Source: an uncultured Acidobacteriaceae bacterium (lineage in GTDB: Bacteria > Acidobacteriota > Terriglobia > Terriglobales > Acidobacteriaceae). Taken from it: a stretch of 64,000 bases of DNA. The notes under the pieces were generated by a model. The model had not been told where the DNA came from. It worked only from the letters and a program-made list of their open reading frames with translations, and searched no databases. The position numbers and the translations under genes were made by a program. Of the stretch, positions 1 to 64,000 are shown in pieces; position 1 is the stretch's first letter; every line of letters starts with the position of its first letter. The stretch covers positions 2,306 to 66,305 of the forward strand of contig CAWJAR010000014.1 of NCBI GenBank assembly GCA_963840895.1. Reading direction: 5' to 3'.

Positions 1-1039
1 ATCTGCCGCTCACGGCAAAATGCCTGATAGTCGCAATACAAGAGTCCAACCGAGTAGGAATGTGGTCGCCAAGCTGCTTTGTAGCACAGCGCAATTGCAC
101 TCGCAATAGAGGCGGACAAGTCACGGACAGCGCTTTCTATCTTCCAGATAATCAGTGAGTTACAGACGCACATTTGGCTGACTGCCAAAAGCGCTCCTAG
201 TCATAATCGTGCTAAGCAGTGTGGCGTTTGTCACAGGCGTGACATTGTCCCCATTGGGACCCCGCGCCCTGTGTGCAATGGCTCACGTCTTGACTCAGCC
301 CGCAATTCACGGCACTTTCCCTAGAATGCTTCGCCTTAAACCCGCGTAATCATTGATGATTTGCCCAACCGGGCAGAAAAACACGGTACTTTTTCGCCCT
401 GCGAAAGAACTGCGCGGCCTTTTTAGCCCGCGCAGACAACCCGGATGCGTGGTGGTCCACCCGGGGCATCGTTTGGGTCCCATCGCGCATCCAGCATCAC
501 AGCGCAACCGCAGTAAGGGGCCGCGTGAGAGCGCTGGGCACCGCGTTTCAGCGCAGTCTGTCGCATCTTTGGGCATGGGGGAAGGGTAGGAATCAGGGTA
601 GATTTAGCGCCGCCGCTCTGTATATTCCAATCGCTCGCATGCAGCCGCAAAGGATGTGCTCTGGTTGTTCCCAGGTACCCGAAAACGATTGAAAACAAGC
701 GCCGCAAAAGTGAGCAGCGGTTGCCCAAACCGCTCTGATAACAGTCATAATCGCTGAGCGCCGATAGATTGACGCTTATCGATATATCTCTGTTATGGGG
801 CAGAACTAACCATCTTTCAGCGACCGCGAAAGAATTGGCCAGGCGAACCTTTCCGCCTGTCTCGCGCTTCTCTAGTCATTATTCTTGTAATTCGGGGAAA
901 AGAGGGCAGTTAGACGAACTTGGAAGGGGCTGGCTGAAGGCTGCTGAAGGGAGCCAAGCTTATCGACGTATAGCACTCCCTAACTCTATATACGTGGATA
1001 AGGGGCTCTGCCTTCAGTTGCCTTCAGGAACATAGGAAT

Positions 1040-1708
1040 TTAGCCATTTCGTTGGCGTAGAATCCGTCTGGCTGCATGTTTGCTTCGCTGGTCCATTTCA
1101 ACATGGTCTTTCCTCAGCTTCCGCATGTAAAGCTTTCTGCGTTCCTTAGAGTCTGGCCTGGATCGGAAATGCTGCTGCCCGCATACCTGTCGACAAAATC
1201 TTCCATCCGTTCGAATGCTGTAGAACCAAGTCCCGCACTGTTCGCACTTCCGCACTCGTTCTAAGAATCTAGTCTGAAAAAGTTCGATGAGGCGCATAAC
1301 GGCATCAGACTCGCCGAAACGATGCCGGAATCCCGGTATTACTTCGTCGGGAATTAGAGCCTCGAAAGTGCCCCTCTGAGCGTACCATCCGATGAATAAG
1401 CGCTGCTCGCCGAGCCGGAGTTCCCGAATGTACGGCCTCAACTTGTAGAAGCGCAAAACCCGATTGACCTCGACCCGCAGTTTCTCAGCAATAGTGATAA
1501 ATCGAAGATCTGCCTCTTGAATCTCACGGGCGGATTTCTTAAATACGAGCGCGAGCTCGTACGATCTAAGCAGCAGGTCATACAGCTTCGACAATCGTCG
1601 GTAGCTCTGCTCGCCGTTCTTCCGAGCATCATTCAGCCACGCAATCAGCGGTACAGCCTGGGATTGCGCTCCGTATTTCCTCATCTGTGACAAATTCTTT
1701 CGTGCCAT
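1040..1708 (-). CDS. hypothetical protein with C-terminal Cys4 zinc finger (CGNR-like)
   Basis: 222-aa ORF. It has CEQC-x13-CRQVC followed by an Arg/Lys-rich tail. It lies at the left of the integrase/primase module. Confidence 0.45.
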   Translation of the reverse strand: MARKNLSQMRKYGAQSQAVPLIAWLNDARKNGEQSYRRLSKLYDLLLRSYELALVFKKSAREIQEADLRFITIAEKLRVEVNRVLRFYKLRPYIRELRLGEQRLFIGWYAQRGTFEALIPDEVIPGFRHRFGESDAVMRLIELFQTRFLERVRKCEQCGTWFYSIRTDGRFCRQVCGQQHFRSRPDSKERRKLYMRKLRKDHVEMDQRSKHAARRILRQRNG

Positions 1709-1789
1709 AAGTATTAGTTATATTCTCTGACTGCAAACTTAACAGGGGCGTGGCACATTGTCTATGGGCGTTTCGGAGGAAGAGAACAA

Positions 1790-2401
1790 ATGTATTTCGA
1801 TATCGACTGTCTGAAAGGGTTGAAAGGCCGGCACTGGACGCTTAGCGAAAGCGCCGCCATCTGGGAGCCTATCTCGCAGCGAGCCTTGCAATCGTGGGTT
1901 TCCGGTCAGACTCTTAGAATTCGTCCGAGTTGTGGGCCTCGCCGATTTGGGCTGCTCTCGCAATTCAAGTTCGGGATTGCGATTCGGCTCCTCAAAGCTA
2001 AGTTGCCAACCAAAGCTATCCAGACATTTTTAGATTACTCTGCGGATGCCGACTTTATTCCTACTGTGAACTTCGCGGAAAAGATGCAAGGTCGCTTCAT
2101 CCTCACCGAAGACCCGACTAGTCCCGATCACCTGAGAATGTTTTTCTATCCTGAGCAGGATGCGGAGCGGTTCTGGATCGCGATCAAGGTGCTTACGGAA
2201 AGCCCCATTCGCTTCATAACGATCAGGCCGGATGATGTGCTCCGAGAAGTTCAGGGCCGCATTGCAGCGTGGAGTGAACGCCGCGAGTATTCGGCGCAAA
2301 CCGCCAGTGAGAAAGCCAAAGCCGCATTGGACGCTATCCGCGAGGCAAACTTGTCCGAGGGATTGCCCGCAAATGCCCCTAGGCATGGAGAACTGAATTA
2401 A
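1790..2401 (+). CDS. hypothetical protein (island-borne)
   Basis: 203-aa ORF divergent from 1040-1708. The composition looks coding, but I recognise no motif. Confidence 0.4.
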   Translation: MYFDIDCLKGLKGRHWTLSESAAIWEPISQRALQSWVSGQTLRIRPSCGPRRFGLLSQFKFGIAIRLLKAKLPTKAIQTFLDYSADADFIPTVNFAEKMQGRFILTEDPTSPDHLRMFFYPEQDAERFWIAIKVLTESPIRFITIRPDDVLREVQGRIAAWSERREYSAQTASEKAKAALDAIREANLSEGLPANAPRHGELN

Positions 2402-2459
2402 AAAGCGCTGCGCCCGATTTCCTTGGCGGGAGTGGGCGGCAGCGCCGTGGAGGTTAGAT

Positions 2460-2696
2460 ATGCTTGATACTCAACCTGAATCAGTCTCGCCCGCTCCTGT
2501 GCGTGAGTCAAGGGGTGAGCGAGGTCATCCGTACCGCGATCTGCAAGGCGAAGCCAGCAAGTTAGCCACCCGACTGGAATTAAGAGCGCTGCGCTGTGAG
2601 TCGGCCTCAGAACGTCGCCGTCTTGGCGTTCTCGCTGCCGCTCAAGTCCAGATTGCGCAGTGCCTAGCTGGCGTAGGAGTGAAATCCAATGCCTGA
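2460..2696 (+). CDS. small hypothetical protein
   Basis: 78-aa ORF. Its stop overlaps the ATG of the next gene (2689), which suggests translational coupling. Confidence 0.3.
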   Translation: MLDTQPESVSPAPVRESRGERGHPYRDLQGEASKLATRLELRALRCESASERRRLGVLAAAQVQIAQCLAGVGVKSNA

Positions 2697-3129
2697 TGAC
2701 GTGCTTCCCGCGAATCAGGCGGCGGAACGAAGTGTTCTAGGTGCCTGCATCGAATCCGAAAGCCTTCTAACTTCTGCCCTAGCCGAAGGTCTCACCGCCG
2801 ACGATTTCACAGGCGATTATCCGCGTGTGTTCCTGGCCATGATGGAGATGCGCTCCAAGCGTCTGCCCGTAGATTTCATTTCGCTGCCCGATTACCTGGG
2901 CAATGGCCAACGGGAATTCGCCCTGATCGGTGATGTAGTCAGCGGGGCTGTGGTTCACGAGTCCCACGTTATGCATCATGTCCAGATCGTCCGTGAGAAG
3001 TCCCGTCTGCGTTCATTGCTCCGATTGTCGGACTGGATCGCACAGGCAGCCGTAGAACCATGTGCTGATCCAGAACAAATCGCCAGGCTAGTGTGCGAAA
3101 GACTGGAACCCGCGAGTGTGATCGCATGA
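2689..3129 (+). CDS. DnaB helicase N-terminal-domain-like protein
   Basis: AERSVLGACI...DDF...RVFLAMMEM...VDFISL...VQIVREKSRLRSL follows the DnaB_N pattern (AEQSVLG..., F..H..IF, IVKEK..LR). An AGGAG lies upstream of the ATG. Confidence 0.65.
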   Translation: MPDDVLPANQAAERSVLGACIESESLLTSALAEGLTADDFTGDYPRVFLAMMEMRSKRLPVDFISLPDYLGNGQREFALIGDVVSGAVVHESHVMHHVQIVREKSRLRSLLRLSDWIAQAAVEPCADPEQIARLVCERLEPASVIA

Positions 3130-4475
3130 GTACGCAACCGGATGTCATTTCGGAACAGGAGTGTGTGACGTCTCCTGAGTTCTCGGAAGATTCCTTGGCC
3201 CTGCTCTATACAGGACGGCACTCGGATGATCTGCGATATACGCCAGAACTAGGGAAGTATCACAGACTTTCCCGATCCGATGACGGGGGAGCATGCTGGC
3301 ATCGGGACACAGTTTGCCGGACGTTTAGCGAGATTCGGGATTTGACGCGGGAGCAAAGCATGCTCACCGAAAAAGGGAAGGCAAGGCTGTGCAGCGCCGC
3401 AACAATCTCTTCCGTGGAAAAGCTAGTCCGCTTTGACCAGCGCACGGTAATGACCGTAGACCAATGGGATTCAGCCACGATGGTTCTGAACACTCCTAGC
3501 GGAATCGTGGATTTAGAGACTGGCAAGACTTCCAAGGGCGATCCACTCGCCTATTGCACGAAACAAACCGCCGTTGGGCCATCATCCCAACCGCCCGAAC
3601 TTTGGAACAGCTGCCTAGAGACTTGGACGGGTGGGGACAAGGATTTGCAGCAATACCTGAAACGGGTTGCTGGGTATTGTCTGACTGGCGAGACTCGCGA
3701 ACATGAATTCTTTTTCTTCCACGGTAGCGGGGGTAACGGCAAGAGTTCATTTCTAAATACGCTACATGGAATTTTGGGAAAGTATGCCGACATAGCGCCG
3801 CCCGACGTTTTCACGCTGTCGAAGTTCGAGAAACACCCCACATCCATGGCGGGCCTTGTCGGTTGCCGGATGGCCCTAGCAACCGAAACGGAGAGTGGGA
3901 GCCGTTGGGCGGAAACGCAGCTAAAGTCCATCGTGGACGATTGCCCGATAAAAACCCGTTTCATGCGGCAGGATTTCTTCGAGTTCAAACCGCAATTCAA
4001 GCTTCTGATTTCCGGGAATCACAAACCCAACCTGACAGATGTGGGGGAGTCGATGCGCCGCCGCATCAACTTGCTGCCGTTTAACGTGATCGTCCCGAAG
4101 GAACAGCGGGACACAAAACTTAAAGCGAAGCTGCGGGAGGAATGGCCTTCGATTCTTGGATGGGCGATACAAGGCTGTCTCGAATGGCAGCGGGATGGAC
4201 TGAAGACTCCCGCCAGCGTGAAGGCTGCTACGGATGATTACCTAGAGGGGCAGGACGTGATGGGCTGCTGGATTGAGGAGTGCTGCATTATCGGAGTGAA
4301 CTGCAAGGGCCGGACCCAAGAGTTACACAAAAGTTTTGTCGAGTGGTCTAAGCAAAACGAGTATTACCCAACGAGCCTAAAGCAGTTCCTTAGCACGCTT
4401 CTGGAACGTCCCAAGATTCGCAAGATACATAAGGAAGTCGGAAACGTAATCGAAGGAATAGACGTGAGGCCATGA
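3126..4475 (+). CDS. phage/plasmid primase, P4-family / D5-like NTPase
   Basis: Walker A GSGGNGKS, and a C-terminal region typical of P4-type primase-helicases. I take ATG 3126, which overlaps the preceding stop (ATGA), rather than the track start at 3093. Confidence 0.8.
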   Translation: MSTQPDVISEQECVTSPEFSEDSLALLYTGRHSDDLRYTPELGKYHRLSRSDDGGACWHRDTVCRTFSEIRDLTREQSMLTEKGKARLCSAATISSVEKLVRFDQRTVMTVDQWDSATMVLNTPSGIVDLETGKTSKGDPLAYCTKQTAVGPSSQPPELWNSCLETWTGGDKDLQQYLKRVAGYCLTGETREHEFFFFHGSGGNGKSSFLNTLHGILGKYADIAPPDVFTLSKFEKHPTSMAGLVGCRMALATETESGSRWAETQLKSIVDDCPIKTRFMRQDFFEFKPQFKLLISGNHKPNLTDVGESMRRRINLLPFNVIVPKEQRDTKLKAKLREEWPSILGWAIQGCLEWQRDGLKTPASVKAATDDYLEGQDVMGCWIEECCIIGVNCKGRTQELHKSFVEWSKQNEYYPTSLKQFLSTLLERPKIRKIHKEVGNVIEGIDVRP

Positions 4476-4693
4476 AGATAACCCCAGAAGGGAACACTCC
4501 GCTGACCGAGTTTGAAATCGTGGACAGCAAGATTCTGGCCGAGCGGCTGAGGGTTTCGGTCGCATGGGTCAAAAAGCAATGTCTGTCTGCAGCCGAGAAT
4601 CGAATCCCCCACTTGAAATTCGGCAAGTGTACTCGCTTCCTGTGGGGCAGTCCGGATCTATGCAAATGGCTAGAAGGTCGCTACCAGAAATAA
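4472..4693 (+). CDS. excisionase/AlpA-like helix-turn-helix DNA-binding protein
   Basis: 73 aa. The pattern LAERLRVSVAWVKKQ...IPHLKFGKCTRF...WLE matches the excisionase-family HTH. The ATG overlaps the primase stop, and the gene sits directly upstream of the integrase. Confidence 0.55.
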   Translation: MKITPEGNTPLTEFEIVDSKILAERLRVSVAWVKKQCLSAAENRIPHLKFGKCTRFLWGSPDLCKWLEGRYQK

Positions 4694-4916
4694 CTCGCCT
4701 TTGACTCCACTTACGGGGTAAGCTACCATCGCTCTAAGGGGGTAAGCTGATAATGAAGTTATCGAAACGGGCAAGCGCTGAATTTGCAAAAGCAGGGGCA
4801 GAGGGCGGACGGATCGCCGCCAGTCGAATGACTCCGAAACAGCGAACAGAACGGGCACGGAAAGCGGCACTAGCCAGCGCGAGGGCAAGACAAGCGAAAG
4901 CGCGAAAGGGGAAAGC

Positions 4917-6176
4917 ATGAAACCTAAGAAACGAGGCAACAAGCCTTACGTGTTCCGTCGTGGAGATTCTTGGATATTCCGATTCCGCGAAACCATCAAC
5001 GAGGGCGGGGAACTCCAGAGTGTGCAGAGGGCGAGGCCGTTGTGCGCTGTCAATGGTGTGTCCAAGAAATCGGCGCAAAAGATGGCTTTGGCCGAAGTGC
5101 AGAAGCTTGAAAAATCGCGCCCGTCTAAACCGGAACTGGTTGTTACCCTGGGTGATTTTATTACCCAAGTGTATCAACCGTTCGTAGTGGCCAACAAGAG
5201 GGGCGCGACCGCACAGGGTTATTCCGATATGTGGGAAACGCACTGCGCCGGGCGCAAGCACATCAACGGCTCTCTGTTGAAAGATGTACGCACGGCAGAT
5301 GTTTATTCCTGGCTGTGCGAGATCGCCGCCACTGACAAGAACCGCAAGGGCGAACCGCTCAAGAAACGGACCCTGCAACACATCAAGGCTTTCCTGAGTG
5401 GAGTTTTCAAACTCGCCAAGAATCACGGCTACGTCAACGGCGAGAACCCCGTGCGGGATTCAACAGTTCCGCCAGCGCCGGAGGGGGCGGAAACCTATGC
5501 TTACAGCGTTGACGAAATAAAGAACATGCTAGCGGTTCTGCCCGAACCTGCCCGTACGATGGTTGCGACGGCTGCATTTACTGGCTTGCGGCGAAGCGAG
5601 TTGCAGGGGTTGGTCTGGGAGGCATACGGTAACGGGGAATTGCGCGTACTGCAAAGCGTTGTAGAAGGGAATGTGCAGGAATGCAAGACGCGGGCGAGTC
5701 GTGCCGCTGTGCCGTTGCTACCTTCACTTCAGCGAGTGTTAGACGCGCACAGGGAACGCGACAAGGAACCAGTGAAAGGGCCAATATTCAGAACGAGTAT
5801 TGGGACGGCTCTCGATCCGAATAACACCCTAAACAGGCAAATCCTTCCGGTGCTGAATCGCTGCGGTACCTGCAAGCGCCCAGAGGATGAGCACACCGAG
5901 AAAGTAAAGCATGACTACCAGAGGGATGAATCGCTTCCACGGTGGCGAGGTTGGCATGCTTTCCGCAGAGGCTTGGGAACGAATCTGTACAGCTTGGGAG
6001 TCAACGAAAAGACGGTGCAGGCGATCTTGCGGCACGCCGATGTCGGCACTACCATGACGTATTACGTTAAGTCGCTGAGTGAGGATTCTGTGCGTGCAAT
6101 GGCTGCTCTCGATAACGTCTTGTGCTCAACTTGTGCTCTCGATTCAGCCTCCACGGCTGATCTGAAAACGCAATAG
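4917..6176 (+). CDS. tyrosine-type site-specific integrase
   Basis: C-terminal catalytic region: GLRRSEL (Arg), HAFRRGLGT (His-x-x-Arg), ILRHADVGTTMTYY (His...Tyr). The gene ends 30 nt before tRNA-Arg. Confidence 0.9.
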   Translation: MKPKKRGNKPYVFRRGDSWIFRFRETINEGGELQSVQRARPLCAVNGVSKKSAQKMALAEVQKLEKSRPSKPELVVTLGDFITQVYQPFVVANKRGATAQGYSDMWETHCAGRKHINGSLLKDVRTADVYSWLCEIAATDKNRKGEPLKKRTLQHIKAFLSGVFKLAKNHGYVNGENPVRDSTVPPAPEGAETYAYSVDEIKNMLAVLPEPARTMVATAAFTGLRRSELQGLVWEAYGNGELRVLQSVVEGNVQECKTRASRAAVPLLPSLQRVLDAHRERDKEPVKGPIFRTSIGTALDPNNTLNRQILPVLNRCGTCKRPEDEHTEKVKHDYQRDESLPRWRGWHAFRRGLGTNLYSLGVNEKTVQAILRHADVGTTMTYYVKSLSEDSVRAMAALDNVLCSTCALDSASTADLKTQ

Positions 6177-6206
6177 CAGTGTAAAATCATGGAGTTAACA
6201 GCAAGC

Positions 6207-6283
6207 GGCCCCGTAGCTCAGATGGATAGAGCAGCGGTTTCCTAAACCGAAGGTCGGCAGTTCGACTCTGCCCGGGGCCACCA
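6207..6283 (+). tRNA. tRNA-Arg (anticodon CCT), CCA encoded
   Basis: Hand-folded cloverleaf: acceptor GGCCCCG/CGGGGCC, D arm GCTC-AGATGGATA-GAGC, anticodon arm GCGGT-TTCCTAA-ACCGA, variable loop AGGTC, T arm GGCAG-TTCGACT-CTGCC, discriminator A plus CCA. Total 77 nt. Confidence 0.9.
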
Positions 6284-6291
6284 TCCCATTC
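6273..6291 (+). repeat. att-like direct repeat, copy 1 (tRNA 3' acceptor strand + CCA + 8 nt)
   Basis: cggggccaccatcccattc; 18 of 19 positions match 7213-7231. Confidence 0.55.
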
Positions 6292-6557
6292 ATCAGTTAG
6301 GAAGCATCGGCACCGCGTTTCTGTCCAACTGTACTCTGAACTGCGAGTGATCCGATCGGCTGTTCGATCTTCGCAGCGGCATCGCAGATCCGATGCGCAT
6401 CTTGTAAATGAATCGCACTACTAATTCGTTGTAATAGCGGCTACGTTCTGCTAGTGTCTACCCCCTAAACTCTAAGCTTGGAGAGTAGTGAGAAATACAA
6501 GCTATTCCGACAGAAATCACCGTTCGTAGCGCATGTAACCGCACCGCCCTTGAAGAA

Positions 6558-7022
6558 ATGCTTGGGACTGCCTTAGCGCGGCGCAGAGATCTAGAGATCG
6601 ACCTGAAGGAAATGGACGCGGTAATCGAAAGCCTTCAGTCAAGATTGCATAACGCCCGACGAAATTCAGACACGCCACACCTTCCAGCAGTAATGCCAAG
6701 GGAGTTTAAGGGAATGACGTTAAGGGAGGCGCTGAAGGCCTACTTGCAAAGAAGGCCCGGGCTCAAGATAACTTACGAACGCGCCGCAGAGGACCTGTGG
6801 GCAGGCGGAGCCGTTTGGGACGATCGCAAAGGAAAAGGGCCTGAGGGACGACTGCACAACTTCAAGATGTCCTGCACAGTGAATTACGATCTAGTAGAAC
6901 AAGACAAAAAGGCTGGGGTCTTATGGCTGGCGGCCAACCCGGGAGAAAAGACTAAGCCGAAACAGGTCAGAAGGAAAAAGAAGACAAGTAATACGGCACT
7001 CCTAGAAGTGTCGCTGCGTTAG
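6558..7022 (+). CDS. hypothetical protein (between the two att-like repeats)
   Basis: 154-aa ORF with a Lys-rich C-terminus. No motif recognised. Confidence 0.35.
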   Translation: MLGTALARRRDLEIDLKEMDAVIESLQSRLHNARRNSDTPHLPAVMPREFKGMTLREALKAYLQRRPGLKITYERAAEDLWAGGAVWDDRKGKGPEGRLHNFKMSCTVNYDLVEQDKKAGVLWLAANPGEKTKPKQVRRKKKTSNTALLEVSLR

Positions 7023-7212
7023 AAGGTAGCGTCTCCGCAACGTCAGAACGTATCGTCTTCGCGTGGTGGTCCTGTTTTTGGGTTTTGCATAAAGCGCCAC
7101 GTAGCTAGAATGACCGCGTCCTGCATTTCCTGGGCAGCGTCCATCAGTTTCTACCAACCGGCGGCGTTCCACAGTCGGCCAGTTGTTGCCCGAAGTCTTT
7201 CAGAGCCTCGCT

Positions 7213-7231
7213 CGGGGCCACCATCCTATTC
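7213..7231 (+). repeat. att-like direct repeat, copy 2 (orphan copy of the tRNA-Arg 3' end)
   Basis: cggggccaccatcctattc. The sequence upstream of it is not tRNA-like. Confidence 0.55.
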
Positions 7232-7370
7232 GGCGCTTTCGATCTTCCGACAACGGTTCCTGCTGTCCCGCCGGAGGCCGGATTGGACTACGTCTGTCCT
7301 GTTTCGGGAACCGTCTGCCCTATTTTAGGTGCACTTGCGACTGACCATGTGACGATGGTCACGCTGAGGC

Positions 7371-7691
7371 GTGACAGTGATTGCTGACTCAGATCACAGT
7401 CCAAGTTCTAATTTGGGAACGAGGTCAAGCAGCGTGCCCGCCGTGCAACAAACTACCGACGTCCTCGATTTCCTTCTCACTCGCCTGCACGAGGCCCATG
7501 AAGTCTCCGTCTACGCCGCCATTGAGCGCTTAATGCAAGGCGGCGAAGCAGTTGGCTTCGACGCCGACAAGTTGGTGCGAATGCTGGACCGAGGCGTCAG
7601 CCTGGAGGAACTGTTTCGGCTGATTGAAACTGAAATGCAGTTTCGGCAAACGTCGGAGGAAGCGGCGCAGCAAGCGGAACGTGCGGCATGA
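7371..7691 (+). CDS. hypothetical protein
   Basis: 106-aa ORF with a GTG start, immediately followed by 7695-8099. Confidence 0.35.
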   Translation: MTVIADSDHSPSSNLGTRSSSVPAVQQTTDVLDFLLTRLHEAHEVSVYAAIERLMQGGEAVGFDADKLVRMLDRGVSLEELFRLIETEMQFRQTSEEAAQQAERAA

Positions 7692-7694
7692 CCG

Positions 7695-8099
7695 TTGCAT
7701 TGTGAGGCAGCTATGAATTTCGTGGAGTGGTCCAAATCGAGCGTTGATTACGGTCAGAAACTTGTGAGCTCCGCGATTGAAGGGGCGCGCGAGGGAGAAG
7801 ACAGCTTTCTGCAGAATAAACCGCTCGCTCCGTATCTGAGCACGTCGGCTCGGCAGGCAGTGGTGCCGGCGATCGTCGGCGCGTATTTTGGCGCGTTCGG
7901 TGGCAGCGTGGGAAGACGTCGCAACTCCGCCGCACGAACCATCGCCTTTGGCTTGCTCGGCGGCGCGATCGGATTTGGCGCCGGCCTTATTTGGGATAAC
8001 CGCGAACTGAGCGCAAGTGTAGCGGCGGGCGCGTGGAAGAAGATCAGCACGACGCGTGACAACCGCTGGTTCGAAAAAAATCCGATCGATTACGCATAG
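7695..8099 (+). CDS. Gly-rich (glycine-zipper-like) small membrane protein
   Basis: Hydrophobic segments VVPAIVGAYFGAFGGSVG and FGLLGGAIGFGAGLIW. Confidence 0.45.
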   Translation: MHCEAAMNFVEWSKSSVDYGQKLVSSAIEGAREGEDSFLQNKPLAPYLSTSARQAVVPAIVGAYFGAFGGSVGRRRNSAARTIAFGLLGGAIGFGAGLIWDNRELSASVAAGAWKKISTTRDNRWFEKNPIDYA

Positions 8100-8216
8100 A
8101 GCGTGTCAGACCGCAGAGGCTCGCAAGCGATGAGCCATCGAACCGGACGACAGAGATGGACGCCAGGTTGACTGAATCGTTAAGGCGTTAACTTCGAATA
8201 AATCAGGGTGTAGACC

Positions 8217-10367
8217 GTGGTAGGTATCTATTCCCCTCATAACGTTGTCGATTGGCTGGTTCCCGGCCGGAATCTGTTTCTGGCCATCCACGTTCTTGGA
8301 ATTGCCTGCTTCTTCTATATCGTGGCGATGCGAATGGTTCCGCTGCTTCGCGCCCAACGCGATCCTCGTTTTGATCGACCTCTAGAACGCCTCGGAAGAG
8401 TCCTGAAGTTCTGGCTGGGGCAGTGGAAGCACCCACGATACCGTTTCGCCGGAACGCTCCATATCTTGATCTTTGCTGGTTTCATTCTTCTGGCTGCCCG
8501 GGCTTTTACGGTGCTCATCATCGGAGTCAATGAGAACTTCGTGATGCCCGGTCTTTCTGGACGCGTCGGGCAAATCTACGAGACTCTAACCGACTACGCT
8601 GCCACAGTCGTGTTCATCAGTATGGTTATCGCGGTTGTGCGCCGACTTGTTTTCAGGCCCGCTCGCTACGCAGTGCCCCCTAAGTATGGCAAGGCACACA
8701 CGGCCGACGCGGTTTTCCTGTTGGGGCTGATCGCGCTGTTAATGTTCGCCGACAGCCTGTTTTCGGCTACCCGTTTCGCCGGGCATGCTTATAGTGGTGA
8801 AACTGTCGAGAGTCTTGCCATCTACTCTATGCCGAGGGCGCTGGCGATGCTCGTCGGCTCGACCTCGCTCGCCACGCTGTGGTTTCTGAATGTCACCGCG
8901 TATCTTGTCCATCAGGTCGCCTTCTATTTTCTGCTGTGCTATCGGCCATTCGGTATCCAGTTCCATGTGGAGACGTCACTGTTCAGCATTTATTTCTCCA
9001 AGCTGAACCGCGGAACGATCAAGCCGGTGCGCTGGGACGTCCCGGACGAGCATTTCGATCAGCTGAAATCGTTTGGCGTGAAGACATTCGAAGACTTCAC
9101 CTGGAAGCACATCCTCGATTTCTATTCATGCGCCGATTGCGGCCGGTGTGCGGACAACTGTCCGTCGAATGCCGTCGGTCGCCCACTTGCCCCGCGCTTC
9201 CTCACCATCAAAGCCAGGGACTACGTATTCCGCCACTACCCGGTGTTTGGCAAGGCCAAGCATGGCACGCCGTTGATCGGCAATATCTATTCCGAAGACG
9301 AAATCTGGTCCTGCACGACCTGCGGCGCATGTGAAGAAGAGTGCCCGTTGCTGGTCGAATACATCGACAAGATCGTTGATTTACGGCGCGGCATGATCGA
9401 TGACGGGAACGTTCCGCAATCCCTGCAAAAGCCGCTGAAAGCATTGGAGAGCCGCGGTAATCCATACGGCAAGATGGAGAAGAAAAGGGGCGACTGGGCG
9501 AAGAGTCCGGAGGCTTTGAAACACGGTACCATTCCGGTCTGCGACGGCAAGAACCAGGCCGATACTCTGTACTTCGTCGACAGCATCACCTCCTACGACG
9601 ACCGCATTCAGTCGATCGGGCGCGCTACCGCGCGCATCCTCAGTAACCTTGGGATGAAGTTTGGAATTCTCGGCGCCGCCGAGAAAGACAGCGGTCACGA
9701 AGTCCGCCGATTCGGCGAGGAACTTCTGTTCCAGGCGTTGCGCGATCAAAACACAGACGCCATCAGGGCATCGGGGGTTCAACGAATCGTCACCGCAGAC
9801 CCCCACGCTTACAACGCGCTCAAGCACGACTATAAAGACATTCCGCCCGTCGAGCACATCAGCCAGTTGCTTGCTCGGGAAGTGAGAGCCGGCAATCTCC
9901 ATTTCAACTCGGTGGAACAGTGGTTTGAAGATCGGAGCCGCGTCTACACCTACCACGATCCGTGTTACCTCGGTCGTCACAATCAGGTGTACGACGATCC
10001 GCGCGACGTGCTCGACTCCATCCCAGGATTGCATCGCGTTGAGATGCAGCGTTCGCGCGACCGCTCTTTCTGTTGCGGTGGCGGTGGCCTGGCGCTGTTC
10101 TATGAGCCGAAGGAAGAACAGAGGATGGGAGTGATCCGCGTGCGGATGGCCGCGGAGGCTGGTGCCAATGTCATCGTGACCGCTTGCCCGTTCTGCATGG
10201 TCAACATCGATGACGCCGTTAAGGTCGCGGGCCTGGAAGGAAAAATGTCGGTGATAGACCTGACGGAAGTGGTCGACCAGCACATGGTTCGCGGGTCTTC
10301 CGATAAAACGGCACAAAAACCCGCAGGGAAAACACAGGAATTAGAAACGGTAATTTCAGGAGGTTGA
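8217..10367 (+). CDS. membrane-bound FeS oxidoreductase, HdrD/GlpC-like with NarI-like N-terminal membrane domain (EtfAB:quinone oxidoreductase-like)
   Basis: About 5 N-terminal TM helices containing His. Two ferredoxin-type motifs, CADCGRCADNCP and CTTCGACEEECP. CCG-domain motifs HDPCYLGRH, SFCCGGGG and ACPFCMVNI. Directly coupled to etfB. Confidence 0.8.
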   Translation: MVGIYSPHNVVDWLVPGRNLFLAIHVLGIACFFYIVAMRMVPLLRAQRDPRFDRPLERLGRVLKFWLGQWKHPRYRFAGTLHILIFAGFILLAARAFTVLIIGVNENFVMPGLSGRVGQIYETLTDYAATVVFISMVIAVVRRLVFRPARYAVPPKYGKAHTADAVFLLGLIALLMFADSLFSATRFAGHAYSGETVESLAIYSMPRALAMLVGSTSLATLWFLNVTAYLVHQVAFYFLLCYRPFGIQFHVETSLFSIYFSKLNRGTIKPVRWDVPDEHFDQLKSFGVKTFEDFTWKHILDFYSCADCGRCADNCPSNAVGRPLAPRFLTIKARDYVFRHYPVFGKAKHGTPLIGNIYSEDEIWSCTTCGACEEECPLLVEYIDKIVDLRRGMIDDGNVPQSLQKPLKALESRGNPYGKMEKKRGDWAKSPEALKHGTIPVCDGKNQADTLYFVDSITSYDDRIQSIGRATARILSNLGMKFGILGAAEKDSGHEVRRFGEELLFQALRDQNTDAIRASGVQRIVTADPHAYNALKHDYKDIPPVEHISQLLAREVRAGNLHFNSVEQWFEDRSRVYTYHDPCYLGRHNQVYDDPRDVLDSIPGLHRVEMQRSRDRSFCCGGGGLALFYEPKEEQRMGVIRVRMAAEAGANVIVTACPFCMVNIDDAVKVAGLEGKMSVIDLTEVVDQHMVRGSSDKTAQKPAGKTQELETVISGG

Positions 10368-10369
10368 AC

Positions 10370-11158
10370 GTGGAAATCCTGGTATGCGCCCGAAGAGTGC
10401 CCGACACCTCGGAGAACGAGATCGAACTCAATGCTGCCGGAAACGACATTGAGCGCGATGAACTCGTTTACTCGGTGAATGAGGCAGACAACTACGCCGT
10501 CGAGGAAGCGTTGCAGATTCGCGACCGCGTAGGCGGCAAAGTCACGGTGGTCACCGTCGACAACGAGGAGGGCGAGGAGATCCTGCGCCGGCAGTTGGCC
10601 ATGGGTGCAAATCAAGCCGTTCTGCTCTCCGACGACAGCTTCGAGGGTTCTGACGGAAAAGGTATCGCCACCATCCTCAAGGCCTTTGTAGACAAGGGAC
10701 ACTACGACCTGATCCTGACCGGTGTGCAGGCCGATGACGGCGCGGCCCAAGTCGGAGGAATGCTGGCCGCGATGCTCGACTATCCCTTCGCATCCTTGGT
10801 GAACTTCATCACGGTTCAAGGCGGCAAGCTGAAAGTGAGTCGCGAGATCGAAGGCGGCAACCGCGAGATCAATGAGATCGATCTACCGTGCGTGCTCTCG
10901 ATCCAGACCGGGATCAATGAACCGCGCTATGTCGGAATGCGCGGCATCCGCCAGGTTGCGTCCGTGACGATTCCGACCTTGGGAACGTCAGACCTCGGTG
11001 TTTCTCACGGTACCGTCGGAAAAGAGGCCGCAAAGGCAAAGCGTGTCGATTACTTTGTCTCTGCGCTCAGCAAGGGTGCCGAAATCCTGAAAGGAAGCCG
11101 GGAAGAGAATGCGCAAAAGATTCTTGAGTTGGTAGCTGCGAAGGGAGGCTTAAACTAA
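10370..11158 (+). CDS. etfB: electron transfer flavoprotein beta subunit
   Basis: The N-terminus (V)EILVCARRVPD matches the EtfB signature MKILVCIKQVPD. AGGAGG lies 6 nt upstream of GTG 10370; the track start, TTG 10364, is also possible. Confidence 0.9.
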   Translation: MEILVCARRVPDTSENEIELNAAGNDIERDELVYSVNEADNYAVEEALQIRDRVGGKVTVVTVDNEEGEEILRRQLAMGANQAVLLSDDSFEGSDGKGIATILKAFVDKGHYDLILTGVQADDGAAQVGGMLAAMLDYPFASLVNFITVQGGKLKVSREIEGGNREINEIDLPCVLSIQTGINEPRYVGMRGIRQVASVTIPTLGTSDLGVSHGTVGKEAAKAKRVDYFVSALSKGAEILKGSREENAQKILELVAAKGGLN

Positions 11159-12144
11159 TGGCTCGCATTTTTGCTTACATCCTGCACAAAGGCGGTGTAG
11201 TCGATGACTCGGCTGCCGAACTCATTGCCGCGGCGAAAGCGATTGATCCCGCTTCTTCTCCTACTGCGATTCTCGCTGGCTGGGGTCCGGACTTTGATCT
11301 TTCTTGCAATTCCTTGACTGCCTCCTTCAGCGATGTCTGGAAAGTCGCAAATCAAGCGCTCGCGTACCCGAACGCCGAACTTGTTCGTCAGACGCTAGTA
11401 CGCGTACTACCGCCGGACAGCATCGTGCTCGTCCTTCATGACCATTTCGGAATCGATCTGGCGCCGGGATTGTCGATCAAGCTGAGTGCGGCATTTGTGT
11501 CCGATGTGCTGGCGATCGAAGGCGGCGATGGAAGCTCTTTGAAACTCATCCGCCAGGAGTTCGGCGGACAGTTGAGTGCACACGTCATGTGTGACATTTC
11601 CTCAGGCGCCGTGATCAATATTCGTCCCGGAGCCTTCAAGCCCCAGCCACGCCTCGTGACTTCCGGCAAGGTCATCGACAAGTCCGCCGAAGTAGGCTCG
11701 CTGACAGCACGGCGCCGCTATCTCGAAACAGTTGTCGCCGAAGCCGGCGATGTCGATATCACCAAGCACAGTCTGCTGGTGTCAATCGGCCGCGGCATCC
11801 AGGAAAAGGACAACATTGCACTCGCCGAAGAACTCGCCGAGGTACTCGGCGCAGCTGTCAGTTGTTCGCGGCCAGTGGTCGACGCCAAGTGGATGGAAAA
11901 ATCCCGGCAGGTCGGCTCTTCAGGAAAAACCGTGAAGCCCAAGGTTTACCTTGCCTGCGGCATCAGCGGCGCATTCCAGCATCTGGCCGGCATCAAGGGG
12001 AGTCCGTTTCTGATTGCCATCAACAAGAATCCCAAGGCCCCCATCTTCCAGGTGGCCGACGTTGGAATCGTGGACGACCTCCTCGAGTTCCTCCCCGAAC
12101 TGACCAATAAAGCCAGAGAATTCCGCGGCGTTGCTGCCAAGTGA
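11158..12144 (+). CDS. etfA: electron transfer flavoprotein alpha subunit
   Basis: C-terminal FAD-binding region: [10 protein letters not shown]...[27 protein letters not shown]...[12 protein letters not shown]. The ATG overlaps the etfB stop by 1 nt. Confidence 0.9.
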
Positions 12145-12154
12145 GGATGAGCCG

Positions 12155-13828
12155 ATGCTTGCATATAAAACACTGAAACTAAGCGTGAAGTCACTCAAAG
12201 AATTTGCGAAGAAGCGCTTGCCCGACGAAGTGCTGATCGAACTCGATGAGCGCGACGAGTGTCCGGTCGATATCGTGCGCGACATGTGCAGCCCCGACAA
12301 GTTGGGAATTCAGCTCCTGTTCATCCCTGAAGAATTCGGTGGCATGGGGGGCGGCACATTCGATGTCTACTGCATTTGCGAGGAGATGGCACGCATCGAT
12401 CTCGGTGTCGCTACCTCCGTATTGGCTACGTTCCTGGGGAGCGATCCGATTACCGTTGGTGCGACACACGAGCAGAAGAAGACATGGCTCAGCCGGATTG
12501 CCGACGAAGGCTTGCTCTTCGCCTACGGCGCCACCGAACCGGAAGCTGGCAGCGACCTGGGCGCGCTTCGCACCACGGCCGACCGCGTCATGCAAGACGG
12601 GCGCATCGTCGGTTACAAGATCAACGGCAACAAACAGTGGATTAGCAATGGTGGAATCGCAGGTGCCTACACGGTTTTGGCCAGCACGCCAGCCGGGCCG
12701 AGTTGGTTTGTCGTGGAAAAAGATGCCAAGGGATTTACTCACGACGAGCCCGAAGACAAGCACGGCATTCGCCTGAGCAACACAGCGGCACTCGCGTTCA
12801 ACGAGGTCTACGTTGATGCTGACCGCCTTATCGGTGGCGTTGAAGGTCAGGGCTTGAATCAGGCGCAGGCGGTATTCGGATATACGCGTCTGATGGTCGC
12901 GGCTTTTGGATTGGGCGCCGGTTGGGCCGCCCTCGATCGCGCCATCCCTTATTCCACGAAGCGCATTCAGGCCGGAGCACCGCTTTCGGAGAAGCAAGGC
13001 TACACGCACAAGCTGATCGTACCTAACGTCGCCCGTCTTGAAGCCGCACGCGCCTATATCGAACAGACAGCGGAACGCATCGATGTCGGCGAAGGCAGTC
13101 TCAACACGGAAGGCGCGATCGCGAAGTACATGGCAACCGAAGCAGGGAACCAGGCTGCCGAGGCCAGTATTCAGGCTCTTGGCGGATACGGCTACACGCA
13201 CGAATATCTGGTTGAGAAGATTAGTCGCGACGTGCGCATCACCACGATCTACGAGGGCACCTCTGAAATCATGGAGATGACCATAAGCCGAGATCGCTGG
13301 CAGCTTCACCTGAAGACTCGCGGCCAGCACTATCACGACAAAGCCGTCGAGCTGGAGGCCTTGTATGCGCAGCATCCGAACGTGGGCGCGAACATGGCTG
13401 CACTAGCCCATCACGCTCTGGCCGAATTGATGGAGAAAGCGCGGGTCGCACGCCTGACACGATATCAGCATATTCTCCTGCGCCTGGGAGAATGGATTGC
13501 CTACGCCGAGTGCGCTGGCACCTTGGCGCGCCGCGCCGCGCTTCATGCCGAGAACACGCTGAATGAAAAAGCGAATCGTCGCTTTGATGCAACGGCGCTC
13601 GCTGCCGTGAGCCGCATTTTCGCTCGCGATGCCGCACTCAAGGTCGCGGAAGAAGGTTTGCGCTGGATCTGCGGGTCCGGTGCAATCGCGGACTCTGAGA
13701 TGCCCGCTTTCGAAACAAGTTTGCAATTGCCCGCCATTCATCGTGGCCAGGCGGGTTTGATTTTTGACATGGATTTCGTAGCCGACGTCCTCTACGCCCG
13801 CGCAGCCAAGCCTGCGCTCGCCGCATAA
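12155..13828 (+). CDS. acyl-CoA dehydrogenase with ~170-aa C-terminal extension
   Basis: ACAD motifs [20 protein letters not shown] and the catalytic-base region [14 protein letters not shown] lies 7 nt upstream of ATG 12155. A helical extension follows the canonical end of the fold. Confidence 0.9.
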
Positions 13829-13886
13829 GTAAAGACGCCTGACTAATTGACGTGCAACCTGCCATCGGTTGCACAGGAGCGTCCCA

Positions 13887-16800
13887 ATGCAAATGGAAGA
13901 CACAGCCTATCGTGCGATTGCGATCGTAGGCGCGGGAGCCGTGCTGCCCGACGCCCCCAACGTCAACGCTTTCTGGGAGAACGTGAAGCGTGGCCGATAC
14001 AGCATCACCGACGTTTCTCCGGAGCGTTGGGATCCCGCATTTTATTACGATGCAGATCCCAGGGCCCCGGACAAGACGTACTCCAAGATTGGTGGATGGG
14101 TGCGCCAGTTCACGTGGGATCCGATGAAGTGGCACATGCCACTTCCACCCCGTGTCACCGATGCGATGGACCAAGCGCAGAAGTGGGCTATCGCCGCCAC
14201 TCGTGAGGCCCTCGAAGACTACGGCTACCCCAAGCGGCCGCTGGATCCCGATCGCGTCGCGGTCATCCTCGGCAATGCCATGGCGGGTGAGAAACATTAT
14301 CAGACGGCCTTGCGGGTGAACTTCCCTGAGTACGCGCATGAACTCGCTGAAAGCGAGAGTTTCGCGACGCTGCCCGAAGCCCTCCGTCGCGACATAACGC
14401 GGGAGCTGCGCGAACGCATTGGCAAACGCCTACCCGAAGTTACTGAAGACAGCATGCCCGGCGAGCTTGCCAACTGCATCGCCGGACGCATCGCCAATCT
14501 CTACAACTTCCACGGCCCGAACTTTATTTGTGACGCGGCTTGCGCCTCTGCCATGGCGGCCATGACCGCTGCCGCCGAAGGGCTGGTTGCGAACGATTTC
14601 GATGCTGTCATCACCGGCGGCATTGACCGCAACATGGGCGCTCAGACTTTCGTGAAGTTCTGCAAGATCGGCGCGCTCTCGGCGACCGGCACACGTCCCT
14701 ATGCCGAGGGTGCGGATGGCTTCGTGATGGGCGAGGGTTCTGCGATCTTCGTAATGAAGAGGTTGGCCGATGCTGAGCGCGATGGCGACAATATCTACGC
14801 CGTGTTGCGCGGAATCGGTGCATCGAGTGATGGGAAAGGCAAGGGGATTACCGCACCCAACCCGATCGGGCAGAAGTTCTGTCTGGAGCGTGCGTGGCAA
14901 AATGCGGGGCTATCGCCCGCTACCGCTACGCTCATCGAAGGGCACGGTACTTCTACTCGCGTTGGCGACGTGGTTGAAGCGCAGTGCATCGCGGACCTGC
15001 TCAAGAGTCAAAACCTTCCGGTTCACTCGGTCGCATTGGGCTCAGTCAAATCGAACATCGGACATTTGAAAGGCGCAGCGGGTGCAGCCGGAATGCTGAA
15101 GATCGCTCTGGCCCTCCGCGACAAAGTGATGCCACCCAGCGTGCACTGCGAACATCCCAGCCCAGATATCGACTTTGCCCACTCCCCTGTTTACGTCAAC
15201 ACCACACTGCAGCCGTGGACAGTTCCGGCCGACATTCCGCGACGTGCCGGCGTGAGCGCCTTCGGCTTCGGAGGCACGAACTTTCATATCGTGCTTGAAG
15301 AGCACATTCCCCACAGGCTGACCGGAAACGGGAAGCGGTCAATCGCTGTCAACCTCCCGCACACTGCGATCCCAGAGGTAGTTATGAATGTAAAAGCAAC
15401 CCCCTTCTCCCCTTCAGCCTCAACCGCATCGCCTGTCTGCAAAACTCCTCTGCGAGGTGCGTTGTTGATTGGCGCTGCCTCCGATTCCGAGCTTGTCGAA
15501 CGCTTGTCCGCGGTTATGAAGGACGCACAAGCTGGACGCATCCCGGCGTCCGCCGCTCCAGCCGAAGCCGACCTGCATGCGCCGCAGCGTCTTGCAATTG
15601 ATTATTCCGACGCCGCTGAACTGGCAGACAAGTCCGCCAAGGCTTTAAAGGCCTTCGCCGCAAATCAGTCCGTTGTGTGGAAGGCATTACGCGCGCAGGG
15701 AATCTTCCGCGGCCAAGGTGACGCGCCGAAAGTCGCATTCCTCTATACCGGACAGGGCTCGCAGTACGTGAACATGTTGCGTCCGCTCTACAACGCAGAG
15801 CCGATCGTCGCGGAGACATTTGCCGAAGCGAATCGCGTGATGACTCCTCTGCTGGGTAAGCCTCTGACTGATTTTGTATTTGTCGACCAGACCGATCCCG
15901 CTGCTGTGTCGAAAGCCGATGACGACCTTCGGCAGACAGCGATCACGCAGCCCGCCGTGCTGGCTATCGATCTCGCGCTAACCCGGTTGTTGGCCGCATA
16001 TGGCATTCAGCCAGACATGACGATGGGGCACAGCCTCGGCGAATACGGTGCACTGGTTGCGTCGGGCGCACTGCCGTTCGAGGATGCTCTTGAAGCGGTT
16101 AGCGCCCGCGGTCGTGGCATGACCCGGGTTGCGGTCGCTGACACCGGCAAGATGGCTGCCGTATTCGCGCCTCTCACGGAGGTGGAACGAATCCTGAAGA
16201 GCATCACCGGCTATGTAGTCATCGCCAATATCAACAGCGAGCACCAGGCCGTGATTGGAGGTGCGAGTGATGCGGTTGCCGAAGCCATGCAGGTTCTGCA
16301 GAAAGCGGGCTATGAAGCCTCGGAACTGCCCGTAAGCCATGCTTTCCATACCTCCATCGTCGCTCCAGCCAGCGAACCACTCCGTCAGGAACTTGCCCGA
16401 CTGCGTGTGGAATCGCCGCACCTTCCCGTGGTGGCCAATGTGAATGGAGAGTTCTATCCTACAGGGCCCGATGTCGTACCCCAGATACTGGACCTTCTCG
16501 CCAAGCAGGTAGCCTCTCCCGTGCAATTTGTGAAGGGCCTGCGCACTCTCTACGAGGCGGGCGCTCGTATTTTCGTAGAAGTTGGCCCGAAGAAAGCGCT
16601 ACAGGGGTTCGCCGAAGATGTTCTCGGCGGCCGCGGCGATGTCCTCGCACTCTTCACCAACCATCCCAAGTTCGGCGATATCGCCTCGTTCAATCAGGCG
16701 CTGTGTGGCCTCTACGCGGCAGGACTCGGCCGCGGCATCGCTGCCATCTCGCCAGAGAGGCCAGCGGAGGTCGCATCGTTGTCGCCCAGTGCAAGACCAT

Positions 16801-19800
16801 CTCCCGCCTCGGAAGAGCCATCTGTCGGATGGCGCAGCGCTTCTGGCGCTGCGATAAAGCCCAACCCCTCCCCCATGGCTTCAGCCGCTGCGCGCCGAAA
16901 CGATCCCGATCACTACGCCGAACTTGGCCATTTCTTCGCCGAGGTTCTTGAGCGCGCCTGGCAGATTCAGGGCGACCCTGCTCCGGCAAATCTCCCGGTT
17001 GTCATCACCGGTGCCGCTCTTGGCCTTCCCGGGACCGATCATGTCTTCGACGATGCCAACCTCGCCCGCCTCCTGCGTGGCGATCAATTCATCGACCTCA
17101 TCCCCACTCGCCTGCGCAAGGCAATGCTCGACAAGCACATCACCCGCCTGGTAAAGAGCGACAACGGCGGACCAACTTTCGAGACCATCAGCAACATCTC
17201 CGACGTCATTAAATTAGCCGGCCGCGGAGGCGCGTTCGATCTCCAGCAGGAATTCGGCATTTCTGCCGACCGTCGTGCCGCTCTTGATCGCGCTACACAA
17301 CTCGCCATCGCGGTTGGAATCGACGCCCTGCGCGACGCCGGCATCCCGCTGGTCATGCGCTACAAAACTACGACAAAAGGCACTCAGTTGCAGGATCGCT
17401 GGGGGCTTCCTGACGCGTTGCGAGACGACACTGGGGTGATCTTCGCTTCCGCATTCCCCGGGTGCGATTCCTTCGCCGATGAGATGGGGCGTTATTACAA
17501 CGACCACTCCCGCCGTGAGCAACTCGGCTTGTTGGAGAGCCTGCTGGCTCGGGCTGCGAAAGGGAATGGCGACTCAGTCCTCGAACAGGAAATCGAGCGC
17601 CGCACAGAGGACTTGCGGGATGCAATCGAGAAAGAGCCGTACGTCTTCGATCGCCGCTTCCTGCTAAGAACGCTGTCAATGGGGCACTCGCAGTTTGCTG
17701 AACTTATTGGCGCGCGCGGTCCCAACACACAAATCAATTCAGCCTGCGCCAGCACTACGCAAGCCGTTGCCCTGGCGCAAGACTGGATCAACGCCGGCCG
17801 TTGTCGCCGCGTGATTATCGTCTCGGCAGATGACGTGACTTCAGATCATTCCATCGAATGGTTCGGCGCAGGGTTTCTTGCCAGCGGTGCGGCCGCAACC
17901 GACGAAGTGGTCGAAGAGGCTGCCACTCCGTTCGATCGTCGGCGCCATGGCCTGATCGTCGGCATGGGCGCTGCCGGCCTCGTAGTCGAGAGCACCGACG
18001 CCGCCCGAGAGCGCGGCATTCAACCGATCTGCGAAGTGCTGAGTACGGTCACTGCCAACAGTGCCTTCCACGGCACCCGCCTCGACGTACAACACATCGG
18101 TCAGATGATGGAGAACCTTATTGGGCAGGCCGAGGCAAAGCACGGCATCTCACGCCAGCAAATTGCGCCTCATGCGGTATTCGTTTCTCACGAGACCTAC
18201 ACGCCCGCGCGCGGCGGCAGCGCCTCCGCCGAAATCCACGCGTTACGCCACGTATTCGGCGCCGCAGCCGATCAGATCGTCATTGCCAACACCAAGGGAC
18301 AAACCGGCCACGCCATGGGCACGGGGATCGAAGATGTTCTCGCTGTGAAGGCCTTGGAAACTGGCTTGGTACCACCCGTCGCTAACTTTAAAGAGGTAGA
18401 CCCGGAGTTGGGCACGCTGAACCTGTCAAAGGGCGGCGGATACCCAATCGAATACGCGATTCGATTGGGCGCGGGATTCGGCTCACAGATCAGCATGTCG
18501 TTGCTTCGCTGGAACGCCCCGAAAGATGGAGGTCACCGCCGTCCCAATGATCTCGGCTACGCCTACCGCATCGTCGACGAGGACTGCTGGAAATCCTGGC
18601 TGAGGCAAATTGCAGGCTATCCCAAGGCGGATCTGGAAGTGGTCCACCGCACATTGCGGGTGCGAGATCAAAAAACAGGGGCACGCTTGGTGGAAGTCGC
18701 CAAGACGCCTCCGGAAGCGGCCGCCGTTCCAGTCCCACCGACACCAGCGCCGGCGGAGTCGCCGCGCACTGAACCGTCACACCCGATGGTTGAAGCAAGA
18801 GTCGAAACGAAAACAGCAACTCTCGTGCCGACATCGCCCCCAAAGCCAGTCGTCCAAGGCGATTCGGTCAAGGATCGCGTTTTGGCTCTGGTCGCTGAAA
18901 AGACAGGCTATCCGGTCGACATGCTCGATCTGGATCTCGACCTCGAAGCCGACTTAGGCATCGACACCGTAAAGCAAGCCGAAGTAATGGCGACGATTCG
19001 TCAAGCCTACGGTATCGTGCGCGACGACACCATCAGGTTGCGCGATTTCCCCACGCTCGCTCGCGTCATCCAGTTCGTGCATGACCGTGCACCACAAGTT
19101 CGCGCCGCGCTGCCCTCAGCAGCTTCGCCTGTATCAGAACCTGCGCCCAAAGCGGAAGGGAAGGCCGAGCACAAGATCAAAGTCGCTCCGCCAGTCGCCG
19201 CAGTGGCTCTCGCACCCATCAAAGTTGCAGAAACAGAGACTGATCTCGTGAAAGACCGCATTCTTGCGCTCATGGTTGAGAAGACCGGGTACCCACAAGA
19301 CATGCTGGACCTCGATCTCGATCTCGAGGCTGATCTCGGTGTCGATACCGTGAAGCAAGCAGAAATGTTTGCGGCCATCCGCCAAATCTACAACATCCCT
19401 CGCGATGAAAACCGTAAGCTCCGCGATTACCCCACGCTGGCGCACGTGATTCGCTTCGTGTACGAGAAGCGTCCCGACTTGGCTGGTACGTCTGCTCTAA
19501 CAGCTCCAACCCACGTCTCGCCCCGGCCAACGCCCGCCGAGGCAGTTGCTCCATCTCTAACGCCGATCGCAGTCCACGCCAGTTCCGATGACCCCATTCA
19601 AAAGAAAGTCCTGCAGATCGTAGCGCAGAAGACCGGCTATCCCGAAGACATGTTGGATCTGGATCTCGACCTTGAGGCCGATCTTGGCGTCGATACGGTG
19701 AAGCAGGCAGAGATGTTTGCCGCTGTCCGCACCGCCTACAACATTCCGCGCGACGAGAATATGAAGCTGCGCGATTTCCCGACGTTGGCTCACGTCATCA

Positions 19801-22454
19801 AGTTCGCACACGAACGCTCTGCCCTTGTAACCTCCGCTTCGGCGTCTCCCGCCAAGGAGAAATCGAAGCCAACGCCAACGCTCTCTGAGCCCACCGAACG
19901 CCGAGTTCTTAATAGCTTCGAAGCTGCAGATCGTGTCCCGCGGCGCATCCCAGTAACGACCTTGCGTCCTCCGCTCACGTTTTGCAAGCCATCAGGAGTG
20001 AAACTCGATCGCGCCAGCCGCGTCGTTATCATGCCCGATAAAGGTGGCGTGGCCGAAGCACTGACGCAACGCCTGCGCGTGTTAGGCGTCGAGGTACTCT
20101 GCATCGAAGCTGCTCTCGATGCCGATACCCTTACACGCATTCTCAAAGACTGGATCACCTCCGGTGCAATCGCCGGAATCTACTGGCTCCCCGCGCTCGA
20201 CAATGAAGGCGACCTCCGCACTCTCGAGTCTGCCAGTTGGCATGAAGCCGTTCGCCTGCGGGTGAAATCGCTGTACGTTGCAATGCGCACACTGTATGAG
20301 CAGATCGGCCGGCCAGGCACGTTTCTCGTCACGGGAACGCGGCTTGGCGGACACCACGGGTACGACGATGCAGGCGCAACATTCCCGCTCGGAGGCGCCG
20401 TCACCGGTTTCGCTAAAACCTACAAGCGCGAGCGGCCGGATACACTCGTCAAAGCAGTAGACTTCGAGCCCAGTCGCAAAGCCTCAGAAATCGCTGACCT
20501 CCTGGTTGACGAGACGCTGCGCGATCCCAGTGCCGTCGAGATCGGATACACCAGCGACCAGCGCTGGACCGTCGGTCTAGAAGAGCAATCCGCCAGCGAC
20601 GGAAACCCAGGCATGGTTCTCGACAAGAGCAGCGTTTTCGTTGTGACGGGGGCGGCGGGCAGCATCGTCTCAGCGATCACCGCCGACCTGGCCGCTGCAT
20701 CTGGCGGCACTTTCTACCTGCTCGACTTGGTACCCAAGCCAGATCCGGACAATCCCGATCTCAAACGTTTTGTCACCGATAAGGAAAACCTGAAGCGCGA
20801 TCTGTTCGCCCGCATACAGACCCGAGGCGAACGCGCCACGCCGGCGCTCGTCGAGAAAGAACTTGCTGCCCTCGAAAGGGCGCAGGCAGCGCAAGCGGCA
20901 ATTGATGCCGTTCGCGCCGCTGGCGGCACTCCACATTATTTCAGCCTCAACCTTGCCGACGCTGAAGCCGTCACGAGAGTGATCGATCAGGTTCGTCTGG
21001 GCAGCGGGCGCATCGACGTCCTGCTGCATGCCGCAGGTATTGAAAGAAGCCACTTCCTTCCCGACAAAGATTCCCGGGAATTCGATCTGGTTTTCGACGT
21101 GAAGGCTGACGGCTTCTTTAACTTGCTGCACGCTATCGGCGACATGCCTCTCGGCGCTACGGTGGCGTTCAGTTCCATTGCAGGCCGCTTCGGCAACGCG
21201 GGTCAGACCGACTACAGCGCCGCGAACGATCTGCTCTGCAAGATCACTTCGAGCTTCCGCACCACTCGTCCCGCCACGCGCGGCATCGTGATCGACTGGA
21301 CGGCGTGGGGCGGGATCGGCATGGCGACCCGCGGCTCTATACCGAAGATGATGGAACTCGCCGGTATCGACATGCTTCCACCAGATGCTGGTATTCCCCT
21401 GATTCGACGCGAACTGACCACGGGCGCCACGCGCGGCGAGATCGTCATTGCCCAGCGCCTCGGGGTGTTGCTGAATGAATGGGACACAACCGGGGAACTC
21501 GATGCTGCAGCCGCGGGGGCTGCCAAGAAGTCCTTGCCAGCAAGCGGGCCGATGGTCGGCAAGATTGTATCCGCCAGCATCTCCGGCCGCTTTACGGTCG
21601 AAACAACTCTTGATCCCCAAGTTCAACCGTTCCTGCACGATCACCAGATTGAGGGCACCCCGGTGCTGCCGGGGGTCATGGGCATCGAGGCCTTCGCGGA
21701 AGCAGCTACCTGTTTGCTGCCGGGGTGGAGCGTTGCGTCCATCGAGGACGTGAACTTTCTGGCGCCATTCAAGTTCTACCGCACCGAACCACGCGAGATC
21801 CAAGTGGAAACCAGGATCCGTCCGCAAGGTGATGAATTGGTGGCGGATTGCCGCCTGATCGGCCGACGCATTCTTCCGAACCAGAGCGAACCTCAAAGCA
21901 CCATCCACTTCACCGGGCGGGTGCGGCTCTCGAAACAGCCGACACAAACGCCGGCTCGAATGCTAGGCAAGGTGGAAGGCCATATTATCCAATCTGCCGA
22001 CATCTACCGAATCTACTTCCACGGCCCGGCTTACCGGGTTGTGGAGAAAGCGTGGTGGGACGGCAAGCGAGTCATCGGATTGATGGCGGCCCATCTGCCT
22101 CCCAATCACCACCCAAGTGAACTGGCTACGTGCGTGGAGCCGCGGCTAATCGAGCTCTGCTTCCAGACTGCTGGCATCTGGGAGCTGGGTGTGCAAGGTC
22201 GCATGGGCCTGCCGCAGCACCTGCGCGAAGTCTCTCTTTTCCGGATGCAGGAGGACGCGGACGGACCGTTGTATGCCGTGCTCACTCCCGACGCTGCTCG
22301 GGGAAGCTTCGACGTCGAAGTCCTGGATGCAAAAGGGAACTGCTACTTGCGCGTCACGGGATATCAGACCGTAGCCCTTCCGAGTGGCGCCGACGCGAAA
22401 TCTCTGAGAACGCTGCATGAGGTCATGTTTGGCGAAGCCGCCCTTGTCGCATGA
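13887..22454 (+). CDS. PfaA-like iterative type I polyketide/fatty-acid megasynthase, KS-AT-KS-ACP-ACP-ACP-KR-DH
   Basis: Domain motifs are listed in the sub-features below. AGGAG lies 7 nt before ATG 13887; the track start, TTG 13869, is in frame. No ER, TE, R or CLF domain was recognised. Confidence 0.9.
   Translation: [2855 protein letters not shown]
13908..15302 (+). other. KS1 domain (PfaA-type ketosynthase)
   Basis: [10 protein letters not shown] (Cys225), [31 protein letters not shown]. A charged insert (aa ~141-194) precedes the catalytic Cys. Confidence 0.85.
15726..16613 (+). other. malonyl-CoA:ACP acyltransferase domain
   Basis: [20 protein letters not shown] (Ser722), SHAFHT. 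Confidence 0.85.
16992..18512 (+). other. KS2 domain (second ketosynthase, intact Cys-His-His)
   Basis: [12 protein letters not shown] (Cys1293, codon 17745-17747), SHETYTP (His1441), [13 protein letters not shown] (His1481). Confidence 0.75.
18858..19088 (+). other. carrier (ACP-like) domain 1, Thr at the Ser position
   Basis: [21 protein letters not shown]; the Thr1700 codon is ACC at 18966-18968. Confidence 0.8.
19236..19472 (+). other. carrier (ACP-like) domain 2, Thr at the Ser position
   Basis: [21 protein letters not shown]; the Thr1827 codon is ACC at 19347-19349. Confidence 0.8.
19587..19814 (+). other. carrier (ACP-like) domain 3, Thr at the Ser position
   Basis: [21 protein letters not shown]; the Thr1943 codon is ACG at 19695-19697. 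Confidence 0.8.
19956..21488 (+). other. ketoreductase domain (structural + catalytic subdomains)
   Basis: Rossmann motif [12 protein letters not shown]; catalytic region [19 protein letters not shown]. Confidence 0.8.
21546..22403 (+). other. PKS-type dehydratase (double hot-dog) domain
   Basis: HxxxGxxxxP motif in [14 protein letters not shown]. The C-terminal position matches PfaA. Confidence 0.75.
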
Positions 22455-22499
22455 CCCATGCAGCCCGATTAACGCTTAACCGTTTCATCGGGGTGACTA

Positions 22500-23849
22500 A
22501 TGCAAAGTGATTTTCGACGAGTCGCGATAGTGAATCGCGGTGAACCGGCGATGCGTTTTATCCGCGCAACCCGCGAGTTCAGTTACGAGCAGAGCATTCC
22601 GTTGCGCACCATCGCGCTGTTCACCGAGCCCGATCGTGATGGGATGTTTGTTCGCGAGGCCGACGAGGCTTTCTCGCTAGGAGCTGCCCAGTTCATGGAT
22701 CGCGATGCCCTGCGAACTAAAAGCAGCTACCTCGACTACAAGCGCCTCGAACAGGTGCTGGGCGCGGCGCGTGCCGACGCCGCATGGGTTGGATGGGGCT
22801 TCGTGGCGGAACACGCGGCCTTTGCCGATCTTTGCCGCGAAATGGGCATCGTGTTCATCGGTCCTTCAGGCGACGTCATGCGGCAACTCGGCGACAAGAT
22901 CGCCGCCAAGCATCTGGCAGAACAGTCCCAAATCGCCGTGACTCCATGGAGCGGCGGTCCGGTCGAAACCATTGCTGATGCACTCACGCAAGCCGATCGT
23001 TTGGGGTTCCCTTTGCTGATCAAAGCTACGGCTGGCGGAGGCGGCCACGGGATTCGTCTGGTGCACTCGGCGAGTCAACTCCCGCAGGCGTTCGAACGGG
23101 CGCGCGCCGAAGCATTCAAGGCCTTTGGCGATCCTACCGTTTTTCTCGAACACATGGTCGAAGGCGCACGTCACATTGAAGTTCAGATTATCGCCGACAA
23201 TTTCGGAACCACGTGGGCAGCTGGCGTACGCGATTGCACGATTCAGCGTCGCCATCAGAAAGTGCTTGAGGAAGCGCCTTCTCCGGCCCTTTCTGTCGAG
23301 CAAGATGAGGATCTTCGCGCAGCCGCAATTCGCCTCAGCAAGGCTGCCGGGTACTCCAATGCCGGCACCGTCGAATTCCTGTACGAGCCCCATCCCAGGC
23401 AGTTCTTCTTCATGGAGGTGAATACTCGTTTGCAGGTAGAGCATCCGGTCACCGAATGCACCACCGGCCTCGATCTTGTGAAACTCCAGATTCACGTTGC
23501 ACGGGGAGGCCGCCTCACGGGCGACTGTCCCCGCAGCATAGGTCATGCCGTTGAAGTGCGGCTGAACGCGGAAGATCCCGACAACGGTTTTGCAGCAGCC
23601 CCGGGGGTCCTCGAACGCTTCCGCATGGGGACTGGTCCAGGTGTGAGGATCGATACGGGAGTCGCCGAGGGCGACAGCATTTCTGCCGATTTCGATTCGA
23701 TGGTCGCGAAGGTGATCGCGTACGGGCAGACTCGGAAAGAGGCGCTATCCCGCCTCCACAGAGCATTGCGTGAGAGTGTCGTCGTCCTGAAAGGCGGAGC
23801 GAGCAATAAGCCGTTTCTGATGGACCTGCTCGAACGTAACGAAGTGCAG
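22500..23849 (+). other. biotin carboxylase (ATP-grasp) domain
   Basis: VAIVNRGEPAMRFIRA, KATAGGGGHGIR, IEVQI, FMEVNTRLQVEHPVTE. Confidence 0.85.
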
Positions 23850-26800
23850 GATGGGACCGTTGACGTTGGTTGGCTCGACCGCGTCGCGACGGAAGACGCA
23901 AATCTCTGCCGCAAGTATGCCGATGCAGCCTTGGTGCAGGCGGCGATCAATGCTTACGACTCTGAGTTGGCGGTGGAACAAGCTCAGTTCTATGCGTCCG
24001 CTGCACGCGGGCGTCCGCTGGTGCGGGGCGACATCGGCCGTACGCTCGCGCTCCGTTATCACGGTCGTCTGTACTCCATGAAGACCGACCGCCTCGGTCC
24101 GAAAGACTACCGCATCGAGGTTGACGGAGTGCGGATTGAAGCGCACATCGATCGTCTCGACGAGTTTGAATGCTGGCTCAGCGTCTTCGGACGCAGGTTC
24201 CATGTAGTTTCCGTCAGCCAAGGTCTGACTTCGCGCATTGAAGTTGACGGCGTTTCGCACCAGGTGGATCGTGACGACGGAGGTGTGGTGCATGCTCCGG
24301 CGCCGTCAGTCGTCGTTTCCATCGCTGTGAAAGTGGGCGACACTGTGGAAGTCGGAGACCGTCTGGCTGTGCTCGAAGCAATGAAAATGGAGACTCAAAT
24401 TGTTGCGCCCTTCTCCGGCAAGATTCGGAAAATAATGACGATGCCTAACGTGCAAGTTGACGCCGGCGCACCCCTCCTCCAAATTGAGGGGACCGGAGGC
24501 GATGCGGAGGCCGGGCCGCAGAAGCGTGTCGTCTTTGGTGAAAGCTACACTTGGCAAAATACTCGGCAAGCCACCTGCATCGACACGCTCAAAGAACTGC
24601 GCCAGGTCATGCTCGGCTTCGACCTCGATCCAACCAACAGCGCACGCCACCTCGAGGCGTGGAGTCAGAGCTGCCCTGCATGGGGCGAAGACATTGCTCA
24701 GCACGAAAACGAAATCCTCAGCATCTTTGTGGACATCTGTTCGCTCTTCCACCGCGAACCGGAAGTCAACCACCGCGCCTCTAGTGAAGAGCCCAGCGCA
24801 GAGTCGTATCTATTCTCGTATCTCCGCATGGTCGAGACCAATGCGGAAGGCCTTCCTCCCACATTTGTAACTGCATTGCGCCATGCACTGGCTCATTACG
24901 GCGCTCTCGAGTTGGATGGATCTGCGGAACTGAAGGAGAGCTTGCTTTGGATTTGTAAGTCGCACCAGCGAATGGCCGGGCAGACAACCTCGGTTCTCGA
25001 CATTCTCGAGCGACGATTGCGCCAGGCAAAGGTCCCGGGCCCGGCTCCCAGTAGCTCCTTCCGCACTCTGCTCGATCGCATGATCGCGATGACGCATGAA
25101 CTCTATCCCGCAGTCAGCGACCTTGCCCGCGAAGTGCGTTACCGTTACTTCGATGAGCCATTGTTCGAGAAGGAGCGCGATCGGGTCTTCACCGAAGCGA
25201 CCGACAATCTTAAATATCTCCAGGAGCATCCTGACGCACCCGACCGTCGCGCGCGGCTGCACGCGCTGGTCGAGTGTCCGCAGTTGCTCGCCGGCCTGTT
25301 TGGGGCTCACTTCCCATCCGCAGACAACGCATTGCGTGGCGCCATGCTCGAGGTGCTCACCTGGCGGTACTACCGCAATTGCTCACTGCGTGATCCGCAT
25401 TCTTCAGTTGTGGGCGGTCACCCCTATTTCTCAGCCCATCACGACTCCGAAGGCACTCATACGCACATCGTCGCAGCGTATGCGGAGGATGCCTGCCTTG
25501 CGACAGTGGCGCAGGCTCTGAGTCCCTTGATTGTGCGAGTGCCGGCAGACCATGACGTCGTCATTGATTTTAACCTTGCTCATCCCGCTAAACTCTCGGA
25601 TCCAGATAGTACACAGCGAGAGGTTCAGTCGATGCTGAACCAAGTTGTATTCCCGCGCGCCATCCGACGGATCGTCGTCTCAGTGGCGGGACCGAGCCAG
25701 GGACCTCGGGGAAGCGCCCTGCAGCACTTCACCTACCAGCACGATGGAAATGCCTATGCTGAGGATCCATTTTATCGTGGCCTGCATCCGATGATGGGGA
25801 AGCGCCTGCATCTCTGGCGGCTCGGCAATTTCAAAATTGATCGCGTGCCGTCAGTCGAAGACGTCTATCTTCTGCATGCCGTTGCCCGCGACAACCCGAA
25901 AGATGAACGCCTGTTCGCGGCCGCCGAAGTGCGCGATGTAACTCCTGTGCGCGACGAAGCGGGTGGCATCGTGCAGTTGCCGCATCTGGAACGTATGCTC
26001 ATGGAAGCTCTCGCCGCGATCCGTTTGTTTCAGTCGCGTCGTCGTCCCCAGGAGCGGCTGTACTGGAACCGAGTCTTCCTGTATGTCTGGCCTCCACTCG
26101 ATCTGAAGGCCGACGAATTGCGCAACATCGTGCGCAGGCTCATGCCCGCAACCGAAGGCCTTGGTCTCGAGCAGGTCGCCGTCCGCGCGCGCATCCCCAA
26201 TCCCGCGACCGGCGAACTGCGCGATCTGGTGGTGCGCATTTCGAGCCCAGTCGGCAGCGGCCTGCTCATCACTTTCCGCCCAGCCGACAAGCTACAGGCT
26301 CTCAAATCGCTCTCCGAATACGATCAGAAGGTCGTGCGCGTGCGCCAGCGCGGGCAGGTCTATCCCTACGAGATCATCAAGATGCTCACTCCCGCATGTG
26401 AGGACGCCCGCGGCGAGTTCCCGCCCGGCGATTTCGTGGAATACGATCTGGACGCCCATCGCAAGCTCGTTCCTGTCGATCGCCCCTACGGAAAGAACCG
26501 TGCCAACATCATCGTTGGAGTCGTCCGCAATTTCACTACTCGACACCCAGAAGGCATGACCCGGGTTTTGCTGCTGGGAGATCCCAGCAGAGATCTTGGA
26601 GCACTCGCCGAGACGGAATGCCGTCTCATAATCGGTGCACTGGACATGGCCGAAGAAAAAGGCGTTCCTGTGGAGTGGTTCCCAATTTCAGCCGGCGCCA
26701 AGATCTCCATGGAAAGCGGCGTCGAGAACATGGACTGGATCGCTCGTGTCCTGCGCCGGCTTATCGAATTCACGCAAGCCGGGGGGGAGGTGAATCTCCT

Positions 26801-28091
26801 GATCAACGGCATCAACGTGGGAGCCCAACCCTATTGGAACGCCGAAGCCACCATGCTCATGCACACGCGCGGCATTCTTGTAATGACACCGAAAGCCGCA
26901 ATGGTCCTTACCGGCAAGAGAGCGCTAGATTATTCAGGTGGAATCTCAGCCGAAGACAACCAGGGCATTGGCGGTTATGACCGCATCATGGGCGTTAATG
27001 GCCAGGCTCAATACTGGGCCGCAGATATCAATGATGCGTGCCAAATTCTGTTCCGCCACTACGATCACACTTACGTGATACCGGGCGAACGCTTTCCCCG
27101 TCGCGCCGAAACAACAGATCCCATCGACCGCGACGTTCAGACATTTCCTCACCGTGAAAATGGTGAAGAGGGATTCGCGTTGGTCGGCGAGATCCTGTCG
27201 GACGAAACGAACCCCGGCCGCAAGAAGCCCTTTGACATTCGTAAGGTGATGATGGCTGCGGTCGATCAAGACCATGCGCCCTTGGAACGCTGGGCGGGGA
27301 TGCGGGCTGCGGAGACCGCCGTTGTGTGGGACGCCCATTTAGGCGGCTATCCAGTATGTCTCATCGGCATTGAATCACGTTCCGTACCGCGATTAGGATT
27401 CGTCCCGGCTGATGGCCCGGATCAATGGTCGGCGGGCACTCTTTTCCCGCAGTCCTCCAAGAAAGTAGCGCGTGCCGTCAACGCCGCCAGCGGTAATCGC
27501 CCTGTCGTCGTCCTGGCGAACCTTTCAGGCTTCGACGGTTCCCCGGAATCGATGCGCCGCCTGCAACTCGAATATGGTGCCGAGATCGGCCGTGCCGTGG
27601 TGAATTTCAAAGGCCCGATCGTGTTCTGCGTGATCTCGCGCTATCACGGTGGCGCCTATGTCGTTTTCTCGGGCGCTCTGAACGACGGCCTCGAAGTGGC
27701 TGCATTGGAAGGAACCTACGCCTCCGTGATTGGAGGCGCTCCCGCTGCAGCGGTGGTGTTTGCCGGAGAAGTCGAATCGCGCACCCGCAAAGACGAACGC
27801 CTTCAGGCATTGAACCAAGCCATGCTCCAGGCGGACGCCATCGAAAAAGGCCGCCTGCGCTCGCAGTGGAACGAACTTCACGACGTCGTCTATTCCGAGA
27901 AACTTGGCGAGATGGCCAACGAGTTTGACCGCGTACACAGCGTCTACCGCGCACTGAGCGTGGGCGCTCTCAGTCACATTATTCCTCCCGCGAACCTTCG
28001 CTCGTACTTAACCGATGCGGTCGAGCGGGGCATCCGTCACGAGGAACATCCAGGAGCGAAGGAAACGCTCGAGATCGTGGAAGCAGCGTAG
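22500..28091 (+). CDS. single-chain multidomain biotin-dependent acyl-CoA carboxylase (BC-BCCP-central-CT)
   Basis: 1863-aa ORF; domains are listed in the sub-features below. Confidence 0.85.
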   Translation: MQSDFRRVAIVNRGEPAMRFIRATREFSYEQSIPLRTIALFTEPDRDGMFVREADEAFSLGAAQFMDRDALRTKSSYLDYKRLEQVLGAARADAAWVGWGFVAEHAAFADLCREMGIVFIGPSGDVMRQLGDKIAAKHLAEQSQIAVTPWSGGPVETIADALTQADRLGFPLLIKATAGGGGHGIRLVHSASQLPQAFERARAEAFKAFGDPTVFLEHMVEGARHIEVQIIADNFGTTWAAGVRDCTIQRRHQKVLEEAPSPALSVEQDEDLRAAAIRLSKAAGYSNAGTVEFLYEPHPRQFFFMEVNTRLQVEHPVTECTTGLDLVKLQIHVARGGRLTGDCPRSIGHAVEVRLNAEDPDNGFAAAPGVLERFRMGTGPGVRIDTGVAEGDSISADFDSMVAKVIAYGQTRKEALSRLHRALRESVVVLKGGASNKPFLMDLLERNEVQDGTVDVGWLDRVATEDANLCRKYADAALVQAAINAYDSELAVEQAQFYASAARGRPLVRGDIGRTLALRYHGRLYSMKTDRLGPKDYRIEVDGVRIEAHIDRLDEFECWLSVFGRRFHVVSVSQGLTSRIEVDGVSHQVDRDDGGVVHAPAPSVVVSIAVKVGDTVEVGDRLAVLEAMKMETQIVAPFSGKIRKIMTMPNVQVDAGAPLLQIEGTGGDAEAGPQKRVVFGESYTWQNTRQATCIDTLKELRQVMLGFDLDPTNSARHLEAWSQSCPAWGEDIAQHENEILSIFVDICSLFHREPEVNHRASSEEPSAESYLFSYLRMVETNAEGLPPTFVTALRHALAHYGALELDGSAELKESLLWICKSHQRMAGQTTSVLDILERRLRQAKVPGPAPSSSFRTLLDRMIAMTHELYPAVSDLAREVRYRYFDEPLFEKERDRVFTEATDNLKYLQEHPDAPDRRARLHALVECPQLLAGLFGAHFPSADNALRGAMLEVLTWRYYRNCSLRDPHSSVVGGHPYFSAHHDSEGTHTHIVAAYAEDACLATVAQALSPLIVRVPADHDVVIDFNLAHPAKLSDPDSTQREVQSMLNQVVFPRAIRRIVVSVAGPSQGPRGSALQHFTYQHDGNAYAEDPFYRGLHPMMGKRLHLWRLGNFKIDRVPSVEDVYLLHAVARDNPKDERLFAAAEVRDVTPVRDEAGGIVQLPHLERMLMEALAAIRLFQSRRRPQERLYWNRVFLYVWPPLDLKADELRNIVRRLMPATEGLGLEQVAVRARIPNPATGELRDLVVRISSPVGSGLLITFRPADKLQALKSLSEYDQKVVRVRQRGQVYPYEIIKMLTPACEDARGEFPPGDFVEYDLDAHRKLVPVDRPYGKNRANIIVGVVRNFTTRHPEGMTRVLLLGDPSRDLGALAETECRLIIGALDMAEEKGVPVEWFPISAGAKISMESGVENMDWIARVLRRLIEFTQAGGEVNLLINGINVGAQPYWNAEATMLMHTRGILVMTPKAAMVLTGKRALDYSGGISAEDNQGIGGYDRIMGVNGQAQYWAADINDACQILFRHYDHTYVIPGERFPRRAETTDPIDRDVQTFPHRENGEEGFALVGEILSDETNPGRKKPFDIRKVMMAAVDQDHAPLERWAGMRAAETAVVWDAHLGGYPVCLIGIESRSVPRLGFVPADGPDQWSAGTLFPQSSKKVARAVNAASGNRPVVVLANLSGFDGSPESMRRLQLEYGAEIGRAVVNFKGPIVFCVISRYHGGAYVVFSGALNDGLEVAALEGTYASVIGGAPAAAVVFAGEVESRTRKDERLQALNQAMLQADAIEKGRLRSQWNELHDVVYSEKLGEMANEFDRVHSVYRALSVGALSHIIPPANLRSYLTDAVERGIRHEEHPGAKETLEIVEAA
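24288..24488 (+). other. biotinyl (BCCP) domain
   Basis: VLEAMKMETQIVAP; the biotinyl-Lys629 codon is at 24384-24386. Confidence 0.85.
24507..26351 (+). other. ACC central-like region
   Basis: About 600 aa between BCCP and CT with no catalytic motif. The end, VEDVYLLHAVARDNPKDERLF, resembles the end of the eukaryotic ACC central domain. Confidence 0.45.
26352..28004 (+). other. carboxyltransferase domain (fused N and C lobes)
   Basis: LLLGDPSRDLGAL, ISAGAKI, GINVGAQPYWNAEATM, VVLANLSGFDGSPESM, GGAYVVF. Confidence 0.75.
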
Positions 28092-28122
28092 CGCCGGAAG
28101 AAAAGCGAGGGGCGAGTTCTCC

Positions 28123-28860
28123 ATGGAGCTTTACTGGCTGGAACAAACCGAATCTGACGTGCCCGCCGACGATCGTTGGCTGAGTCCGGAGGAATCGATT
28201 TGCCTTCACTCCATGCGCTTTGCCAAACGACGCAATGACTGGCGTCTTGGCCGCTGGACTGCGAAGCGAGCTCTCGTCGCCCACCTTCGGTCGCCCATCG
28301 ACATCCGTGCACTCGTGGACGTGGAAATCCACGCCGCAGAGTCTGGCGCTCCAGAAGTATTCCTCTATGGCGAGCCTGCCGACGTCGCAATTTCTCTCAG
28401 TCACCGCGCTGGCACCGCCTTATGCACGGTGGGGCCGCCAGTCAGCAACTTCGGCTGCGACCTGGAACGAATAGAACCGCGCAGCGAAGCCTTTGTAGCC
28501 GACTACTTCACAGCGGCCGAGCAAACCCTCATTGAGCGAACGAATCTGCCAGGCCGGTCACTGCTACTCGCATTGCTCTGGAGCGCCAAAGAGAGCGCTC
28601 TCAAGGCCCTGCGCGTCGGACTTCGACTTGATACCCGGAGCATCAGTGTTATCCCGGGCGCCGGTTGGTCACACGTCTGCACTGACCCAGAGGAGTGGCG
28701 CCCCTTGCAACTCCAATACGCACCCGCAGGCTGCTTCGAAGGTTGGTGGAGAACTCAACACGACCTCGTGCGAACCGTAGTCGGCGATCCCCCGTTATGT
28801 TCTCCCCTTCACGCAATCCAGAGCCACCCTCTTGCATTAACCGTGCCCTCTCCTTTCTAG
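28123..28860 (+). CDS. Sfp-type 4'-phosphopantetheinyl transferase
   Basis: FGCDLERIE (G-x-D) and LLWSAKESALKAL (W-x-x-KE-x-x-x-K). I prefer ATG 28123 with an upstream GAGGGG; the track start at 28015 would overlap the carboxylase. Confidence 0.85.
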   Translation: MELYWLEQTESDVPADDRWLSPEESICLHSMRFAKRRNDWRLGRWTAKRALVAHLRSPIDIRALVDVEIHAAESGAPEVFLYGEPADVAISLSHRAGTALCTVGPPVSNFGCDLERIEPRSEAFVADYFTAAEQTLIERTNLPGRSLLLALLWSAKESALKALRVGLRLDTRSISVIPGAGWSHVCTDPEEWRPLQLQYAPAGCFEGWWRTQHDLVRTVVGDPPLCSPLHAIQSHPLALTVPSPF

Positions 28861-28896
28861 AAAGAAAAAAGGCCGCCGGAGGTAGCTCCAGCGGCC
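28861..28896 (-). terminator. rho-independent terminator of the NHL gene (hairpin possibly bidirectional)
   Basis: Hairpin ggccgccggag-gtag-ctccagcggcc at 28871-28896. On the minus strand it is followed by TTTTTTCTTT (28861-28870). Confidence 0.6.
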
Positions 28897-28922
28897 GAAG
28901 TGCTTCGTCCTATTCTTTTCGA

Positions 28923-31900
28923 CTATTGTCCCTTGCCGGTCAGCGTTAGAACTTGTGGGCTGCCGACACTATTGTCGAATACCTTGTAGGTCGCGTTCTC
29001 AGTACCAACCTTGCTGGGGAAGAAACTTACCGTGATCTGGCAAGTCGCTCCCGGCTTCAGAGGATTGGCCGAGTTGTTCCCACAAGGCGGGTTATCGCCA
29101 TAGTTGCTGCTGAAGTCCGCGCTATTGGTTCCGAATATCTCACCACCGATAAAGTAGACATTCGTCGTCCCCACGTTGGTGATCGTAACCGTTGACGAAA
29201 CGGTTTGACCTCGCGTAACCGTCCCAAAATTCACCGTGCTGGGCGCGAACTTAATGCCGGTTCCATACCCTTGCAGAGCTACTGTCTGTGGGCTGGTCAC
29301 GTCACTATCATTTACATTGAGGGTTCCCATCGCAAAGCCAACCTTGGTGGGTTTGAAGTTGACGTTGATCACGCAGGTTCCGTTGGCAGCGATGACCAAA
29401 CTGTTGGTGCAGGTTGTGGTGCTCGCGCTACCAAACGTTCCCGTCAAAGTGATCGCCGGATTCCCCAGCGTGATCGATACACCCGTGTTGTTGGTGAGAG
29501 TTATTTTTGTATTCGCACTGGTCACGCCTACGGCCGTAGTTGCGAAGCTCACTGAGGCTGGATTGAGAGATACATTACTGATTCCCGTCCCGGTTAGCCC
29601 GATGAGCTGCGGTGACGAGGGATCGTTGTCATTGATTACCACTGAGCCCCGTTTCGCGCCTGTGGATTTCGGCCCGAAGGTCACGCCGATACTGCAACTT
29701 GCTCCCCCTGCCAGCGTGGAACCGGAAGCCGGGCAAGTGTTGGTCGCGATCGTGTAGTCCGTGGTATTGGTCGACGTGATCGCTCCCATCGTGATCGCAG
29801 TGGTTCCGCTGTTCTTTACGGTTACGGTCTTAGCCGCGCTCGTGGTTTTCACAAGTTGGTTGCCAAAGCTCAGCGGAGCGCCCGCCAGCGAAATGGCGCT
29901 TCCCAGACCTGTCAAGCTGACCGCGTTAGTCTGGCTGAAGTAGCCGTTCGAGTTGATCGTGACGTTCCCATTCAGGCTTCCTGAAGCTGTCGGCACAAAG
30001 TACACGTACATTGTGCAAACGGTTCCGTTCGCCATCGTCGACGGACAATTATCCGCCTCGCTGAAGTTAGCGCTGGTCGAAATGTTGCTGATGCTGACTG
30101 GACCGTAGGCACTCACAATAAGCGTCTCCGGTGAACTGGTGGACCCGACCGAAGTAAGTCCAAATGACAGGCTGCCGGTGCTGGTGCCCACCGCGGCAAA
30201 TGCCGAGATGCTGCGCACCCGGAAGTTGTTGTAATCCGATACCAGAACGTTGCCCGAAGGATCGAGCGCGATTCCAGTTGGTTCGTACAATGCCGCGGCT
30301 GTTGCCAAGCCGCCGTCTCCGTTGTAGCTGGCTACGCCGGTGCCCGCGATTGTCGTCATAATCCCGTTGGGACTGACCCACCGCACACGGTTAGCGTAGT
30401 CTCCGATGAAGAGGTTGTCGTTGGCATCGACGGCGATTCCTTGTGGGTAGGTAATGCCATTCGCGATCGCCAGTCCATCGCCCGTGAAGGCGCAGTTGCC
30501 GGTTCCCGCCACGGTGTTGATTACGTTTGTGGCTACATTGATCTCGCGTACCCGGCAGTTGTTGGTATCTGCGATAAAGACGTTGCCTGCGGGATCAACA
30601 GCGAGCGACGTCGGTCCGTACAGTAGCGCGCTGGTTGCTGGTCCACCGTCTCCGGAATACCCTTGCAGACCGCCAATACCGGCGATGGTTGTGATCACGC
30701 CACCGGAAACTTTACGGACAACATCCTCAACATAATCCGTAAGGTAAACATTGCCCTTGCTGTCCACGGCTATTCCGTAGGGGTTATAGAGTTCTGCACT
30801 CGTGGCAGAGCCTCCATCGCCCGTGTATCCGCACCGTGGGCTATTGTTGACCAACAAACCTGCGAACGTTGAGATCGTTCCGCCCGCGGTCACCTTGCGT
30901 ACCAGGCAATTGCTAGTATCGGCGATGTAGACGTTCCCCACGCTGTCCTTGGCAACTCCGTAGTTGTAGGTAAGCTCCGCACTGGTCGCGGCCCCTCCAT
31001 CTCCGGAGTACCCGTAGGTTCCGTTTCCAGCGAAGAAGTTCACCAATCCGCTGGACTTCACATCTTCGCGAACCATGAAATTGTGGCTGTCGTTGACGTA
31101 GACGTTCCCGGCGGAATCGTCAAAAATCCCGTAAGGATAGTTCAGCTCCACGCCCGTCGCGGGTGCGCCGCTGACCAGCGTCTCAAGATTGTAGGAGTGG
31201 TTGCCGGCCGCCAGGTTCAGGTTTCCACCGGCGGTGAAGCTGTCAATGACGTAGTTGTCGTTGTTCGCGATGTAGATTAGCCCGCTACTGGTCTCAGCAA
31301 CGTCTAACGGATAATAGAGTTGGGCGCTCGTAGCCGAGCCGCCCTCGCCGCACGTACCGGCGCAAGCAACGCCGTTACCGGCAACCGTGTTCATATTTCC
31401 ACCGACTGTGAACTGGCGGACTCGCTGGTTGTAGTAATCAGCAAACGTCACCGTGGTGCCAAGCACTGCCAGTCCAAATACCTGGTTCATCGACGCACTG
31501 GTGGCGGCTGCTCCATCCCCTGAAAAACCGCAGGTGTGGTTCCCCCCGACCGTCAGGATCTTGTTGGAGGTCTTAATCACTTCTCGGATCACGCAGTTCG
31601 AAGCGTCCGCAATAAACAGATTTGACGAACTGTCGGTCGCTAGTCCGGAAGGAGTGTACAACTCCGCGTTAAGCGCTGGGCCGCTATCGCCCGAATAACC
31701 GCAGGTGTGATTTCCAGCATAGGTCGAAATGGTGTTCGTCCCAAGAACCAGCTTGCGCACCACGCAGTTCGCCGAATCACCGATGAAAAGGTCTCCGGAG
31801 GCATCCAATGCCAAGCCCTGCGGAAAGTAAATCTGGGCGGCCGTTCCTTTCCCGCCATCACCCGAATATCCGCACGAACCCGCAATCCCTGCAATGGTCG

Positions 31901-32312
31901 TGATCGTCTTGGCGGTGTCGACTTTTCGCACCACGCAATTGCCCTGGTCCGCGATGTACACGATTCCAGTACCATCGACTGTCACTGCGAACGGATGGTA
32001 CAGGCTCGCAATTCCCGCGCCGCCTGTTACGCCGTCTCCCGCATATCCCTGTGCACCGCTGCCGGCGACCACGGAGATGGTACCGCTGGCGTTCACTTTG
32101 AATACGCGATTCTGGTTATAGGCAGCGATGTAAAAATTGCCGGAGGTGTCCACGGCAACGCCGTAGGGGTTGTAAAGGTTGGCGTTGGTGGCGGGAATGC
32201 CGTTCGGACCGCCACCAATTGCGGTGGTAATCACATCTTGCGCGACTGCGGGAAGACTCACCAGCAACGCGGCCAGCAGAAGTAGAGTCGACGAAGTGAA
32301 GCGGCGCATCAT
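28923..32312 (-). CDS. secreted NHL-repeat beta-propeller protein with C-terminal Ig-like (choice-of-anchor-D-like) repeats
   Basis: Signal peptide MMRRFTSSTLLLLAALLVSLPAVAQD. More than 10 repeats of the G(Y/F)SGDGG.AT.A.L..P.G(L/V)A.D..GN(L/V)(Y/F)IAD type. Then about 5 Ig-like modules (LSFG...VGSTS...T(V/L)TN.G). Confidence 0.8.
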   Translation of the reverse strand: MMRRFTSSTLLLLAALLVSLPAVAQDVITTAIGGGPNGIPATNANLYNPYGVAVDTSGNFYIAAYNQNRVFKVNASGTISVVAGSGAQGYAGDGVTGGAGIASLYHPFAVTVDGTGIVYIADQGNCVVRKVDTAKTITTIAGIAGSCGYSGDGGKGTAAQIYFPQGLALDASGDLFIGDSANCVVRKLVLGTNTISTYAGNHTCGYSGDSGPALNAELYTPSGLATDSSSNLFIADASNCVIREVIKTSNKILTVGGNHTCGFSGDGAAATSASMNQVFGLAVLGTTVTFADYYNQRVRQFTVGGNMNTVAGNGVACAGTCGEGGSATSAQLYYPLDVAETSSGLIYIANNDNYVIDSFTAGGNLNLAAGNHSYNLETLVSGAPATGVELNYPYGIFDDSAGNVYVNDSHNFMVREDVKSSGLVNFFAGNGTYGYSGDGGAATSAELTYNYGVAKDSVGNVYIADTSNCLVRKVTAGGTISTFAGLLVNNSPRCGYTGDGGSATSAELYNPYGIAVDSKGNVYLTDYVEDVVRKVSGGVITTIAGIGGLQGYSGDGGPATSALLYGPTSLAVDPAGNVFIADTNNCRVREINVATNVINTVAGTGNCAFTGDGLAIANGITYPQGIAVDANDNLFIGDYANRVRWVSPNGIMTTIAGTGVASYNGDGGLATAAALYEPTGIALDPSGNVLVSDYNNFRVRSISAFAAVGTSTGSLSFGLTSVGSTSSPETLIVSAYGPVSISNISTSANFSEADNCPSTMANGTVCTMYVYFVPTASGSLNGNVTINSNGYFSQTNAVSLTGLGSAISLAGAPLSFGNQLVKTTSAAKTVTVKNSGTTAITMGAITSTNTTDYTIATNTCPASGSTLAGGASCSIGVTFGPKSTGAKRGSVVINDNDPSSPQLIGLTGTGISNVSLNPASVSFATTAVGVTSANTKITLTNNTGVSITLGNPAITLTGTFGSASTTTCTNSLVIAANGTCVINVNFKPTKVGFAMGTLNVNDSDVTSPQTVALQGYGTGIKFAPSTVNFGTVTRGQTVSSTVTITNVGTTNVYFIGGEIFGTNSADFSSNYGDNPPCGNNSANPLKPGATCQITVSFFPSKVGTENATYKVFDNSVGSPQVLTLTGKGQ

Positions 32313-32369
32313 ATTTTCTCCTCAGAGGTCGTGATTTCAAGCATGTTCAGCCTGCAGCAGCTCTGCTGG

Positions 32370-32816
32370 TCAAAACACCAACGGGCGGCGGCTGATCTGC
32401 GCACCCTTCTGCCAACTTTTTCCTTTGCTGTCCTGGAAAAGAATGATCAGGTTCGGTTGGGCCGGAGGAGCCATCCATTCTCGGAACTCGCGCTTGCTTA
32501 CGGAAAACTCCTGGCTCATTTCGATGAAGTGCTGGCTCTTCCAAACCTTTACCGGCTGAAAGTTTCCGCGCAACGTCATTGCCGGAGAAGAATCCATAAG
32601 CGCGACAATCACGCTCTTTGCGTCTGCGTCACTGTGGTTGAAAAGCTTGAGGTGAAGGGTGACCTGTACCACGTCTCCTTGTTCTTGCACTCCGCTGACA
32701 TCGAAGTATCCGGAAAACTCTCGTCCGCTTTTACTGGAAGCGGCCACCGTGGCCAGAGATAGGACAGCAAGCAGGGCACAGACTACCCATGCGCGTGATG
32801 GGCGCAGCGATCGCAT
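32370..32816 (-). CDS. secreted hypothetical protein
   Basis: 148 aa with an N-terminal signal peptide (...VVCALLAVLSLATVAASS). It lies directly upstream of the NHL gene on the same strand. Confidence 0.45.
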   Translation of the reverse strand: MRSLRPSRAWVVCALLAVLSLATVAASSKSGREFSGYFDVSGVQEQGDVVQVTLHLKLFNHSDADAKSVIVALMDSSPAMTLRGNFQPVKVWKSQHFIEMSQEFSVSKREFREWMAPPAQPNLIILFQDSKGKSWQKGAQISRRPLVF

Positions 32817-33206
32817 AAAACTCCTCCTTGAATCGAATCGTTCACAACTCTGCCCGCGCCCAGGCTAGCCGCACAAAAATGCGGCTTCTCCTTTGCGAGA
32901 ACCGTTGTTTGAATTGATATTGCTGGGGCCTTACAGCTTTGGTACCTGGGAAAACGACGACCGGTACAGACTATTTTTTTAACTGGACTACGCTACTTGG
33001 TTCGTCGTCGGTGGGGGCTCGACACCCCGAGGTAGACAAGAAATCGCCTTCCCCAAGGCGGCGCAATTGTGGCCTTATCTCGGATCGTTGTCAAGATGAA
33101 GAGTTTTTCACAGTGCAAACCAGTGCAGAATGACTGCAAGCCTTGCGCGGTTTTTTGAAGCACTCGCCCCATCCTTTAGCGCACCAGGCGGGTTCGTTTA
33201 GGCATC

Positions 33207-34271
33207 TCAGGAGGAGGGTGGTAGTTGTCCAGCTTCTTCGGCGCGGTGACTGTCCACCGACAACTTGCGCAACGACAATCGTTCTCGATGGGCAAGCACG
33301 AGGCCCGTCGGGACCACTGCAGCGAACGTCACCAGCCACAGCAGAATCCCGCAACTGGCAGCCATCTCCGGAGGCACGTCAAACACGCTCGACAGCGTCG
33401 CGATAGTTGCCATCTGTGATCCGCCACCCACTGCCGGCAACTGCAGCATCGAACCGACCATGCTCGATCCCATCAGGATCAGCAACTGCGAAACGGGGAT
33501 CTCCAGCGCGTCGACACCATAGGAGTGCGTTACCTCGTGGTAGGAAAGCGCGATCAGGTACCACATCCCGACAGATACCAAACTGAGCCATAGCATCGAA
33601 GCCGGCCCGTGAATGGTGTTGAGGCCCATCCCGAACTCTCGCACCTTCTGCCCCATCTTGTGTCCAATATTCGAGGACAGGTGCGAGAATCGCCTTTCCA
33701 CCCACTGGGCAGCAGCCTCTCCGTTGCGGCCGATCAAGACCGCTCCGACAGCGGTTGCCACCACGACCGCAATCAGGAAAAATCCCGCCTCGCGAAATCG
33801 CGCATAGTATTCCGGATGCGGAATGGAAGGTAAGGCGCTGGGCAAGAAAATTGCCAGCACAATCAGGAATGCGAACGCTCCAACGTCAAAGATGCGTTCG
33901 ACTGCCCATACCGCCAACTGCGAAGAGAAGGAAAGATCGGTTCGCCTCGCTATCAAATAGGGGCGAATAAATTCACCAGCCCGACCCAATAACGCCAGCC
34001 CGGTAAAACCAACTAGCGTGGGCGACACCATTTCGATCACGGTTGTTCTTGGCCGCACCGGCTTCAGAAATATTTTCCAGCGAAGCGCCCTCATCCCGTA
34101 CCCGATGTAGATCAGTGCGATCCCGTGCAGTACGTGAATTTTCTTGATCCGATGCGTCTGACTCCAGAACGTCCCCCAATCGAAGGTTCGCCAATGCCGA
34201 TATTGGAGGTAAATCAGGATGGCCAGTATGAGGAACACTACAACGCTGGCCAGAATTCGCTTTTTATCCAT
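33207..34271 (-). CDS. flippase-like / lysylphosphatidylglycerol-synthase-TM-region family membrane protein (UPF0104)
   Basis: About 8 TM helices. The N-terminal pattern ...LILAILIYLQY...I..GYGMRALRWKIFL is typical of the family. Confidence 0.65.
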   Translation of the reverse strand: MDKKRILASVVVFLILAILIYLQYRHWRTFDWGTFWSQTHRIKKIHVLHGIALIYIGYGMRALRWKIFLKPVRPRTTVIEMVSPTLVGFTGLALLGRAGEFIRPYLIARRTDLSFSSQLAVWAVERIFDVGAFAFLIVLAIFLPSALPSIPHPEYYARFREAGFFLIAVVVATAVGAVLIGRNGEAAAQWVERRFSHLSSNIGHKMGQKVREFGMGLNTIHGPASMLWLSLVSVGMWYLIALSYHEVTHSYGVDALEIPVSQLLILMGSSMVGSMLQLPAVGGGSQMATIATLSSVFDVPPEMAASCGILLWLVTFAAVVPTGLVLAHRERLSLRKLSVDSHRAEEAGQLPPSS

Positions 34272-34447
34272 GAAGGGGGGAGAACTCCGCGCCGCAGCCC
34301 CAGCAACGCGACGCGGCAGACGGCACGTTCAAAGGTAAATGACCACGTCGAAGGGGTCAATCGATTCGAGGTGACGCGGACGATCCTTGTGTTCTTGCTC
34401 GCAGTCTGGCCGGGAAAGGGGTGCCTACGAGCCCTATAAACGCAGGC

Positions 34448-35284
34448 TTATTCGGTGGCCGACGCCGTGCTAGCGGTCGCCCGAGTCGCGGGCCGTCGGT
34501 TGCTGGTCTTGGTGCTGGCCTTTTGAGAGGTGGCGTTCTTCTGTTCGGAACCCGGCTTTTCCTCCGCTGCTTTCTTCTTATTGAAGTCCTTCACGATTCG
34601 CGCCACATAAAGTCGCGTCTCGTAGTAAGGAGGCACCCCGCCGAATTGTTCGACGCGCTGTGGTCCTGCATTGTAAGCAGCTAATGCCTTCACCAAATCA
34701 AAGTTGTAGCGCTCTAGGAGCTCCCGCAAATATTTTGTCCCGCCTTCAATGTTCGCTTGCGGATCGAACGCATTGGGTACGCCTAGTTGCGACGCCGTTC
34801 CCGGCATCAACTGCATCAGCCCCTGCGCGCCCTTCGGGGACACGGCCCGAACGTTGAATCCGCTCTCCGCCTTGATCACGCTGTTTACCAGGTCGGGATC
34901 CAGCCGGTAGCGACCGCTCGCTGAATTCACCGCCTCATTCAAGTCCACCGCATGTGATCGGGAGAAACTGGCCGGCGGTTTTGAAAAGGAGAGATTCTGC
35001 GGCTGGTTACCAAGATGGCTCGACTGCGCTTGCGACCCCGAAGCTGGCAAATCTGGCGCCGCCTCGTAATGCTCAATCTCTGCCGTCGGCACGTCGACGA
35101 AACTTGACCCGTCAGCGTTTACATACAACCGAGTCGTATCCCCGACGATTTCGCGCCGCTCATGCCGGATGGAGAATCCATTCTTCAGCACCGCCACTTC
35201 GCCCGCAAAGCAGGGAAGCGCCGCGCCCGCGAGCACTGCGATGAGGGCTACTCGTAAATAGAAATTCAACCGTTTCATCTGCAA
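34448..35284 (-). CDS. lytic transglycosylase (SLT domain) with signal peptide
   Basis: VIKAESGFN...SPKGAQGLMQLMPGTA...AYNAGP. Confidence 0.8.
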   Translation of the reverse strand: MQMKRLNFYLRVALIAVLAGAALPCFAGEVAVLKNGFSIRHERREIVGDTTRLYVNADGSSFVDVPTAEIEHYEAAPDLPASGSQAQSSHLGNQPQNLSFSKPPASFSRSHAVDLNEAVNSASGRYRLDPDLVNSVIKAESGFNVRAVSPKGAQGLMQLMPGTASQLGVPNAFDPQANIEGGTKYLRELLERYNFDLVKALAAYNAGPQRVEQFGGVPPYYETRLYVARIVKDFNKKKAAEEKPGSEQKNATSQKASTKTSNRRPATRATASTASATE

Positions 35285-35294
35285 CTTGGTGCGG

Positions 35295-36158
35295 CTAGCG
35301 CTCTGCCATCACCGCACCCAAGACTAAGTCTACCGCCGCGGCGATACCACATGCATCATTTCCGCGAGTCACCGTCCACCCGCGGCTGCGCAGCTCCTCG
35401 CACGCATTCCCCATGATAACCGGATGTCCTGCAAACTCAAGCATTTCGACGTCGTTGTGGTTGTCACCGATGGCCATGACCTCTTCGCGGCCATACCCGC
35501 GAAACTTGGCCCACCGTTCCAGAGCGTGTCCCTTGGAACATCCCGCGTTCAACACGTCAATCATCGACAAATCCCGTGCCGGATACTCCGTCCGCAACAC
35601 GGTGACCGTTCCATCCATCCCCGCGCCATCAAGCACCCGCAACGCTTCCTTCATCCGACTCATGGTTCCGCAAAACATCGCCTGCACCGGATCACTCACC
35701 AGAGCGTTTTCAAGCGGGATCACGAACTCGATGAACTCCATATTCTTCTCCAGCCATCGCCGGATGCTAGCTCCCAGTTCGTCGAGCCGTTCCAGGACGA
35801 TTGCACCTTTGGTTTCCTTGTCAAAGGTAAGAACGGTGTTACCTCGGAATTCTTGCATCGCCCCACAAAGCTTGCGACAGGCTTCCGCTGGCATCAGGTC
35901 GCGATGAAAGGTCTCGCCGGCAAGCGAACGCGTCACGGCGCCATTCGAACTGATCAGCCACAGATCAAAACCAAGTTGCTGTGCAATCGGCAAGGCAAAC
36001 GTATGCCTTCGTCCTGTCACCAGCACAATCTCGATGCCCGCGGCGTGGGCGCGCCGCAGCGCCAGCAGATCGCCTTCTGAGATTTGGAATTGTGGGTTGA
36101 GCAGTGTGCCGTCGATGTCGGTCGCCAGCAGTCGGATGGAGCCTTTGGAAATCGTCAC
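35295..36158 (-). CDS. Cof-type HAD-IIB family hydrolase
   Basis: LLATDIDGTLL (DxD), VLVTGR, IGDNHNDVEML. Confidence 0.8.
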   Translation of the reverse strand: MTISKGSIRLLATDIDGTLLNPQFQISEGDLLALRRAHAAGIEIVLVTGRRHTFALPIAQQLGFDLWLISSNGAVTRSLAGETFHRDLMPAEACRKLCGAMQEFRGNTVLTFDKETKGAIVLERLDELGASIRRWLEKNMEFIEFVIPLENALVSDPVQAMFCGTMSRMKEALRVLDGAGMDGTVTVLRTEYPARDLSMIDVLNAGCSKGHALERWAKFRGYGREEVMAIGDNHNDVEMLEFAGHPVIMGNACEELRSRGWTVTRGNDACGIAAAVDLVLGAVMAER

Positions 36159-36211
36159 TGCCTACGATTTTAGCATCGGGCATGTTTAAAATCCCCGCTG
36201 TCAGCGGTTAC

Positions 36212-36952
36212 TCAGGAAGCGGGCAGACGTCCGAGCAGACTGCTGGCCTTGCGAAACCACGGCCGTTCTCGACGTCGAAGGTATCGCGGCATGGTCGGCT
36301 TCTTATCGAGAATCTTCTGCGACCACACGCGCGCCTCGGCTGCTCGTCCCTGTGACTGCAGGAACAGCGCGTAGTGATAATAGGTTTCTGAAATCGTGGA
36401 AATCCGCGTAGCCTCCCGGAACATGGCGTCCGCTTTGTCATTCTGGCCCGTCTGCGCGTAGGCCCAAGCCAGCAATCCCTTGGCGCGATGGAAATCGTAG
36501 TCCGGATCAGAGCTTACGGCATGTTCCAAGTCCGGCACGGCAGCCGCGAAGTCGCCGAGTTCGACCTCCGCAATGCCCCGACGATAAAACGGATCCGCAT
36601 GATCGGTCCGCGACGAGATTGCTTTATCGTAGGCCGCACGGGCGCGCGCAAACTTTCCATCATCCAGATATAGCAGTCCGATTTCTTCGTAGTTTCCGGC
36701 CGAAGGATTGTCGAGAACAATGCGTTCCAGTTCCTGTATGCGCCGGCGGCGCGGGAAGACCTGAAACGAACCCCGCAACAGCCCCGCGTCGGGAATCACT
36801 TCTACCAGGATGTAGATTAGTGCTCCCACCCAGTGAAACAGGATCACCCAGATCCAGAAGAAATTCGGTCGCCGCCGAATAAAGTGGATGATGGCCACAA
36901 TCCGGAGCCCTATCGACCACCACGAAAACATGAAGAACAGAAAGGATCCCAT
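36212..36952 (-). CDS. PLD-nuclease-N-terminal-like membrane domain fused to TPR repeats
   Basis: Two N-terminal TM helices (IVAIIHFIRRRPNFFWIWVILF.WVGALIYIL), then TPR-like repeats (AAYDKAIS...YRRGIAE...). Confidence 0.55.
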   Translation of the reverse strand: MGSFLFFMFSWWSIGLRIVAIIHFIRRRPNFFWIWVILFHWVGALIYILVEVIPDAGLLRGSFQVFPRRRRIQELERIVLDNPSAGNYEEIGLLYLDDGKFARARAAYDKAISSRTDHADPFYRRGIAEVELGDFAAAVPDLEHAVSSDPDYDFHRAKGLLAWAYAQTGQNDKADAMFREATRISTISETYYHYALFLQSQGRAAEARVWSQKILDKKPTMPRYLRRRERPWFRKASSLLGRLPAS

Positions 36953-37002
36953 GTCGAAATCGCACTATAGCATGCGGGGTGGCGTTCGAACTTCGGCCAT
37001 GT

Positions 37003-37548
37003 TCAGGGGATCTTGGCATCCCGTCGGCTTCGGGCGAGGCCCGCACCAGTTTGATTTTTCCGGTAGCGCTCCTCGAAGGCATGGCGCACGGCGCGCCACT
37101 CAGATGCTTCGATCCGCAATTCGTTGTGTTGGTTGGACGGAGGCACTATGTAAGGCCGGGGCCGCATCGCTGGTTGAACTTCTTGGGGTTCTACTGTCTC
37201 TACCCATGCCACCAGACGCTCCAGAGTCCAGTTCTTCTTTACCATAACGTGGTAGTCGAAAAGATGTGCGATGACTTCCTTGATCCGCATCTTGCGCCGT
37301 ATCCAGATTCGCCAGCAGTCGCAAGGGCGCGGCACCTCCTTTAGCATCCATGCCCCCCAGACTCCTTCCGCACCAAGTGTGCGTCGATCCTTCTCAGCAA
37401 ACGGCGTCGTCACCTGGTGAAAACTGCATCCTCGTGCTATGGCTGCCATGCCAAGAGCACAACCTTCCTGCGTTTCGGAGAAATGTTGTCCCCCGGCCCT
37501 GGGAGCCAGGACGGTACTGCCCAATAAAATCGCTTCGCTGAGTTTCAT
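37003..37548 (-). CDS. hypothetical protein
   Basis: ORF; I prefer the internal ATG at 37548 (MKLSEAILLG...). No motif recognised. Confidence 0.3.
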   Translation of the reverse strand: MKLSEAILLGSTVLAPRAGGQHFSETQEGCALGMAAIARGCSFHQVTTPFAEKDRRTLGAEGVWGAWMLKEVPRPCDCWRIWIRRKMRIKEVIAHLFDYHVMVKKNWTLERLVAWVETVEPQEVQPAMRPRPYIVPPSNQHNELRIEASEWRAVRHAFEERYRKNQTGAGLARSRRDAKIP

Positions 37549-37642
37549 ATCGAAATCCCGTCCTTTCTTAAACCTAAGCCAGCTGCATTCGATGGTGTCG
37601 AGTCCGGTTCGACGCATATTTAATCATTCACATGATCCATTG

Positions 37643-38497
37643 TCACCTCGATGCCGATCGAGTGAGTCCTTGTGCTTCCAGCCAGTAATAAAATTCCTCG
37701 ATCCAGTGATCGCTGGTGGTGCCTTGTTGTTTCATCCCGAAACCGTGGTGTCCCGCACTGTAAATATGAACCTCGGGCTTGATCCCCGCTGCTTTCAGCG
37801 CCTCATAAAACTTGTTCACAGGTTCGAGGACGAGTTCATCATCCTGCGCCCACGCCATAAAAATCGGCGGCAGCTTCGTCGGTATGGCCGGCATCACGCC
37901 AAATGGTCCACCGTAAATTAGCGCAGCGAAATTCGGACGAGCCGCCGCGTCCTGCTGAAGTAATACTCCGCTCGTCACCATAGCCCCGGCTGAAAAGCCG
38001 AGGAATCCGACTCTCTCCGGAGAAATGCCCCACTCGGCCGCGTGTTGGCGAACCACCTTGACGGCCTGAATTCCATCGGCGATCCCGTATTTGCACGCCT
38101 CGTCCATATTGAGATCTTTTGGAATGCCTTCGCCCTTCTTTTCCGGAATACGATATTTCAAAACAAATGCCACAATGCCTCGTTCCTGCAGCCATCGCGC
38201 CACGCTGTAGGCCTCTTGCTCAATCGCCAGCGCGACGCAAGCCCCACCGGGCGCAACAATGATGCCGGTTCCGCTAGCCTTGGATTTCTCGGGAAGGTAA
38301 AGCGTTAGCGTCGGCGTGACCACGTTCAATATCACGGTTCCCACGGGAGTGTTTTCTATGATCAGTTCCTTCTGGGTCCAATGCTCGGAGCCGGGAGCGA
38401 CGCCGGGCCATAAATTCAGCGTCTGCGCGTCCGCGGAGTAGGACACGAAAATCGTAAGTGCGACTGCAGACGCAAGAAATGATAACGAGTGCCGCAT
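37643..38497 (-). CDS. secreted alpha/beta hydrolase (esterase/lipase family)
   Basis: Nucleophile elbow GFSAGA and HGGG-like VAPGGACV. Signal peptide MRHSLSFLASAVALTIFVSYSADA. AGGAG lies 5 nt before ATG 38497. Confidence 0.75.
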   Translation of the reverse strand: MRHSLSFLASAVALTIFVSYSADAQTLNLWPGVAPGSEHWTQKELIIENTPVGTVILNVVTPTLTLYLPEKSKASGTGIIVAPGGACVALAIEQEAYSVARWLQERGIVAFVLKYRIPEKKGEGIPKDLNMDEACKYGIADGIQAVKVVRQHAAEWGISPERVGFLGFSAGAMVTSGVLLQQDAAARPNFAALIYGGPFGVMPAIPTKLPPIFMAWAQDDELVLEPVNKFYEALKAAGIKPEVHIYSAGHHGFGMKQQGTTSDHWIEEFYYWLEAQGLTRSASR

Positions 38498-38782
38498 ACT
38501 TTCTCCTTGATATCTCGAGACGAGCCGGTAACTCCATCCTAACGTCGCATCTTTTGCCACGCTAGAGCCGGGCATCTTGTTTTCGAACTTCTTCAAATCA
38601 ACGATTAAATCGAAATGAATAGAGATCCGGCTGGAAGAGTCGACGGCCTTGTCCCAGACCCGCGTGAAATCACATCTTTCGACTTTCAGGTTGTGCTAAA
38701 GGATGGAGAGTACGCCTGACTGGCGACACGTCTACCCCAGTTCGATCTGAAGTGAAGAAATTTCGTTCGCGAGAGGGCAATC

Positions 38783-39349
38783 ATGACTGAGATGACACGA
38801 AGTGAATTCTTGAAGAGCTGTACATTGGGCGCGTGTTCCTGTTCTCTGGTCGCACTGTCAGCGACCGAGACAGCAATGGCTGAGTCTGGTAACTCTGAGG
38901 TCGACACCCTAAAGGCGCAGCGCGACGCAATCCGAATCCGGTATGCGAAATTGCTGGGCATCCTGGACGAAGAGATCGACCAACCCACCAGAAAGCGCAT
39001 CTTTGAACGCTTGGGACGCGTCTGCGCCGACCAGTTCCGCGCGATCACGTACGACAAGTACAAAAATGACATTCGCGGTTTTCTCGCTGCGATTCAGGCA
39101 CCGGGCGGATGGGTGGAAAAAGTTGAATACAACGAGAAGGCCGGGACCATCCGAATCTTCGACCGATTCAAGAGTTGCACCTGTCCATTGGTGGAAAAAG
39201 GGCTGACCCCGTCCGACCAGTGCGAGTGCACTCTCGGATGGCAAAAACAAACCTATTCGGCCATCCTGGGCAAACCGGTCGAAGCAGAACTCGAAGAGTC
39301 GATCTTGCGTGGTAGCACGCGCTGTGTCTTTCGTATTCAGGTTGTGTAG
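38783..39349 (+). CDS. hypothetical Cys-rich protein with degenerate Tat-like signal
   Basis: TRSEFLKSC... N-terminus; C-terminal cluster CTCP...CECTLGW...C. Confidence 0.4.
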   Translation: MTEMTRSEFLKSCTLGACSCSLVALSATETAMAESGNSEVDTLKAQRDAIRIRYAKLLGILDEEIDQPTRKRIFERLGRVCADQFRAITYDKYKNDIRGFLAAIQAPGGWVEKVEYNEKAGTIRIFDRFKSCTCPLVEKGLTPSDQCECTLGWQKQTYSAILGKPVEAELEESILRGSTRCVFRIQVV

Positions 39350-39679
39350 CCTGGGGAAATAGGGGCTGTGACACAAGCTTCCGATGGCCACGGTGACCGG
39401 TAATGCTTGCAAGTCACGCTACGGTGTCACGGTGAACACGGTCCGGGTCATTCCTGTCCCACCGGGCGTTCCGACGGCGATTTTCGCCGTTACCGCGCCA
39501 GTTTAGGGTGCCCGATGGACGTCGGGTGACCTGTCCAGATTCGAACAGAGTGTCGCGGAAACGGACATCGCACAAATTGGATCAACAAAGAGGCTCGTGC
39601 CATCAACAACTTGCGCGAATCGGAGTGGCCACCCGATTGCCATTTAGGTCTGCACCGCATTTCGAGCTGGAGGTTTTGT

Positions 39680-42178
39680 ATGGAGAGTCTGCTGCAGGAT
39701 GCGCGCTGCGGGGTCCGCGTACTGCGCAACTCGCCGGGATTCACCCTGGTGGCAGTGCTTACGCTGGCATTGGGCATTGTGGGCACCACGTTGGTGTTCA
39801 ACGCCTACAACGCAACCGCCTGGCGACCCCTTCCGGTGAAGGATCCGCAGAGGCTCACGATCCTGCAGCGGAGGCTGTCGAAGGGTGGCTATCGCTCTCA
39901 GTTTTCACTCGAGGACTATCAGAATATTCGCGACCACAGCCGGACTTTCTCGGGTATGGCCGCCGAAGGCGACTACGACACGGTCCTGGCCCGACTCCCC
40001 GACATCGCGTCGGGCAAACTTGTCGAACCGCGACAGACGCTGATCAAGCTCGTTTCCGAGAACTACTTCGACGTGCTCGGCATCGCAGCTAAAGCCGGAA
40101 GAGTATTCACGCCCGCCGATAACGCCACGGCTCCCGTCGCAGTGCTCAGCGCGGCGTCATGGCATCGCCGGTTCCGCAACAACCCCAACGTGCTCGGACA
40201 GACTGTCCACGTCTATGGCGCCGCGGTGACGATCATTGGAATTGCGCCTGAGGAGTTCATCGGGAGTGGTAATCCTCCCGTGCCGCCGGACCTATGGATT
40301 CCACTCTCCGCCGAGACCGTGATCATGCCGCTACGCGCCGCGCGCAGCGATCGGGAAGAACGGCTGCGAATCGTAGGTAGGCTGAAGCCGAGCATAACCT
40401 TGATGCAAGCCGAGAGCGAACTCAGCGCGCTCGCGCTGCAGGACGAGAAGGACCGCGGCATCGAGCCGGTCACTGCATCCATGGTCGGCGGGCCGGCGGT
40501 ATATTTCATCGATCCCGATGCCACCCCGCAATATCGCGCTCTGGCAGGGCTGCTGTTGGCGAGCTTCAGTGTCGTGCTACTTGTGGCGTGCGCCAATACG
40601 GCCAACTTCTTCATGGCCCGGGCGACCGCGCGGCGACGCGAAATGGCGGTGCGCACCGCGCTCGGAGCTTCGAAGATCCGCCTGGTGCGCCAACTCATGA
40701 CCGAAGGCGTCCTCCTGGGACTCGCCGGAGGCGCGATCGCGGTCGTGGCAGCGACCTGGATCTGCGAATTGATCTGGCTTGAGGCGGAGCAGCGCATCAT
40801 CGCGCGCTTCACCGACCTTTACTATTTCGCGTTCACATTCACCCCGAACTGGGGCGTGCTGGCGGCCACTTGCGCAGTCTCGGTGCTGGCAGGCGCGTTG
40901 TTCAGTCTGGCGGGGGCGCTGCAATCGTCGCGCGTCGACCTGAATGGCGTGTTGAAGGGGTGCGAACCTACCGTCAGCCGCGGCCGCCGTTGGCGCTTGA
41001 ACATGCGCGACATGCTGATTGCTGTGCAGGTCACACTGAGTGTGGTGCTGCTGGTGAGCGCGGCGCTACTAGCGCGCGGCATGGTGCGCGGGCAATCCGC
41101 CGAGCCCGGATTCGACACCCACAATGTGCTCAACATCGAGTTTGGCGGCCTCGACAGCATCGGCTACGACGCCAAACGGATTGGTGACCTGCGTCAGCAG
41201 TTGCGCGCACACCTGTCGCTCATCCCCGGAGTCAGTGCAGTGGCCTTCGCCAGCCACGTGCCGTTGCTCGGCGTCGGCATGGGTCAGGCAGTAGTGGCCA
41301 ACCCTAGTGAGCCACCGATCCAGGTACTAAACAATGACGTCTCGCCGGGTTTCTTTGCGGCGTTTGGCATTCCTCTGCTTCGCGGGCGCGACTTCACCGA
41401 GAGTGAGATCGTCCATCGCGCGGGAGTGGTCATCGTCTCGCAGACCACTGCCCGAAACCTGTGGCCGGGCGAGGACGCCATCGGCAAGCTGATCCAGGTG
41501 GGCAACCCACAGCGTTCCATGCAAGTAATCGGCGTCGCGAAGGACGTACACATCATGAATCTTGCGCAGGTCGAGTCCTACTTCCTCTATCTGCCGCTCG
41601 CGCCTGACGCTCCGGTCGAAGACGTTTTCCTCCGCACCAGCGGCGACGCAAACCAGGTGTTGGCGCCAGCGCTGCGCGCTGCTTCCGAGATCGATATCAA
41701 GCTCCCATCACTGGCGAACGCGCACAGCATGGATGACGCGCTCTGGTTCCAGCACCTGCCTTCGACCCTTGCAACACTGTTCGCGGGCGTGGTGGGCAGC
41801 ATGGCGTTGTTCCTGGCGAGTGTAGGAATCTACGGCACCATCGCTTACGCGGTAGCCCAACGCACGCGCGAGATCGGCATTCGCGTGGCGCTCGGAGCAA
41901 CGCACTTTTCCATCCTCCGAATGGTGCTAGGCCGTACGCTGGCGTTGGTTGGCGGCGGAGCGTGCCTCGGCCTCGCCGCTGCATTGGTCGTTTCACGCGC
42001 CATCACCGCAATCCCGTTCGGGTTGGGATCCCTGCTCTTGTTCGGAGTGAGCTCCAGGGATCCTCTGGCATTCGGTGGCGTAGGCGTGTTCCTGTTGGCG
42101 GTTGCCCTGGCCGCGGCCTATAGGCCCGCGCGCCGGGCCACGCGCGTAGACCCGATGGCGGCACTCAGATACGAGTAG
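39680..42178 (+). CDS. ADOP-family duplicated FtsX/MacB-like ABC transporter permease
   Basis: The N-terminus [31 protein letters not shown] is characteristic of the family. It has two FtsX-type 4-TM modules and ends ...[14 protein letters not shown]. GGAGG lies 7 nt before ATG 39680. Confidence 0.85.
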   Translation: [832 protein letters not shown]

Positions 42179-42185
42179 ACGCAGT

Positions 42186-42902
42186 CTAGACCGCTGCTTT
42201 CGAACCAGAGATACCCACAGTGAGCTGTCTCAAAATCTCCCGAAGATGCAACGCCGCACAATCAATACACGGGAAATCGGTGTTGCTTTCGTTGAACAGC
42301 AGCGTCAGATCAGTGCCTGCGAACAGAATCGCATCCACGCTGTGATGCTTCACGAGGCGATGAGCGAGAGCCGTTAGCTTCTCGTGCTTCTCTGCCGACG
42401 ACTGGCCCGTCGCTGCTACTTCGACATACGTTTGGTGAATCAGGTCTACTTCCTCTGGAGACGGACGGATGATCTGCACCCCGCTCAGCGCGCCGAACAA
42501 ATCGGACTCGATCACGAATCGCGTGCCAAAGATGGCGACCCGCCGGGCCTTGCGCGCCTGCAGTTCCCGGTTCAAAGGATCGAGCAGAGACACGATCGGC
42601 AGTGCAGAAGTTGCGGCGAGTTCCTTCCAAGAGTAGAGGGGAGTGATCGCCGGGATCGCCGCCACCTCGGCTCCAGCAGCCTTCATGCGCCGGATGTAGC
42701 CACTCAAATATTCGGCCAGACCCCCACGATCTTTTGCCTCGACATACTCAAACACACGTGGTATTTCGGCATTGGTGATCACAATGTCGAGCGCGAGCCC
42801 CAGTTTTTCGCAACCTCGCGCCAGCTTCTCGTAGTAGTAGATGGTGGCTCCGACACCCAATCCACCAACCAACCCCAAGCAGCGAGACTTGTTCATCGAC
42901 AA
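42186..42902 (-). CDS. aspartate/glutamate racemase family protein
   Basis: LGLVGGLGVGATIYYY N-terminus; family size and layout. Confidence 0.75.
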   Translation of the reverse strand: MSMNKSRCLGLVGGLGVGATIYYYEKLARGCEKLGLALDIVITNAEIPRVFEYVEAKDRGGLAEYLSGYIRRMKAAGAEVAAIPAITPLYSWKELAATSALPIVSLLDPLNRELQARKARRVAIFGTRFVIESDLFGALSGVQIIRPSPEEVDLIHQTYVEVAATGQSSAEKHEKLTALAHRLVKHHSVDAILFAGTDLTLLFNESNTDFPCIDCAALHLREILRQLTVGISGSKAAV

Positions 42903-43308
42903 AGATTAAAACATTTCGTCCGACAAGTTCGATTTTGGGAATAAGATCGTCCCGACGTTTGAGGCCGTTTTACTTTTGGCGTCACAGATCGGGAAGGGCA
43001 TGAGTTTACTCGTGCCGTAAGGCGTCCAATTCAGGCCGCTCTTTAGCGCCTGAGGTTCGACTCGTCGCCGATTCGCTTCGTACGTCGAATATTCTGAAGC
43101 AGCAGTTCCCGCGGACTCCCGATCCTGCTCGGTCACCTGCCCATCTCGACCTGCGTCATCCCGAGCGGAGCCGTTTTTCAGGCGTAACGAGGGATTCTGG
43201 CGTGCATTATCTCGGGCATCTCAGCCTCTCCGCCGCTATACAACATCGCTAGATTTCAAGCGTTGTGCCTACGCTTCGAACAGAGCTAGTCGGTGGAACC
43301 TCGAGGGC

Positions 43309-43848
43309 TCAATTCCCCAATTGCCGGCGGAGCACGCGGCGCAGAAGTCGTTCAAACACTTGCCGGTGAATCTTCCAGCGTCCCGGATAGGGCAATTCAA
43401 GATGAGTGCCGTTCCAGCTTGCCCGAGACTGTGCGCGTTGGACGTTGTGAGTGATGGAGCGAACAACCGTAACAACGAGTGCTGGATTGAGCCGCCGAAT
43501 CATCTTGCCCAGTCGCGCTTCGGCCCGCGTGCACGCAAGGCGGCGCTGCGTGGTGGGCAGGCGGTCGACCGGACTTCGGCACAAATCGACCAGATAACAG
43601 TCCAATTTGCGAAATGACTCCAAAAACTCCGCTCTCTTGAGTTCCGGAAAGGCCGACAAAAAAGTTTGCCGGACAGCGCGGTAGAGTCCGGAGTCTGCCT
43701 GGTAAAAGAACCGTCCAGATGCCGGCGGCGCCTCGCCAACAAACAGAATCCGAACGCGCGCAGGCCGATAGCGCCTGCGCAGCCGCTCCCGCGCGGCCTC
43801 AGCCTGCAGGGGCCCAACCGACTTGCGACTCTTTGCTGAAGCGCTCAT
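43309..43848 (-). CDS. hypothetical protein (possible UDG-superfamily fold)
   Basis: ILFVGEAPPASGRFFY faintly resembles the UDG motif GEAPG. I prefer ATG 43848, which has an upstream AGGAA. Confidence 0.3.
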   Translation of the reverse strand: MSASAKSRKSVGPLQAEAARERLRRRYRPARVRILFVGEAPPASGRFFYQADSGLYRAVRQTFLSAFPELKRAEFLESFRKLDCYLVDLCRSPVDRLPTTQRRLACTRAEARLGKMIRRLNPALVVTVVRSITHNVQRAQSRASWNGTHLELPYPGRWKIHRQVFERLLRRVLRRQLGN

Positions 43849-43968
43849 GACATTCCTGCTGAGGATAGCAGCGGATCTTAACACTCGGAAATATCAGCTC
43901 AGCATAGGAGCGTCGAACTTCTCTTAAGACTGCGGCAGCATCGTGCCCACCCTTCGAACCTGCCGGCC

Positions 43969-44000
43969 GAAAAGAAAAGCCCCACTCCGAAGAGCGGGGC
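43969..44000 (-). terminator. rho-independent terminator of groEL
   Basis: Hairpin gcccc(a)ctc-cgaa-gag(c)ggggc at 43979-44000. On the minus strand it is followed by TTTTCTTTTC (43969-43978). Confidence 0.7.
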
Positions 44001-44010
44001 TCTGATCCTA

Positions 44011-44038
44011 GCTAGAAGCTAAGAGCTAATAGCTAGAA
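44011..44038. repeat. 7-nt periodic tandem repeat GCTAGAA GCTAAGA GCTAATA GCTAGAA
   Basis: Read directly between the groEL stop (44046) and its terminator. Confidence 0.7.
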
Positions 44039-44045
44039 GCGGTTC

Positions 44046-45799
<1,754 letters not shown>

Positions 45800-45840
45800 G
45801 CCCGGTTCTTGATGCTGCCGCTGGTCAGGATCAGGTCTTA

Positions 45841-45875
45841 GCTGATGGCTGACAGCCGACGGCTGAGAGCTACCG
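45841..45875. repeat. 7-nt periodic tandem repeat GCTGATG GCTGACA GCCGACG GCTGAGA GCTACCG
   Basis: Read directly. The last unit overlaps the groES stop codon. Confidence 0.7.
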
Positions 45876-46202
45876 CTTGCTGGCGAGTTCTTTCTTCGCC
45901 GGGGTGGAAGCGCCGGTCAGGGTGCCGAGGACTTCTTCTTCTTTCATGATGATGAAGTCTTCGCCATCAATCTTGATTTCGGTGCCGGAATACTTCCCGA
46001 ACAGGATGCGGTCGCCTTCCTTGACTGCCAGAGGAAAGGTCTTGCCTTCATCGTTGGTGCGGCCTTTGCCGGTGGAGATGACTTCGCCCTCCTGGGGCTT
46101 GTCTTTGGCCGAGTCTGGAATGATGATACCGCCACGAGTCGTGGAAGCTTCTTCCACACGACGGACCAGAATGCGGTCATGGAGTGGTGAGAATTTCGCC
46201 AT
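45870..46202 (-). CDS. groS: co-chaperonin GroES
   Basis: [14 protein letters not shown]...[20 protein letters not shown]...[14 protein letters not shown]. About a 12-aa C-terminal tail extends beyond the usual length. Confidence 0.95.
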
Positions 46203-46291
46203 GGTTTGTTGCTCCTTTCAATTAGGTAGAAGGTTATCTGCCTGGAACTTATTCGCGTAAACCTATGATTTGGTTGGGTTAGGCAATGCTG

Positions 46292-46318
46292 TTAGCAGTT
46301 GCGTCCATCGAGTGCTAA
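46292..46318. promoter_or_regulatory. CIRCE operator (HrcA binding site)
   Basis: TTAGCAGTT-N9-GAGTGCTAA against the consensus TTAGCACTC-N9-GAGTGCTAA. It lies about 90 nt upstream of groES. Confidence 0.85.
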
Positions 46319-46346
46319 TTCTACGATCTGAGCCGGGAATTGTCAA
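46318..46346 (-). promoter_or_regulatory. sigma70-type promoter of groES-groEL
   Basis: On the minus strand: TTGACA (46346-46341), 17 nt, TAGAAT (46323-18), abutting CIRCE. Confidence 0.75.
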
Positions 46347-46431
46347 GGGAGCAAGCAAGCGGCGCGAGAACCGTAGCCTCACCCTCTCGCTACCGAGAGC
46401 AAGAAGAGTGAGGCACATCCCGGTTTGATCG

Positions 46432-47256
46432 TCAGATTGGCTTGTACGTAACGGAAACGGATTTTGTCTGGCCGGGTCGAATATCGAGATTGAAGTAGTG
46501 GAGAAGGGAACCATCGCCCTGAAAGAACCCTTGCTGTCCACCAGACTGGCCGAAGGGCTTGCAGGGATCGGGGCCGTCGGGATTGGTTTGTACCAGGGAG
46601 AAGTGGAAGTCGAACTGGGCGGTCAGAAAAGCTGCCGTCGCCATAAGCCCGTTGAGACCTCCTTCTGCCGTGCCGAACGCCGTGGTTCCGGAGGTATCGA
46701 AGTCGTTGAAGGTGCTTCCAGAGGCATCGACGTTGACGTGGCGCATCACAACCACGATATCGTCCGCGTTGGTAAGGTTGGTTACGGCCATCGTGATCCG
46801 AGCAGCACCGTAGCCAAGATTCGAACCCGGCATCATGGCGATTGTCTGCACCAGTCTCCAGGCATGGTCTGCGGTGGTCCGCGTGATGGTCACTGAGTTC
46901 GTGCCAGCGACCGCTGTGGCAGTCCCCCAATTGCCACTGTCGCTGTTGGCGTAATCCCAGTACGAAGTCAGCGAATCCACGTTGCAGATGCCGTAGCCTT
47001 CGGAAGCGGGGGCGACGCCATTGAGCATTTCCATGAGTAGACCGCTGTCGCCGGTGACGCCGAATTCGGCAATATTGCCGTTGGCGGTTACGCAATACTG
47101 CGTGTGTCCGTGTTTCGCTCCGGTTGTGAAGTTGAAGGCGCAGGTTTCACTTGCGGACTGACCCTGGGCAGCAGAGTTGAGGGGTCGTTGTTGGGCAAAT
47201 GCCAGCGAGCAGAGTAGGACCGCCACGCTGGTCCCGAGCGTTACAAGTTTCGACAT
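46432..47256 (-). CDS. secreted hypothetical protein
   Basis: Signal peptide MSKLVTLGTSVAVLLCSLAFAQQ. The composition looks like a beta-rich secreted protein. Confidence 0.5.
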   Translation of the reverse strand: MSKLVTLGTSVAVLLCSLAFAQQRPLNSAAQGQSASETCAFNFTTGAKHGHTQYCVTANGNIAEFGVTGDSGLLMEMLNGVAPASEGYGICNVDSLTSYWDYANSDSGNWGTATAVAGTNSVTITRTTADHAWRLVQTIAMMPGSNLGYGAARITMAVTNLTNADDIVVVMRHVNVDASGSTFNDFDTSGTTAFGTAEGGLNGLMATAAFLTAQFDFHFSLVQTNPDGPDPCKPFGQSGGQQGFFQGDGSLLHYFNLDIRPGQTKSVSVTYKPI

Positions 47257-47577
47257 GGATGGAGCCTCTTTTCGAAATGTTCCAAGTTGCGATAGCTCAG
47301 CACTGACGGTAAAGTAGCGCAGGGTCCAAAACAGTTGTCAAGACCTTGTTAAATCACGGCAAACAATCGTTGACCGCGAAATTTCCTGCGAGGTTCTTCA
47401 ACAATCGGACCACGATCGACCATTGTGTCGTAAAAAACTTTTGACGTGATGACACAAAACCGTTTGCTCGATCGGATGACGCCGCTCCCTTGACCCTTCG
47501 TTCGCGCTACAACGGAAACGGTTTGACTCTGAACTCTGAGTCAGGATAATTGTGCCGGGGGAGTAAACTAGCGCCCT

Positions 47578-47943
47578 ATGCCTCCCACGCTTGGCCACGG
47601 CAAGATTTGCTACCTGCAGATTCCTGCGACGGATGTTGTGCGTTCCGCCGAGTTCTATGAACGAGTCTTCAGCTGGAATATCCGGCAACGTGGAGATGGA
47701 CACACCGCGTTTGACGATGGAGTGGGGGAAGTGAGCGGCGAGTGGGTCTTGGGACGCAGGCCAGCGTCCGAGCCGGGGCTACTGGTGTACATCTGGGTGG
47801 AGAGCGTGGCAGCAACACTCGATGTGATCGTCGCGAATGGCGGCGAGATCGCGCAACCCATCGGAGCCGATGCTCCCGAGATCACGGCAAGATTCCGTGA
47901 TCCCGCGGGAAACGTGATCGGCATCTACCAGGAACCCGACTGA
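47578..47943 (+). CDS. VOC (glyoxalase/bleomycin-resistance) family protein
   Basis: ICYLQIPATDVVRSAEFYERVFSW... and ...RFRDPAGNVIGIYQ. Confidence 0.75.
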   Translation: MPPTLGHGKICYLQIPATDVVRSAEFYERVFSWNIRQRGDGHTAFDDGVGEVSGEWVLGRRPASEPGLLVYIWVESVAATLDVIVANGGEIAQPIGADAPEITARFRDPAGNVIGIYQEPD

Positions 47944-47956
47944 ACTTTTCCCGTCA

Positions 47957-48409
47957 CTATTGCGACTTCTGCTCAGTGTCCGCAGACTTCTTTGCCAGGG
48001 AGCGGACATAGTTCACTAAGTCCCAATTCTCTTCGGGCTTCACCCGCTGGCCTTCGGGAGGCATATCCTCGTGGCCGTTCTTGATGATGTAGAAGATCTC
48101 GCCATCGGTGCGATCCTTGAGCGTCGCCGCGTCGGTGAAATCGACAATCTTCAACTTCATTTCTGCAGCAGTTTCGCCCTTGCCGTTGCCGTCTTTCCCG
48201 TGGCACATGACGCAGTCGAGCGTCCACCACTTTTTGGCGCGGGCCAAAGACTCGGGCGTCGACTTTACCGGATTCGGCTGCTTGGCTGCCTCGACCGGGA
48301 TCGCTGCGTAAGATGGTGTCTTTTGGGTTGATGGGGTTGAGGACTGCTGCGCAGGAAGCGCGGATGCCAGGAAAAAAAGTGCGGGAAGAACCAGTGTGAA
48401 TCTGGACAC
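47957..48409 (-). CDS. class I c-type cytochrome, secreted
   Basis: Heme motif CVMCHG, distal Met in HEDMPP, and a signal peptide. Confidence 0.8.
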   Translation of the reverse strand: MSRFTLVLPALFFLASALPAQQSSTPSTQKTPSYAAIPVEAAKQPNPVKSTPESLARAKKWWTLDCVMCHGKDGNGKGETAAEMKLKIVDFTDAATLKDRTDGEIFYIIKNGHEDMPPEGQRVKPEENWDLVNYVRSLAKKSADTEQKSQ

Positions 48410-48572
48410 AGGAACCTCCTCTTAGATTTTAAGAGTATGTGCTACCACGATTGTAACACCGGGGCTCGGTCCGCTTTCAGCCGATGGGACGTAGGTACCG
48501 CACTGAAGACGGGTGGCTAGAGTATCGGTGGCGCATGCGGAGAAGTAGTTGAGCTACGTCTCTCCGAAGCGA

Positions 48573-49043
48573 TTATTCTTCGTGGGCGAGGGGTTTGCCG
48601 TCGGGATCGACTTGGATTTCTTTTTTCTTTCCGGCCGTTTGCACTTTGGCTTCGTAGGCCACCAGTTTGTCGTGCTTTGTCAGGGACTCGACTTTGACGA
48701 TCTTGCTGCCACCGGCCTTCGCCTGGAGACCTTGTTGCACGGCGGCGGGAAGGGAATCGAGCGCGACCTGTTCTTCGATTTCAACCACTGCGCCATTGGT
48801 ATCCACGAGAACATCCTTGCTGTGGCCGTTCACCGTCATCTCGGCCTCGTAAAAAATCTGCCCGTTTTCCTGTTCCTGAGAAAAGCCCTTAATCGTGGCT
48901 CCCCGGCTCTGTTCGCTCACTGTCTTCTCTACGGCTGGAGGCAGGTCGGTGCGCTGAATTTTCTTCTCTTGTGCTGCGGCACTCGCAGCGAGAAGAATTA
49001 CGATGGCTGCATAGTTTGTCGTGAACATAATCGCCCTGAACAT
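48573..49043 (-). CDS. periplasmic PepSY-like tandem-domain protein
   Basis: Signal peptide, then two repeats of the ...LP.AV...V......G..I......E...G...YE(A)... type. Confidence 0.45.
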   Translation of the reverse strand: MFRAIMFTTNYAAIVILLAASAAAQEKKIQRTDLPPAVEKTVSEQSRGATIKGFSQEQENGQIFYEAEMTVNGHSKDVLVDTNGAVVEIEEQVALDSLPAAVQQGLQAKAGGSKIVKVESLTKHDKLVAYEAKVQTAGKKKEIQVDPDGKPLAHEE

Positions 49044-49406
49044 CTCTTAGAACAGGAGCGGCAGGTTTCGGGGCGCCGCCCCTGATTCCATCTCCAACCA
49101 ACAACACCAGTGATTACACGCCTGCATTCTGAAGATTAGATGAAACAAGTTCAGGAAATTCGGTGCAAGACTTACGGAACTAGGTCTCACCGAAACACGA
49201 TGATTTTTGGTCGCTTCTTTGCAGTCCGGTTTGCGCGGACTTCGGTCGCGTATGATATTTTGCGTCGTCCGGTGGAGTTCAACCCGCAGGCAGCGAGGGC
49301 AACTCGCCCTCGCGACAGCCGGCAGGATACCGGCGTTACGTAATCCGCGCTGCCGACGCATTGCAGTCATAGACTGATTCGCAAGAAAGATGCTTTGCAA
49401 ATAATC

Positions 49407-50516
49407 ATGGACAAGAAATTTCGCGTATTTGCCACCTGCGACATTGGAGAAGCGATTGATGTGCTGCGCAAACGCGGGTATGAGGTGGAAGTGTATCCGC
49501 ATCCGGAGGCGCCGCCGAAGAGCCTGATACTCGACAAAGTGAAGAATGGTGTGGATGGCTTGATTACGACGCTGCGCGACCCGATTGATGCCGAGGTCTT
49601 TGAGGCCGGCAAGCGCACGTTGAAGGTGGTGGCGCAGATCGCGGTGGGTTTCGACAATATCAACCGCGCCGACGCGAACCGCTACAAAATTCCCTTCACC
49701 CACACTGCCGACGTCCTCACCGAGGCGACCGCGGAATTCGCCTTTTTCATGGTGGGAACGCTGGCGCGTAGGATGTGGACGGCCGAGCACCTGACCCGCG
49801 ACCACCAGTGGGGCTATTGGCATCCTTACTTGCCCTTCCTGGGGGATGAAGTCACCGGCAAGACGGTCGCCGTTATCGGAACGGGCCGCATTGGGCTGGC
49901 ATTTATCAAGAAGTGCCTTGGGTTCGACATGAACGTGCTTTGTTATGACCCGGCCTACGAGAACCACGCGTTCGTAAATACCATTCAAGAGATGAATGAC
50001 CTGCGACACGCGCGGGGCTTCACCAAAGAGAAGGCATGGATCAAATACGTCCCGTTTGAAGAGGCGTTGCGGGGAGCCGACTTCGTCAGCGTGCATGTGC
50101 CTCTCTTACGCGAGGGAGAGAGTGCCACCCCCACATATCATTTGTTCAGTGAAAAGACACTGAGTCTGATGAAGGCTACAGGCTATCTAATCAATACATC
50201 GCGAGGTCCGGTGGTGGATGAGCAGGCGTTGGCTCGGGCTTTGCGTGAGAATTGGATCGCCGGCGCGGCCTTGGATGTATACGAGAAAGAGCCCTTGCCA
50301 GCCGATTCTCCGTTGCGCGATCCGGCTATCGCGGACCGGTGCCGGTTGTTGCCGCACTTCGCCAGCGCGGCGAGGATTACGCGATTGTCCGTCGATCCGA
50401 ACAAGGGCATGGCGGGGCGATGCGCGCAGGGACTGATTGATGTGCTGGAGCAGAACTACAACGGAGATATCAGCAAAATGCCTTATGTGGTTAATAAAGA
50501 AGGTTTTACAGAATAG
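49407..50516 (+). CDS. D-isomer-specific 2-hydroxyacid dehydrogenase (glyoxylate/hydroxypyruvate reductase-like)
   Basis: NAD motif GKTVAVIGTGRIGLAF, plus NTSRGPVVDE and the catalytic His region LPHFASA. Confidence 0.85.
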   Translation: MDKKFRVFATCDIGEAIDVLRKRGYEVEVYPHPEAPPKSLILDKVKNGVDGLITTLRDPIDAEVFEAGKRTLKVVAQIAVGFDNINRADANRYKIPFTHTADVLTEATAEFAFFMVGTLARRMWTAEHLTRDHQWGYWHPYLPFLGDEVTGKTVAVIGTGRIGLAFIKKCLGFDMNVLCYDPAYENHAFVNTIQEMNDLRHARGFTKEKAWIKYVPFEEALRGADFVSVHVPLLREGESATPTYHLFSEKTLSLMKATGYLINTSRGPVVDEQALARALRENWIAGAALDVYEKEPLPADSPLRDPAIADRCRLLPHFASAARITRLSVDPNKGMAGRCAQGLIDVLEQNYNGDISKMPYVVNKEGFTE

Positions 50517-50641
50517 TTGCCGTGACAGAGGAATCAGCATCGCTACTGGGTTTGAATAGTCGATAGCGGAAGGTTTGATAGTGCTTAGCGACAGGGATAC
50601 GGTTACAATGTGAGCTCAAGTTGTCGCGCTCAAGGATCCGA

Positions 50642-51253
50642 ATGAATAAACGACTTTTGTGGATTGTTCCAATCCTGCTGCTCTGTGCATCGGCACTTTC
50701 GGCGATGGAAGCCGACGGGCAGCCGCTGTCGAGACTCGTGCCTACTCCCAAGGAAGTTCAGTTGCGCAATGGGGGGTTCGAAGTAGGTCCGCGAACTAAG
50801 ATTTTTGTGCAACTCGGGCATCAGTCCGAGGACCGCATTGCCGCCGAGACCTTGGCAGAAGAAGTCGCGGACCAGTCAGGACTGAAACTCGACATTCTGG
50901 GCATGAAGGCTGCTAGCAAGGCCGAGGATGGGGCGATTGTGCTGGCCCGCCTTCAGGATTCGCGGGTGCGTCGATTCCTGGCGCGCAATGGGCTGAAAGA
51001 CGACTTGGTCGGCGAGAATGGCTACCTGCTCTTCTCCGATAAGTCCCACTTGATTGTGGCGGCGAATACGGGGCAGGGATTGTTTTACGGCGTACAGACC
51101 CTGCGACAGTTGTTGCGGCCAGCAGGCAAAGGCGTAATCTGCCCAGCCGTCGGAATTCGCGATTGGCCGAGCCTTGAGATGCGCAGCACGCGGGGCGACC
51201 TGACGCAAGATGTTCCGCCCGAAGGGTTAAACAATATGTTCCAACGGCATTGA
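50642..51253 (+). CDS. GH20b/GH84-like N-terminal domain protein, apparently lacking the catalytic domain (possible remnant)
   Basis: Signal peptide, then PTPKEVQL..GGF...GYLL...I.A....G.FYGVQTLRQLL...I.DWP. The ORF stops about 20 aa after the point where the TIM-barrel normally begins. Confidence 0.45.
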   Translation: MNKRLLWIVPILLLCASALSAMEADGQPLSRLVPTPKEVQLRNGGFEVGPRTKIFVQLGHQSEDRIAAETLAEEVADQSGLKLDILGMKAASKAEDGAIVLARLQDSRVRRFLARNGLKDDLVGENGYLLFSDKSHLIVAANTGQGLFYGVQTLRQLLRPAGKGVICPAVGIRDWPSLEMRSTRGDLTQDVPPEGLNNMFQRH

Positions 51254-51415
51254 GACGACGCGTTTTTCGAGATAACTTTCATTCTCTTTCAACCGATCCC
51301 GGCGCCAACGCGTCGGGATATTTTGTGCACGGGCTGAGCGCTTCGACTCACCGGATTTCTGCTTCAAAGCTCGCGATTGAGCGATTCTTCCGGCCTATCG
51401 CATAGAATCCCTTCC

Positions 51416-52585
51416 ATGTTTTCCGATCGGACCAATTGGAAGCTGGCGCAGAACCGGTTTACGGTTGCACTGGAACAGGTGCACGCGAGCGGAGTGAAGG
51501 TTCTGGATCTTACGCTTTCGAATCCCACTCGAGCGGGTCTCAATTTCGACGGCGCCTCGATCTTGCGGGCGCTGGCCTCACCGCAGGCTCTCGACTACGA
51601 TCCGCAATCGAAGGGCCTGCGCGAGGCGCGGCAAGCGGTAGCCGGTTACTACCGCGACCAGCACGCGGTCAACGATCTCGATCCCGAACAGATTGTGCTC
51701 ACGACGAGCACCAGCGAAGGGTATTCGTTCGTTTTTCGTCTGCTGTGCAATCCCGGCGACGAATTGCTGGTGCCGAAGCCGAGCTACCCACTGTTTGAGT
51801 TTCTGGCGGATTTGCAGGATGTAAAGCTGGCGCCTTATCCCCTGATTTATGACCACGGGTGGCAGATGGATTTTCCGTCGCTGCAGAAAGCGGTCACCGA
51901 GAGAACGCGGGGCGTTGTGCTTGTCCATCCGAATAATCCAACAGGATCGTACGTGCACGATACCGAATTCAAAATGCTGAACGCGTTTTGCAGAGAGCAC
52001 AAGCTTGCAATCATCGCAGACGAAGTGTTTCTGGATTATGAGTTGACTGGCAGCGCGCACCGAAGCTTTGCCGGCAATCGGGAAGTGTTAACGTTCACGC
52101 TCAGCGGGTTGTCGAAGGTTGCGGCCCTGCCCCAGATGAAGGTGGCGTGGGTGGTGACCAGCGGGCCTCGCGAATTGGAATCCGACGCAAGTGGTCGGCT
52201 GGAGGTCATTGCCGATACCTACCTCTCGATGAACGCCCCGATTCAGTGGGCCATCCCTGCGTTGTTGGCACAGCGTACCGACATTCAAAAGCAGTTGCAG
52301 GAGCGGGTAAAAGAAAATCTTGCGGAACTCGATCGGCAACTGGCGGGGCAGAAAGCGTGCGCTCGGCTGGTCGTCGAGGGCGGATGGTACGCGGTCTTGC
52401 GCGTTCCAGTCACGAGTTCTGATGAAGAACTGACCATCGAGTTGGTACGGGAGAAGCAGGTGCTGGTGCATCCCGGGCACTTTTATGATTTTCCCAGAGA
52501 TGGGTATTTGGTCTTGAGTTTGATTACGCCGCCGAAGGAATTCGCGGAAGGGATACGACTCGTTCTCGCCAAGCTGAACTCCTGA
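51416..52585 (+). CDS. class I/II PLP-dependent aminotransferase
   Basis: MFSDRTNW...N N-terminus typical of the family, NPNNPTG, and the PLP-Lys region SGLSKV. Confidence 0.85.
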   Translation: MFSDRTNWKLAQNRFTVALEQVHASGVKVLDLTLSNPTRAGLNFDGASILRALASPQALDYDPQSKGLREARQAVAGYYRDQHAVNDLDPEQIVLTTSTSEGYSFVFRLLCNPGDELLVPKPSYPLFEFLADLQDVKLAPYPLIYDHGWQMDFPSLQKAVTERTRGVVLVHPNNPTGSYVHDTEFKMLNAFCREHKLAIIADEVFLDYELTGSAHRSFAGNREVLTFTLSGLSKVAALPQMKVAWVVTSGPRELESDASGRLEVIADTYLSMNAPIQWAIPALLAQRTDIQKQLQERVKENLAELDRQLAGQKACARLVVEGGWYAVLRVPVTSSDEELTIELVREKQVLVHPGHFYDFPRDGYLVLSLITPPKEFAEGIRLVLAKLNS

Positions 52586-52676
52586 TTGCCACCACCTACC
52601 GCTAGCAGCGCGGATTTAGCCCCAACCCGGCGCCGACCAATGGCATCTTAAGTAGGCCATTGCTGGAGGAAAAAAC

Positions 52677-53006
52677 ATGCATCGTGGAAATAAATATTTG
52701 GCTTCACTTTTTGTATCCGCGGCACTCATGGCGCCCTTAGGTGCTTTTGCCATCGCCGCACCTCAGGACGATCACGAGCGACACGAACAAGAGGAGCACG
52801 AGCGCCGCGAACAGGGGCGCGTCTACGATCCCTATCACAAGGACTATCACAACTGGGATCAACGCGAGAACGAAGTCTACCGGCGCTGGCTCGACGAGCG
52901 GCACGAAGGCTATGTGGATTATCAGCGGTTGAAGCACAAAGAGCAGAAGGAGTACTGGCAATGGCGCCACGAGCACGAAGAACACGAGCGCATGGAGCAT
53001 CAATAA
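52677..53006 (+). CDS. secreted His/Glu/Arg-rich small protein
   Basis: Signal peptide ...LMAPLGAFAIAAP, then HERHEQEEHERREQ ... HEHEEHERMEHQ. GGAGGA lies upstream. Confidence 0.55.
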   Translation: MHRGNKYLASLFVSAALMAPLGAFAIAAPQDDHERHEQEEHERREQGRVYDPYHKDYHNWDQRENEVYRRWLDERHEGYVDYQRLKHKEQKEYWQWRHEHEEHERMEHQ

Positions 53007-53069
53007 CTGATCGTGCGTGTGATCCGGAACGGCGGAGAACAATCTCCGCCGTTTGTGTTTCTGGTTGGT

Positions 53070-53702
53070 TCACCTTCTAACGAGAAATGGATTGGTCTCG
53101 CGCTCTTCGCCGATCGTGGTTAGCGGCCCGTGCCCGGGAATCACAACCGTTTCGTCCGGCAACGCCAGCAATGTGTGGTGCAGGGAACTCAGGATTTTCT
53201 GCATCGAGCCGCCAGGCAAATCGGTTCGGCCAATCGAGCCCGCAAATAGGGTATCGCCGGCAATCAATTTTTTCTCCGCAGGGAAGTAAAGGCAGATGCT
53301 GCCTTGCGTATGCCCCGGCGTATGCAGGATGTCGGCGCTAAGCGATCCGGCGGTGACGGTTTCGCCTGTGGTGACGCTGCCGTCGATGTCGACTTTTCCG
53401 GGCGACGGCATGCCCACCCACGCGGCCTGCGCGTCGAGCATCTGCAAGAGATCGTAGTCATTCTGGTTGAGCAAAATTGGGGCGCCGGTCGCCGCGCGCA
53501 GTTTCATCGCTCCGCCGACGTGATCGATATGCGCATGCGTGATCACGATCTGATTGACCTGGAGGTTGTGTTTTCCGACGATCACGAGAATTTCCTGAAT
53601 GTTATCGCCTGGATCGATGACCATCGCTTCGCGAGTCGTTTCGTCGCCAATGATGGAGCAGTTGCACTGCAAAGGACCGACCGGAAGAATTTCGTGGATC
53701 AT
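53070..53702 (-). CDS. MBL-fold metallo-hydrolase (glyoxalase II-like)
   Basis: THAHIDHVGG metal motif, HTPGHT, GDTLF. I prefer ATG 53702 (MIHEILPVGPLQCNC...); the 423-aa track ORF is an unsupported upstream extension. Confidence 0.85.
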   Translation of the reverse strand: MIHEILPVGPLQCNCSIIGDETTREAMVIDPGDNIQEILVIVGKHNLQVNQIVITHAHIDHVGGAMKLRAATGAPILLNQNDYDLLQMLDAQAAWVGMPSPGKVDIDGSVTTGETVTAGSLSADILHTPGHTQGSICLYFPAEKKLIAGDTLFAGSIGRTDLPGGSMQKILSSLHHTLLALPDETVVIPGHGPLTTIGEERETNPFLVRR

Positions 53703-53882
53703 GCCGTTATTGTATGACGAGCCTTGACGCTGATGGATGCCGGAGATGCCTTCGGAGCAAGCGCTGATAACCGGGCCACACAGAAATCCGCCCCCGCATG
53801 ACAATCTGCCTGTTAAATTGGACGATACTTGCGGTAAGTCGCGCCTCGGGTACACAATACGGCGCGTGCTTGGGAGGAGTTT

Positions 53883-54317
53883 GTGGCGGCAAAATATCGA
53901 CAACATGGATATCAGGATCGCGATCACGAGTCGCGAAAGGGTGGTGGAGAAAAGCCAAGCGGAGCTCCACCGCCGAAACGAGATAACAGTTTTGGGCCGC
54001 GGCCCGTCAATCTGCCCGGCACTCGCGCGGTTTCGCGGTGTACACAGTGCGGCACGGTCCTGCAGGGAATGCCGACCACAGGCCAGTGCCCCAAGTGTGG
54101 CTTCGAACTGCATTCGTGCAAGCAGTGCACGTATTTCGATCCGGGAAGCCGCTTTGAATGCATGCAGCCTGTCAAGGAGCGAATCCCCAAGAAGGATGCG
54201 CGAAATGACTGCACTCTGTTTGAGATTCGCGTGACTCGGGAAAAAGAGACTTCGACTCCGGCCAGCCTGCGTCCCAATGATGCCCGGCAGGCCTTCGAGA
54301 ATTTGTTCAAGAAATAG
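53883..54317 (+). CDS. zinc-ribbon hypothetical protein
   Basis: CTQCG...CPKCG...CKQC...C pattern. GGGAGGAG lies 5 nt before GTG 53883. Confidence 0.5.
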   Translation: MAAKYRQHGYQDRDHESRKGGGEKPSGAPPPKRDNSFGPRPVNLPGTRAVSRCTQCGTVLQGMPTTGQCPKCGFELHSCKQCTYFDPGSRFECMQPVKERIPKKDARNDCTLFEIRVTREKETSTPASLRPNDARQAFENLFKK

Positions 54318-54433
54318 CAGAGTATTCACCACAGGGGACACTGAGGACTCCGCGAACCAAGGCAGCGGAGCTTCCCTCCGCGGACAGCCAGGGGCGACTG
54401 TCCCTACATCTAGAACTTAGAACTTCATTGCCA

Positions 54434-55156
54434 CTAAGGTTTTTGCGTTGGCCTCAGAAGGATCTCGCTGACAAACGATTGCGGCGCTTGCGTTACCAGC
54501 ATAGCGACGGCGTGGGCGACATCATCCGGTTGCAGCATTTTCGCTGGATCCTTGCCGGCATGCGGGCTCAGTTCGGTTTCTGTGGAACCCGGACAAACCA
54601 CAGACGCTCGGATATTGTGCGGGCGAAGTTCCTCGGCGACGGAATAGGTCAAGCCGTTGAGCCCCCACTTCGAAGCGGCATACGCGGCCCCGTTGGGGAG
54701 GGCATTCTTTCCGGCGAGAGACGAGATATTGATGACATGCCCTGAGCGCGCTCGGATCATCAGCGGTACGAAGGCCCGGATGGCAAAGTAAACGCCACGC
54801 AGATTCGTGTTGAGAACACGCTCCCATTCTTCCGGCGCAAACTTGTGCAGGGGCTGGGTGAAGGCCCCGACCCCGGCATTGTTGACGAGAATGTCGAGGC
54901 GCCCCCAGGTGCTGTCGACGCGGGCGGCGGCGTATTCCAGTTGATGCAGCACCGTGACGTCGCAAGGAATCACCTCAGTCTTGCCCCCGGCGTTCGCGAT
55001 CGCCTGCGCGGTTGCGTCGAGCGCTGACTGGGTGCGCCCGCACAAAACCGTCGTCGCGCCGAGCTGGGCGAGTTTGCGGGCGATGGCGGCGCCGATCCCG
55101 CGGCCTGCGCCGGTTACCACCGCGACCTGCCCGACTAACGGTTGCCCGGTGTCCAT
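54434..55156 (-). CDS. SDR family oxidoreductase
   Basis: VAVVTGAGRGIGAAIA, NNAG, YAASKWG. Confidence 0.9.
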   Translation of the reverse strand: MDTGQPLVGQVAVVTGAGRGIGAAIARKLAQLGATTVLCGRTQSALDATAQAIANAGGKTEVIPCDVTVLHQLEYAAARVDSTWGRLDILVNNAGVGAFTQPLHKFAPEEWERVLNTNLRGVYFAIRAFVPLMIRARSGHVINISSLAGKNALPNGAAYAASKWGLNGLTYSVAEELRPHNIRASVVCPGSTETELSPHAGKDPAKMLQPDDVAHAVAMLVTQAPQSFVSEILLRPTQKP

Positions 55157-55508
55157 AGAAGATGTCTCCTACCTGTTCGTTTTACTAGTTGTTTTAATGG
55201 ACGCGACGGGCAAAATGGAAGAACATCCGCCCTGTCAGCTATCCGCATCTTAACAATAAAGTGGAGGGCGAATGGAAGTCGCTTGCCTTCGGAAGAAGAG
55301 GTACTTATAATCCGGCCAACCGGGAAAAACGGTCAAGGCGCCTTTGTGTTCCAGCAAGGCACCACTTTTCCCGGGCACCTGCCAGGAAACCGGGCATTCC
55401 AAAGCAGGATCCGGACGAGACGCGGTCCAGATGGAATGCAGTTGCTGCTCAGCGTTAAAGAATACGTTTCCCGAAAGCCATTTTCCAACGATCCAAGGAG
55501 CCATACTG

Positions 55509-56837
55509 ATGAAAAAGATTCTGCTTACGGTTGTGCTTGGGGTAGCAGCGAGCGCGGTGGCACAGAGCACTGCGGCGCCCGCTCAGGGACAACCGGCCAC
55601 GCCGCCGGCACAAGGCCAAGCGGCTGCGCCCGCGGGTCAAGCTGCGGCGCCGGTGATCAAAGATCCGGCCGAGTACAACGCGTACGTCGGCGCGATCCAG
55701 CAGTCCGATGCCAACGCGAAGATTAGCGGCCTCGAAGCCTTTATCACCCAGTATCCCAACAGCGTCATGAAGAACCAGGCGCTCGAAATTCTGATGGGCA
55801 CTTACCAGCAGGCAGGCAATGCGAAGAAGACGATGGACACCGCCACCAAGCTGGTCACAGCGGATACGTGCAACGTGCGGGCCCTGGCGCTACTGGCGTA
55901 CTTTGACCGCGTGATGGCGCAAGGCGGAGATCCGAACGCAACGCAACTCCTCGCCGATGGCAAGAAATATGGTCAGCAGGGGCTCGACTGCCTGCCCAAG
56001 TTCAACAAGCCCGACGGCACCTCGGACGCAGACTTTCAAAAGACCAAAGACCAGATGACCGGCATTTTCCACGCTGCGATCGGCATCGCATGCCTTCAGG
56101 GCAAAGACAATGCCTGCGCGGTTACGAACCTGAAGCCGGCCGTGGACGCCAGCCCCGATACCCAGAAGGATTTCAGCCTGGTGTATCCGCTGGCCCTGGC
56201 TTACCTGGGACAGACACCCCCGGATTCTCAGAACGGCATTTGGTATGCGGCGCGGGCCGCCGCGGTGGCTCCTCCCGCAGCCCAGGCGCAGATTGAAAAG
56301 TACGCGCGCTCGCAATACATCAAGTTCCATGCTGGAGATGACGGCTGGGCTGAGTTGCTGGCCGCAGCCAAAGCCAATGGCCCGCAAGTGGCCATCAAGC
56401 CCGCTCCTTCCCCGGCCGACCAGGTTCATGCCATGGTGACCACCAAGAAGCCGGAAGAGATGAACTTTGCCGAATGGCAGTTTGTGTTCACCAATGGCTC
56501 GCAAGAGGATCAGGACTTGGTCTGGAACTCCATCAAGGGCAAGGCCGTGCAGATGAATGGCACCATTATCGGCACGACCCCGACCGAATTCTCGATCGCC
56601 GGCAGTTCCGACGACATCGACGCGAAGAAGGCCGACATTACCTTGAAGTTCGAAGACAAGGTTCCAGTCCGGCTGATTCCCAAGGATGGCGCCAGCTTTG
56701 ACTTCCAGGGCGAGCCGGCGTCGTACACGCCGAATCCGTTCATGATGGTGATGGAGAAAGGTCAGCTGCTGAAGGCCAAGGCAGCGCCCACCACCACGAA
56801 GAAGCCTCCTGTACACCACAAGCCGGCCGCGCAGTAG
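55509..56837 (+). CDS. secreted hypothetical protein (TPR-like N-terminal half)
   Basis: Signal peptide MKKILLTVVLGVAASAVAQS followed by an Ala/Pro/Gln-rich linker. AAGGAG lies upstream of ATG 55509. Confidence 0.55.
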   Translation: MKKILLTVVLGVAASAVAQSTAAPAQGQPATPPAQGQAAAPAGQAAAPVIKDPAEYNAYVGAIQQSDANAKISGLEAFITQYPNSVMKNQALEILMGTYQQAGNAKKTMDTATKLVTADTCNVRALALLAYFDRVMAQGGDPNATQLLADGKKYGQQGLDCLPKFNKPDGTSDADFQKTKDQMTGIFHAAIGIACLQGKDNACAVTNLKPAVDASPDTQKDFSLVYPLALAYLGQTPPDSQNGIWYAARAAAVAPPAAQAQIEKYARSQYIKFHAGDDGWAELLAAAKANGPQVAIKPAPSPADQVHAMVTTKKPEEMNFAEWQFVFTNGSQEDQDLVWNSIKGKAVQMNGTIIGTTPTEFSIAGSSDDIDAKKADITLKFEDKVPVRLIPKDGASFDFQGEPASYTPNPFMMVMEKGQLLKAKAAPTTTKKPPVHHKPAAQ

Positions 56838-56861
56838 CGGACGGTTTCAAGCAATCTAAAA

Positions 56862-56890
56862 GGCAGCCTGCGAGGGCTGCCTTTTCCTTT
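56862..56890 (+). terminator. rho-independent terminator
   Basis: ggcagcc-tgcgag-ggctgcc followed by TTTTCCTTT. Confidence 0.75.
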
Positions 56891-57357
56891 GTGCGGTGAA
56901 GTCTTCAGAGCGAATGCAGGCTCGCCTTCGAACGGTATTCGGAAATATTCATGCTTGCGCCCGTTCGATAGATGGTCTCGACAGCTTCGAGAAGTGAACA
57001 TGCTCGGGAGAAACAACCATCTCGACCGGAATCGACAGTGGATCAACCTGTACAGCGTGTGGATACGGGCCTTCTCCTGGAAGGCCATTACACTCAGAAT
57101 CCCTCGTCCAGGCATTTTGAGTGCAATCGCGATATTGCAGCAACCATCAGGCAAACTGGCAGCTAATTTCGGGTTATTTGCCCCTGATTGGAAATGTGCG
57201 AACGATCAGGCCGATATCAGTTTCAGACAGGCAAGTCGGAAGCTTGCATATATTTCAAATATTGAGCAATTCAGGACAGAATTGCAGTTCTTTCAGGCCT
57301 AGAGTCGGGCCTCAGACTCACTCACCCTATCGTCACTCGATACAACTCAGGAGGCAT

Positions 57358-58350
57358 ATGCATACTCTGGAATCACTCAGCTGTTTAAGGAAATCCCGCT
57401 GCTTGTTGGTCGCCTCGCTCGTTTTGCTTCCCCAGCTTCTGTTCGCTCAATGGACCGCCAGCGTAGGCGCCGAAAGCGGCGATCAGGGACGTCAGGTGTT
57501 AGCCTTTCTGCCTAACGAAATTTGGATCCATGTCGGCGACAGCATCACGTGGAAGCTGGTCACCAAAATCGAACCCCACACCGTCACCTTCCTGATAGCG
57601 AACCAGATCCGCAATCCCTTCAACGTCGGTTGCCCAGGATACACGCCCGACAACTCGCCCTTCGATGACACGGCGTGCGTGTCGTCTCCACCCATGGTGA
57701 ACGGTCAGACCTTCACCGTGATTTTTCCCGCAACCGGTAATTTCAAGCTGTCCTGCTTGTTCCATGAAAACATGCAGGGCACCGTGCACGTTCTGGATCT
57801 GGCAGAAAAGCTCCCTCACGACCAAGCGTTCTATGACGATCAGGCGAAGAGGGATAGCAAGGCAATGCTGAACGACATGCTGCAGGACATGGGCAAGGAC
57901 TCACACGGCAAGCACCAGTCCGCTAACGCCGTGATGGTCGGGCTGGGAGAAGTCGTAGCGACCGGTGGCGGAACGCGTACCCTTTCGGTCGTGCGATTTA
58001 TGCAGGATAAAGTGACGATCCACAAAGGCGACACCGTGGAATGGACGAGCGGCGATGTCATCACTCCCCACACCATCACCTTTGGAACAGAGCCGGTAGA
58101 CCTGATCGACCCATCGGCAAATGTCACCGTCGATACGGACGGCGCTCGCCATGGCGTGATCAATTCGACCTCCGATAGCATGCACTCTGGCTTCATCCAG
58201 GCTGCACCGCAAGATCGGATTGGCCTCGCCCAGGCACCGCTCGGGGTCACACGCTTTCGTGTGACATTCTCCAATCCCGGAACCTATTCGTACATCTGCG
58301 CTCTTCACGACGGTTCCGGTATGACGGGAAGTGTGATCGTTCTTCCCTGA
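57358..58350 (+). CDS. secreted two-domain cupredoxin (plastocyanin/azurin-like blue copper protein)
   Basis: Two type-1 Cu ligand sets: PHTVTF...CLFHENM and PHTITF...CALHDGSGM. Signal peptide present. AGGAGG lies before ATG 57358. Confidence 0.75.
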   Translation: MHTLESLSCLRKSRCLLVASLVLLPQLLFAQWTASVGAESGDQGRQVLAFLPNEIWIHVGDSITWKLVTKIEPHTVTFLIANQIRNPFNVGCPGYTPDNSPFDDTACVSSPPMVNGQTFTVIFPATGNFKLSCLFHENMQGTVHVLDLAEKLPHDQAFYDDQAKRDSKAMLNDMLQDMGKDSHGKHQSANAVMVGLGEVVATGGGTRTLSVVRFMQDKVTIHKGDTVEWTSGDVITPHTITFGTEPVDLIDPSANVTVDTDGARHGVINSTSDSMHSGFIQAAPQDRIGLAQAPLGVTRFRVTFSNPGTYSYICALHDGSGMTGSVIVLP

Positions 58351-58384
58351 GTGACAATTGACGGAGCGCGACCATCACACTTAG

Positions 58385-58415
58385 GGGCTGCGTCGCAAAA
58401 CGCAGCCCTTATCTT
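58385..58415 (+). terminator. rho-independent terminator
   Basis: gggctgcg-tcgcaaaa-cgcagccc followed by TTATCTT. Confidence 0.7.
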
Positions 58416-58666
58416 GCGCCATCCTCAGGATGACAAGATGGACAATCTCCGGTCTAATCCACGTATGCCGCTCTCCCGCGCCGGATAGGCCCTCCGCAGT
58501 GAGCGGCTGTTCACATGACTTCCCTGAAAAATCGAGGCAGAAGTGTGCAAACCTTCGAAACGGGAGTCCTGCCCACCGCTCGCTATCGGCCATAACTGTC
58601 GAAACCAGCCATTTCGCTCATTGAGGGGGTTTTGAGTGCAAATCGAGATTATCGACAACTGGCAAG

Positions 58667-59187
58667 TCACTCGAGTCCCTCGGTAGTCGTATGGAAGGTG
58701 TAGATACGCGTATACGCCCATGCTCCGGCCACCTGGTGCAGCATGAACACCGTTCCGCAGCCTGACGAGAAACCGCAATTGAGATTTCCACCAAGATAGG
58801 TAGTGCCAAACAAGCCGCCAGCAGAATCTTGCAGCAGCGTTGATTGGCCCTGGTTACCGGTGGAATCGAAGTCATGCAAGTCCTGTTCGGTGACTTGGGC
58901 GCAAATGTTTGAAGAGAAGAGTAATGTCATCGCCAGCAGAATGACGAGTTACGGCAGAACTCGGCGGAATTTGGACACACGGTACCTCCATGGTGATTGT
59001 GTGACGAAGGGGAGGAACAATCCCACGGGAGTATAGCATAGTGGGAGAAGTAGCGGACAATTGATGAACCGCTGGGCGTCGTCACGGTGATGAAGCCAGT
59101 GGTCGCGCCGGAGGGAACCTTCGCTGTTAGATAGGTGTCGGCAACGACAGTGAAAGTTGTAGCTGTCTCCGGCGGCTTCGGCGTCAA
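58667..59187 (-). pseudogene. remnants of secreted repeat-protein genes (IPT/TIG-like C-terminal fragment + one GloVer-like repeat)
   Basis: ORF 58927-59187 reads FTVVADTYLTAKVPSGATTGFITVTTPSG and then degenerates. ORF 58667-58930 reads ...LHDFDSTGNQGQ...GGLFGTTYLGG...GCGTVFML and stops after one repeat. The pieces are in different frames, and there is an in-frame stop just upstream of a truncated signal peptide. Confidence 0.3.
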
Positions 59188-59252
59188 GCGCCGCGGCCTA
59201 CTGACTCTGTTGGTAGCTCTTTTCGCCGATTCGCGGCCTAAATGAGAATCAC

Positions 59253-59531
59253 CTAGCGGACGATCTTCTTTTCCAGAGTGACGGAGCGGGTGCTGCGCGG
59301 TGGGCGTTTGACGCCGTCGCGGAGTTGGCGGACATCAATTTTCAATTCGGTGATCGTACGGCTGAGGGTGTTGCGGTGCATGCCCAGTTCGCGGGCGGCG
59401 CGGCATTGGTTGCCCTTGTTTTCCTGCAGGACGGTCAGGATGAAACGCTTCTTGAACTCACGCACGCCTTCGGAATAAAGAATGTTGCTGCGGTACATTT
59501 GCAGGATAAGTGCTTCCAGTTGATCTTTCAC
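59253..59531 (-). CDS. Fis-family helix-turn-helix DNA-binding protein
   Basis: C-terminal HTH: GNQCRAARELGMHRNTLSRTITEL. Confidence 0.75.
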   Translation of the reverse strand: MKDQLEALILQMYRSNILYSEGVREFKKRFILTVLQENKGNQCRAARELGMHRNTLSRTITELKIDVRQLRDGVKRPPRSTRSVTLEKKIVR

Positions 59532-59572
59532 GGATCTCTCTCTTTAGAATGAATTTTTCACTGCACCGCAGC

Positions 59573-60121
59573 CTATTTCGGCGGGGAAGCAGGGGAGCCG
59601 GTTAACTTTTGAGGAGCCTGATGCAGCAGATCGAGACCTTGAAAGAAACGGGCACGCAACTCCGGCGGCGCCAGCCAGATCGCTGCCCGGCCCACTACCA
59701 GAAAGTAGGGAGCCAGTTGCGAATTCTCCAGCAGCTTCGACGTGGGAGTGAATGCCGTCATACCCATCAAGATCACCGCTACCATCAAACCGCCCTTTAG
59801 CAGCCCCAAGATTGCGCCAAGGAAACGGTCAATACCACTGAGACCGGAATGCTTCATCACCCAGCGGGCCAACCTGGCGGCGAGGCCGAACAGGAGCACG
59901 ATGGCAAAGAAAATGACGAGGAAACCGAGTATCTCAGCTAACCACGCATTCTTCAAAAACGATTCCATCCACCGCGCGACGCCGCGATACTGCCATGCCG
60001 CCACGATATAGCCGACCACCAGCCCCGCCATGGTCAGAGCCTCGGAAAAAAAGCCCTGCATGGCCGCGGCCACCACGTTCAGAAGTACTAACCCACAAAT
60101 AAGCCAGTCCGCGGGAGTCAT
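59573..60121 (-). CDS. cvpA: CvpA-family membrane protein
   Basis: About 4 TM helices. The N-terminus DWLICGLVLLNVVAAAMQGFFSE is typical of CvpA. Confidence 0.75.
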   Translation of the reverse strand: MTPADWLICGLVLLNVVAAAMQGFFSEALTMAGLVVGYIVAAWQYRGVARWMESFLKNAWLAEILGFLVIFFAIVLLFGLAARLARWVMKHSGLSGIDRFLGAILGLLKGGLMVAVILMGMTAFTPTSKLLENSQLAPYFLVVGRAAIWLAPPELRARFFQGLDLLHQAPQKLTGSPASPPK

Positions 60122-60160
60122 AGCGGGTACCCGTGGACTTGTGTTGCACCAGACGTGCGA

Positions 60161-61072
60161 TTAGACATCCAGCTTGTGTCCCGTGAGCTGGAAATACGCC
60201 TCGAGATACTTTTCGCTGGTGCGCAGCGCCACGTCGGCCGGCAAGGCCGGGGCGGGCGGCTGCTTGTTCCAGTGAATTTGTTCGAGGTAGTCGCGAACAT
60301 ACTGCTTGTCGTACGAATCCTGCGGCCGTCCCGGAGCGTACTTGTCGGCGGGCCAGAAGCGGGAAGAATCGGGAGTGAGGACTTCGTCGGCGAGGGTGAT
60401 GCCCTTAGCGGTGCGTCCAAACTCAAACTTGGTGTCGGCGATGATGATGCCGCGCTGGCGAGCGTAGGCCGCGGCCTTCTTGTACACACGCAGCGTGAGA
60501 TCGCGAAGATGGCTGGCCGTCTCGACGCCTACCAGCTCGCACATCTGATCGAAGGAAATGTTTTCGTCGTGCCCGGTAGTGGCCTTGGTCGAGGGCGTGA
60601 AGATAGGCTCGGGAAATGCTTCGGATTCTTTCAGCCCCGCCGGTAGCTGGATGCCGCATACCTTCCCCGACGCCTTATATTCCTTCCAGGCTGAGCCTGA
60701 GATGTATCCGCGCACCACGCACTCGACAGGGAACATCTCGGCGCGGCGTACCAGCATCGAGCGTCCGCGAAGCTGGTCGGCATACTTGCGAATCTCGCCG
60801 GGGTATTGCTCGACATCGGCGGTGATCAGGTGGTTCGGCACGATGTCGGCAAGATAGTCGAACCAGAACAGAGAAATCTGATTGAGGACTCGCCCCTTGT
60901 GTGGGATGCCCGTCGCCAGAATGTAGTCGAAAGCGGAGATGCGGTCGGTGGCAACGAAGAGCAGCTGCTGGTCGCCGACGGTGTAGACGTCACGGACCTT
61001 GCCGCTGGCATGAAGGTGGAGTTCGGGAAAATCGGTTTGCAGGAGAACGGTATCGAGAAGTTCGGGGCTCAT
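60161..61072 (-). CDS. purC: phosphoribosylaminoimidazole-succinocarboxamide synthase (long form)
   Basis: SGKVRDVY...LLFVATDRISAFD...IPHKG..L..., ADTKFEFG, LTPDSSRFW. Confidence 0.95.
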   Translation of the reverse strand: MSPELLDTVLLQTDFPELHLHASGKVRDVYTVGDQQLLFVATDRISAFDYILATGIPHKGRVLNQISLFWFDYLADIVPNHLITADVEQYPGEIRKYADQLRGRSMLVRRAEMFPVECVVRGYISGSAWKEYKASGKVCGIQLPAGLKESEAFPEPIFTPSTKATTGHDENISFDQMCELVGVETASHLRDLTLRVYKKAAAYARQRGIIIADTKFEFGRTAKGITLADEVLTPDSSRFWPADKYAPGRPQDSYDKQYVRDYLEQIHWNKQPPAPALPADVALRTSEKYLEAYFQLTGHKLDV

Positions 61073-61103
61073 GATGAAATTTTACAGGTAAGGAGCGAGG
61101 CGT

Positions 61104-61131
61104 ATTCTAGCTGGTCCGAAAAAAATGTCAA
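61104..61131 (-). promoter_or_regulatory. candidate sigma70-type promoter of purC
   Basis: On the minus strand: TTGACA (61131-61126), 16 nt, TAGAAT (61109-61104), about 30 nt upstream of the ATG. Confidence 0.45.
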
Positions 61132-61307
61132 CGATTCTGATCACACTTCCGAGTCGCAGGCGTCTGGGCGGGTAGACGAAAAGTATTGACAGGAAAGCGA
61201 ATGCCCGAAATTCCATACCCAGCAAGGGCCCTGGGCGAAGGAAGTTGTGGAAAAGCTGAGGATAGAAGTGGATATCGTGGACGAAAATGAACTTGCTCCC
61301 TCGGGTT

Positions 61308-61344
61308 GCCCCATCCTTGTCGCGTTCTTTGCGACAGGGTGGGG
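61308..61344. repeat. REP-like hairpin element, copy 1
   Basis: gccccatccttgtcg-cgttctt-tgcgacagggtgggg, an imperfect palindrome. Confidence 0.6.
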
Positions 61345-61386
61345 ATTTTGATCTTGCCCGTCCGCACACTGCCAGAAGTCAAGTGT

Positions 61387-61422
61387 CCCACCCTGTCGCA
61401 AAAACTACGACAAGGATGGGGC
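61387..61422. repeat. REP-like hairpin element, copy 2 (inverted)
   Basis: Its reverse complement, gccccatccttgtcg-tagtttt-tgcgacagggtggg, matches both arms of copy 1. Confidence 0.6.
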
Positions 61423-61441
61423 GCCCTACCGTTGAACGGGG

Positions 61442-64000
61442 CTACGCCGGCGCTCCGAAGCGTACCGATACCAGCTTCGAGACGCCCGGCTCCTGCATGG
61501 TCACGCCATACAGTACCGGTGCGATGCTCATGGTCTTCTTGCTATGCGTGATCAGCACGAATTGCGTCTGCACGCTCATTTCTTTGACGAGTTCCGTAAA
61601 GCGGCCGATGTTGGCTTCGTCGAGTGGGGCGTCAACTTCGTCGAGGATGCAGAACGGGCTGGGCGCGTACTGGAAGATGCCGACCAGCAGGGCCAGCGCG
61701 GTCAGGGCTTTTTCTCCACCGGAGAGCAGAAGCACGCTCTGCAGTCGCTTGCCCGGAGGCGAGGCGACGACGTCGATTCCGCTCTCGGCGCTGTTTTCTT
61801 CGTCGGTCAACTTCATGAAAGCATGACCGCCGCCGAAGAGCTTCTTGAATGTGGCCTGGAAGTTCTCGTTGATCTTCGCGAAGGCCTCTTCGAACTTCTG
61901 CCGCGAGATTTGATCGATCTCCTTGATCGTGGCCGTCGTGTTTTCGATCGACGAAATCAGGTCCTTGCGCTGGGTTTCGAGGAACTCGTGGCGCTCGGCC
62001 GTCTCTTTGTACTCTTCGAGAGCCATCATGTTGACCGGGCCCATGGCTTCGAGTTTCGACCGCATATCGCGATAGAGCTGATCTTCCGCTGCAAGCTGCT
62101 CACCGGTTACCGGCACGAGCGTGGTGTCGGCCACTAGCGCCGACCGTTCGACCCCAAGTTCGTTGATGCAGGTTTCCGACATATATTGCGCGTCGGATTG
62201 CAAGCTTGGCGGCGGTCGCCGACAGTTCGCCTCGGCGGTCGCGAGCCTGATCGAGCAGCAGGCGGCTGTTGCGCAGCAGTTCGTCGATCTCTGTCAGGCG
62301 TGCGCGGAGCTGTTCGGTCTCAAATTGCAGCAGACCTTCGCGCGCTTGGGCAGCGTTGCGTTCCGATTCGAGGTCGGTGGCTTGCTGCGCCAGTTGCTCG
62401 TTCTCGGCCTCGCGCTGCAACTTTTCGACGGCGGCGCCTTCGATTTGCGAGGCCAGCGCGTGCACGCGTTCTCCCATTTCGGCGAAGAGCGATTCGATGC
62501 GCTGCAGCACTCCAGCTGCCGAACGGTGGCGCTCTGCGAGAGTGGCTACGCGGGCAGCATGTTCCGAACTCGTCTGGGCAGCTTCTTCACGGCGTTGACG
62601 GAGTGCCGTCAGCGACTCCTGCGCGGCCACGATTTGCTGTTCGAGTCCGGCGCGTTGAATCTTCGAGGACTTCGATGTCCGACTGGCGAGCGCAGAGAAT
62701 GCCTTCCTGCTCGGCCCGTTCCGCTGCCAGTCGCTGCAGTTCGAGCTGGCACACATTTAGCCGTTCGCCGACGCGCGTCATCTCGGAATCGAGTTGTTGC
62801 AGCATGTGGCCCGATGTCATAGCCTGCAGTTCGGCCTCGCGCTTTTCGCCATCGAGGCGATCCAGCAGGGAACTGAGCTCTTTGATCTCGCGGCCAAGTG
62901 TTAGTACGCGCATTTCTTCATCACGCAAGGCACGCTCGAGTTCTTCCAGCTGACGCAAGACGTCGCGCAACTCGCGCTTCATCGAGAGCGGGCCTTCGGC
63001 GCGCTGTTTGCCCCCAGTCACCGTCACGTTGTGAAAGCATTCGCCGCCCTGCGAGAGGAAGAAGGCGTCGGGATTCTCCAGTGCCAGGCCGCGTGCGACG
63101 TCAGACTCAGGAACGATGTAGCCGTCGCGTAGTTTGGGCAGAATTACTTCCAGCGACTTGCCAAAACCGTCCAGCACGCGGATCGTGTTCTTCAGCGGGA
63201 CGATTTGAGCGGCGGGCGGCGCACAGTGCGCAGCCTCATCCAGCACAAAAGAAAACTTGGCTTGCGAGTCTTCCGGATGCACGAGGAAGGTCGCGCGGCC
63301 ATCCACGCCGGTGCGCAACATGCGCAGCCCTTCGTCGGCAGCGTCCCAGGATTTCACCACGACGTAGTTCAATTCATCGCGCAGGAAGTCTTCGACCACG
63401 CGCTCGTACCGCGGTTCCACTTCGAGGAAGTCGGCAAGCACGCCCACGGGCGCGAGCCCTCCGTTCATGACCCCGGATTGAAACAGCCGACGCACCGATT
63501 CGGTCGAATATCCATGTTCGGCGATGACGGCTTCGAGCGAACCTTTCTTGCCCAACGCAGTGGCGTACTCCGCGCGCAGAACGTCGAGGTTGGTCTTCGA
63601 GCGAGTCTCCTCCACCTTTTTCTGCTCGATCAGTCGGCGCAGTTGGCTGATTTCTTCAGTGATCCCACTGACGCGCTGGCGGACAGTTTCAAATTCAAGC
63701 GTCAAGTTGGCCGCGTTGTCCGCCGAAGGCTTCCACCTGTGTAGTGGCGCTGGCGATCTCAGCTTCCAGACGGCGAGCTTCGCGGTCCGCGCCAGCCAGA
63801 CGCTCCTCGGCCTGTGCGAGTTGGTTACGTAGACGCGATGCTGACGACACAGTATCGAAGATGGCGACGCGCGATTCCTCCTGCTGGCGTTCGATTTCCG
63901 CGAGGCTCGCGGTTGCAGCGACAGCCTCTTGCTGGCAGAGCACTAGATCGCTCTGCGCGGCGGCTAGATCGGCGGCAGCAGATTCGAGAATCTGGCGATT
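61442..64000 (-). pseudogene. smc: chromosome segregation protein SMC, 5' end beyond the window, reading frame broken three times
   Basis: C-terminal head with LSGGEKALTALALL and ILDEVDAPLD. Hinge GVLADFLEVEPRYERVVEDFL.... Coiled-coil segments. The pieces lie in four consecutive ORFs (63695-64000+, 62587-63705, 62100-62756, 61442-62203) in frames 1, 0, 2, 1 (coordinate mod 3). Confidence 0.85.

Follow-up and report, generated by a model that had tools for sequence, protein, structure and literature searches.

A conserved seven-gene block of a soil acidobacterium places a candidate ETF-linked enoyl reductase beside a Type R lipid synthase

A soil acidobacterium was found to carry a conserved block of seven genes, in which a very-long-chain-type acyl-CoA dehydrogenase (ACAD) and its electron-transfer partners lie directly upstream of a PfaA-like megasynthase that has no enoyl reductase (ER) domain. 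On the sequence evidence, we give an even chance to the reading that the block is a single biosynthetic unit, in which the ACAD would serve as the trans-acting enoyl reductase of the synthase, linked to electron transfer flavoprotein (ETF) and the membrane oxidoreductase EtfD. The genes are listed below, numbered from the first nucleotide of the 64-kb stretch of DNA analyzed, which is called the window throughout.

8217-10367, plus strand: EtfD-type membrane iron-sulfur oxidoreductase (Pfam, hydropathy, PDB homologue)
10370-11158, plus strand: EtfB, ETF beta (small) subunit (PF01012 at 1.1e-40)
11158-12144, plus strand: EtfA, ETF alpha (large) subunit (PF00766 and PF01012)
12155-13828, plus strand: VLCAD-like long ACAD, 557 aa, with three ACAD Pfam domains and a conserved C-terminal helical domain
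13887-22454, plus strand: Type R PfaA-like megasynthase, 2855 aa from its ATG, KS1-AT-KS2-ACPx3-KR-DH (Pfam, whole protein and segments)
22500-28091, plus strand: single-chain, eukaryote-like biotin carboxylase, BC-BCCP-ACC_central-CT (Pfam, PDB matches)
28123-28860, plus strand: Sfp-type 4'-phosphopantetheinyl transferase, or PPTase (PF01648 and PF17837; GxD and WSAKES motifs)

The ORF scan, together with the Pfam and NCBIfam searches, reproduced the seven tightly packed ORFs of 8217-28860 with the positions and families given in an earlier note on this DNA, and its six spacings were recovered as well when recomputed from ORF ends and gene-caller starts. The FeS oxidoreductase (8217-10367) is separated by 2 nt from the etfB ATG at 10370, or overlaps it by 4 nt if TTG at 10364 is the start; etfB and etfA (11158) overlap by 1 nt; 10 nt lie between the etfA end (12144) and the ACAD ATG (12155), 58 nt between the ACAD end (13828) and the synthase ATG (13887), which has AGGAG 8 nt on its 5' side, 45 nt between the synthase end (22454) and the carboxylase (22500), and 31 nt between the carboxylase end (28091) and the PPTase ATG (28123). 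As the note had also read, the intergenic gaps of the block were free of terminators, the scan returning zero sites there; over 6000-25999 it gave 18 weak matches against 18.6 expected from shuffles, all within ORFs. Three further features border the block.

7434-7691, plus strand: small ORF, 85 aa (gene calls on identical or near contigs)
7713-8099, plus strand: small ORF, 128 aa, whose C-terminal half is Gly-rich and hydrophobic
28871-28896, minus strand: GC-rich hairpin, flanked by the PPTase and NHL-repeat genes, which converge on it

The note's terminator after the last gene (28861-28896) corresponds to this strong hairpin at 28871-28896, whose T-tract lies on the minus strand; the plus strand offers only an upstream A-tract. 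The hairpin therefore serves chiefly to terminate the convergent gene at 28923-32312. The two small ORFs, co-conserved in the nearest relatives, had been missed earlier. The first, to which a Pfam search assigned no family, was matched by tblastn at 46-71% identity in L006, L009, L011, L012, L015-L017 and L083, and is kept just 5' of the block in the nearest relatives only. The second, possibly a membrane protein, is 64-73% identical in the nearest relatives and is loosely associated with the block, since it takes up another place within the locus, or the opposite strand, in L008, L044, L048, L070 and L073.

The megasynthase scored 945 bits against the PfaA model TIGR02813, under the cut-off of 1010; more than 120 clusters contain homologues 67-93% identical to it. 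Its domains are the following.

13911-15323, plus strand: KS1, PKS-type ketosynthase, Cys/His/His triad in DAACAS, HGTST and NIGH
15738-16607, plus strand: acyltransferase (AT), GHSLGE and HAFH motifs
16926-18548, plus strand: KS2, second ketosynthase, FabF-like, its N-terminal part family-specific
18873-19811, plus strand: three tandem carrier domains (PP-binding Pfam matches), each with LG(I/V)DTVK
20868-21311, plus strand: ketoreductase (KR; PF08659), YSAAN motif
21549-22394, plus strand: PKS-type double-hotdog dehydratase (DH; PF21089 and PF14765), HQIEGTPVLP motif

The KR and DH domains are active-looking in sequence, and ER, TE and reductase domains were all absent by Pfam search of the whole protein and its segments, in agreement with the earlier reading; tblastn of the 64-kb window likewise detected nothing like PfaD or PfaC and no additional KS-like sequence, bearing out the statement that it lacks PfaC and PfaD. 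The HAFH motif indicates an AT of the malonyl-specific type. KS2, which had been overlooked, occupies residues ~1020-1560, with the AT on one side and the carriers on the other. Its triad of Cys (SACAST), His (SHETYTP) and His (KGQTGH) does not vary in alignments with identities as low as 44%, and the top PDB matches of its profile are FabF enzymes (E~1e-37); the retained Cys rules out a Cys-less chain-length factor. Also overlooked was the threonine at the phosphopantetheine site of the three carriers (codons 18966-18968, 19347-19349 and 19695-19697), where the phosphopantetheine-bearing residue is canonically serine. In residue-level alignment with solved ACPs the threonine falls on the serine of the DS motif, and a motif census found it in every carrier domain of the family.

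Together, the synthase, carboxylase and PPTase make up an uncharacterized cluster that Shulse & Allen (2011) described as Type R among the secondary lipid synthases; their description includes the ACC insertion in Koribacter (PMC3098273). The core is therefore published, and the view of the megasynthase as an undescribed orphan had to be abandoned, whereas its link to the redox genes appears to be new: no description of that association was found in the searchable literature, itself incomplete. The carboxylase is presumably an acetyl-CoA carboxylase (ACC) providing malonyl-CoA. Other clusters lack the single-chain ACC or have a three-gene CT/BC/BCCP set in its place, while the PPTase lies 3' of the synthase or ACC in loci reaching far enough downstream, and in P0155 and P0161 it and the synthase form a single fused protein. 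Supply of extender units by the carboxylase and activation of the carriers by the PPTase, as proposed earlier, are consistent with this pattern, in which the functions seem to be cluster-encoded and the gene forms interchangeable.

Comparison of ~170 related loci bore directly on whether the redox genes belong with the synthase. The ACAD lay directly 5' of the synthase in all 103 loci with at least 70% KS2 identity, and in 117 of the 139 that were informative upstream; the other 22 were all in the bin of up to 61% identity, made up of a PfaD-bearing clade and the outgroup. Flanking genes vary between genomes around the conserved pair, the median ACAD-synthase gap is 68 nt (n=125 loci), and the ACAD is the most conserved of the block proteins (median identity 84%) and diverges in step with KS2 (Spearman 0.81). 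With the ACAD as query, the pairing turned up again on a contig of 5.78 Mb and in a MAG of the Caldilineaceae; Chloroflexota are among the lineages with the pair. Within the acidobacterial clade of 88 loci, EtfD and EtfBA were present in 84 and 85, respectively, so that the synteny among relatives that the note proposed to look for was indeed found. These results argue strongly in favor of a functional link between ACAD and synthase. The note's alternative of fortuitous adjacency, put here as an ordinary EtfD-etfBA-ACAD beta-oxidation operon that happens to lie 5' of a Type R operon and has been kept there by vertical inheritance within one phylum, could draw on the fact that all four redox proteins belong to families used in beta-oxidation, on a report of EtfD homologues in A. 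capsulatum and other Acidobacteria (PMC13083937), and on the room for a promoter in the 58-nt gap, which widens to 410-580 nt in some relatives. It is nonetheless highly improbable, given the invariant pairing amid wholly different flanks, the pairs lacking ETF and EtfD in other lineages, the co-divergence with KS2, the gaps without a predicted terminator, and the absence of ACAD exactly where PfaD occurs.

This last pattern also speaks to the role of the ACAD. A sister clade with 56-61% identical KS2 has a convergent PfaD gene (PfaD_N and NMO domains) and no ACAD; of the 100 loci informative on both flanks, 86 had the ACAD without PfaD and 13 had PfaD without the ACAD, a single locus had neither gene, and the two never occurred together. 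In a neighbor-joining tree of KS2, drawn without bootstrap support, the PfaD clade has ACAD-bearing lineages on either side of it, a nesting that points to displacement, although one or two evolutionary events can explain the exclusivity. The note had left the module as either an enoyl-reducing or a desaturating partner; the swap favors the former, while direction and quinone coupling are what we infer.

Desaturation, the opposite direction, is unlikely in our estimate. Here the ACAD, coupled to the synthase, would put a 2,3-double bond into a saturated acyl thioester, be it a starter from primary FAS or a finished or intermediate chain, with electrons flowing through EtfAB and EtfD to menaquinone; the module would be a desaturase, or a tailoring step, tied to respiration, and the synthase itself would make an unsaturated or hydroxylated chain. 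An ER-less KS-KR-DH synthase already leaves a 2-enoyl product each cycle, which makes such a dehydrogenase redundant, and the PfaD_N domain of the displaced partner is typical of the enoyl reductase of PUFA synthases. Oxidation of an acyl thioester onto menaquinone is, moreover, thermodynamically uphill (about -10 mV versus -74 mV). Among carrier-protein-dependent ACADs, the NCBIfam models RedW (144 bits) and PigA (129 bits) matched our ACAD, suggesting carrier-tethered substrates; ACAD-family acyl-carrier-protein dehydrogenases are known in polyketide pathways (TcsD, FkbI, RedW), and these matches suit desaturation too. The same holds for the outgroup clusters L089 and L093, which have neither ACAD nor PfaD and whose synthases lack ER, so that an ER-less, polyene-type ancestral chemistry is possible. 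It is to be noted that the mycobacterial EtfD-EtfBA-ACAD system was characterized in the oxidative direction (PMC8593149, PMC13083937), and that NMO/FabK-family proteins can act as dehydrogenases, as reported for H. pylori FabX (PMC8626469); the replacement of ACAD by PfaD is thus not proof of reduction.

The redox proteins themselves have recognizable relatives. The ACAD model (AF2, pLDDT 90.4) matched human VLCAD, 3OWA and 2Z1Q over its full length (TMq 0.76-0.80), which would favor a long-chain substrate, and the protein contains YEGTSEI, the motif that holds the catalytic Glu in MCAD-type ACADs. EtfD has ~5 N-terminal TM helices by hydropathy, a 2x[4Fe-4S] ferredoxin domain (Fer4 dicluster, 300-377) and CCG cysteine-rich domains (CCG 577-664); its top solved homologue is 9OJN_A (E=1.4e-82), from the entry 9OJN that the cryo-EM paper on M. 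smegmatis EtfD cites (PMC13083937). As EtfD wires ETF to menaquinone (PMC13083937; PMC8593149), the oxidoreductase of the block is predicted to do likewise.

A different electron source, with the ACAD still reducing enoyl groups, is rather improbable: ETF would be reduced by NADH, in the bifurcating manner of Bcd-EtfAB or CarCDE, or by another donor, leaving EtfD to connect with the quinone pool for overflow or balancing only. Among solved structures, EtfA is indeed closest to the Bcd-associated EtfA of C. difficile (5OL2_A, 1e-49), with CarE second, and the top NCBIfam models for ACAD and the two ETF subunits are AcrA, AcrB and AcrC of clostridial acryloyl-CoA reductase. However, a domain search of EtfA found no N-terminal ferredoxin domain, EtfB is nearest to a non-bifurcating ETF, and EtfD, kept in 84 of the 88 loci, would seem to have a core role and not an accessory one. 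In L115 (Anaerolineae), the cluster is followed by an EtfA of full length that resembles CarE (E=5.8e-129) and has a ferredoxin domain, but this single case may be coincidence, and orthologues of the ETF occur in ordinary Bcd-like operons without a synthase.

In the preferred, quinone-linked reading, the block would encode a Type R iterative type I fatty-acid/polyketide-like synthase with its own ACC-derived malonyl-CoA and its own PPTase. The KS, KR and DH steps would leave a trans-2-enoyl thioester on the pantetheine arm in every elongation cycle, which the ACAD would saturate in the reductive direction; EtfAB would re-reduce its FAD, and EtfD would join EtfAB to the menaquinol/menaquinone pool, so that the electrons would come from, or be exchanged with, the respiratory quinone pool and not NAD(P)H. 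The product would most likely be a long, largely saturated acyl chain, i.e., a secondary lipid. Clustered ETF and EtfD are confined to one subclade, Terriglobia/Bryobacterales, and other ACAD-bearing lineages have neither in the cluster, so that the quinone link may belong to general housekeeping and not be a dedicated one. The host type II FAS enoyl reductase could also act in trans instead.

ACAD chemistry is reversible, so that sequence alone does not tell its direction. EtfD and non-bifurcating ETFs have been characterized in the oxidative direction only, and the EtfB of the block most resembles the non-bifurcating type, being closest to M. methylotrophus ETF (beta subunit 1O94_C, 3e-40) and departing from the GRQAIDGDTAQVG stretch of aligned bifurcating EtfBs. 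On the other hand, the ACAD-ETF complexes CarCDE (6FAH) and Bcd-Etf (5OL2), both among the PDB matches here, are enoyl-CoA reductases, and electron flow from quinol through ETF to an ACAD that reduces enoyl-CoA has been proposed for lipid synthesis in Euglena (PMC6587861).

Seven co-directional genes were identified at 8217-28860 by ORF listing combined with profile searches, and they are arranged as follows.

Genes of the block at 8217-28860, in order
Gene 1, plus strand: EtfD-type FeS/CCG oxidoreductase, 716 aa
Gene 2, plus strand: EtfB, ETF domain
Gene 3, plus strand: EtfA, ETF domain and ETF_alpha FAD domain
Gene 4, plus strand: VLCAD-like acyl-CoA dehydrogenase (ACAD), 557 aa
Gene 5, plus strand: megasynthase, 2855 aa
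Gene 6, 22500-28091, plus strand: single-chain biotin carboxylase, BC-BCCP-ACC_central-CT, 1863 aa
Gene 7, 28123-28860, plus strand: Sfp-type PPTase, ACPS and 4PPT_N domains, GxD and W-S-x-K-E motifs

The earlier note, based on the sequence alone, had described seven tightly packed ORFs, and, with the starts assigned by the gene caller, both the packing and its intergenic distances hold; its claim that the gaps hold no terminator also agrees with a consensus terminator scan, which placed none there. The hairpin that it reported after the last gene indeed exists, at 28871-28896, but its T-tract lies on the minus strand, and it is thus mainly the hairpin of a convergent NHL-repeat gene. It is a strong GC hairpin, for which the plus strand has just a preceding A-tract, and it may act bidirectionally. 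The convergent gene (28923-32312, minus strand) encodes an 1129-aa NHL / beta-propeller / ASH-Ig repeat protein, and its adjacency to the block is not kept in relatives. Neither is that of the other downstream genes (SLT, HAD hydrolase, TPR, alpha/beta-hydrolase, MacB-type permease, GroEL and others), which are unrelated.

Upstream of the block, the promoter/terminator scan gave a single sigma-70-like site (7084-7111), which precedes two small ORFs at 7434-8099 that have no Pfam family (one of 85 aa, the other of 128 aa and with a Gly-rich, hydrophobic tail). Their conservation immediately ahead of EtfD is confined to the nearest relatives. An Rfam search of the whole window returned nothing except the tRNA. 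This tRNA-Arg(CCT) gene lies at 6207-6291, and its 3' end (6270-6291) recurs at 7210-7231 with 91% identity, 940 nt downstream, the two copies bracketing a 154-aa ORF (6558-7022); the arrangement looks like relic att sites left by a small or decayed integrative element just upstream of the block. Directly upstream of the tRNA gene, at 2689-6176, there is a mobile-element module comprising a DnaB_N-like ORF, a D5_N/DUF5906 primase-helicase and a tyrosine integrase, which adjoins the conserved block but is outside it; in the sister contig (L004), a different integrase fragment is found in its place.

Segment-wise Pfam scans of the megasynthase resolved the order KS1-AT-KS2-ACPx3-KR-DH, with KS at aa 15-485, AT at 624-913 and a second KS-like domain (KS2) at ~1020-1560, followed by three PP-binding domains, KR and PS-DH. 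No ER, TE or reductase domain was found by these scans, in agreement with the first description of the protein as having KR and DH only, from which, however, the KS2 domain was absent. By motif inspection, the catalytic triad of KS1 is intact, the AT carries GHSLGE and HAFH, the latter of which we take to be a mark of malonyl-type AT, and the KR and DH carry YSAAN and HxxxGxxxxP, respectively. KS2, located at 16926-18548, keeps its Cys (SACAST) and both His residues (SHETYTP and KGQTGH); the three are invariant in two alignments (A1 and A2) down to 44% identity, and FabF enzymes are the best match to the KS2 profile. This intact Cys-His-His rules out a CLF, i.e., a KS-like fold without the active-site Cys, as the identity of the middle domain, and together with the FabF-like profile it indicates that KS2 is probably a second active condensing enzyme, so that the synthase would have two. 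Against the PfaA model (TIGR02813), the protein scored 945 bits versus a cut-off of 1010.1, and the best matched stretch covered just aa 16-945. A tblastn search of the 64-kb window with PfaD and KS queries revealed no PfaB-, PfaC- or PfaD-like gene and no further KS, as the earlier note had maintained for the Pfa genes. It is to be noted that six other members of the family (P0140, P0144, P0249, P0256, P0268 and P0269) carry additional Thr-type carrier motifs, one or two each, in the KS1-AT interval (aa ~540-660), which are absent from the window synthase.

In the earlier reading, the redox genes were proposed to be the trans-acting partner of the synthase, with fortuitous adjacency of two operons as the alternative, and conservation of synteny in relatives was to decide between them. 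A homology search with the synthase recovered more than 120 clusters at 67-93% identity, some carrying the names Candidatus Sulfotelmatobacter and Acidobacteriia, which puts the organism in Acidobacteriota, and the same contig is also present in several public metagenome assemblies, e.g., NCBI GCA_025450795.1. Three of the homologues, residing on large contigs (two of the three being Mb-scale), had the same FeS-EtfB-EtfA-ACAD-synthase-ACC-PPTase order within entirely different flanks, and a locus in a Korobacteraceae MAG (L050) holds the FeS-EtfB-EtfA-ACAD-synthase part. A KS2-profile scan of species-representative genomes then matched at least 600 stretches and gave at least 597 confirmed relatives, the best 80 of which were taken as loci and belong to Terriglobia, Bryobacterales, Solibacteraceae, Korobacteraceae, Blastocatellia and others; a scan of metagenome contigs, seeded with a more distant member, gave at least 562 confirmed stretches and 80 further loci. 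When the window proteins were run by tblastn against all collected loci, ACAD was found directly upstream of the synthase in every examined locus with at least 70% KS2 identity (103/103), separated by a median gap of 68 nt, while EtfD and ETF were present in 84 and 85, respectively, of the 88 examined loci with sufficient upstream sequence. ACAD is, moreover, the most conserved protein of the block (its median identity is 84%, that of the PPTase 51% and those of the remaining proteins 70-77%), and it diverges in step with KS2 (Spearman 0.81). Searched from the ACAD side, this long-ACAD family is multi-phylum, and both of the members inspected (one from a 5.78-Mb contig, the other from a Caldilineaceae MAG) lie immediately upstream of a KS-AT-KS-...-KR-DH synthase. 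Since the pairing is conserved despite different flanks and is recovered from the ACAD side as well, fortuitous adjacency was rejected. Overall, a functional coupling of ACAD and synthase is well supported by comparative genomics.

More distant loci revealed what takes the place of ACAD. Lineages at 61-69% KS2 identity have ACAD-synthase-PPTase with a three-gene or single-chain ACC and no EtfD/ETF nearby, whereas in a clade at 56-61% the order is [CT-BC-BCCP]-synthase-PPTase and then a convergent PfaD (PfaD_N + NMO), with no ACAD. Among the 100 examined loci informative on both flanks, ACAD only was found in 86, PfaD only in 13, neither in one, and both in none. The convergent PfaD-type enoyl reductase occurs in L091 (12190-13800, minus strand), L092 and about 20 metagenome loci, where the upstream ACC consists of three genes (fused AccD-AccA CT, BC and BCCP) rather than ACAD plus a single-chain ACC; L091 and L092 also have DUF362 and a poly-ferredoxin downstream. 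In a neighbor-joining KS2 tree, constructed without bootstrap, the PfaD clade groups with two ACAD-bearing loci, its sisters, and the large ACAD clade is in turn the sister of that group. The EtfD/ETF-bearing loci form a nested subclade of the tree. The simplest reading of this topology would be that an ancestral ACAD was displaced by PfaD in one lineage, and that ETF and EtfD joined the cluster afterwards, in the Terriglobia/Bryobacterales lineage; the ACAD/PfaD pattern may go back to no more than one or two events in evolution. Neither ACAD nor PfaD is present in two outgroup clusters (L089 and L093), and the synthases of both have no ER domain. The PPTase of L093 (GCA_014730365.1, WJIK01000017.1), a distant member, is fused to the synthase, and its neighbors show archaeal/eukaryotic-type Pfam matches (weak Pcc1; Ribosomal_S13_N/S15), which suggests that the family may occur in an archaeon as well.

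The synthase having KR and DH but no ER, the mutual exclusion of ACAD and PfaD favors an enoyl-reducing over a desaturating partner; thus, where the earlier note had left both roles to the redox module, the former gains and the latter loses. NMO-family enzymes can also run as dehydrogenases, as reported for FabX (PMC8626469). The best-supported mechanism is that ACAD serves as the trans enoyl reductase of the synthase, a proposal to which we give roughly even chances. The carboxylase and PPTase, in turn, are cluster-intrinsic functions in the loci compared, encoded in interchangeable forms: 62 of 78 close loci have a single-chain ACC, others have a CT-BC-BCCP trio, and about ten have no ACC, while the PPTase is either a separate gene or, in the synthases P0155 and P0161, fused. 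This agrees with the roles suggested for them in the first reading, namely extender supply and carrier activation.

The FeS protein has about five N-terminal hydrophobic/TM helices by hydropathy and, by Pfam, a Fer4 dicluster and CCG domains, although only one CCG stretch passes on its own; its best solved homologue is 9OJN_A (E=1.4e-82). This structure is cited in the cryo-EM paper on M. smegmatis EtfD, described there as an electron wire from ETF to menaquinone (PMC13083937), and the window protein shares with EtfD both this homology and the architecture of five TM helices, two [4Fe-4S] motifs and CCG (cf. PMC13083937). The EtfB and EtfA genes overlap by 1 nt, and both products have the expected Pfam domains. 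EtfB is nearest to the non-bifurcating ETF of M. methylotrophus (1O94) and, when aligned, is one residue short in the GDT stretch, a single motif, whereas EtfA is nearest to the Bcd-associated EtfA of C. difficile (5OL2_A) and has no ferredoxin domain by Pfam. Bifurcating (group 2) ETFs have a second FAD and an NADH site in EtfB, and CarE/LctC begin with a ferredoxin domain. ACAD has the N, M and C Pfam domains, the YEGTSEI motif with the catalytic Glu, and a C-terminal extension of ~170 aa with invariant residues. Its AlphaFold (AF2) model (pLDDT 90.4) showed the C-terminal helical domain typical of VLCAD-like enzymes and matched human VLCAD, 3OWA and 2Z1Q over the full length in Foldseek (TMq 0.76-0.80; also 7S7G and 3B96), and this fold match points to long-chain substrates.

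The connection to EtfD predicts exchange with the menaquinone pool; we infer both the quinone coupling and its direction. With potentials near -10 mV for the enoyl-CoA/acyl-CoA couple and near -74 mV for menaquinone, thermodynamics would permit enoyl reduction driven by quinol, whereas the opposite reaction is uphill. Enoyl-CoA reduction by a quinol-ETF-ACAD route is known in Ascaris. For lipid synthesis in Euglena, one has been proposed (PMC6587861). A possible alternative is that the electrons come from NADH by a Bcd/Car-like mechanism, since the top NCBIfam models for ACAD, EtfB and EtfA are all subunits of the clostridial acryloyl-CoA reductase. An Anaerolineae-type locus (L115) could be read likewise: there, ACAD-synthase-PPTase is followed directly, at 11668-13687, by EtfB and a full-length CarE-like EtfA, the latter with an N-terminal 2x[4Fe-4S] domain. 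However, two orthologues of the L115 ETF (79-82% identity) reside in ordinary short-ACAD-EtfBA operons that have no synthase, and L115 was therefore given little weight; independent recruitment of a reductase-type ETF, being a single weak case, was downgraded.

The carrier domains presented a second peculiarity. All three read LG(I/V)DTVK, with Thr codons at 18966-18968, 19347-19349 and 19695-19697, and thus all lack the Ser of the canonical (L)GxDS motif; in alignments to solved carrier proteins and ACPs, the Thr falls exactly on the Ser that bears the phosphopantetheine. A motif census of 120 close homologues returned Thr in 463 of 463 carrier motifs, and distant representatives added 187 with Thr and 7 with Ser, so that Thr, with a family total of 650 to 7, is nearly universal across the KS-AT-KS synthases. 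To our knowledge, the S36T variant of E. coli ACP is not modified by AcpS, and a literature search found nothing on threonine phosphopantetheinylation, nor any record of carrier chemistry of this kind. It is possible that the co-encoded PPTase modifies the carrier Thr, or that these carriers are used in some other way. Modification by the PPTase would explain why its gene travels with these clusters; it would also extend the known PPTase repertoire and account for possible failures of heterologous expression when the cognate PPTase is left out.

Taken together, these results allow a tentative scheme, which as a whole we consider doubtful, for a phylum-wide synthase in which a VLCAD-like enoyl reductase is fed by menaquinol through ETF/EtfD and the carriers are phosphopantetheinylated on Thr. 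Enoyl reduction would be catalyzed by the VLCAD-like flavoenzyme, with electrons passing from the menaquinol pool to EtfD, ETF and finally ACAD, such that saturation of the lipid chain would be a quinol-oxidizing, respiration-like reaction rather than one consuming NAD(P)H; the tandem carriers would receive their phosphopantetheine on Thr from the always co-encoded PPTase. If ACAD-ETF-EtfD is indeed the enoyl reductase, ACP-based synthases would gain a trans ER of a new class, and this would explain what genome miners view as an 'ER-less' synthase. Synthesis of membrane or secondary lipids would then be directly linked to the respiratory quinone pool, a bacterial counterpart of the 'enoyl respiration' idea of Euglena and Ascaris, with relevance to redox balance in oxygen-limited peat and soil.

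Comparison with known systems places the core of the cluster on familiar ground. The Type R secondary lipid synthase cluster (Shulse & Allen 2011, PLoS One 6:e20146, PMC3098273) has one pfaA homologue, KS-MAT-CLF-ACP(3-6)-KR, with a downstream PPTase, and was described in Koribacter, Solibacter, Elusimicrobium and Roseiflexus. The window cluster agrees with this definition in domain order, downstream PPTase and absence of pfaB, pfaC and pfaD by window-wide tblastn, and its ACC lies between synthase and PPTase exactly as the ACC gene of Koribacter versatilis lies between the pfaA and pfaE homologues (PMC3098273). The 'orphan', undescribed megasynthase of the earlier note was therefore rejected: synthase, ACC and PPTase constitute a known but uncharacterised cluster type, and few other uncharacterised lipid/polyketide loci are as widespread in soil Acidobacteriota. 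However, the Type R paper makes no mention of ACAD, ETF, FeS oxidoreductase, PfaD-bearing relatives or Thr carriers, and the domain that it termed 'CLF' is FabF-like in this family, a KS whose Cys-His-His is intact. A full-text literature search of incomplete coverage likewise found no paper linking ACAD/ETF to Type R or characterising its product; thus, the core cluster is already published, whereas its link to ACAD/ETF/EtfD is absent from the literature found.

With the PfaABCDE synthases of marine Gammaproteobacteria, the window shares the PfaA-like core, tandem carriers, KR, PS-DH, a dedicated Sfp-type PPTase (PfaE) and enoyl reduction by a separate protein, PfaD itself being found in the sister clade of the window synthase. 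It differs in having neither PfaB nor PfaC (KS-CLF-FabA-type DH/isomerase), hence no route to cis-polyenes, and in having ACAD instead of PfaD, a second KS in the same polypeptide and Thr rather than Ser carriers; by TIGR02813 it is under the cut-off and not a PfaA equivalog. The single-chain carboxylase, with BC, BCCP, ACC_central and CT on one polypeptide by Pfam, resembles the eukaryotic enzyme and is predicted to be an acetyl-CoA carboxylase, and the Pfam domains and motifs of the last gene are those of Sfp-type PPTases. ACAD resembles human ACADVL, 3OWA and 2Z1Q in overall fold, including the extra C-terminal helical domain, but with just 22-25% sequence identity and a different genomic role.

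As regards the electron path, the mycobacterial EtfD-EtfBA-FadE system comprises the same families and the same ACAD-ETF-EtfD-menaquinone chain (Beites et al. 2021, PMC8593149; EMBO J 2026, PMC13083937), but it belongs to catabolism, accepts electrons from many ACADs and has no synthase clustered with it, whereas the window genes share a single block with a biosynthetic megasynthase, and their ACAD phylogenetically substitutes for an enoyl reductase; EtfD is also shorter here (716 versus 1042 aa). Bcd-EtfAB (5OL2), CarCDE (6FAH) and AcrABC likewise combine ACAD with EtfAB, are physiologically enoyl-thioester reductases, and provide the top-scoring NCBIfam models and some of the best PDB matches for the window proteins; nonetheless, their electron donor is NADH, with flavin-based bifurcation to ferredoxin, their substrates are short CoA esters, and they lack a membrane EtfD partner, in contrast to the long, VLCAD-like window ACAD and its quinone-linked EtfD partner. 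The 2-methyl-branched-chain enoyl-CoA reductase of Ascaris is a quinol-driven, reversed ACAD. In Euglena wax-ester fermentation, low-potential quinol is similarly proposed to reduce trans-2-enoyl thioesters via ETF and ACAD, chain saturation serving as an electron sink (Nakazawa et al. 2018, PMC6587861). Both of these systems, however, are eukaryotic and mitochondrial, employ rhodoquinone and ETF-QO rather than EtfD, and carry CoA-bound intermediates through reversed beta-oxidation, with no ACP-based megasynthase.

What the first reader, a model, noticed from the sequence alone, without database searches (positions are those of the whole stretch)
13887..22454. Non-canonical megasynthase architecture KS-AT-KS-ACP3-KR-DH in one 2855-aa polypeptide
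SEEN: From motifs, the domain order is as follows.
- KS1: DAACAS, HGTST, SNIGH.
- AT: GQGSQ, GHSLGE, HAFH.
- Ala/Pro/Ser linker.
- KS2: SACAST, SHETYT, GQTGHA.
- Three tandem carrier domains separated by Ala/Pro-rich linkers.
- KR: TGAAGSIV, YSAAN.
- Hot-dog DH: HQIEGTPVLP.

ESTABLISHED: PfaA, HglE, the myxobacterial Pfa2 and enediyne PksE all have KS-AT-ACPn-KR-DH with a single KS. The second condensing pair (KS-CLF) normally sits on a separate protein, PfaC.

INFERENCE: Inserting a complete second KS between the AT and the carriers suggests a self-contained two-KS iterative system. One KS might prime or elongate short chains and the other long chains. With no ER, a purely cis-acting cycle would give polyenoyl or 3-hydroxy products.
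Basis: partly seen in the sequence, partly recalled or inferred. Interest (0 to 1): 0.7.

Follow-up and report, generated by a model that had tools for sequence, protein, structure and literature searches.

The report
Two-ketosynthase lipid synthase with threonine carriers
The giant enzyme is real and has two working-looking chain-building domains, but this layout was already listed in 2011 as an uncharacterised "Type R" lipid synthase; what looks new is that its carrier domains have threonine where serine normally holds the cofactor, and that a dedicated flavin dehydrogenase always sits beside it.

Summary
Window 13887-22454 (+) encodes one 2855-aa protein ordered KS1-AT-KS2-ACPx3-KR-DH, and every quoted motif is present.

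KS2 is a complete thiolase-fold ketosynthase whose closest solved relative is FabF. Its Cys/His/Lys/His residues are invariant in 41 homologues.

The architecture is not new. Shulse & Allen 2011 described it as the "Type R" secondary-lipid synthase (KS-MAT-CLF-ACP3-6-KR plus a PPTase, with an ACC gene between them in Koribacter). The window has that gene order. The product is still unknown.

Their "CLF" label does not fit. Relatives with three KS domains carry a separate, degenerate CLF-like domain, while the KS2 equivalent stays intact.

- The gene sits in a conserved cassette: ACAD - PKS - single-chain ACC - PPTase. In Terriglobia it is preceded by EtfD-EtfB-EtfA.
- The ACAD is immediately upstream in every lineage sampled that has this exact architecture and a separate PPTase.
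- All carrier domains have Thr, not Ser, at the phosphopantetheine site (273 of 274 motifs in 85 loci, and nearly all distant representatives).

Most likely this is a self-contained iterative lipid synthase. I infer, without direct test, that the two KSs divide the elongation steps and that the ACAD/ETF pair supplies the missing enoyl reduction.

The parts
8217..10367 (+). EtfD-like membrane/Fe-S oxidoreductase (716 aa; 4Fe-4S dicluster + CCG domain). It is the first gene of the co-oriented, tightly packed gene string.
   Evidence: Pfam CCG E=4.5e-25 plus Fer4 families. It overlaps the next gene by 4 nt. Syntenic in the Terriglobia loci that extend far enough upstream (about 70 of 80), but absent upstream of the cassette in other phyla.
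10364..11158 (+). [quoted passage not shown]
   Evidence: Pfam ETF E=1.1e-40. The best PDB match is Methylophilus ETF beta, 1o94_C, E=5e-40.
11158..12144 (+). [quoted passage not shown]
   Evidence: Pfam ETF_alpha E=2.7e-35 plus ETF.
12155..13828 (+). Dedicated acyl-CoA-dehydrogenase-family flavoprotein (557 aa) with a conserved ~170-aa helical C-terminal extension. It is a candidate trans-acting enoyl reductase or redox partner of the PKS.
   Evidence: Pfam Acyl-CoA_dh_N/M/1. The core resembles MCAD/Bcd/CarC and the YEGTSE catalytic Glu motif is present. Homologues are 557 aa long. It is 62-65% identical over its full length, and immediately upstream of the PKS, in L081 and L083-L086 (GC 44-75%). 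It is also upstream in L091 and L092.
13887..22454 (+). Type R PfaA-like iterative type I synthase, 2855 aa: KS1-AT-KS2-ACP3-KR-DH
   Evidence: NCBIfam best match is TIGR02813 PfaA at 945 bits, below its 1010 cutoff.
13911..15323 (+). KS1, a PfaA-type ketosynthase (C219, H353, K388, H393)
   Evidence: Pfam E=1.6e-65. Scanned alone it matches the KS part of TIGR02813 PfaA at 411 bits.
15738..16607 (+). Acyltransferase with malonyl-type motifs (GHSLGE S716, HAFH)
   Evidence: Pfam Acyl_transf_1 E=1.2e-43. FabD TIGR00128 E=3e-58. Motifs located.
16998..18512 (+). KS2, a divergent but complete FabF-like ketosynthase (C1287, H1435, K1470, H1475) with a two-helix insertion at 17463-17633
   Evidence: PDB sequence search: FabF 4ddo E=4e-25, with the catalytic residues aligned. 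Those residues are invariant in 41 homologues. AF2 pLDDT 84.8. Foldseek to FabF E=1.4e-27, TM 0.85. Only 22% identical to KS1.
18873..19808 (+). Three tandem carrier (ACP) domains (18873-19079, 19254-19460, 19602-19808). Each has Thr (T1694, T1821, T1937) where the phosphopantetheinyl-Ser normally is (DLG[IV]D-T-VKQAE).
   Evidence: Pfam PP-binding x3. The Thr aligns to the DS serine of solved ACPs. 273 of 274 motif instances in 85 related loci carry T. Nearly all distant representatives also carry T.
20634..21311 (+). Ketoreductase catalytic subdomain (TGAAGSIV, Y2443)
   Evidence: Pfam KR E=1.2e-23. Motifs located.
21549..22394 (+). PKS-type double-hotdog dehydratase (H2586 in HxxxGxxxxP; ExxxQ at 2756)
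   Evidence: Pfam PKS_DH_N E=1.3e-12 plus PS-DH E=4.3e-14. Motifs located.
22500..28091 (+). Single-chain multidomain acyl/acetyl-CoA carboxylase (BC-BCCP-ACC_central-CT, 1863 aa), the presumed malonyl-CoA supply
   Evidence: Pfam. PDB matches include biotin carboxylases and yeast/human ACC. There is a functional precedent for a bacterial single-chain ACC, SACE_4237 (PMC6491548).
28123..28860 (+). Sfp-type 4'-phosphopantetheinyl transferase (245 aa from the in-frame ATG, which is preceded by GAGG)
   Evidence: Pfam ACPS E=5.3e-20 plus 4PPT_N. Sequence and start codon. Present in every cassette, and fused to the C-terminus of the synthase in many distant relatives.

Best explanation
The gene is a member of the 'Type R' PUFA-synthase-like secondary-lipid synthases. 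It is an iteratively acting type I enzyme encoded in a self-contained cassette.

Shown by sequence or structure analysis:
- One malonyl-type AT.
- Two ketosynthases that both keep the full decarboxylative-condensation residue set.
- Three tandem carrier domains.
- A KR and a PKS-type DH.
- Co-oriented neighbours: a single-chain carboxylase, an Sfp-type PPTase and a dedicated ACAD-family flavoprotein. In this lineage EtfD, EtfB and EtfA lie just upstream.

Inferred:
- The ACC makes malonyl-CoA.
- The PPTase primes the three carriers on their conserved Thr.
- KS1 (PfaA-like) and KS2 (FabF-like) split the elongation steps by chain length or intermediate type, as the two KSs of PUFA synthases do.
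- KR and DH give trans-2-enoyl intermediates.
- The ACAD works with ETF as the trans enoyl reductase, or as a step-specific redox tailoring enzyme. It would fill the role that PfaD plays in canonical systems.

The product would be a long-chain, at least partly reduced fatty acyl 'secondary lipid' of unknown structure. No thioesterase was seen in the cassette, so how the chain is released is unknown.
For: - Domain content and motifs.
- KS2 is complete and catalytically conserved.
- The same architecture and gene order were published as Type R, including the ACC between the pfaA and pfaE homologues in Koribacter.
- The window comes from a Terriglobia (Acidobacteriaceae/Sulfotelmatobacter-like) genome. 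All Terriglobia loci long enough to show it have EtfD-EtfB-EtfA-ACAD-PKS-ACC-PPT in the same order.
- ACAD-PKS-(ACC)-PPT recurs without the ETF genes in Kibdelosporangium and in unrelated MAGs of GC 44-75%. There the ACAD is 62-65% identical over its whole length, tracking the PKS identity.
- One distant relative that lacks the ACAD has a PfaD-type NMO enoyl-reductase domain fused to its N-terminus.
- ACAD-family enzymes can run as enoyl-CoA reductases fed by ETF. PDB relatives include Bcd and CarC, and canonical ETF feeds Bcd in Fusobacterium (abstract of PMC12630350, listed).
- Two KSs with distinct chain-length preferences are documented in PUFA synthases: PMC11962503.
- Variants with an extra ACP before KS1, or between KS1 and AT, suggest the two KSs do distinct jobs.
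Against: - No product is known for any family member, and nothing here is experimental.
- The direction of the ACAD reaction is not established. EtfD/ETF normally drain electrons from ACADs into the quinone pool during beta-oxidation, so in Terriglobia the adjacency could partly reflect a catabolic operon.
- More distant family branches have neither an ACAD nor an ER nearby (L088, L089, L090). Enoyl reduction is therefore not universal in the family, and a polyene-type product remains possible.
- The protein scores below the curated PfaA cutoff (945 against 1010 bits).
- Thr phosphopantetheinylation has no precedent that I could find.
- The ACAD structure model failed (pLDDT 45), so the role of its C-terminal extension is unresolved.
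Confidence: 0.6

Rival explanations
1. KS2 is a chain-length-factor-like, non-condensing partner, as the published 'CLF' label implies. It would pair with KS1 as a pseudo-dimer and only control chain length, or prime the enzyme by decarboxylating malonyl-ACP.
For: Shulse & Allen wrote the Type R architecture as KS-MAT-CLF-ACP-KR. KS-CLF pairs are the rule in PfaC, HglC and type II PKSs. KS2 is very divergent: Pfam covers only part of it and it is only 22% identical to KS1.
Against: CLFs lack the active-site Cys, but KS2 keeps Cys, His, Lys and His, and these are invariant in 41 homologues and in distant representatives. It also keeps the HxTxT and GFG motifs. In the three-KS relatives P0265, P0252 and P0263, a separate domain right after KS1 has lost both His (and, in P0265, the Cys as well) and is the real CLF-like unit, while the KS2 equivalent stays intact. 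The nearest structures are FabF enzymes, not CLF chains.
Confidence: 0.12
2. The synthase works without any enoyl reductase and makes a conjugated polyene or poly-hydroxy chain, like the enediyne PKS (KS-AT-ACP-KR-DH-PPTase). The upstream EtfD-EtfBA-ACAD genes would be ordinary beta-oxidation genes, or would only tailor or recycle the product.
For: There is no ER domain in the protein. Many distant relatives have the enediyne-PKS-like C-terminal PPTase fusion, and the sampled ones have no ACAD or ER gene next to them. EtfD/ETF are known beta-oxidation components in M. tuberculosis (abstract of PMC8593149, listed).
Against: The ACAD sits immediately upstream of the PKS in every sampled lineage that has this exact architecture and a separate PPTase. 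That holds down to 43% KS2 identity and where no ETF genes are nearby. The ACAD also keeps a family-specific C-terminal extension. Such co-inheritance is not expected of a housekeeping catabolic gene. One ACAD-less relative has a fused PfaD-type ER instead.
Confidence: 0.25
3. The Thr-containing carrier domains are never phosphopantetheinylated, and the protein is a decayed or non-catalytic relic.
For: Serine is the only attachment residue I know of for phosphopantetheine. From memory, unverified here, an E. coli ACP Ser36Thr mutant is not modified by AcpS.
Against: The Thr motif DLG[IV]DTVK is almost perfectly conserved in 85 loci and across representatives down to about 36% identity. The ORF is intact at 2855 aa, and all catalytic motifs of every domain are conserved. 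An intact PPTase with canonical motifs is always encoded alongside or fused. Rare relatives have Ser at the same position (P0160, P0223), as expected if either residue can carry the cofactor.
Confidence: 0.03

Closest known systems
'Type R' secondary lipid synthase gene cluster (Shulse & Allen, PLoS One 2011; Koribacter versatilis Ellin345, Solibacter usitatus Ellin6076, Elusimicrobium minutum, Roseiflexus spp.)
   Same: One pfaA-like gene with a second KS-like domain between the AT and 3-6 tandem ACPs, followed by a KR. A PPTase gene lies downstream. In Koribacter an ACC gene lies between them, as in the window. The host phylum is Acidobacteria. The product is unknown.
   Different: The paper calls the second domain a CLF, but here and throughout the family it keeps the full KS catalytic set. 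The quoted text does not mention the C-terminal DH, the upstream ACAD/ETF genes or the Thr carriers. I could not retrieve the reference sequences to place KS1 in their tree.
Canonical PUFA synthase PfaA with PfaB/C/D/E (Shewanella, Moritella; TIGR02813)
   Same: KS-MAT-tandem ACPs-KR-PKS-type DH on one polypeptide. KS1 matches the PfaA KS at 411 bits and the KR/DH region also matches PfaA. The system uses two KSs. It needs a dedicated PPTase.
   Different: The second KS is in cis and has no CLF partner. No PfaB, PfaC (FabA-type DH pair) or PfaD (NMO-type ER) was found among the window ORFs I scanned. The whole protein scores below the PfaA cutoff. The carriers use Thr rather than Ser. An ACAD and a single-chain ACC accompany it instead.
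Enediyne polyketide synthase PksE (SgcE/CalE8 type: KS-AT-ACP-KR-DH-PPTase)
   Same: An iterative type I enzyme related to PUFA synthases, with KR and DH but no ER. Many distant relatives of the window protein carry the same C-terminal PPTase fusion.
   Different: PksE has one KS and one ACP (from memory). No thioesterase or enediyne 'warhead' genes were seen among the neighbours scanned.
Bacterial single-chain multidomain ACC (SACE_4237 of Saccharopolyspora erythraea)
   Same: BC-BCCP-central-CT on one polypeptide in a bacterium, shown to supply malonyl-CoA (PMC6491548).
   Different: That enzyme serves housekeeping fatty-acid synthesis. Here the carboxylase is embedded in the synthase cassette.

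Membership tests
Type R secondary lipid synthase (Shulse & Allen 2011) | A single pfaA homologue ordered KS-MAT-(second KS-like domain)-ACP(3-6)-KR | tested here: met
   Pfam and motif mapping give KS1-AT-KS2-ACP3-KR-DH. This matches the published description.
Type R secondary lipid synthase (Shulse & Allen 2011) | A PPTase gene downstream of the pfaA homologue, separated from it by an ACC gene in the Koribacter variant | tested here: met
   ACC at 22500-28091 and PPTase at 28123-28860. Published description.
Type R secondary lipid synthase (Shulse & Allen 2011) | The proximal KS clusters with the Type R clade in their KS tree | not testable with these tools
   The reference sequences (Ellin345, Ellin6076, Pei191, Roseiflexus) could not be fetched. 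Indirect support: close relatives occur in Solibacter and Bryobacteraceae MAGs with the same architecture.
Type R secondary lipid synthase (Shulse & Allen 2011) | The second KS-like domain is a 'chain length factor', meaning it lacks the catalytic Cys | tested here: not met
   C1287, H1435, K1470 and H1475 are present and invariant in the family. I read this as a mislabel in the paper, not as grounds to exclude membership.
PUFA synthase PfaA (NCBIfam TIGR02813) | The whole protein scores above the curated cutoff (1010.1 bits) | tested here: not met
   945 bits.
PUFA synthase (pfaABCDE system) | Companion genes for PfaC (KS-CLF-FabA-type DH x2), PfaB (AT) and PfaD (NMO-type ER) | tested here: not met
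   The only ORFs above 1000 aa in the window are the PKS, the ACC and an NHL-repeat protein. No NMO or FabA domain was found in the window ORFs I scanned.
Elongating ketosynthase (KAS I/II type), applied to KS2 | Thiolase fold with the Cys-His-His triad plus the conserved Lys | tested here: met
   FabF alignment, invariance of the residues, AF2 model plus Foldseek TM 0.85 to FabF. Enzymatic activity is not testable here.
Phosphopantetheine-dependent carrier protein (PF00550) | A conserved Ser in the (D/E)LGxDS motif as the attachment site | tested here: not met
   Thr is at that position in all three domains and in 273 of 274 family motifs. The fold and the rest of the motif are conserved. Whether the Thr is modified cannot be tested here.
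Acyl-CoA dehydrogenase family (the upstream partner) | N, middle and C-terminal ACAD domains with the catalytic Glu in the YEG(T/S) motif | tested here: met
   Pfam; alignment to 5lnx and MCAD with IYEGTSEI conserved; invariant in alignment A2.

The most novel reading that the evidence does not exclude
This very widespread family of two-KS synthases attaches phosphopantetheine to threonine instead of serine. That would be a natural carrier-protein chemistry I could find no report of. It would need the PPTase that every cassette carries or fuses, which would explain why that gene is always there. The main clade would also replace the usual PfaD/NAD(P)H enoyl reductase with an ACAD-family flavoprotein fed by ETF. 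Together these would make a respiratory-chain-linked, self-contained lipid synthase whose product is a still unidentified lipid common in soil Acidobacteria and Actinobacteria.
Probability: 0.35. Interest if true: 0.8.

Novelty: new member of a known kind. Interest (0 to 1): 0.55.

Why it matters
The family is large. A search of 1.84 billion cluster representatives gave 728 clusters (at 50% identity) with E<=1e-30 to KS2, and 503 matched stretches in the one-genome-per-species collection encode a relative. It is conserved across phyla, yet no product, function or biochemistry is known.

The carrying organisms, Terriglobia, are dominant in peat and soil. An unassigned conserved lipid synthase bears on membrane adaptation and on the source of orphan environmental lipids.

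The analysis gives three directly testable points:
- Whether both KSs condense.
- Whether an ACAD/ETF pair can stand in for an enoyl reductase in a megasynthase.
- Whether Thr can carry phosphopantetheine. If it can, motif-based annotation of 'inactive' carrier domains would need revising, and an orthogonal PPTase/carrier pair would become available for engineering.

Tried and rejected
- **Literature.** 'KS-AT-KS' and related strings returned only Shulse & Allen. Searches for later work on Koribacter, Roseiflexus or Elusimicrobium PKSs found nothing new. Three searches for threonine phosphopantetheinylation returned nothing relevant. One search, on ACAD/ETF plus PUFA synthase, was swamped by clinical MADD papers. 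The Tran 2015 LCC paper is not held.
- **LCC hypothesis.** I first thought the carboxylase might be a long-chain acyl-CoA carboxylase of the MapLCC type, which would imply a Pks13-like head-to-head condensation. I dropped this. The carboxylase has an ACC_central region, its multidomain PDB matches are yeast/human ACC and pyruvate carboxylases, and no LCC chain appeared among the 60 best.
- **ACAD structure.** No fold search was run on this model.
- **Bifurcating or not.** The ETF could not be classed from the PDB ranking, which is ambiguous: Methylophilus ETF first, then CarD.
- **Promoter/terminator scan** upstream of EtfD was uninformative.
- **KS tree.** I used HMM placement instead.
- **KS1/KS2 contact.** An AF2 model of KS1-AT-KS2 together, to test an intramolecular KS1:KS2 pseudo-dimer, exceeds the 1200-aa limit.
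- **L082 (Nostocoides)** turned out to be an isolated KS2 fragment without the rest of the cassette. It was not used.
Full report
**1. The observation**

The ORF list shows one long + strand frame from 13869 (TTG) to 22454. An ATG at 13887 is preceded by AGGAG at the usual distance, which gives 2855 aa.

Pfam finds, in order:
- a strong KS (residues 9-479, E=1.6e-65, with the KAsynt_C_assoc extension);
- an acyltransferase (618-907, E=1.2e-43);
- a second, weaker pair of KS matches;
- three PP-binding domains;
- a KR (2328-2475);
- a PKS-type double-hotdog DH (2555-2643 and 2708-2836).

Scanned alone, the segment 16860-18560 gives ketoacyl-synt at 57 bits and Ketoacyl-synt_C at 27 bits.

**2. 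Is the middle domain a real ketosynthase?**

- Against solved structures, the C-terminal 290 residues align to FabF (4ddo, E=4e-25). The active-site Cys, both His and the Lys are in register.
- In an alignment of 41 homologues of 63-92% identity, those four residues (C1287, H1435, K1470, H1475 in protein numbering) are invariant. So are the neighbouring HxTxT and GFG positions.
- An AlphaFold2 model built on that alignment is confident (mean pLDDT 84.8). Foldseek superposes it on whole FabF chains (E=1.4e-27, TM 0.85 normalised to the 412-aa target).
- The extra length comes from an N-terminal helix and a two-helix insertion at about residues 1193-1249.
- KS2 is only 22% identical to KS1. It matches no specific NCBIfam family better than FabF (139 bits). 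KS1 matches the KS of PfaA at 411 bits.

KS2 is a complete KS and looks catalytically competent.

**3. Is the architecture new?**

No. Shulse & Allen (PLoS One 2011, PMC3098273) sorted pfa-like clusters into 20 types. [quoted passage not shown] They found it in Koribacter versatilis, Solibacter usitatus, Elusimicrobium minutum and Roseiflexus. [quoted passage not shown]

The window has exactly this order:
- PKS, 13887-22454;
- a 1863-aa single-chain BC-BCCP-central-CT carboxylase, 22500-28091;
- an Sfp-type PPTase, 28123-28860.

It comes from a Terriglobia genome; the closest locus, L001, is an Acidobacteriaceae MAG with 96% identity in KS2. The product of Type R was uncharacterised in 2011. 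Further searches found no later characterisation in the library I could search. The window is therefore a new member of a catalogued but functionally unknown kind.

**4. The 'CLF' label**

A CLF is defined by loss of the catalytic Cys. KS2 and its relatives keep the whole catalytic set.

A search of 1.84 billion cluster representatives returned 9401 relatives of KS2, 728 of them at E<=1e-30. I mapped the window's domains onto the 78 representatives of 2000 aa or more. Almost all show the same order, KS1-AT-KS2-ACPn-KR-DH. Variations include:
- a C-terminal fused PPTase in many;
- an extra ACP before KS1, or between KS1 and the AT, in some;
- an additional KS-like domain straight after KS1 in a few.

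In three of the five three-KS proteins examined (P0265, P0252, P0263), that additional domain has lost both His, and in P0265 also the Cys, so it is the real CLF-like unit. The KS2 equivalent keeps Cys/His/Lys/His in all five. KS2 is therefore a distinct clade of condensing-competent KS, not a CLF.

**5. The cassette**

The gene string in the window (8217-28860) is co-oriented, with overlaps or short gaps between genes: EtfD-like Fe-S/CCG oxidoreductase, EtfB, EtfA, ACAD, PKS, ACC, PPTase.

- All 80 Terriglobia loci returned by the genome scan are consistent with this order, and about 70 of them reach far enough upstream to show all seven genes.
- More telling are the distant lineages. Kibdelosporangium lantanae (L081) and four unrelated MAG or metagenome contigs of GC 44-75% (L083-L086) have ACAD-PKS-(ACC)-PPTase with different flanks and no ETF genes.
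- Two more, at 48% and 43% KS2 identity, have ACAD-PKS-PPTase and ACAD-PKS-PPTase-ACC.
- In L081 and L083-L086 the ACAD is 62-65% identical to the window's, over its whole length wherever the gene call is intact. That includes a ~170-aa C-terminal extension absent from ordinary ACADs, and it matches the divergence of the PKS itself.
- The catalytic Glu motif (IYEGTSEI) is conserved.
- The ACAD is therefore a dedicated partner of this synthase clade, not a chance beta-oxidation neighbour.

More distant branches differ:
- One has a PfaD-type NMO enoyl-reductase domain fused at the N-terminus, followed by biotin ligase, ACC and BioY genes.
- Three others have no ACAD or ER gene nearby.

**6. An unexpected hallmark: threonine carriers**

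All three carrier domains read DLG[IV]D-T-VKQAE. Alignment to solved ACPs puts this Thr exactly on the phosphopantetheinyl serine of the DS motif. The ACP1 and ACP2 cores, as read from the translation, contain no serine at all.

- In the 85 related loci held at the time, 273 of 274 motif instances have Thr.
- Among the distant representatives nearly all have Thr. One protein has five Ser and one has a Ser/Thr mix, as expected if either residue can carry the cofactor.
- The PPTase has canonical Sfp-type motifs. It is always encoded in the cassette or fused to the synthase.
- Three literature searches found no report of Thr phosphopantetheinylation. That library is incomplete, so this is absence of evidence only.
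- I infer that the Thr is the attachment site and that the dedicated PPTase is adapted to it. This is not shown.

**7. How it most likely works**

Shown by sequence or structure analysis:
- a malonyl-type AT (GHSLGE/HAFH);
- two KSs with complete catalytic sets;
- tandem carriers;
- a KR with its NADPH motif and catalytic Tyr, and a DH with HxxxGxxxxP and ExxxQ;
- no ER, TE or FabA-type DH in the protein, and no pfaB/C/D homologue among the window ORFs I scanned.

Inferred:
- The enzyme is iterative, like its PfaA and PksE relatives.
- The carboxylase supplies malonyl-CoA. A bacterial single-chain ACC doing this is documented (PMC6491548).
- The two KSs share out the elongation rounds. Published PUFA-synthase KS pairs do so by chain length (PMC11962503).
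- The ACAD, working with ETF, provides enoyl reduction or a step-specific redox edit.

ACAD-family enzymes act as enoyl-CoA reductases in Bcd/Etf and CarC/CarDE, both of which are PDB relatives here. A canonical ETF has been shown to feed Bcd in that direction (abstract of PMC12630350).

I put about 0.85 on the ACAD being functionally tied to the synthase, but only about 0.45 on it being the ER. The main rival is a polyene or poly-hydroxy product with no enoyl reduction.

**8. Verdict**

Two active KSs in a self-contained system is a sound reading. The architecture is not new, and the 'no ER' conclusion ignores a conserved partner.
- The novelty of the finding as stated is low: it is a new member of Type R.
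- The family remains biochemically blank. It shows two features that a specialist would want tested: near-universal Thr carriers, and a co-inherited ACAD in place of PfaD.
- I score interest at 0.55 for that reason.

Noticed in passing
window 18966-18968, 19347-19349, 19695-19697 (T1694, T1821, T1937 of the PKS): All three carrier domains have Thr where the phosphopantetheinyl Ser should be (DLG[IV]DTVKQAE). The same holds for 273 of 274 motifs in 85 related loci and for nearly all distant representatives. Only P0160 (SSSSS) and P0223 (STS) have Ser. I found no literature precedent.
   Followed up: yes
window 3093-6283: This looks like an integrated mobile element next to a tRNA. It has a D5_N/DUF5906 primase-helicase-like gene (3093-4475) and a tyrosine integrase (4917-6176), immediately followed by tRNA-Arg(CCT) at 6207-6283. 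It lies about 2 kb upstream of the EtfD gene that opens the gene string.
   Followed up: no
window 28923-32312 (- strand): A 1129-aa NHL / beta-propeller plus ASH/Cep192/DUF1573 Ig-like repeat protein is encoded convergently, right after the PPTase. It marks the 3' end of the co-oriented gene string.
   Followed up: no
L087 (protein P0265, 4019 aa): A distant relative has an N-terminal PfaD-type NMO enoyl-reductase domain, then KS, a degenerate CLF-like KS, AT, KS2, six Thr-ACPs, KR and DH. Downstream are biotin-protein ligase, a 1941-aa single-chain ACC and BioY. A FixABCX-like ETF set lies a few kb upstream on the other strand.
   Followed up: partly
L088 (protein P0153) and L090 (protein P0160): PPTase-fused relatives sit in low-GC contigs (36-39%). 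The neighbours look archaeal in L088 (Pcc1, Ribosomal_S13_N/S15, DHH) and include Arf/Ras/Roc small GTPases in L090. This hints that the family reaches Archaea or other unusual lineages. The organisms were not identified.
   Followed up: no
L089 (protein P0187): A KS-KS-AT-KS2-ACP3-KR-DH relative is followed by a PPTase, an SDR and a PlsC-type acyltransferase. This would fit direct transfer of the product into a glycerolipid.
   Followed up: no
L081, L083-L085 and the hit list: In several long-read or draft assemblies the synthase and the ACC are split into many short gene calls, apparently by frameshifts. All 120 hits listed by the word-indexed protein search were under 1000 aa. Domain architectures read from those records alone would be misleading.
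   Followed up: partly
L082 (Nostocoides australiense, 10001-11804): An isolated KS2-like fragment (64% identical) has no KS1, AT, ACP, KR, DH, ACAD or ACC around it, and transposase genes are nearby. It is probably a remnant.
   Followed up: no
window 12131-13828: The ACAD is extremely abundant and conserved in public soil and peat metagenomes: the 120 best hits listed are all at least 89% identical, and several are ~100% identical (557 aa). The organism or its close relatives therefore appear to be common in sampled environments.
   Followed up: no

What the first reader, a model, noticed from the sequence alone, without database searches (positions are those of the whole stretch)
18858..19814. 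All three tandem carrier domains have Thr where the phosphopantetheinyl-Ser should be (DLG[IV]DTVKQAE)
SEEN: The helix-II start motif reads LEADLGIDTVKQAE (Thr codon ACC, 18966-18968). It reads LEADLGVDTVKQAE at ACC 19347-19349 and again at ACG 19695-19697. No Ser is present in or next to the motif in any copy. The three copies differ at many synonymous and linker positions and use two different Thr codons. The Thr is therefore not a single sequencing error, nor a very recent duplication of a dead domain.

ESTABLISHED: ACP/PCP domains carry 4'-phosphopantetheine on the Ser of (D/E)xGxDS(L/I). As far as I know, Sfp- and AcpS-type PPTases are described as Ser-modifying.

INFERENCE: There are three possibilities. 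The adjacent PPTase (28123-28860) may phosphopantetheinylate Thr, which would be unusual chemistry. The domains may be carrier-like scaffolds with another role. Or this may be a family-wide but under-noticed variant.
Basis: partly seen in the sequence, partly recalled or inferred. Interest (0 to 1): 0.75.

Follow-up and report, generated by a model that had tools for sequence, protein, structure and literature searches.

The report
Carrier domains with threonine attachment site
All three acyl-carrier domains of this soil-bacterium lipid megasynthase have threonine where every studied carrier protein has the cofactor-bearing serine; the swap is fixed across a very large family that keeps its own activating enzyme, so the cofactor is probably attached to threonine, which I could not find described anywhere.

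Summary
Window 18858-19826 encodes three tandem carrier (PP-binding) domains inside a 2861-aa PfaA-like synthase (13869-22454). Each reads DLG[IV]DTVKQAE, with Thr codons ACC, ACC and ACG.

The Thr is family-wide. It occupies the site in 324/324 domains from 80 genome loci and in 466/466 domains from 120 full-length orthologues, using all four Thr codons. It also holds in 125 of the 150 best 50%-identity representatives.

With the site masked, the Thr domains separate cleanly from the Ser-type PUFA-synthase carriers. Rare Ser sister arrays (…LDLEADLGIDSVKQAE…) and one mixed Ser/Thr array show the site is positionally equivalent.

The Thr aligns with the phosphopantetheinyl-Ser of solved ACPs. 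It starts helix II in a confident ACP-fold model.

A catalytically intact Sfp-type PPTase sits in the cluster (28123-28860) in 68/80 loci. In nine distant relatives it is fused to synthases whose only carriers are Thr-type.

The cluster is the "Type R secondary lipid synthase" of Shulse & Allen (2011), who do not mention the Thr. Ten literature searches found no report of Thr phosphopantetheinylation.

Best reading (about 0.7): these are working carriers phosphopantetheinylated on Thr by their dedicated PPTase. This is inferred, not shown.

The parts
18858..19097 (+). Carrier domain 1 (ACP fold), motif DLGIDTVKQAE, site Thr1700
   Evidence: family HMM 119.7 bits
18966..18968 (+). Thr codon ACC at the canonical phosphopantetheine-attachment position, domain 1
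19239..19478 (+). Carrier domain 2, motif DLGVDTVKQAE, site Thr1827; no Ser anywhere in the core
   Evidence: AF2 model has pLDDT 89.4 with helix II starting at the Thr. Foldseek top hits are all ACPs, TM 0.75-0.85. The Thr aligns with the Ser of PigH, CurA and Rickettsia ACPs.
19347..19349 (+). Thr codon ACC, domain 2
19587..19826 (+). Carrier domain 3, motif DLGVDTVKQAE, site Thr1943
19695..19697 (+). Thr codon ACG, domain 3
13869..22454 (+). 2861-aa PfaA-like iterative type I synthase: KS - AT - second KS-like ('CLF') - three Thr-carriers - KR - DH. Catalytic motifs are intact: KS Cys224, AT GHSLG (Ser722), KR YSAAN (Tyr2449), DH HxxxGxxxxP (His2592).
28123..28860 (+). Cluster-encoded Sfp-type 4'-phosphopantetheinyl transferase (245 aa) with GCDLE and WSAKESALK motifs; proposed Thr-modifying enzyme
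   Evidence: Pfam ACPS 72 bits against a cut-off of 25. The start is supported by a 245-aa homologue at 99% identity. Motifs. AF2 pLDDT 90. Fold matches AASDHPPT, Sfp, PptT and PcpS. Syntenic in 68/80 loci.
22500..28091 (+). Single-chain acetyl-CoA carboxylase (BC-BCCP-central-CT, 1863 aa) lying between the synthase and the PPTase; presumed malonyl-CoA supply
   Evidence: Present in 64/80 loci. Same arrangement reported for Koribacter versatilis (PMC3098273).
8217..13828 (+). Upstream co-oriented genes: FeS/CCG oxidoreductase (8217-10367), EtfB (10364-11158), EtfA (11158-12144), 565-aa acyl-CoA-dehydrogenase-family protein (12131-13828). They are conserved with the synthase and may supply its missing enoyl-reduction step.
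   Evidence: Synteny: ACAD 75/80, Etf and FeS 66/80. The role is inferred only.

Best explanation
The three domains are working acyl carrier domains of a PUFA-synthase-like iterative megasynthase, the 'Type R secondary lipid synthase'. In this clade the 4'-phosphopantetheine attachment residue at the N-terminus of helix II is Thr instead of Ser.

The cluster's own Sfp-type PPTase (28123-28860) most likely transfers phosphopantetheine from CoA onto the Thr hydroxyl, forming O-phosphopantetheinyl-threonine. The holo-domains would then shuttle malonyl and acyl thioesters between KS, AT, KR, DH and probably the ACAD/ETF module, as tandem ACPs do in PfaA.

Shown: the Thr and its invariance; the ACP fold and register; an intact synthase; PPTase linkage by synteny and by fusion. 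Inferred: that the Thr is actually modified, and by this PPTase. Why Thr is kept is open. Possibilities are insulation from housekeeping AcpS or AcpH, or a more stable phosphodiester; both are speculation.
For: 1. Position. The Thr aligns with the modified Ser of solved ACPs. It is the first residue of helix II in a pLDDT-89 model whose best structural matches are all ACPs.

2. Selection. Thr is found in 324/324, 466/466 and 378 of 378 motif matches, using all four Thr codons. Ser is one nucleotide away. The 11-residue motif DLG[VI]DTVKQAE is almost invariant at about 60% overall identity.

3. No alternative site. Across 662 Thr-class domains no Ser is conserved (maximum 19% at any position). 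23% of domains contain no Ser at all. The other conserved Thr residues (KTGYP, YPTL) are shared with Ser-type ACPs.

4. Homology to Ser carriers. With the site masked, the Thr and Ser classes separate (1/256 nearest-neighbour mismatches). Ser sister arrays share the core LDLEADLGID-S-VKQAE in AT-ACPn-KR-DH proteins. One array mixes a Ser domain with two Thr domains (P0175).

5. PPTase link. The PPTase is syntenic in 68/80 loci. Nine synthases that are at most 50% identical to each other carry a C-terminal PPTase domain (GxDx[E/D/A/P] — the last position is E in only six of the nine, with A, D and P once each; (W/F)xxKE(A/S)xxK intact) and only Thr carriers. The window PPTase has an Sfp-type fold and motifs. 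The 64-kb window holds no other carrier domain.

6. The synthase's catalytic residues are intact, and it is 74-93% conserved across species.
Against: There is no direct evidence of modification; no mass spectrometry was possible.

In the two model systems I could document, Ser-to-Thr abolishes function. E. coli ACP S36T cannot be modified (PMC3340395). Spinach ACP-I S38T loses function.

I found no PPTase feature that clearly explains Thr acceptance. The only lead is a weak class-specific position: D/N at window residue 170 in 68/73 Thr-associated PPTases, against G in 5/5 Ser-sister PPTases. The Ser-sister sample has few independent sequences.

The neighbouring ACAD family normally acts on CoA thioesters, so a CoA-based route cannot be excluded.
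Confidence: 0.7

Rival explanations
1. The Thr domains are unmodified carrier-like scaffolds or spacers. The synthase works on CoA thioesters or borrows a Ser-type ACP encoded elsewhere. The cluster PPTase serves that other carrier.
For: S-to-T kills modification in E. coli and function in spinach ACPs. The adjacent ACAD/ETF genes belong to CoA-dependent families. No modification has been demonstrated.
Against: The loop that PPTases and partner enzymes contact is the most conserved part of the domain (DLG[VI]DTVKQAE invariant). A scaffold would not require this.

Copy number varies from 3 to 7 as in PfaA. The PPTase is fused to synthases whose only carriers are Thr-type. No Ser carrier exists in the window or in the 80 syntenic loci beyond these arrays.
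Confidence: 0.14
2. The Thr carries something other than phosphopantetheine: a direct O-acyl (oxoester) intermediate, a phosphate, or another CoA-derived group.
For: Nothing specific. It is merely not excluded, because no chemistry was observed.
Against: KS-catalysed decarboxylative condensation in all known relatives uses thioesters on a long flexible arm. The conserved partner is a canonical Sfp-type PPTase with intact CoA/Mg motifs.
Confidence: 0.05
3. Phosphopantetheine is attached, but to a different residue: another Thr, or a linker Ser.
For: Two other Thr residues are about 98% conserved, in KTGYP and YPTL.
Against: Both are also conserved in Ser-type ACPs, such as the S-class consensus TGYP and CurA DYPTL, where they are structural. 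Linkers are Ala/Pro-rich and unconserved. No Ser is conserved anywhere.
Confidence: 0.03
4. Inactivated or decaying carriers, or a sequencing or assembly artefact, specific to this strain.
For: None found.
Against: The same residue appears in hundreds of independent assemblies and in several phyla. There is synonymous codon turnover and the reading frames and catalytic motifs are intact.
Confidence: 0.01

Closest known systems
Tandem ACP domains of PfaA (bacterial PUFA synthase), motif DLGIDSIKRVEIL
   Same: Same fold and same placement between AT and KR. Both form tandem arrays (3-7 copies here, 4-9 there) with Ala/Pro linkers. They share KTGYP…(E)xDLGID-x-[IV]K…E sequence features in register. 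NCBIfam PfaA is the best model hit.
   Different: Thr replaces the phosphopantetheinyl-Ser in every domain, and the following residues are VKQAE rather than IKRVE. The whole protein scores below the PfaA cut-off (945 against 1010 bits). An extra KS-like domain precedes the carriers. There are no PfaB/C/D partners; an ACAD/ETF/FeS module and a single-chain ACC are present instead.
'Type R secondary lipid synthase' (Shulse & Allen 2011, PMC3098273): Koribacter, Solibacter, Elusimicrobium, Roseiflexus
   Same: [quoted passage not shown] In Koribacter an ACC gene lies between the pfaA and pfaE homologues, exactly as here. The PPTase has the P1b' motif hShxH (ISLSH here).
   Different: The paper does not mention the Thr; the word 'threonine' occurs 0 times. 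It also does not mention the conserved ACAD/ETF/FeS genes, and the product is uncharacterised. I did not check the ACPs of the named strains themselves.
Ser sister arrays …LDLEADLGIDSVKQAEI[LF]… in AT-ACPn-KR-DH proteins (metagenome loci L084-L093)
   Same: The carrier core is nearly identical and the domain order is the same. A homologous PPTase gene lies immediately downstream.
   Different: The site residue is Ser. They are rare: 10 stretches in the metagenome scan with TCN codons. They have no KS in the same polypeptide.
Self-phosphopantetheinylating enediyne PKSE (SgcE/CalE8: KS-AT-ACP-KR-DH-PPTase); recalled from my own knowledge, not tested here
   Same: It is a PUFA-synthase-related iterative synthase with a C-terminal fused Sfp-type PPTase domain. 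The nine Thr-class relatives have the same arrangement.
   Different: PKSE has a single Ser-type ACP. In the window the PPTase is a separate gene.
Sfp-type (group II) PPTases: Sfp, AASDHPPT, PptT, PcpS
   Same: Two-lobed fold with TM 0.63-0.73. Catalytic GxDxE and WxxKE(S/A)xxK motifs.
   Different: All characterised members modify Ser. This clade is tied to Thr carriers. Sequence similarity to solved PPTases is very low: E about 1e-3 even with a profile.

Membership tests
Acyl/peptidyl carrier protein domain (Pfam PF00550 PP-binding) | Sequence match above the curated threshold | tested here: met
   70.3 bits against 20.8, three stretches
Acyl/peptidyl carrier protein domain (Pfam PF00550 PP-binding) | Small helical-bundle ACP fold with the attachment residue at the N-terminus of helix II | tested here: met
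   AF2 pLDDT 89.4, helix II starts at residue 38, the Thr. Foldseek top 50 are nearly all ACPs, TM 0.75-0.85.
Acyl/peptidyl carrier protein domain (Pfam PF00550 PP-binding) | Conserved Ser in the (D/E)xGxDS(L/I) motif as the phosphopantetheine acceptor | tested here: not met
   Thr in all three domains and in every orthologue examined
Acyl/peptidyl carrier protein domain (Pfam PF00550 PP-binding) | Covalent 4'-phosphopantetheine in the mature protein | not testable with these tools
   Needs mass spectrometry. Indirect support comes from PPTase synteny and fusion.
PfaA, polyketide-type PUFA synthase subunit (NCBIfam TIGR02813) | Whole-protein score above the curated cut-off | tested here: not met
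   945 bits against a cut-off of 1010.1
PfaA, polyketide-type PUFA synthase subunit (NCBIfam TIGR02813) | KS-AT-tandem ACP-KR(-DH) order | tested here: met
   There is an additional KS-like domain between AT and the carriers.
PfaA, polyketide-type PUFA synthase subunit (NCBIfam TIGR02813) | Partner genes pfaB, pfaC, pfaD | tested here: not met
   None in the window. The neighbours are ACAD, EtfAB, an FeS protein, ACC and a PPTase.
Type R secondary lipid synthase (Shulse & Allen 2011) | One pfaA homologue KS-MAT-CLF-ACP(3-6)-KR followed by a PPTase gene (ACC gene in between in Koribacter) | tested here: met
   The organism is an acidobacterium close to Ca. Sulfotelmatobacter.
Sfp-type (group II) phosphopantetheinyl transferase (for 28123-28860) | ACPS-superfamily match, about 230-aa two-lobed fold | tested here: met
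   PF01648 72 bits against 25. Foldseek hits AASDHPPT, Sfp, PptT and PcpS at E 1e-12 to 1e-7.
Sfp-type (group II) phosphopantetheinyl transferase (for 28123-28860) | Catalytic Mg/CoA motifs GxDxE and (W/F)xxKE(S/A)xxK | tested here: met
   GCDLE and WSAKESALK, conserved in 64 stand-alone relatives; in the nine fused relatives (W/F)xxKE(A/S)xxK is conserved throughout but the last position of GxDxE is E in only six of nine (A, D and P once each)
Sfp-type (group II) phosphopantetheinyl transferase (for 28123-28860) | Transfers Ppant to a carrier-protein Ser | not testable with these tools
   The only candidate substrates in the cluster carry Thr. Activity was not measured.

The most novel reading that the evidence does not exclude
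A large, ancient clade of PUFA-synthase-like megasynthases uses O-(4'-phosphopantetheinyl)-threonine. It spans hundreds of soil Acidobacteriota species, with members in Chloroflexota, Dormibacterota, Binatia and Verrucomicrobiota MAGs. The modification would be installed by a co-evolved Sfp-type PPTase clade. Together they would form a natural carrier/PPTase pair that is orthogonal to the cell's Ser-specific AcpS/AcpH machinery.
Probability: 0.55. Interest if true: 0.88.

Novelty: new variant of a known kind. Interest (0 to 1): 0.8.

Why it matters
The Ser acceptor is treated as a defining, invariant feature of every acyl, peptidyl and aryl carrier protein. It is routinely used to call domains 'active'. 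For example, PMC13291983 checks ACPs for 'the conserved Ser'.

If Thr is modified here, three things follow:
- PPTase chemistry extends to a secondary alcohol.
- Annotation rules that score Thr carriers as dead are wrong for thousands of proteins.
- A ready-made orthogonal carrier/PPTase pair becomes available for labelling and pathway engineering.

It would also draw attention to an abundant, uncharacterised lipid pathway of soil Acidobacteriota. That pathway combines a synthase, a single-chain ACC and an ACAD/ETF/FeS module.

The claim can be tested directly with one co-expression and an intact-mass measurement.

Tried and rejected
**Literature**
- All ten allowed full-text searches found no report of Thr phosphopantetheinylation. 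They covered motif strings, 'phosphopantetheinylated threonine' and variants, 'threonine instead of', S36T, Ser-to-Thr, and Type R / Acidobacteria / pfaA.
- They returned only the negative S-to-T precedents and the Type R description. Subscription-only papers were not searchable, so prior knowledge cannot be excluded.

**Source and naming of the window and its relatives**
- An exact look-up of the window PPTase ORF starting at 28015 is not on record. The true start is 28123.
- The listing of cluster members gave only generic names and no cultured organisms.

**PPTase comparisons**
- A single-sequence PDB search with the PPTase gave only a weak hit to a fungal FAS PPT domain. A profile was needed.
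- I looked for a PPTase determinant of Thr acceptance by comparing 73 Thr-associated with 5 Ser-sister PPTases. Only one weak candidate emerged, D/N170 against G. It is phylogenetically confounded.

**Not done or not possible**
- I considered a T-to-S mutated protein query to fish for Ser variants and rejected it, because multi-domain sum scores would swamp the signal. A degenerate DNA scan of metagenomes was used instead. It covered TCN Ser codons only, not AGY.
- The hypothesis of strain-specific inactivation is rejected.
Full report
**1.

Translating window 18858-19814 (+) gives three repeats of about 80 aa joined by Ala/Pro-rich linkers. They contain LEADLGIDTVKQAE, LEADLGVDTVKQAE and LEADLGVDTVKQAE. 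The Thr codons are ACC 18966-18968, ACC 19347-19349 and ACG 19695-19697.

Pfam PP-binding matches three stretches at 70.3 bits against a cut-off of 20.8. A family HMM delimits the domains at 18858-19097, 19239-19478 and 19587-19826. Domains 2 and 3 contain no Ser in their cores.

The DNA copies are 81% identical per column, with many synonymous differences.

**2. Context**

The domains lie in a 2861-aa ORF (13869-22454) with this order: KS, AT, a second KS-like domain, three carriers, KR, DH.

The catalytic motifs are intact:
- KS: DAACAS with Cys224, plus both His motifs.
- AT: GHSLG.
- KR: YSAAN.
- DH: HxxxGxxxxP.

Downstream lie a single-chain acetyl-CoA carboxylase (22500-28091) and a PPTase. 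The PPTase start at 28123 is supported by a 245-aa homologue at 99% identity.

Upstream and co-oriented are an FeS/CCG oxidoreductase, EtfB, EtfA and a 565-aa acyl-CoA-dehydrogenase-family protein.

No other carrier domain exists anywhere in the 64-kb window.

**3. The Thr is family-wide**

- A search with the tri-carrier fragment gave 1782 hits. In the best 120, every carrier-motif match has Thr: 378 Thr and 0 Ser. Many of these are stand-alone multi-carrier proteins. They prove to be the same system with the synthase split into three genes: ACAD | KS-AT-KS' | carriers | KR-DH | PPTase.
The best 80 are mostly Acidobacteriota: Acidobacteriaceae, Korobacteraceae, Ca. Sulfotelmatobacter, Bryobacterales and Solibacteraceae. 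There are also MAGs labelled Ca. Amarolinea, Dormibacterota, Binatia and Verrucomicrobiia.
- In those 80 loci all 324 carrier domains read DLG[VI]DTVKQAE. Thr codon use is ACC 160, ACG 120, ACT 29 and ACA 15.
- 120 full-length orthologues were retrieved with the whole synthase as query, so the ranking is dominated by the catalytic domains. They have Thr in 466/466 carriers. The nearest is 93% identical, and the named ones are Ca. Sulfotelmatobacter sp.

Ser is a single nucleotide change from any Thr codon. Its complete absence alongside synonymous turnover means Thr itself is under selection.

**4. Relation to Ser-type carriers**

An exhaustive HMMER search of 1.84 billion representatives (50% identity clusters) found 5821 proteins at E<=1e-3 and 787 at E<=1e-30.

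Of the best 150, 125 are Thr-class, with motifs DLG[IV]DT[VI]KQ[AV]E. The other 25 are Ser-class, with DLGIDSIKRVEIL (classic PfaA) or DLGIDSIKKAQLF.

With the site column masked, the two classes still separate. Only 1 of 256 non-redundant domains has its nearest neighbour in the other class. That domain is the first domain of P0175, a mixed array with one Ser domain (DLGVDSIKQAEAF) and two Thr domains, in a Type-R-like cluster.

A degenerate DNA scan of metagenomes for DLG[VI]D-Ser(TCN)-VKQAE found only ten stretches. All are Ser arrays with the core LDLEADLGIDSVKQAEI[LF], in AT-ACPn-KR-DH proteins followed by a homologous PPTase gene.

The Thr class is therefore a coherent, old derivative of Ser-type PUFA-synthase carriers. 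The site residue is positionally and contextually equivalent in both.

**5. Is the Thr at the attachment position?**

Yes. It aligns with the modified Ser of PigH, CurA and Rickettsia ACPs. It is the first residue of helix II in an AF2 model with pLDDT 89.4. That model's best PDB matches are ACPs with TM 0.75-0.85.

Among 662 Thr-class domains no Ser is conserved at any position (maximum 19%). 23% of domains have no Ser at all. The two other conserved Thr residues (KTGYP, YPTL) also occur in Ser-type ACPs, so they are structural.

**6. Link to a PPTase**

The full gene order FeS-EtfB-EtfA-ACAD-synthase-ACC-PPTase is syntenic across the loci. The PPTase is present in 68/80, and most of the others are cut by contig ends.

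The PPTase keeps the ISLSH, GCDLE and WSAKESALK motifs. A profile of it matches AcpS, Sfp, EntD and fungal FAS PPT domains. Its AF2 model (pLDDT 90) matches AASDHPPT, Sfp, PptT/PptAb and PcpS.

Most telling are nine Thr-class megasynthases that are at most 50% identical to each other. They carry a fused C-terminal PPTase domain and only Thr-type carriers. The (W/F)xxKE(A/S)xxK motif is intact in all nine. The acidic last position of GxDxE is kept as E in six of the nine and is A, D and P in the other three. This is a Rosetta-stone-type link between a PPTase and the Thr carriers. It parallels the self-activating enediyne PKSE architecture, which I recall from my own knowledge.

**7. Mechanism**

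The best-supported reading is that the Thr is the phosphopantetheine acceptor and the cluster PPTase installs the arm. The holo-domains would then serve the synthase as PfaA's tandem ACPs do. I put this at about 0.7. The modification itself is inferred, not shown.

The main counter-weight is experimental precedent. E. coli ACP S36T cannot be modified (PMC3340395). Spinach ACP-I S38T loses function (cited in PMC9310384).

I found no convincing structural determinant of Thr acceptance. One lead is window PPTase residue 170. It is D/N in 68/73 Thr-associated PPTases and G in 5/5 Ser-sister PPTases. The Ser sample is small and related, so this is weak.

Rivals are listed with their refutation tests: unmodified scaffolds (0.14), another modification (0.05), another site (0.03), and decay or artefact (0.01).

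**8. What is known**

The cluster matches the 'Type R secondary lipid synthase' of Shulse & Allen 2011. That type is KS-MAT-CLF-ACP(3-6)-KR plus a PPTase, and in Koribacter an ACC gene separates the two, as here. Its product is uncharacterised, and the paper never mentions threonine. Its note that Type R PPTases carry the P1b' motif hShxH fits ISLSH.

The whole protein scores below the PfaA family cut-off (945 against 1010 bits), and pfaB, pfaC and pfaD are absent. It is therefore PfaA-like, not a PfaA.

Ten literature searches found no description of Thr-linked phosphopantetheine or of this motif. Subscription-only literature could not be searched.

**9. Verdict**

This is a new variant of a known kind. 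It is a carrier domain that meets every defining feature except the Ser, coupled to its own PPTase clade. Interest is 0.8. A specialist would be surprised, and one co-expression plus an intact-mass experiment would settle it.

Noticed in passing
window 16990-18520 (Cys codon 17745-17747): The second KS-like domain, called a chain-length factor in the Type R description, keeps an active-site-like Cys (NSACAS, C1293) and His-containing motifs (SHETYT, KGQTGH). It may be a second active ketosynthase rather than a CLF.
   Followed up: partly
window 8217-13828: An FeS/CCG oxidoreductase, EtfB, EtfA and a 565-aa acyl-CoA-dehydrogenase-family protein form a conserved block with the synthase (ACAD 75/80 loci, Etf and FeS 66/80). 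The synthase has no ER domain, so this module may be its enoyl reductase (Bcd/Etf-like) or a desaturating step. Untested.
   Followed up: partly
window 22500-28091: A single-polypeptide acetyl-CoA carboxylase (BC-BCCP-ACC_central-CT, 1863 aa), a eukaryote-like arrangement, is embedded in the cluster in 64/80 loci.
   Followed up: partly
window 3093-6283: A D5-primase-like gene (3093-4475) and a tyrosine integrase (4917-6176) abut the only tRNA in the window, tRNA-Arg(CCT) at 6207-6283. This is probably an integrated mobile element.
   Followed up: no
L083:10001-29321 (protein P0189): A 4019-aa Thr-class megasynthase begins with a PfaD-like ER (NMO) domain: ER-KS-KS-AT-KS-carrier(T)x6-KR-DH. 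It is followed by biotin-protein ligase, a single-chain ACC and BioY. This looks like a self-contained type I fatty-acid synthase unit.
   Followed up: partly
proteins P0161, P0162, P0190, P0197, P0210, P0223, P0232, P0253, P0256: These Thr-class synthases have a fused C-terminal PPTase domain. P0162 is labelled as coming from a Thermoplasmatota archaeon MAG, which suggests possible transfer or mis-binning.
   Followed up: partly
L081:10001-11605 (protein P0175): A mixed tandem array has one Ser-type domain (DLGVDSIKQAEAF) followed by two Thr-type domains. The surrounding cluster appears fragmented by frameshifts, so assembly quality is uncertain.
   Followed up: partly
L084-L093: A rare Ser sister group has the carrier core LDLEADLGIDSVKQAEI[LF] in AT-ACPn-KR-DH proteins. 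Each has a downstream PPTase homologous to the Thr-associated ones. These would serve as natural controls.
   Followed up: partly
window 28630-28632 (PPTase residue D170, motif GLRLDTR): This position is D/N in 68/73 Thr-associated PPTases but G in 5/5 Ser-sister PPTases. It is a candidate specificity determinant, phylogenetically confounded.
   Followed up: partly
window 28923-32312 (-): A 1129-aa NHL-repeat / Ig-like (ASH, Cep192_D4, DUF1573) protein is convergent with the cluster. It is probably unrelated.
   Followed up: no
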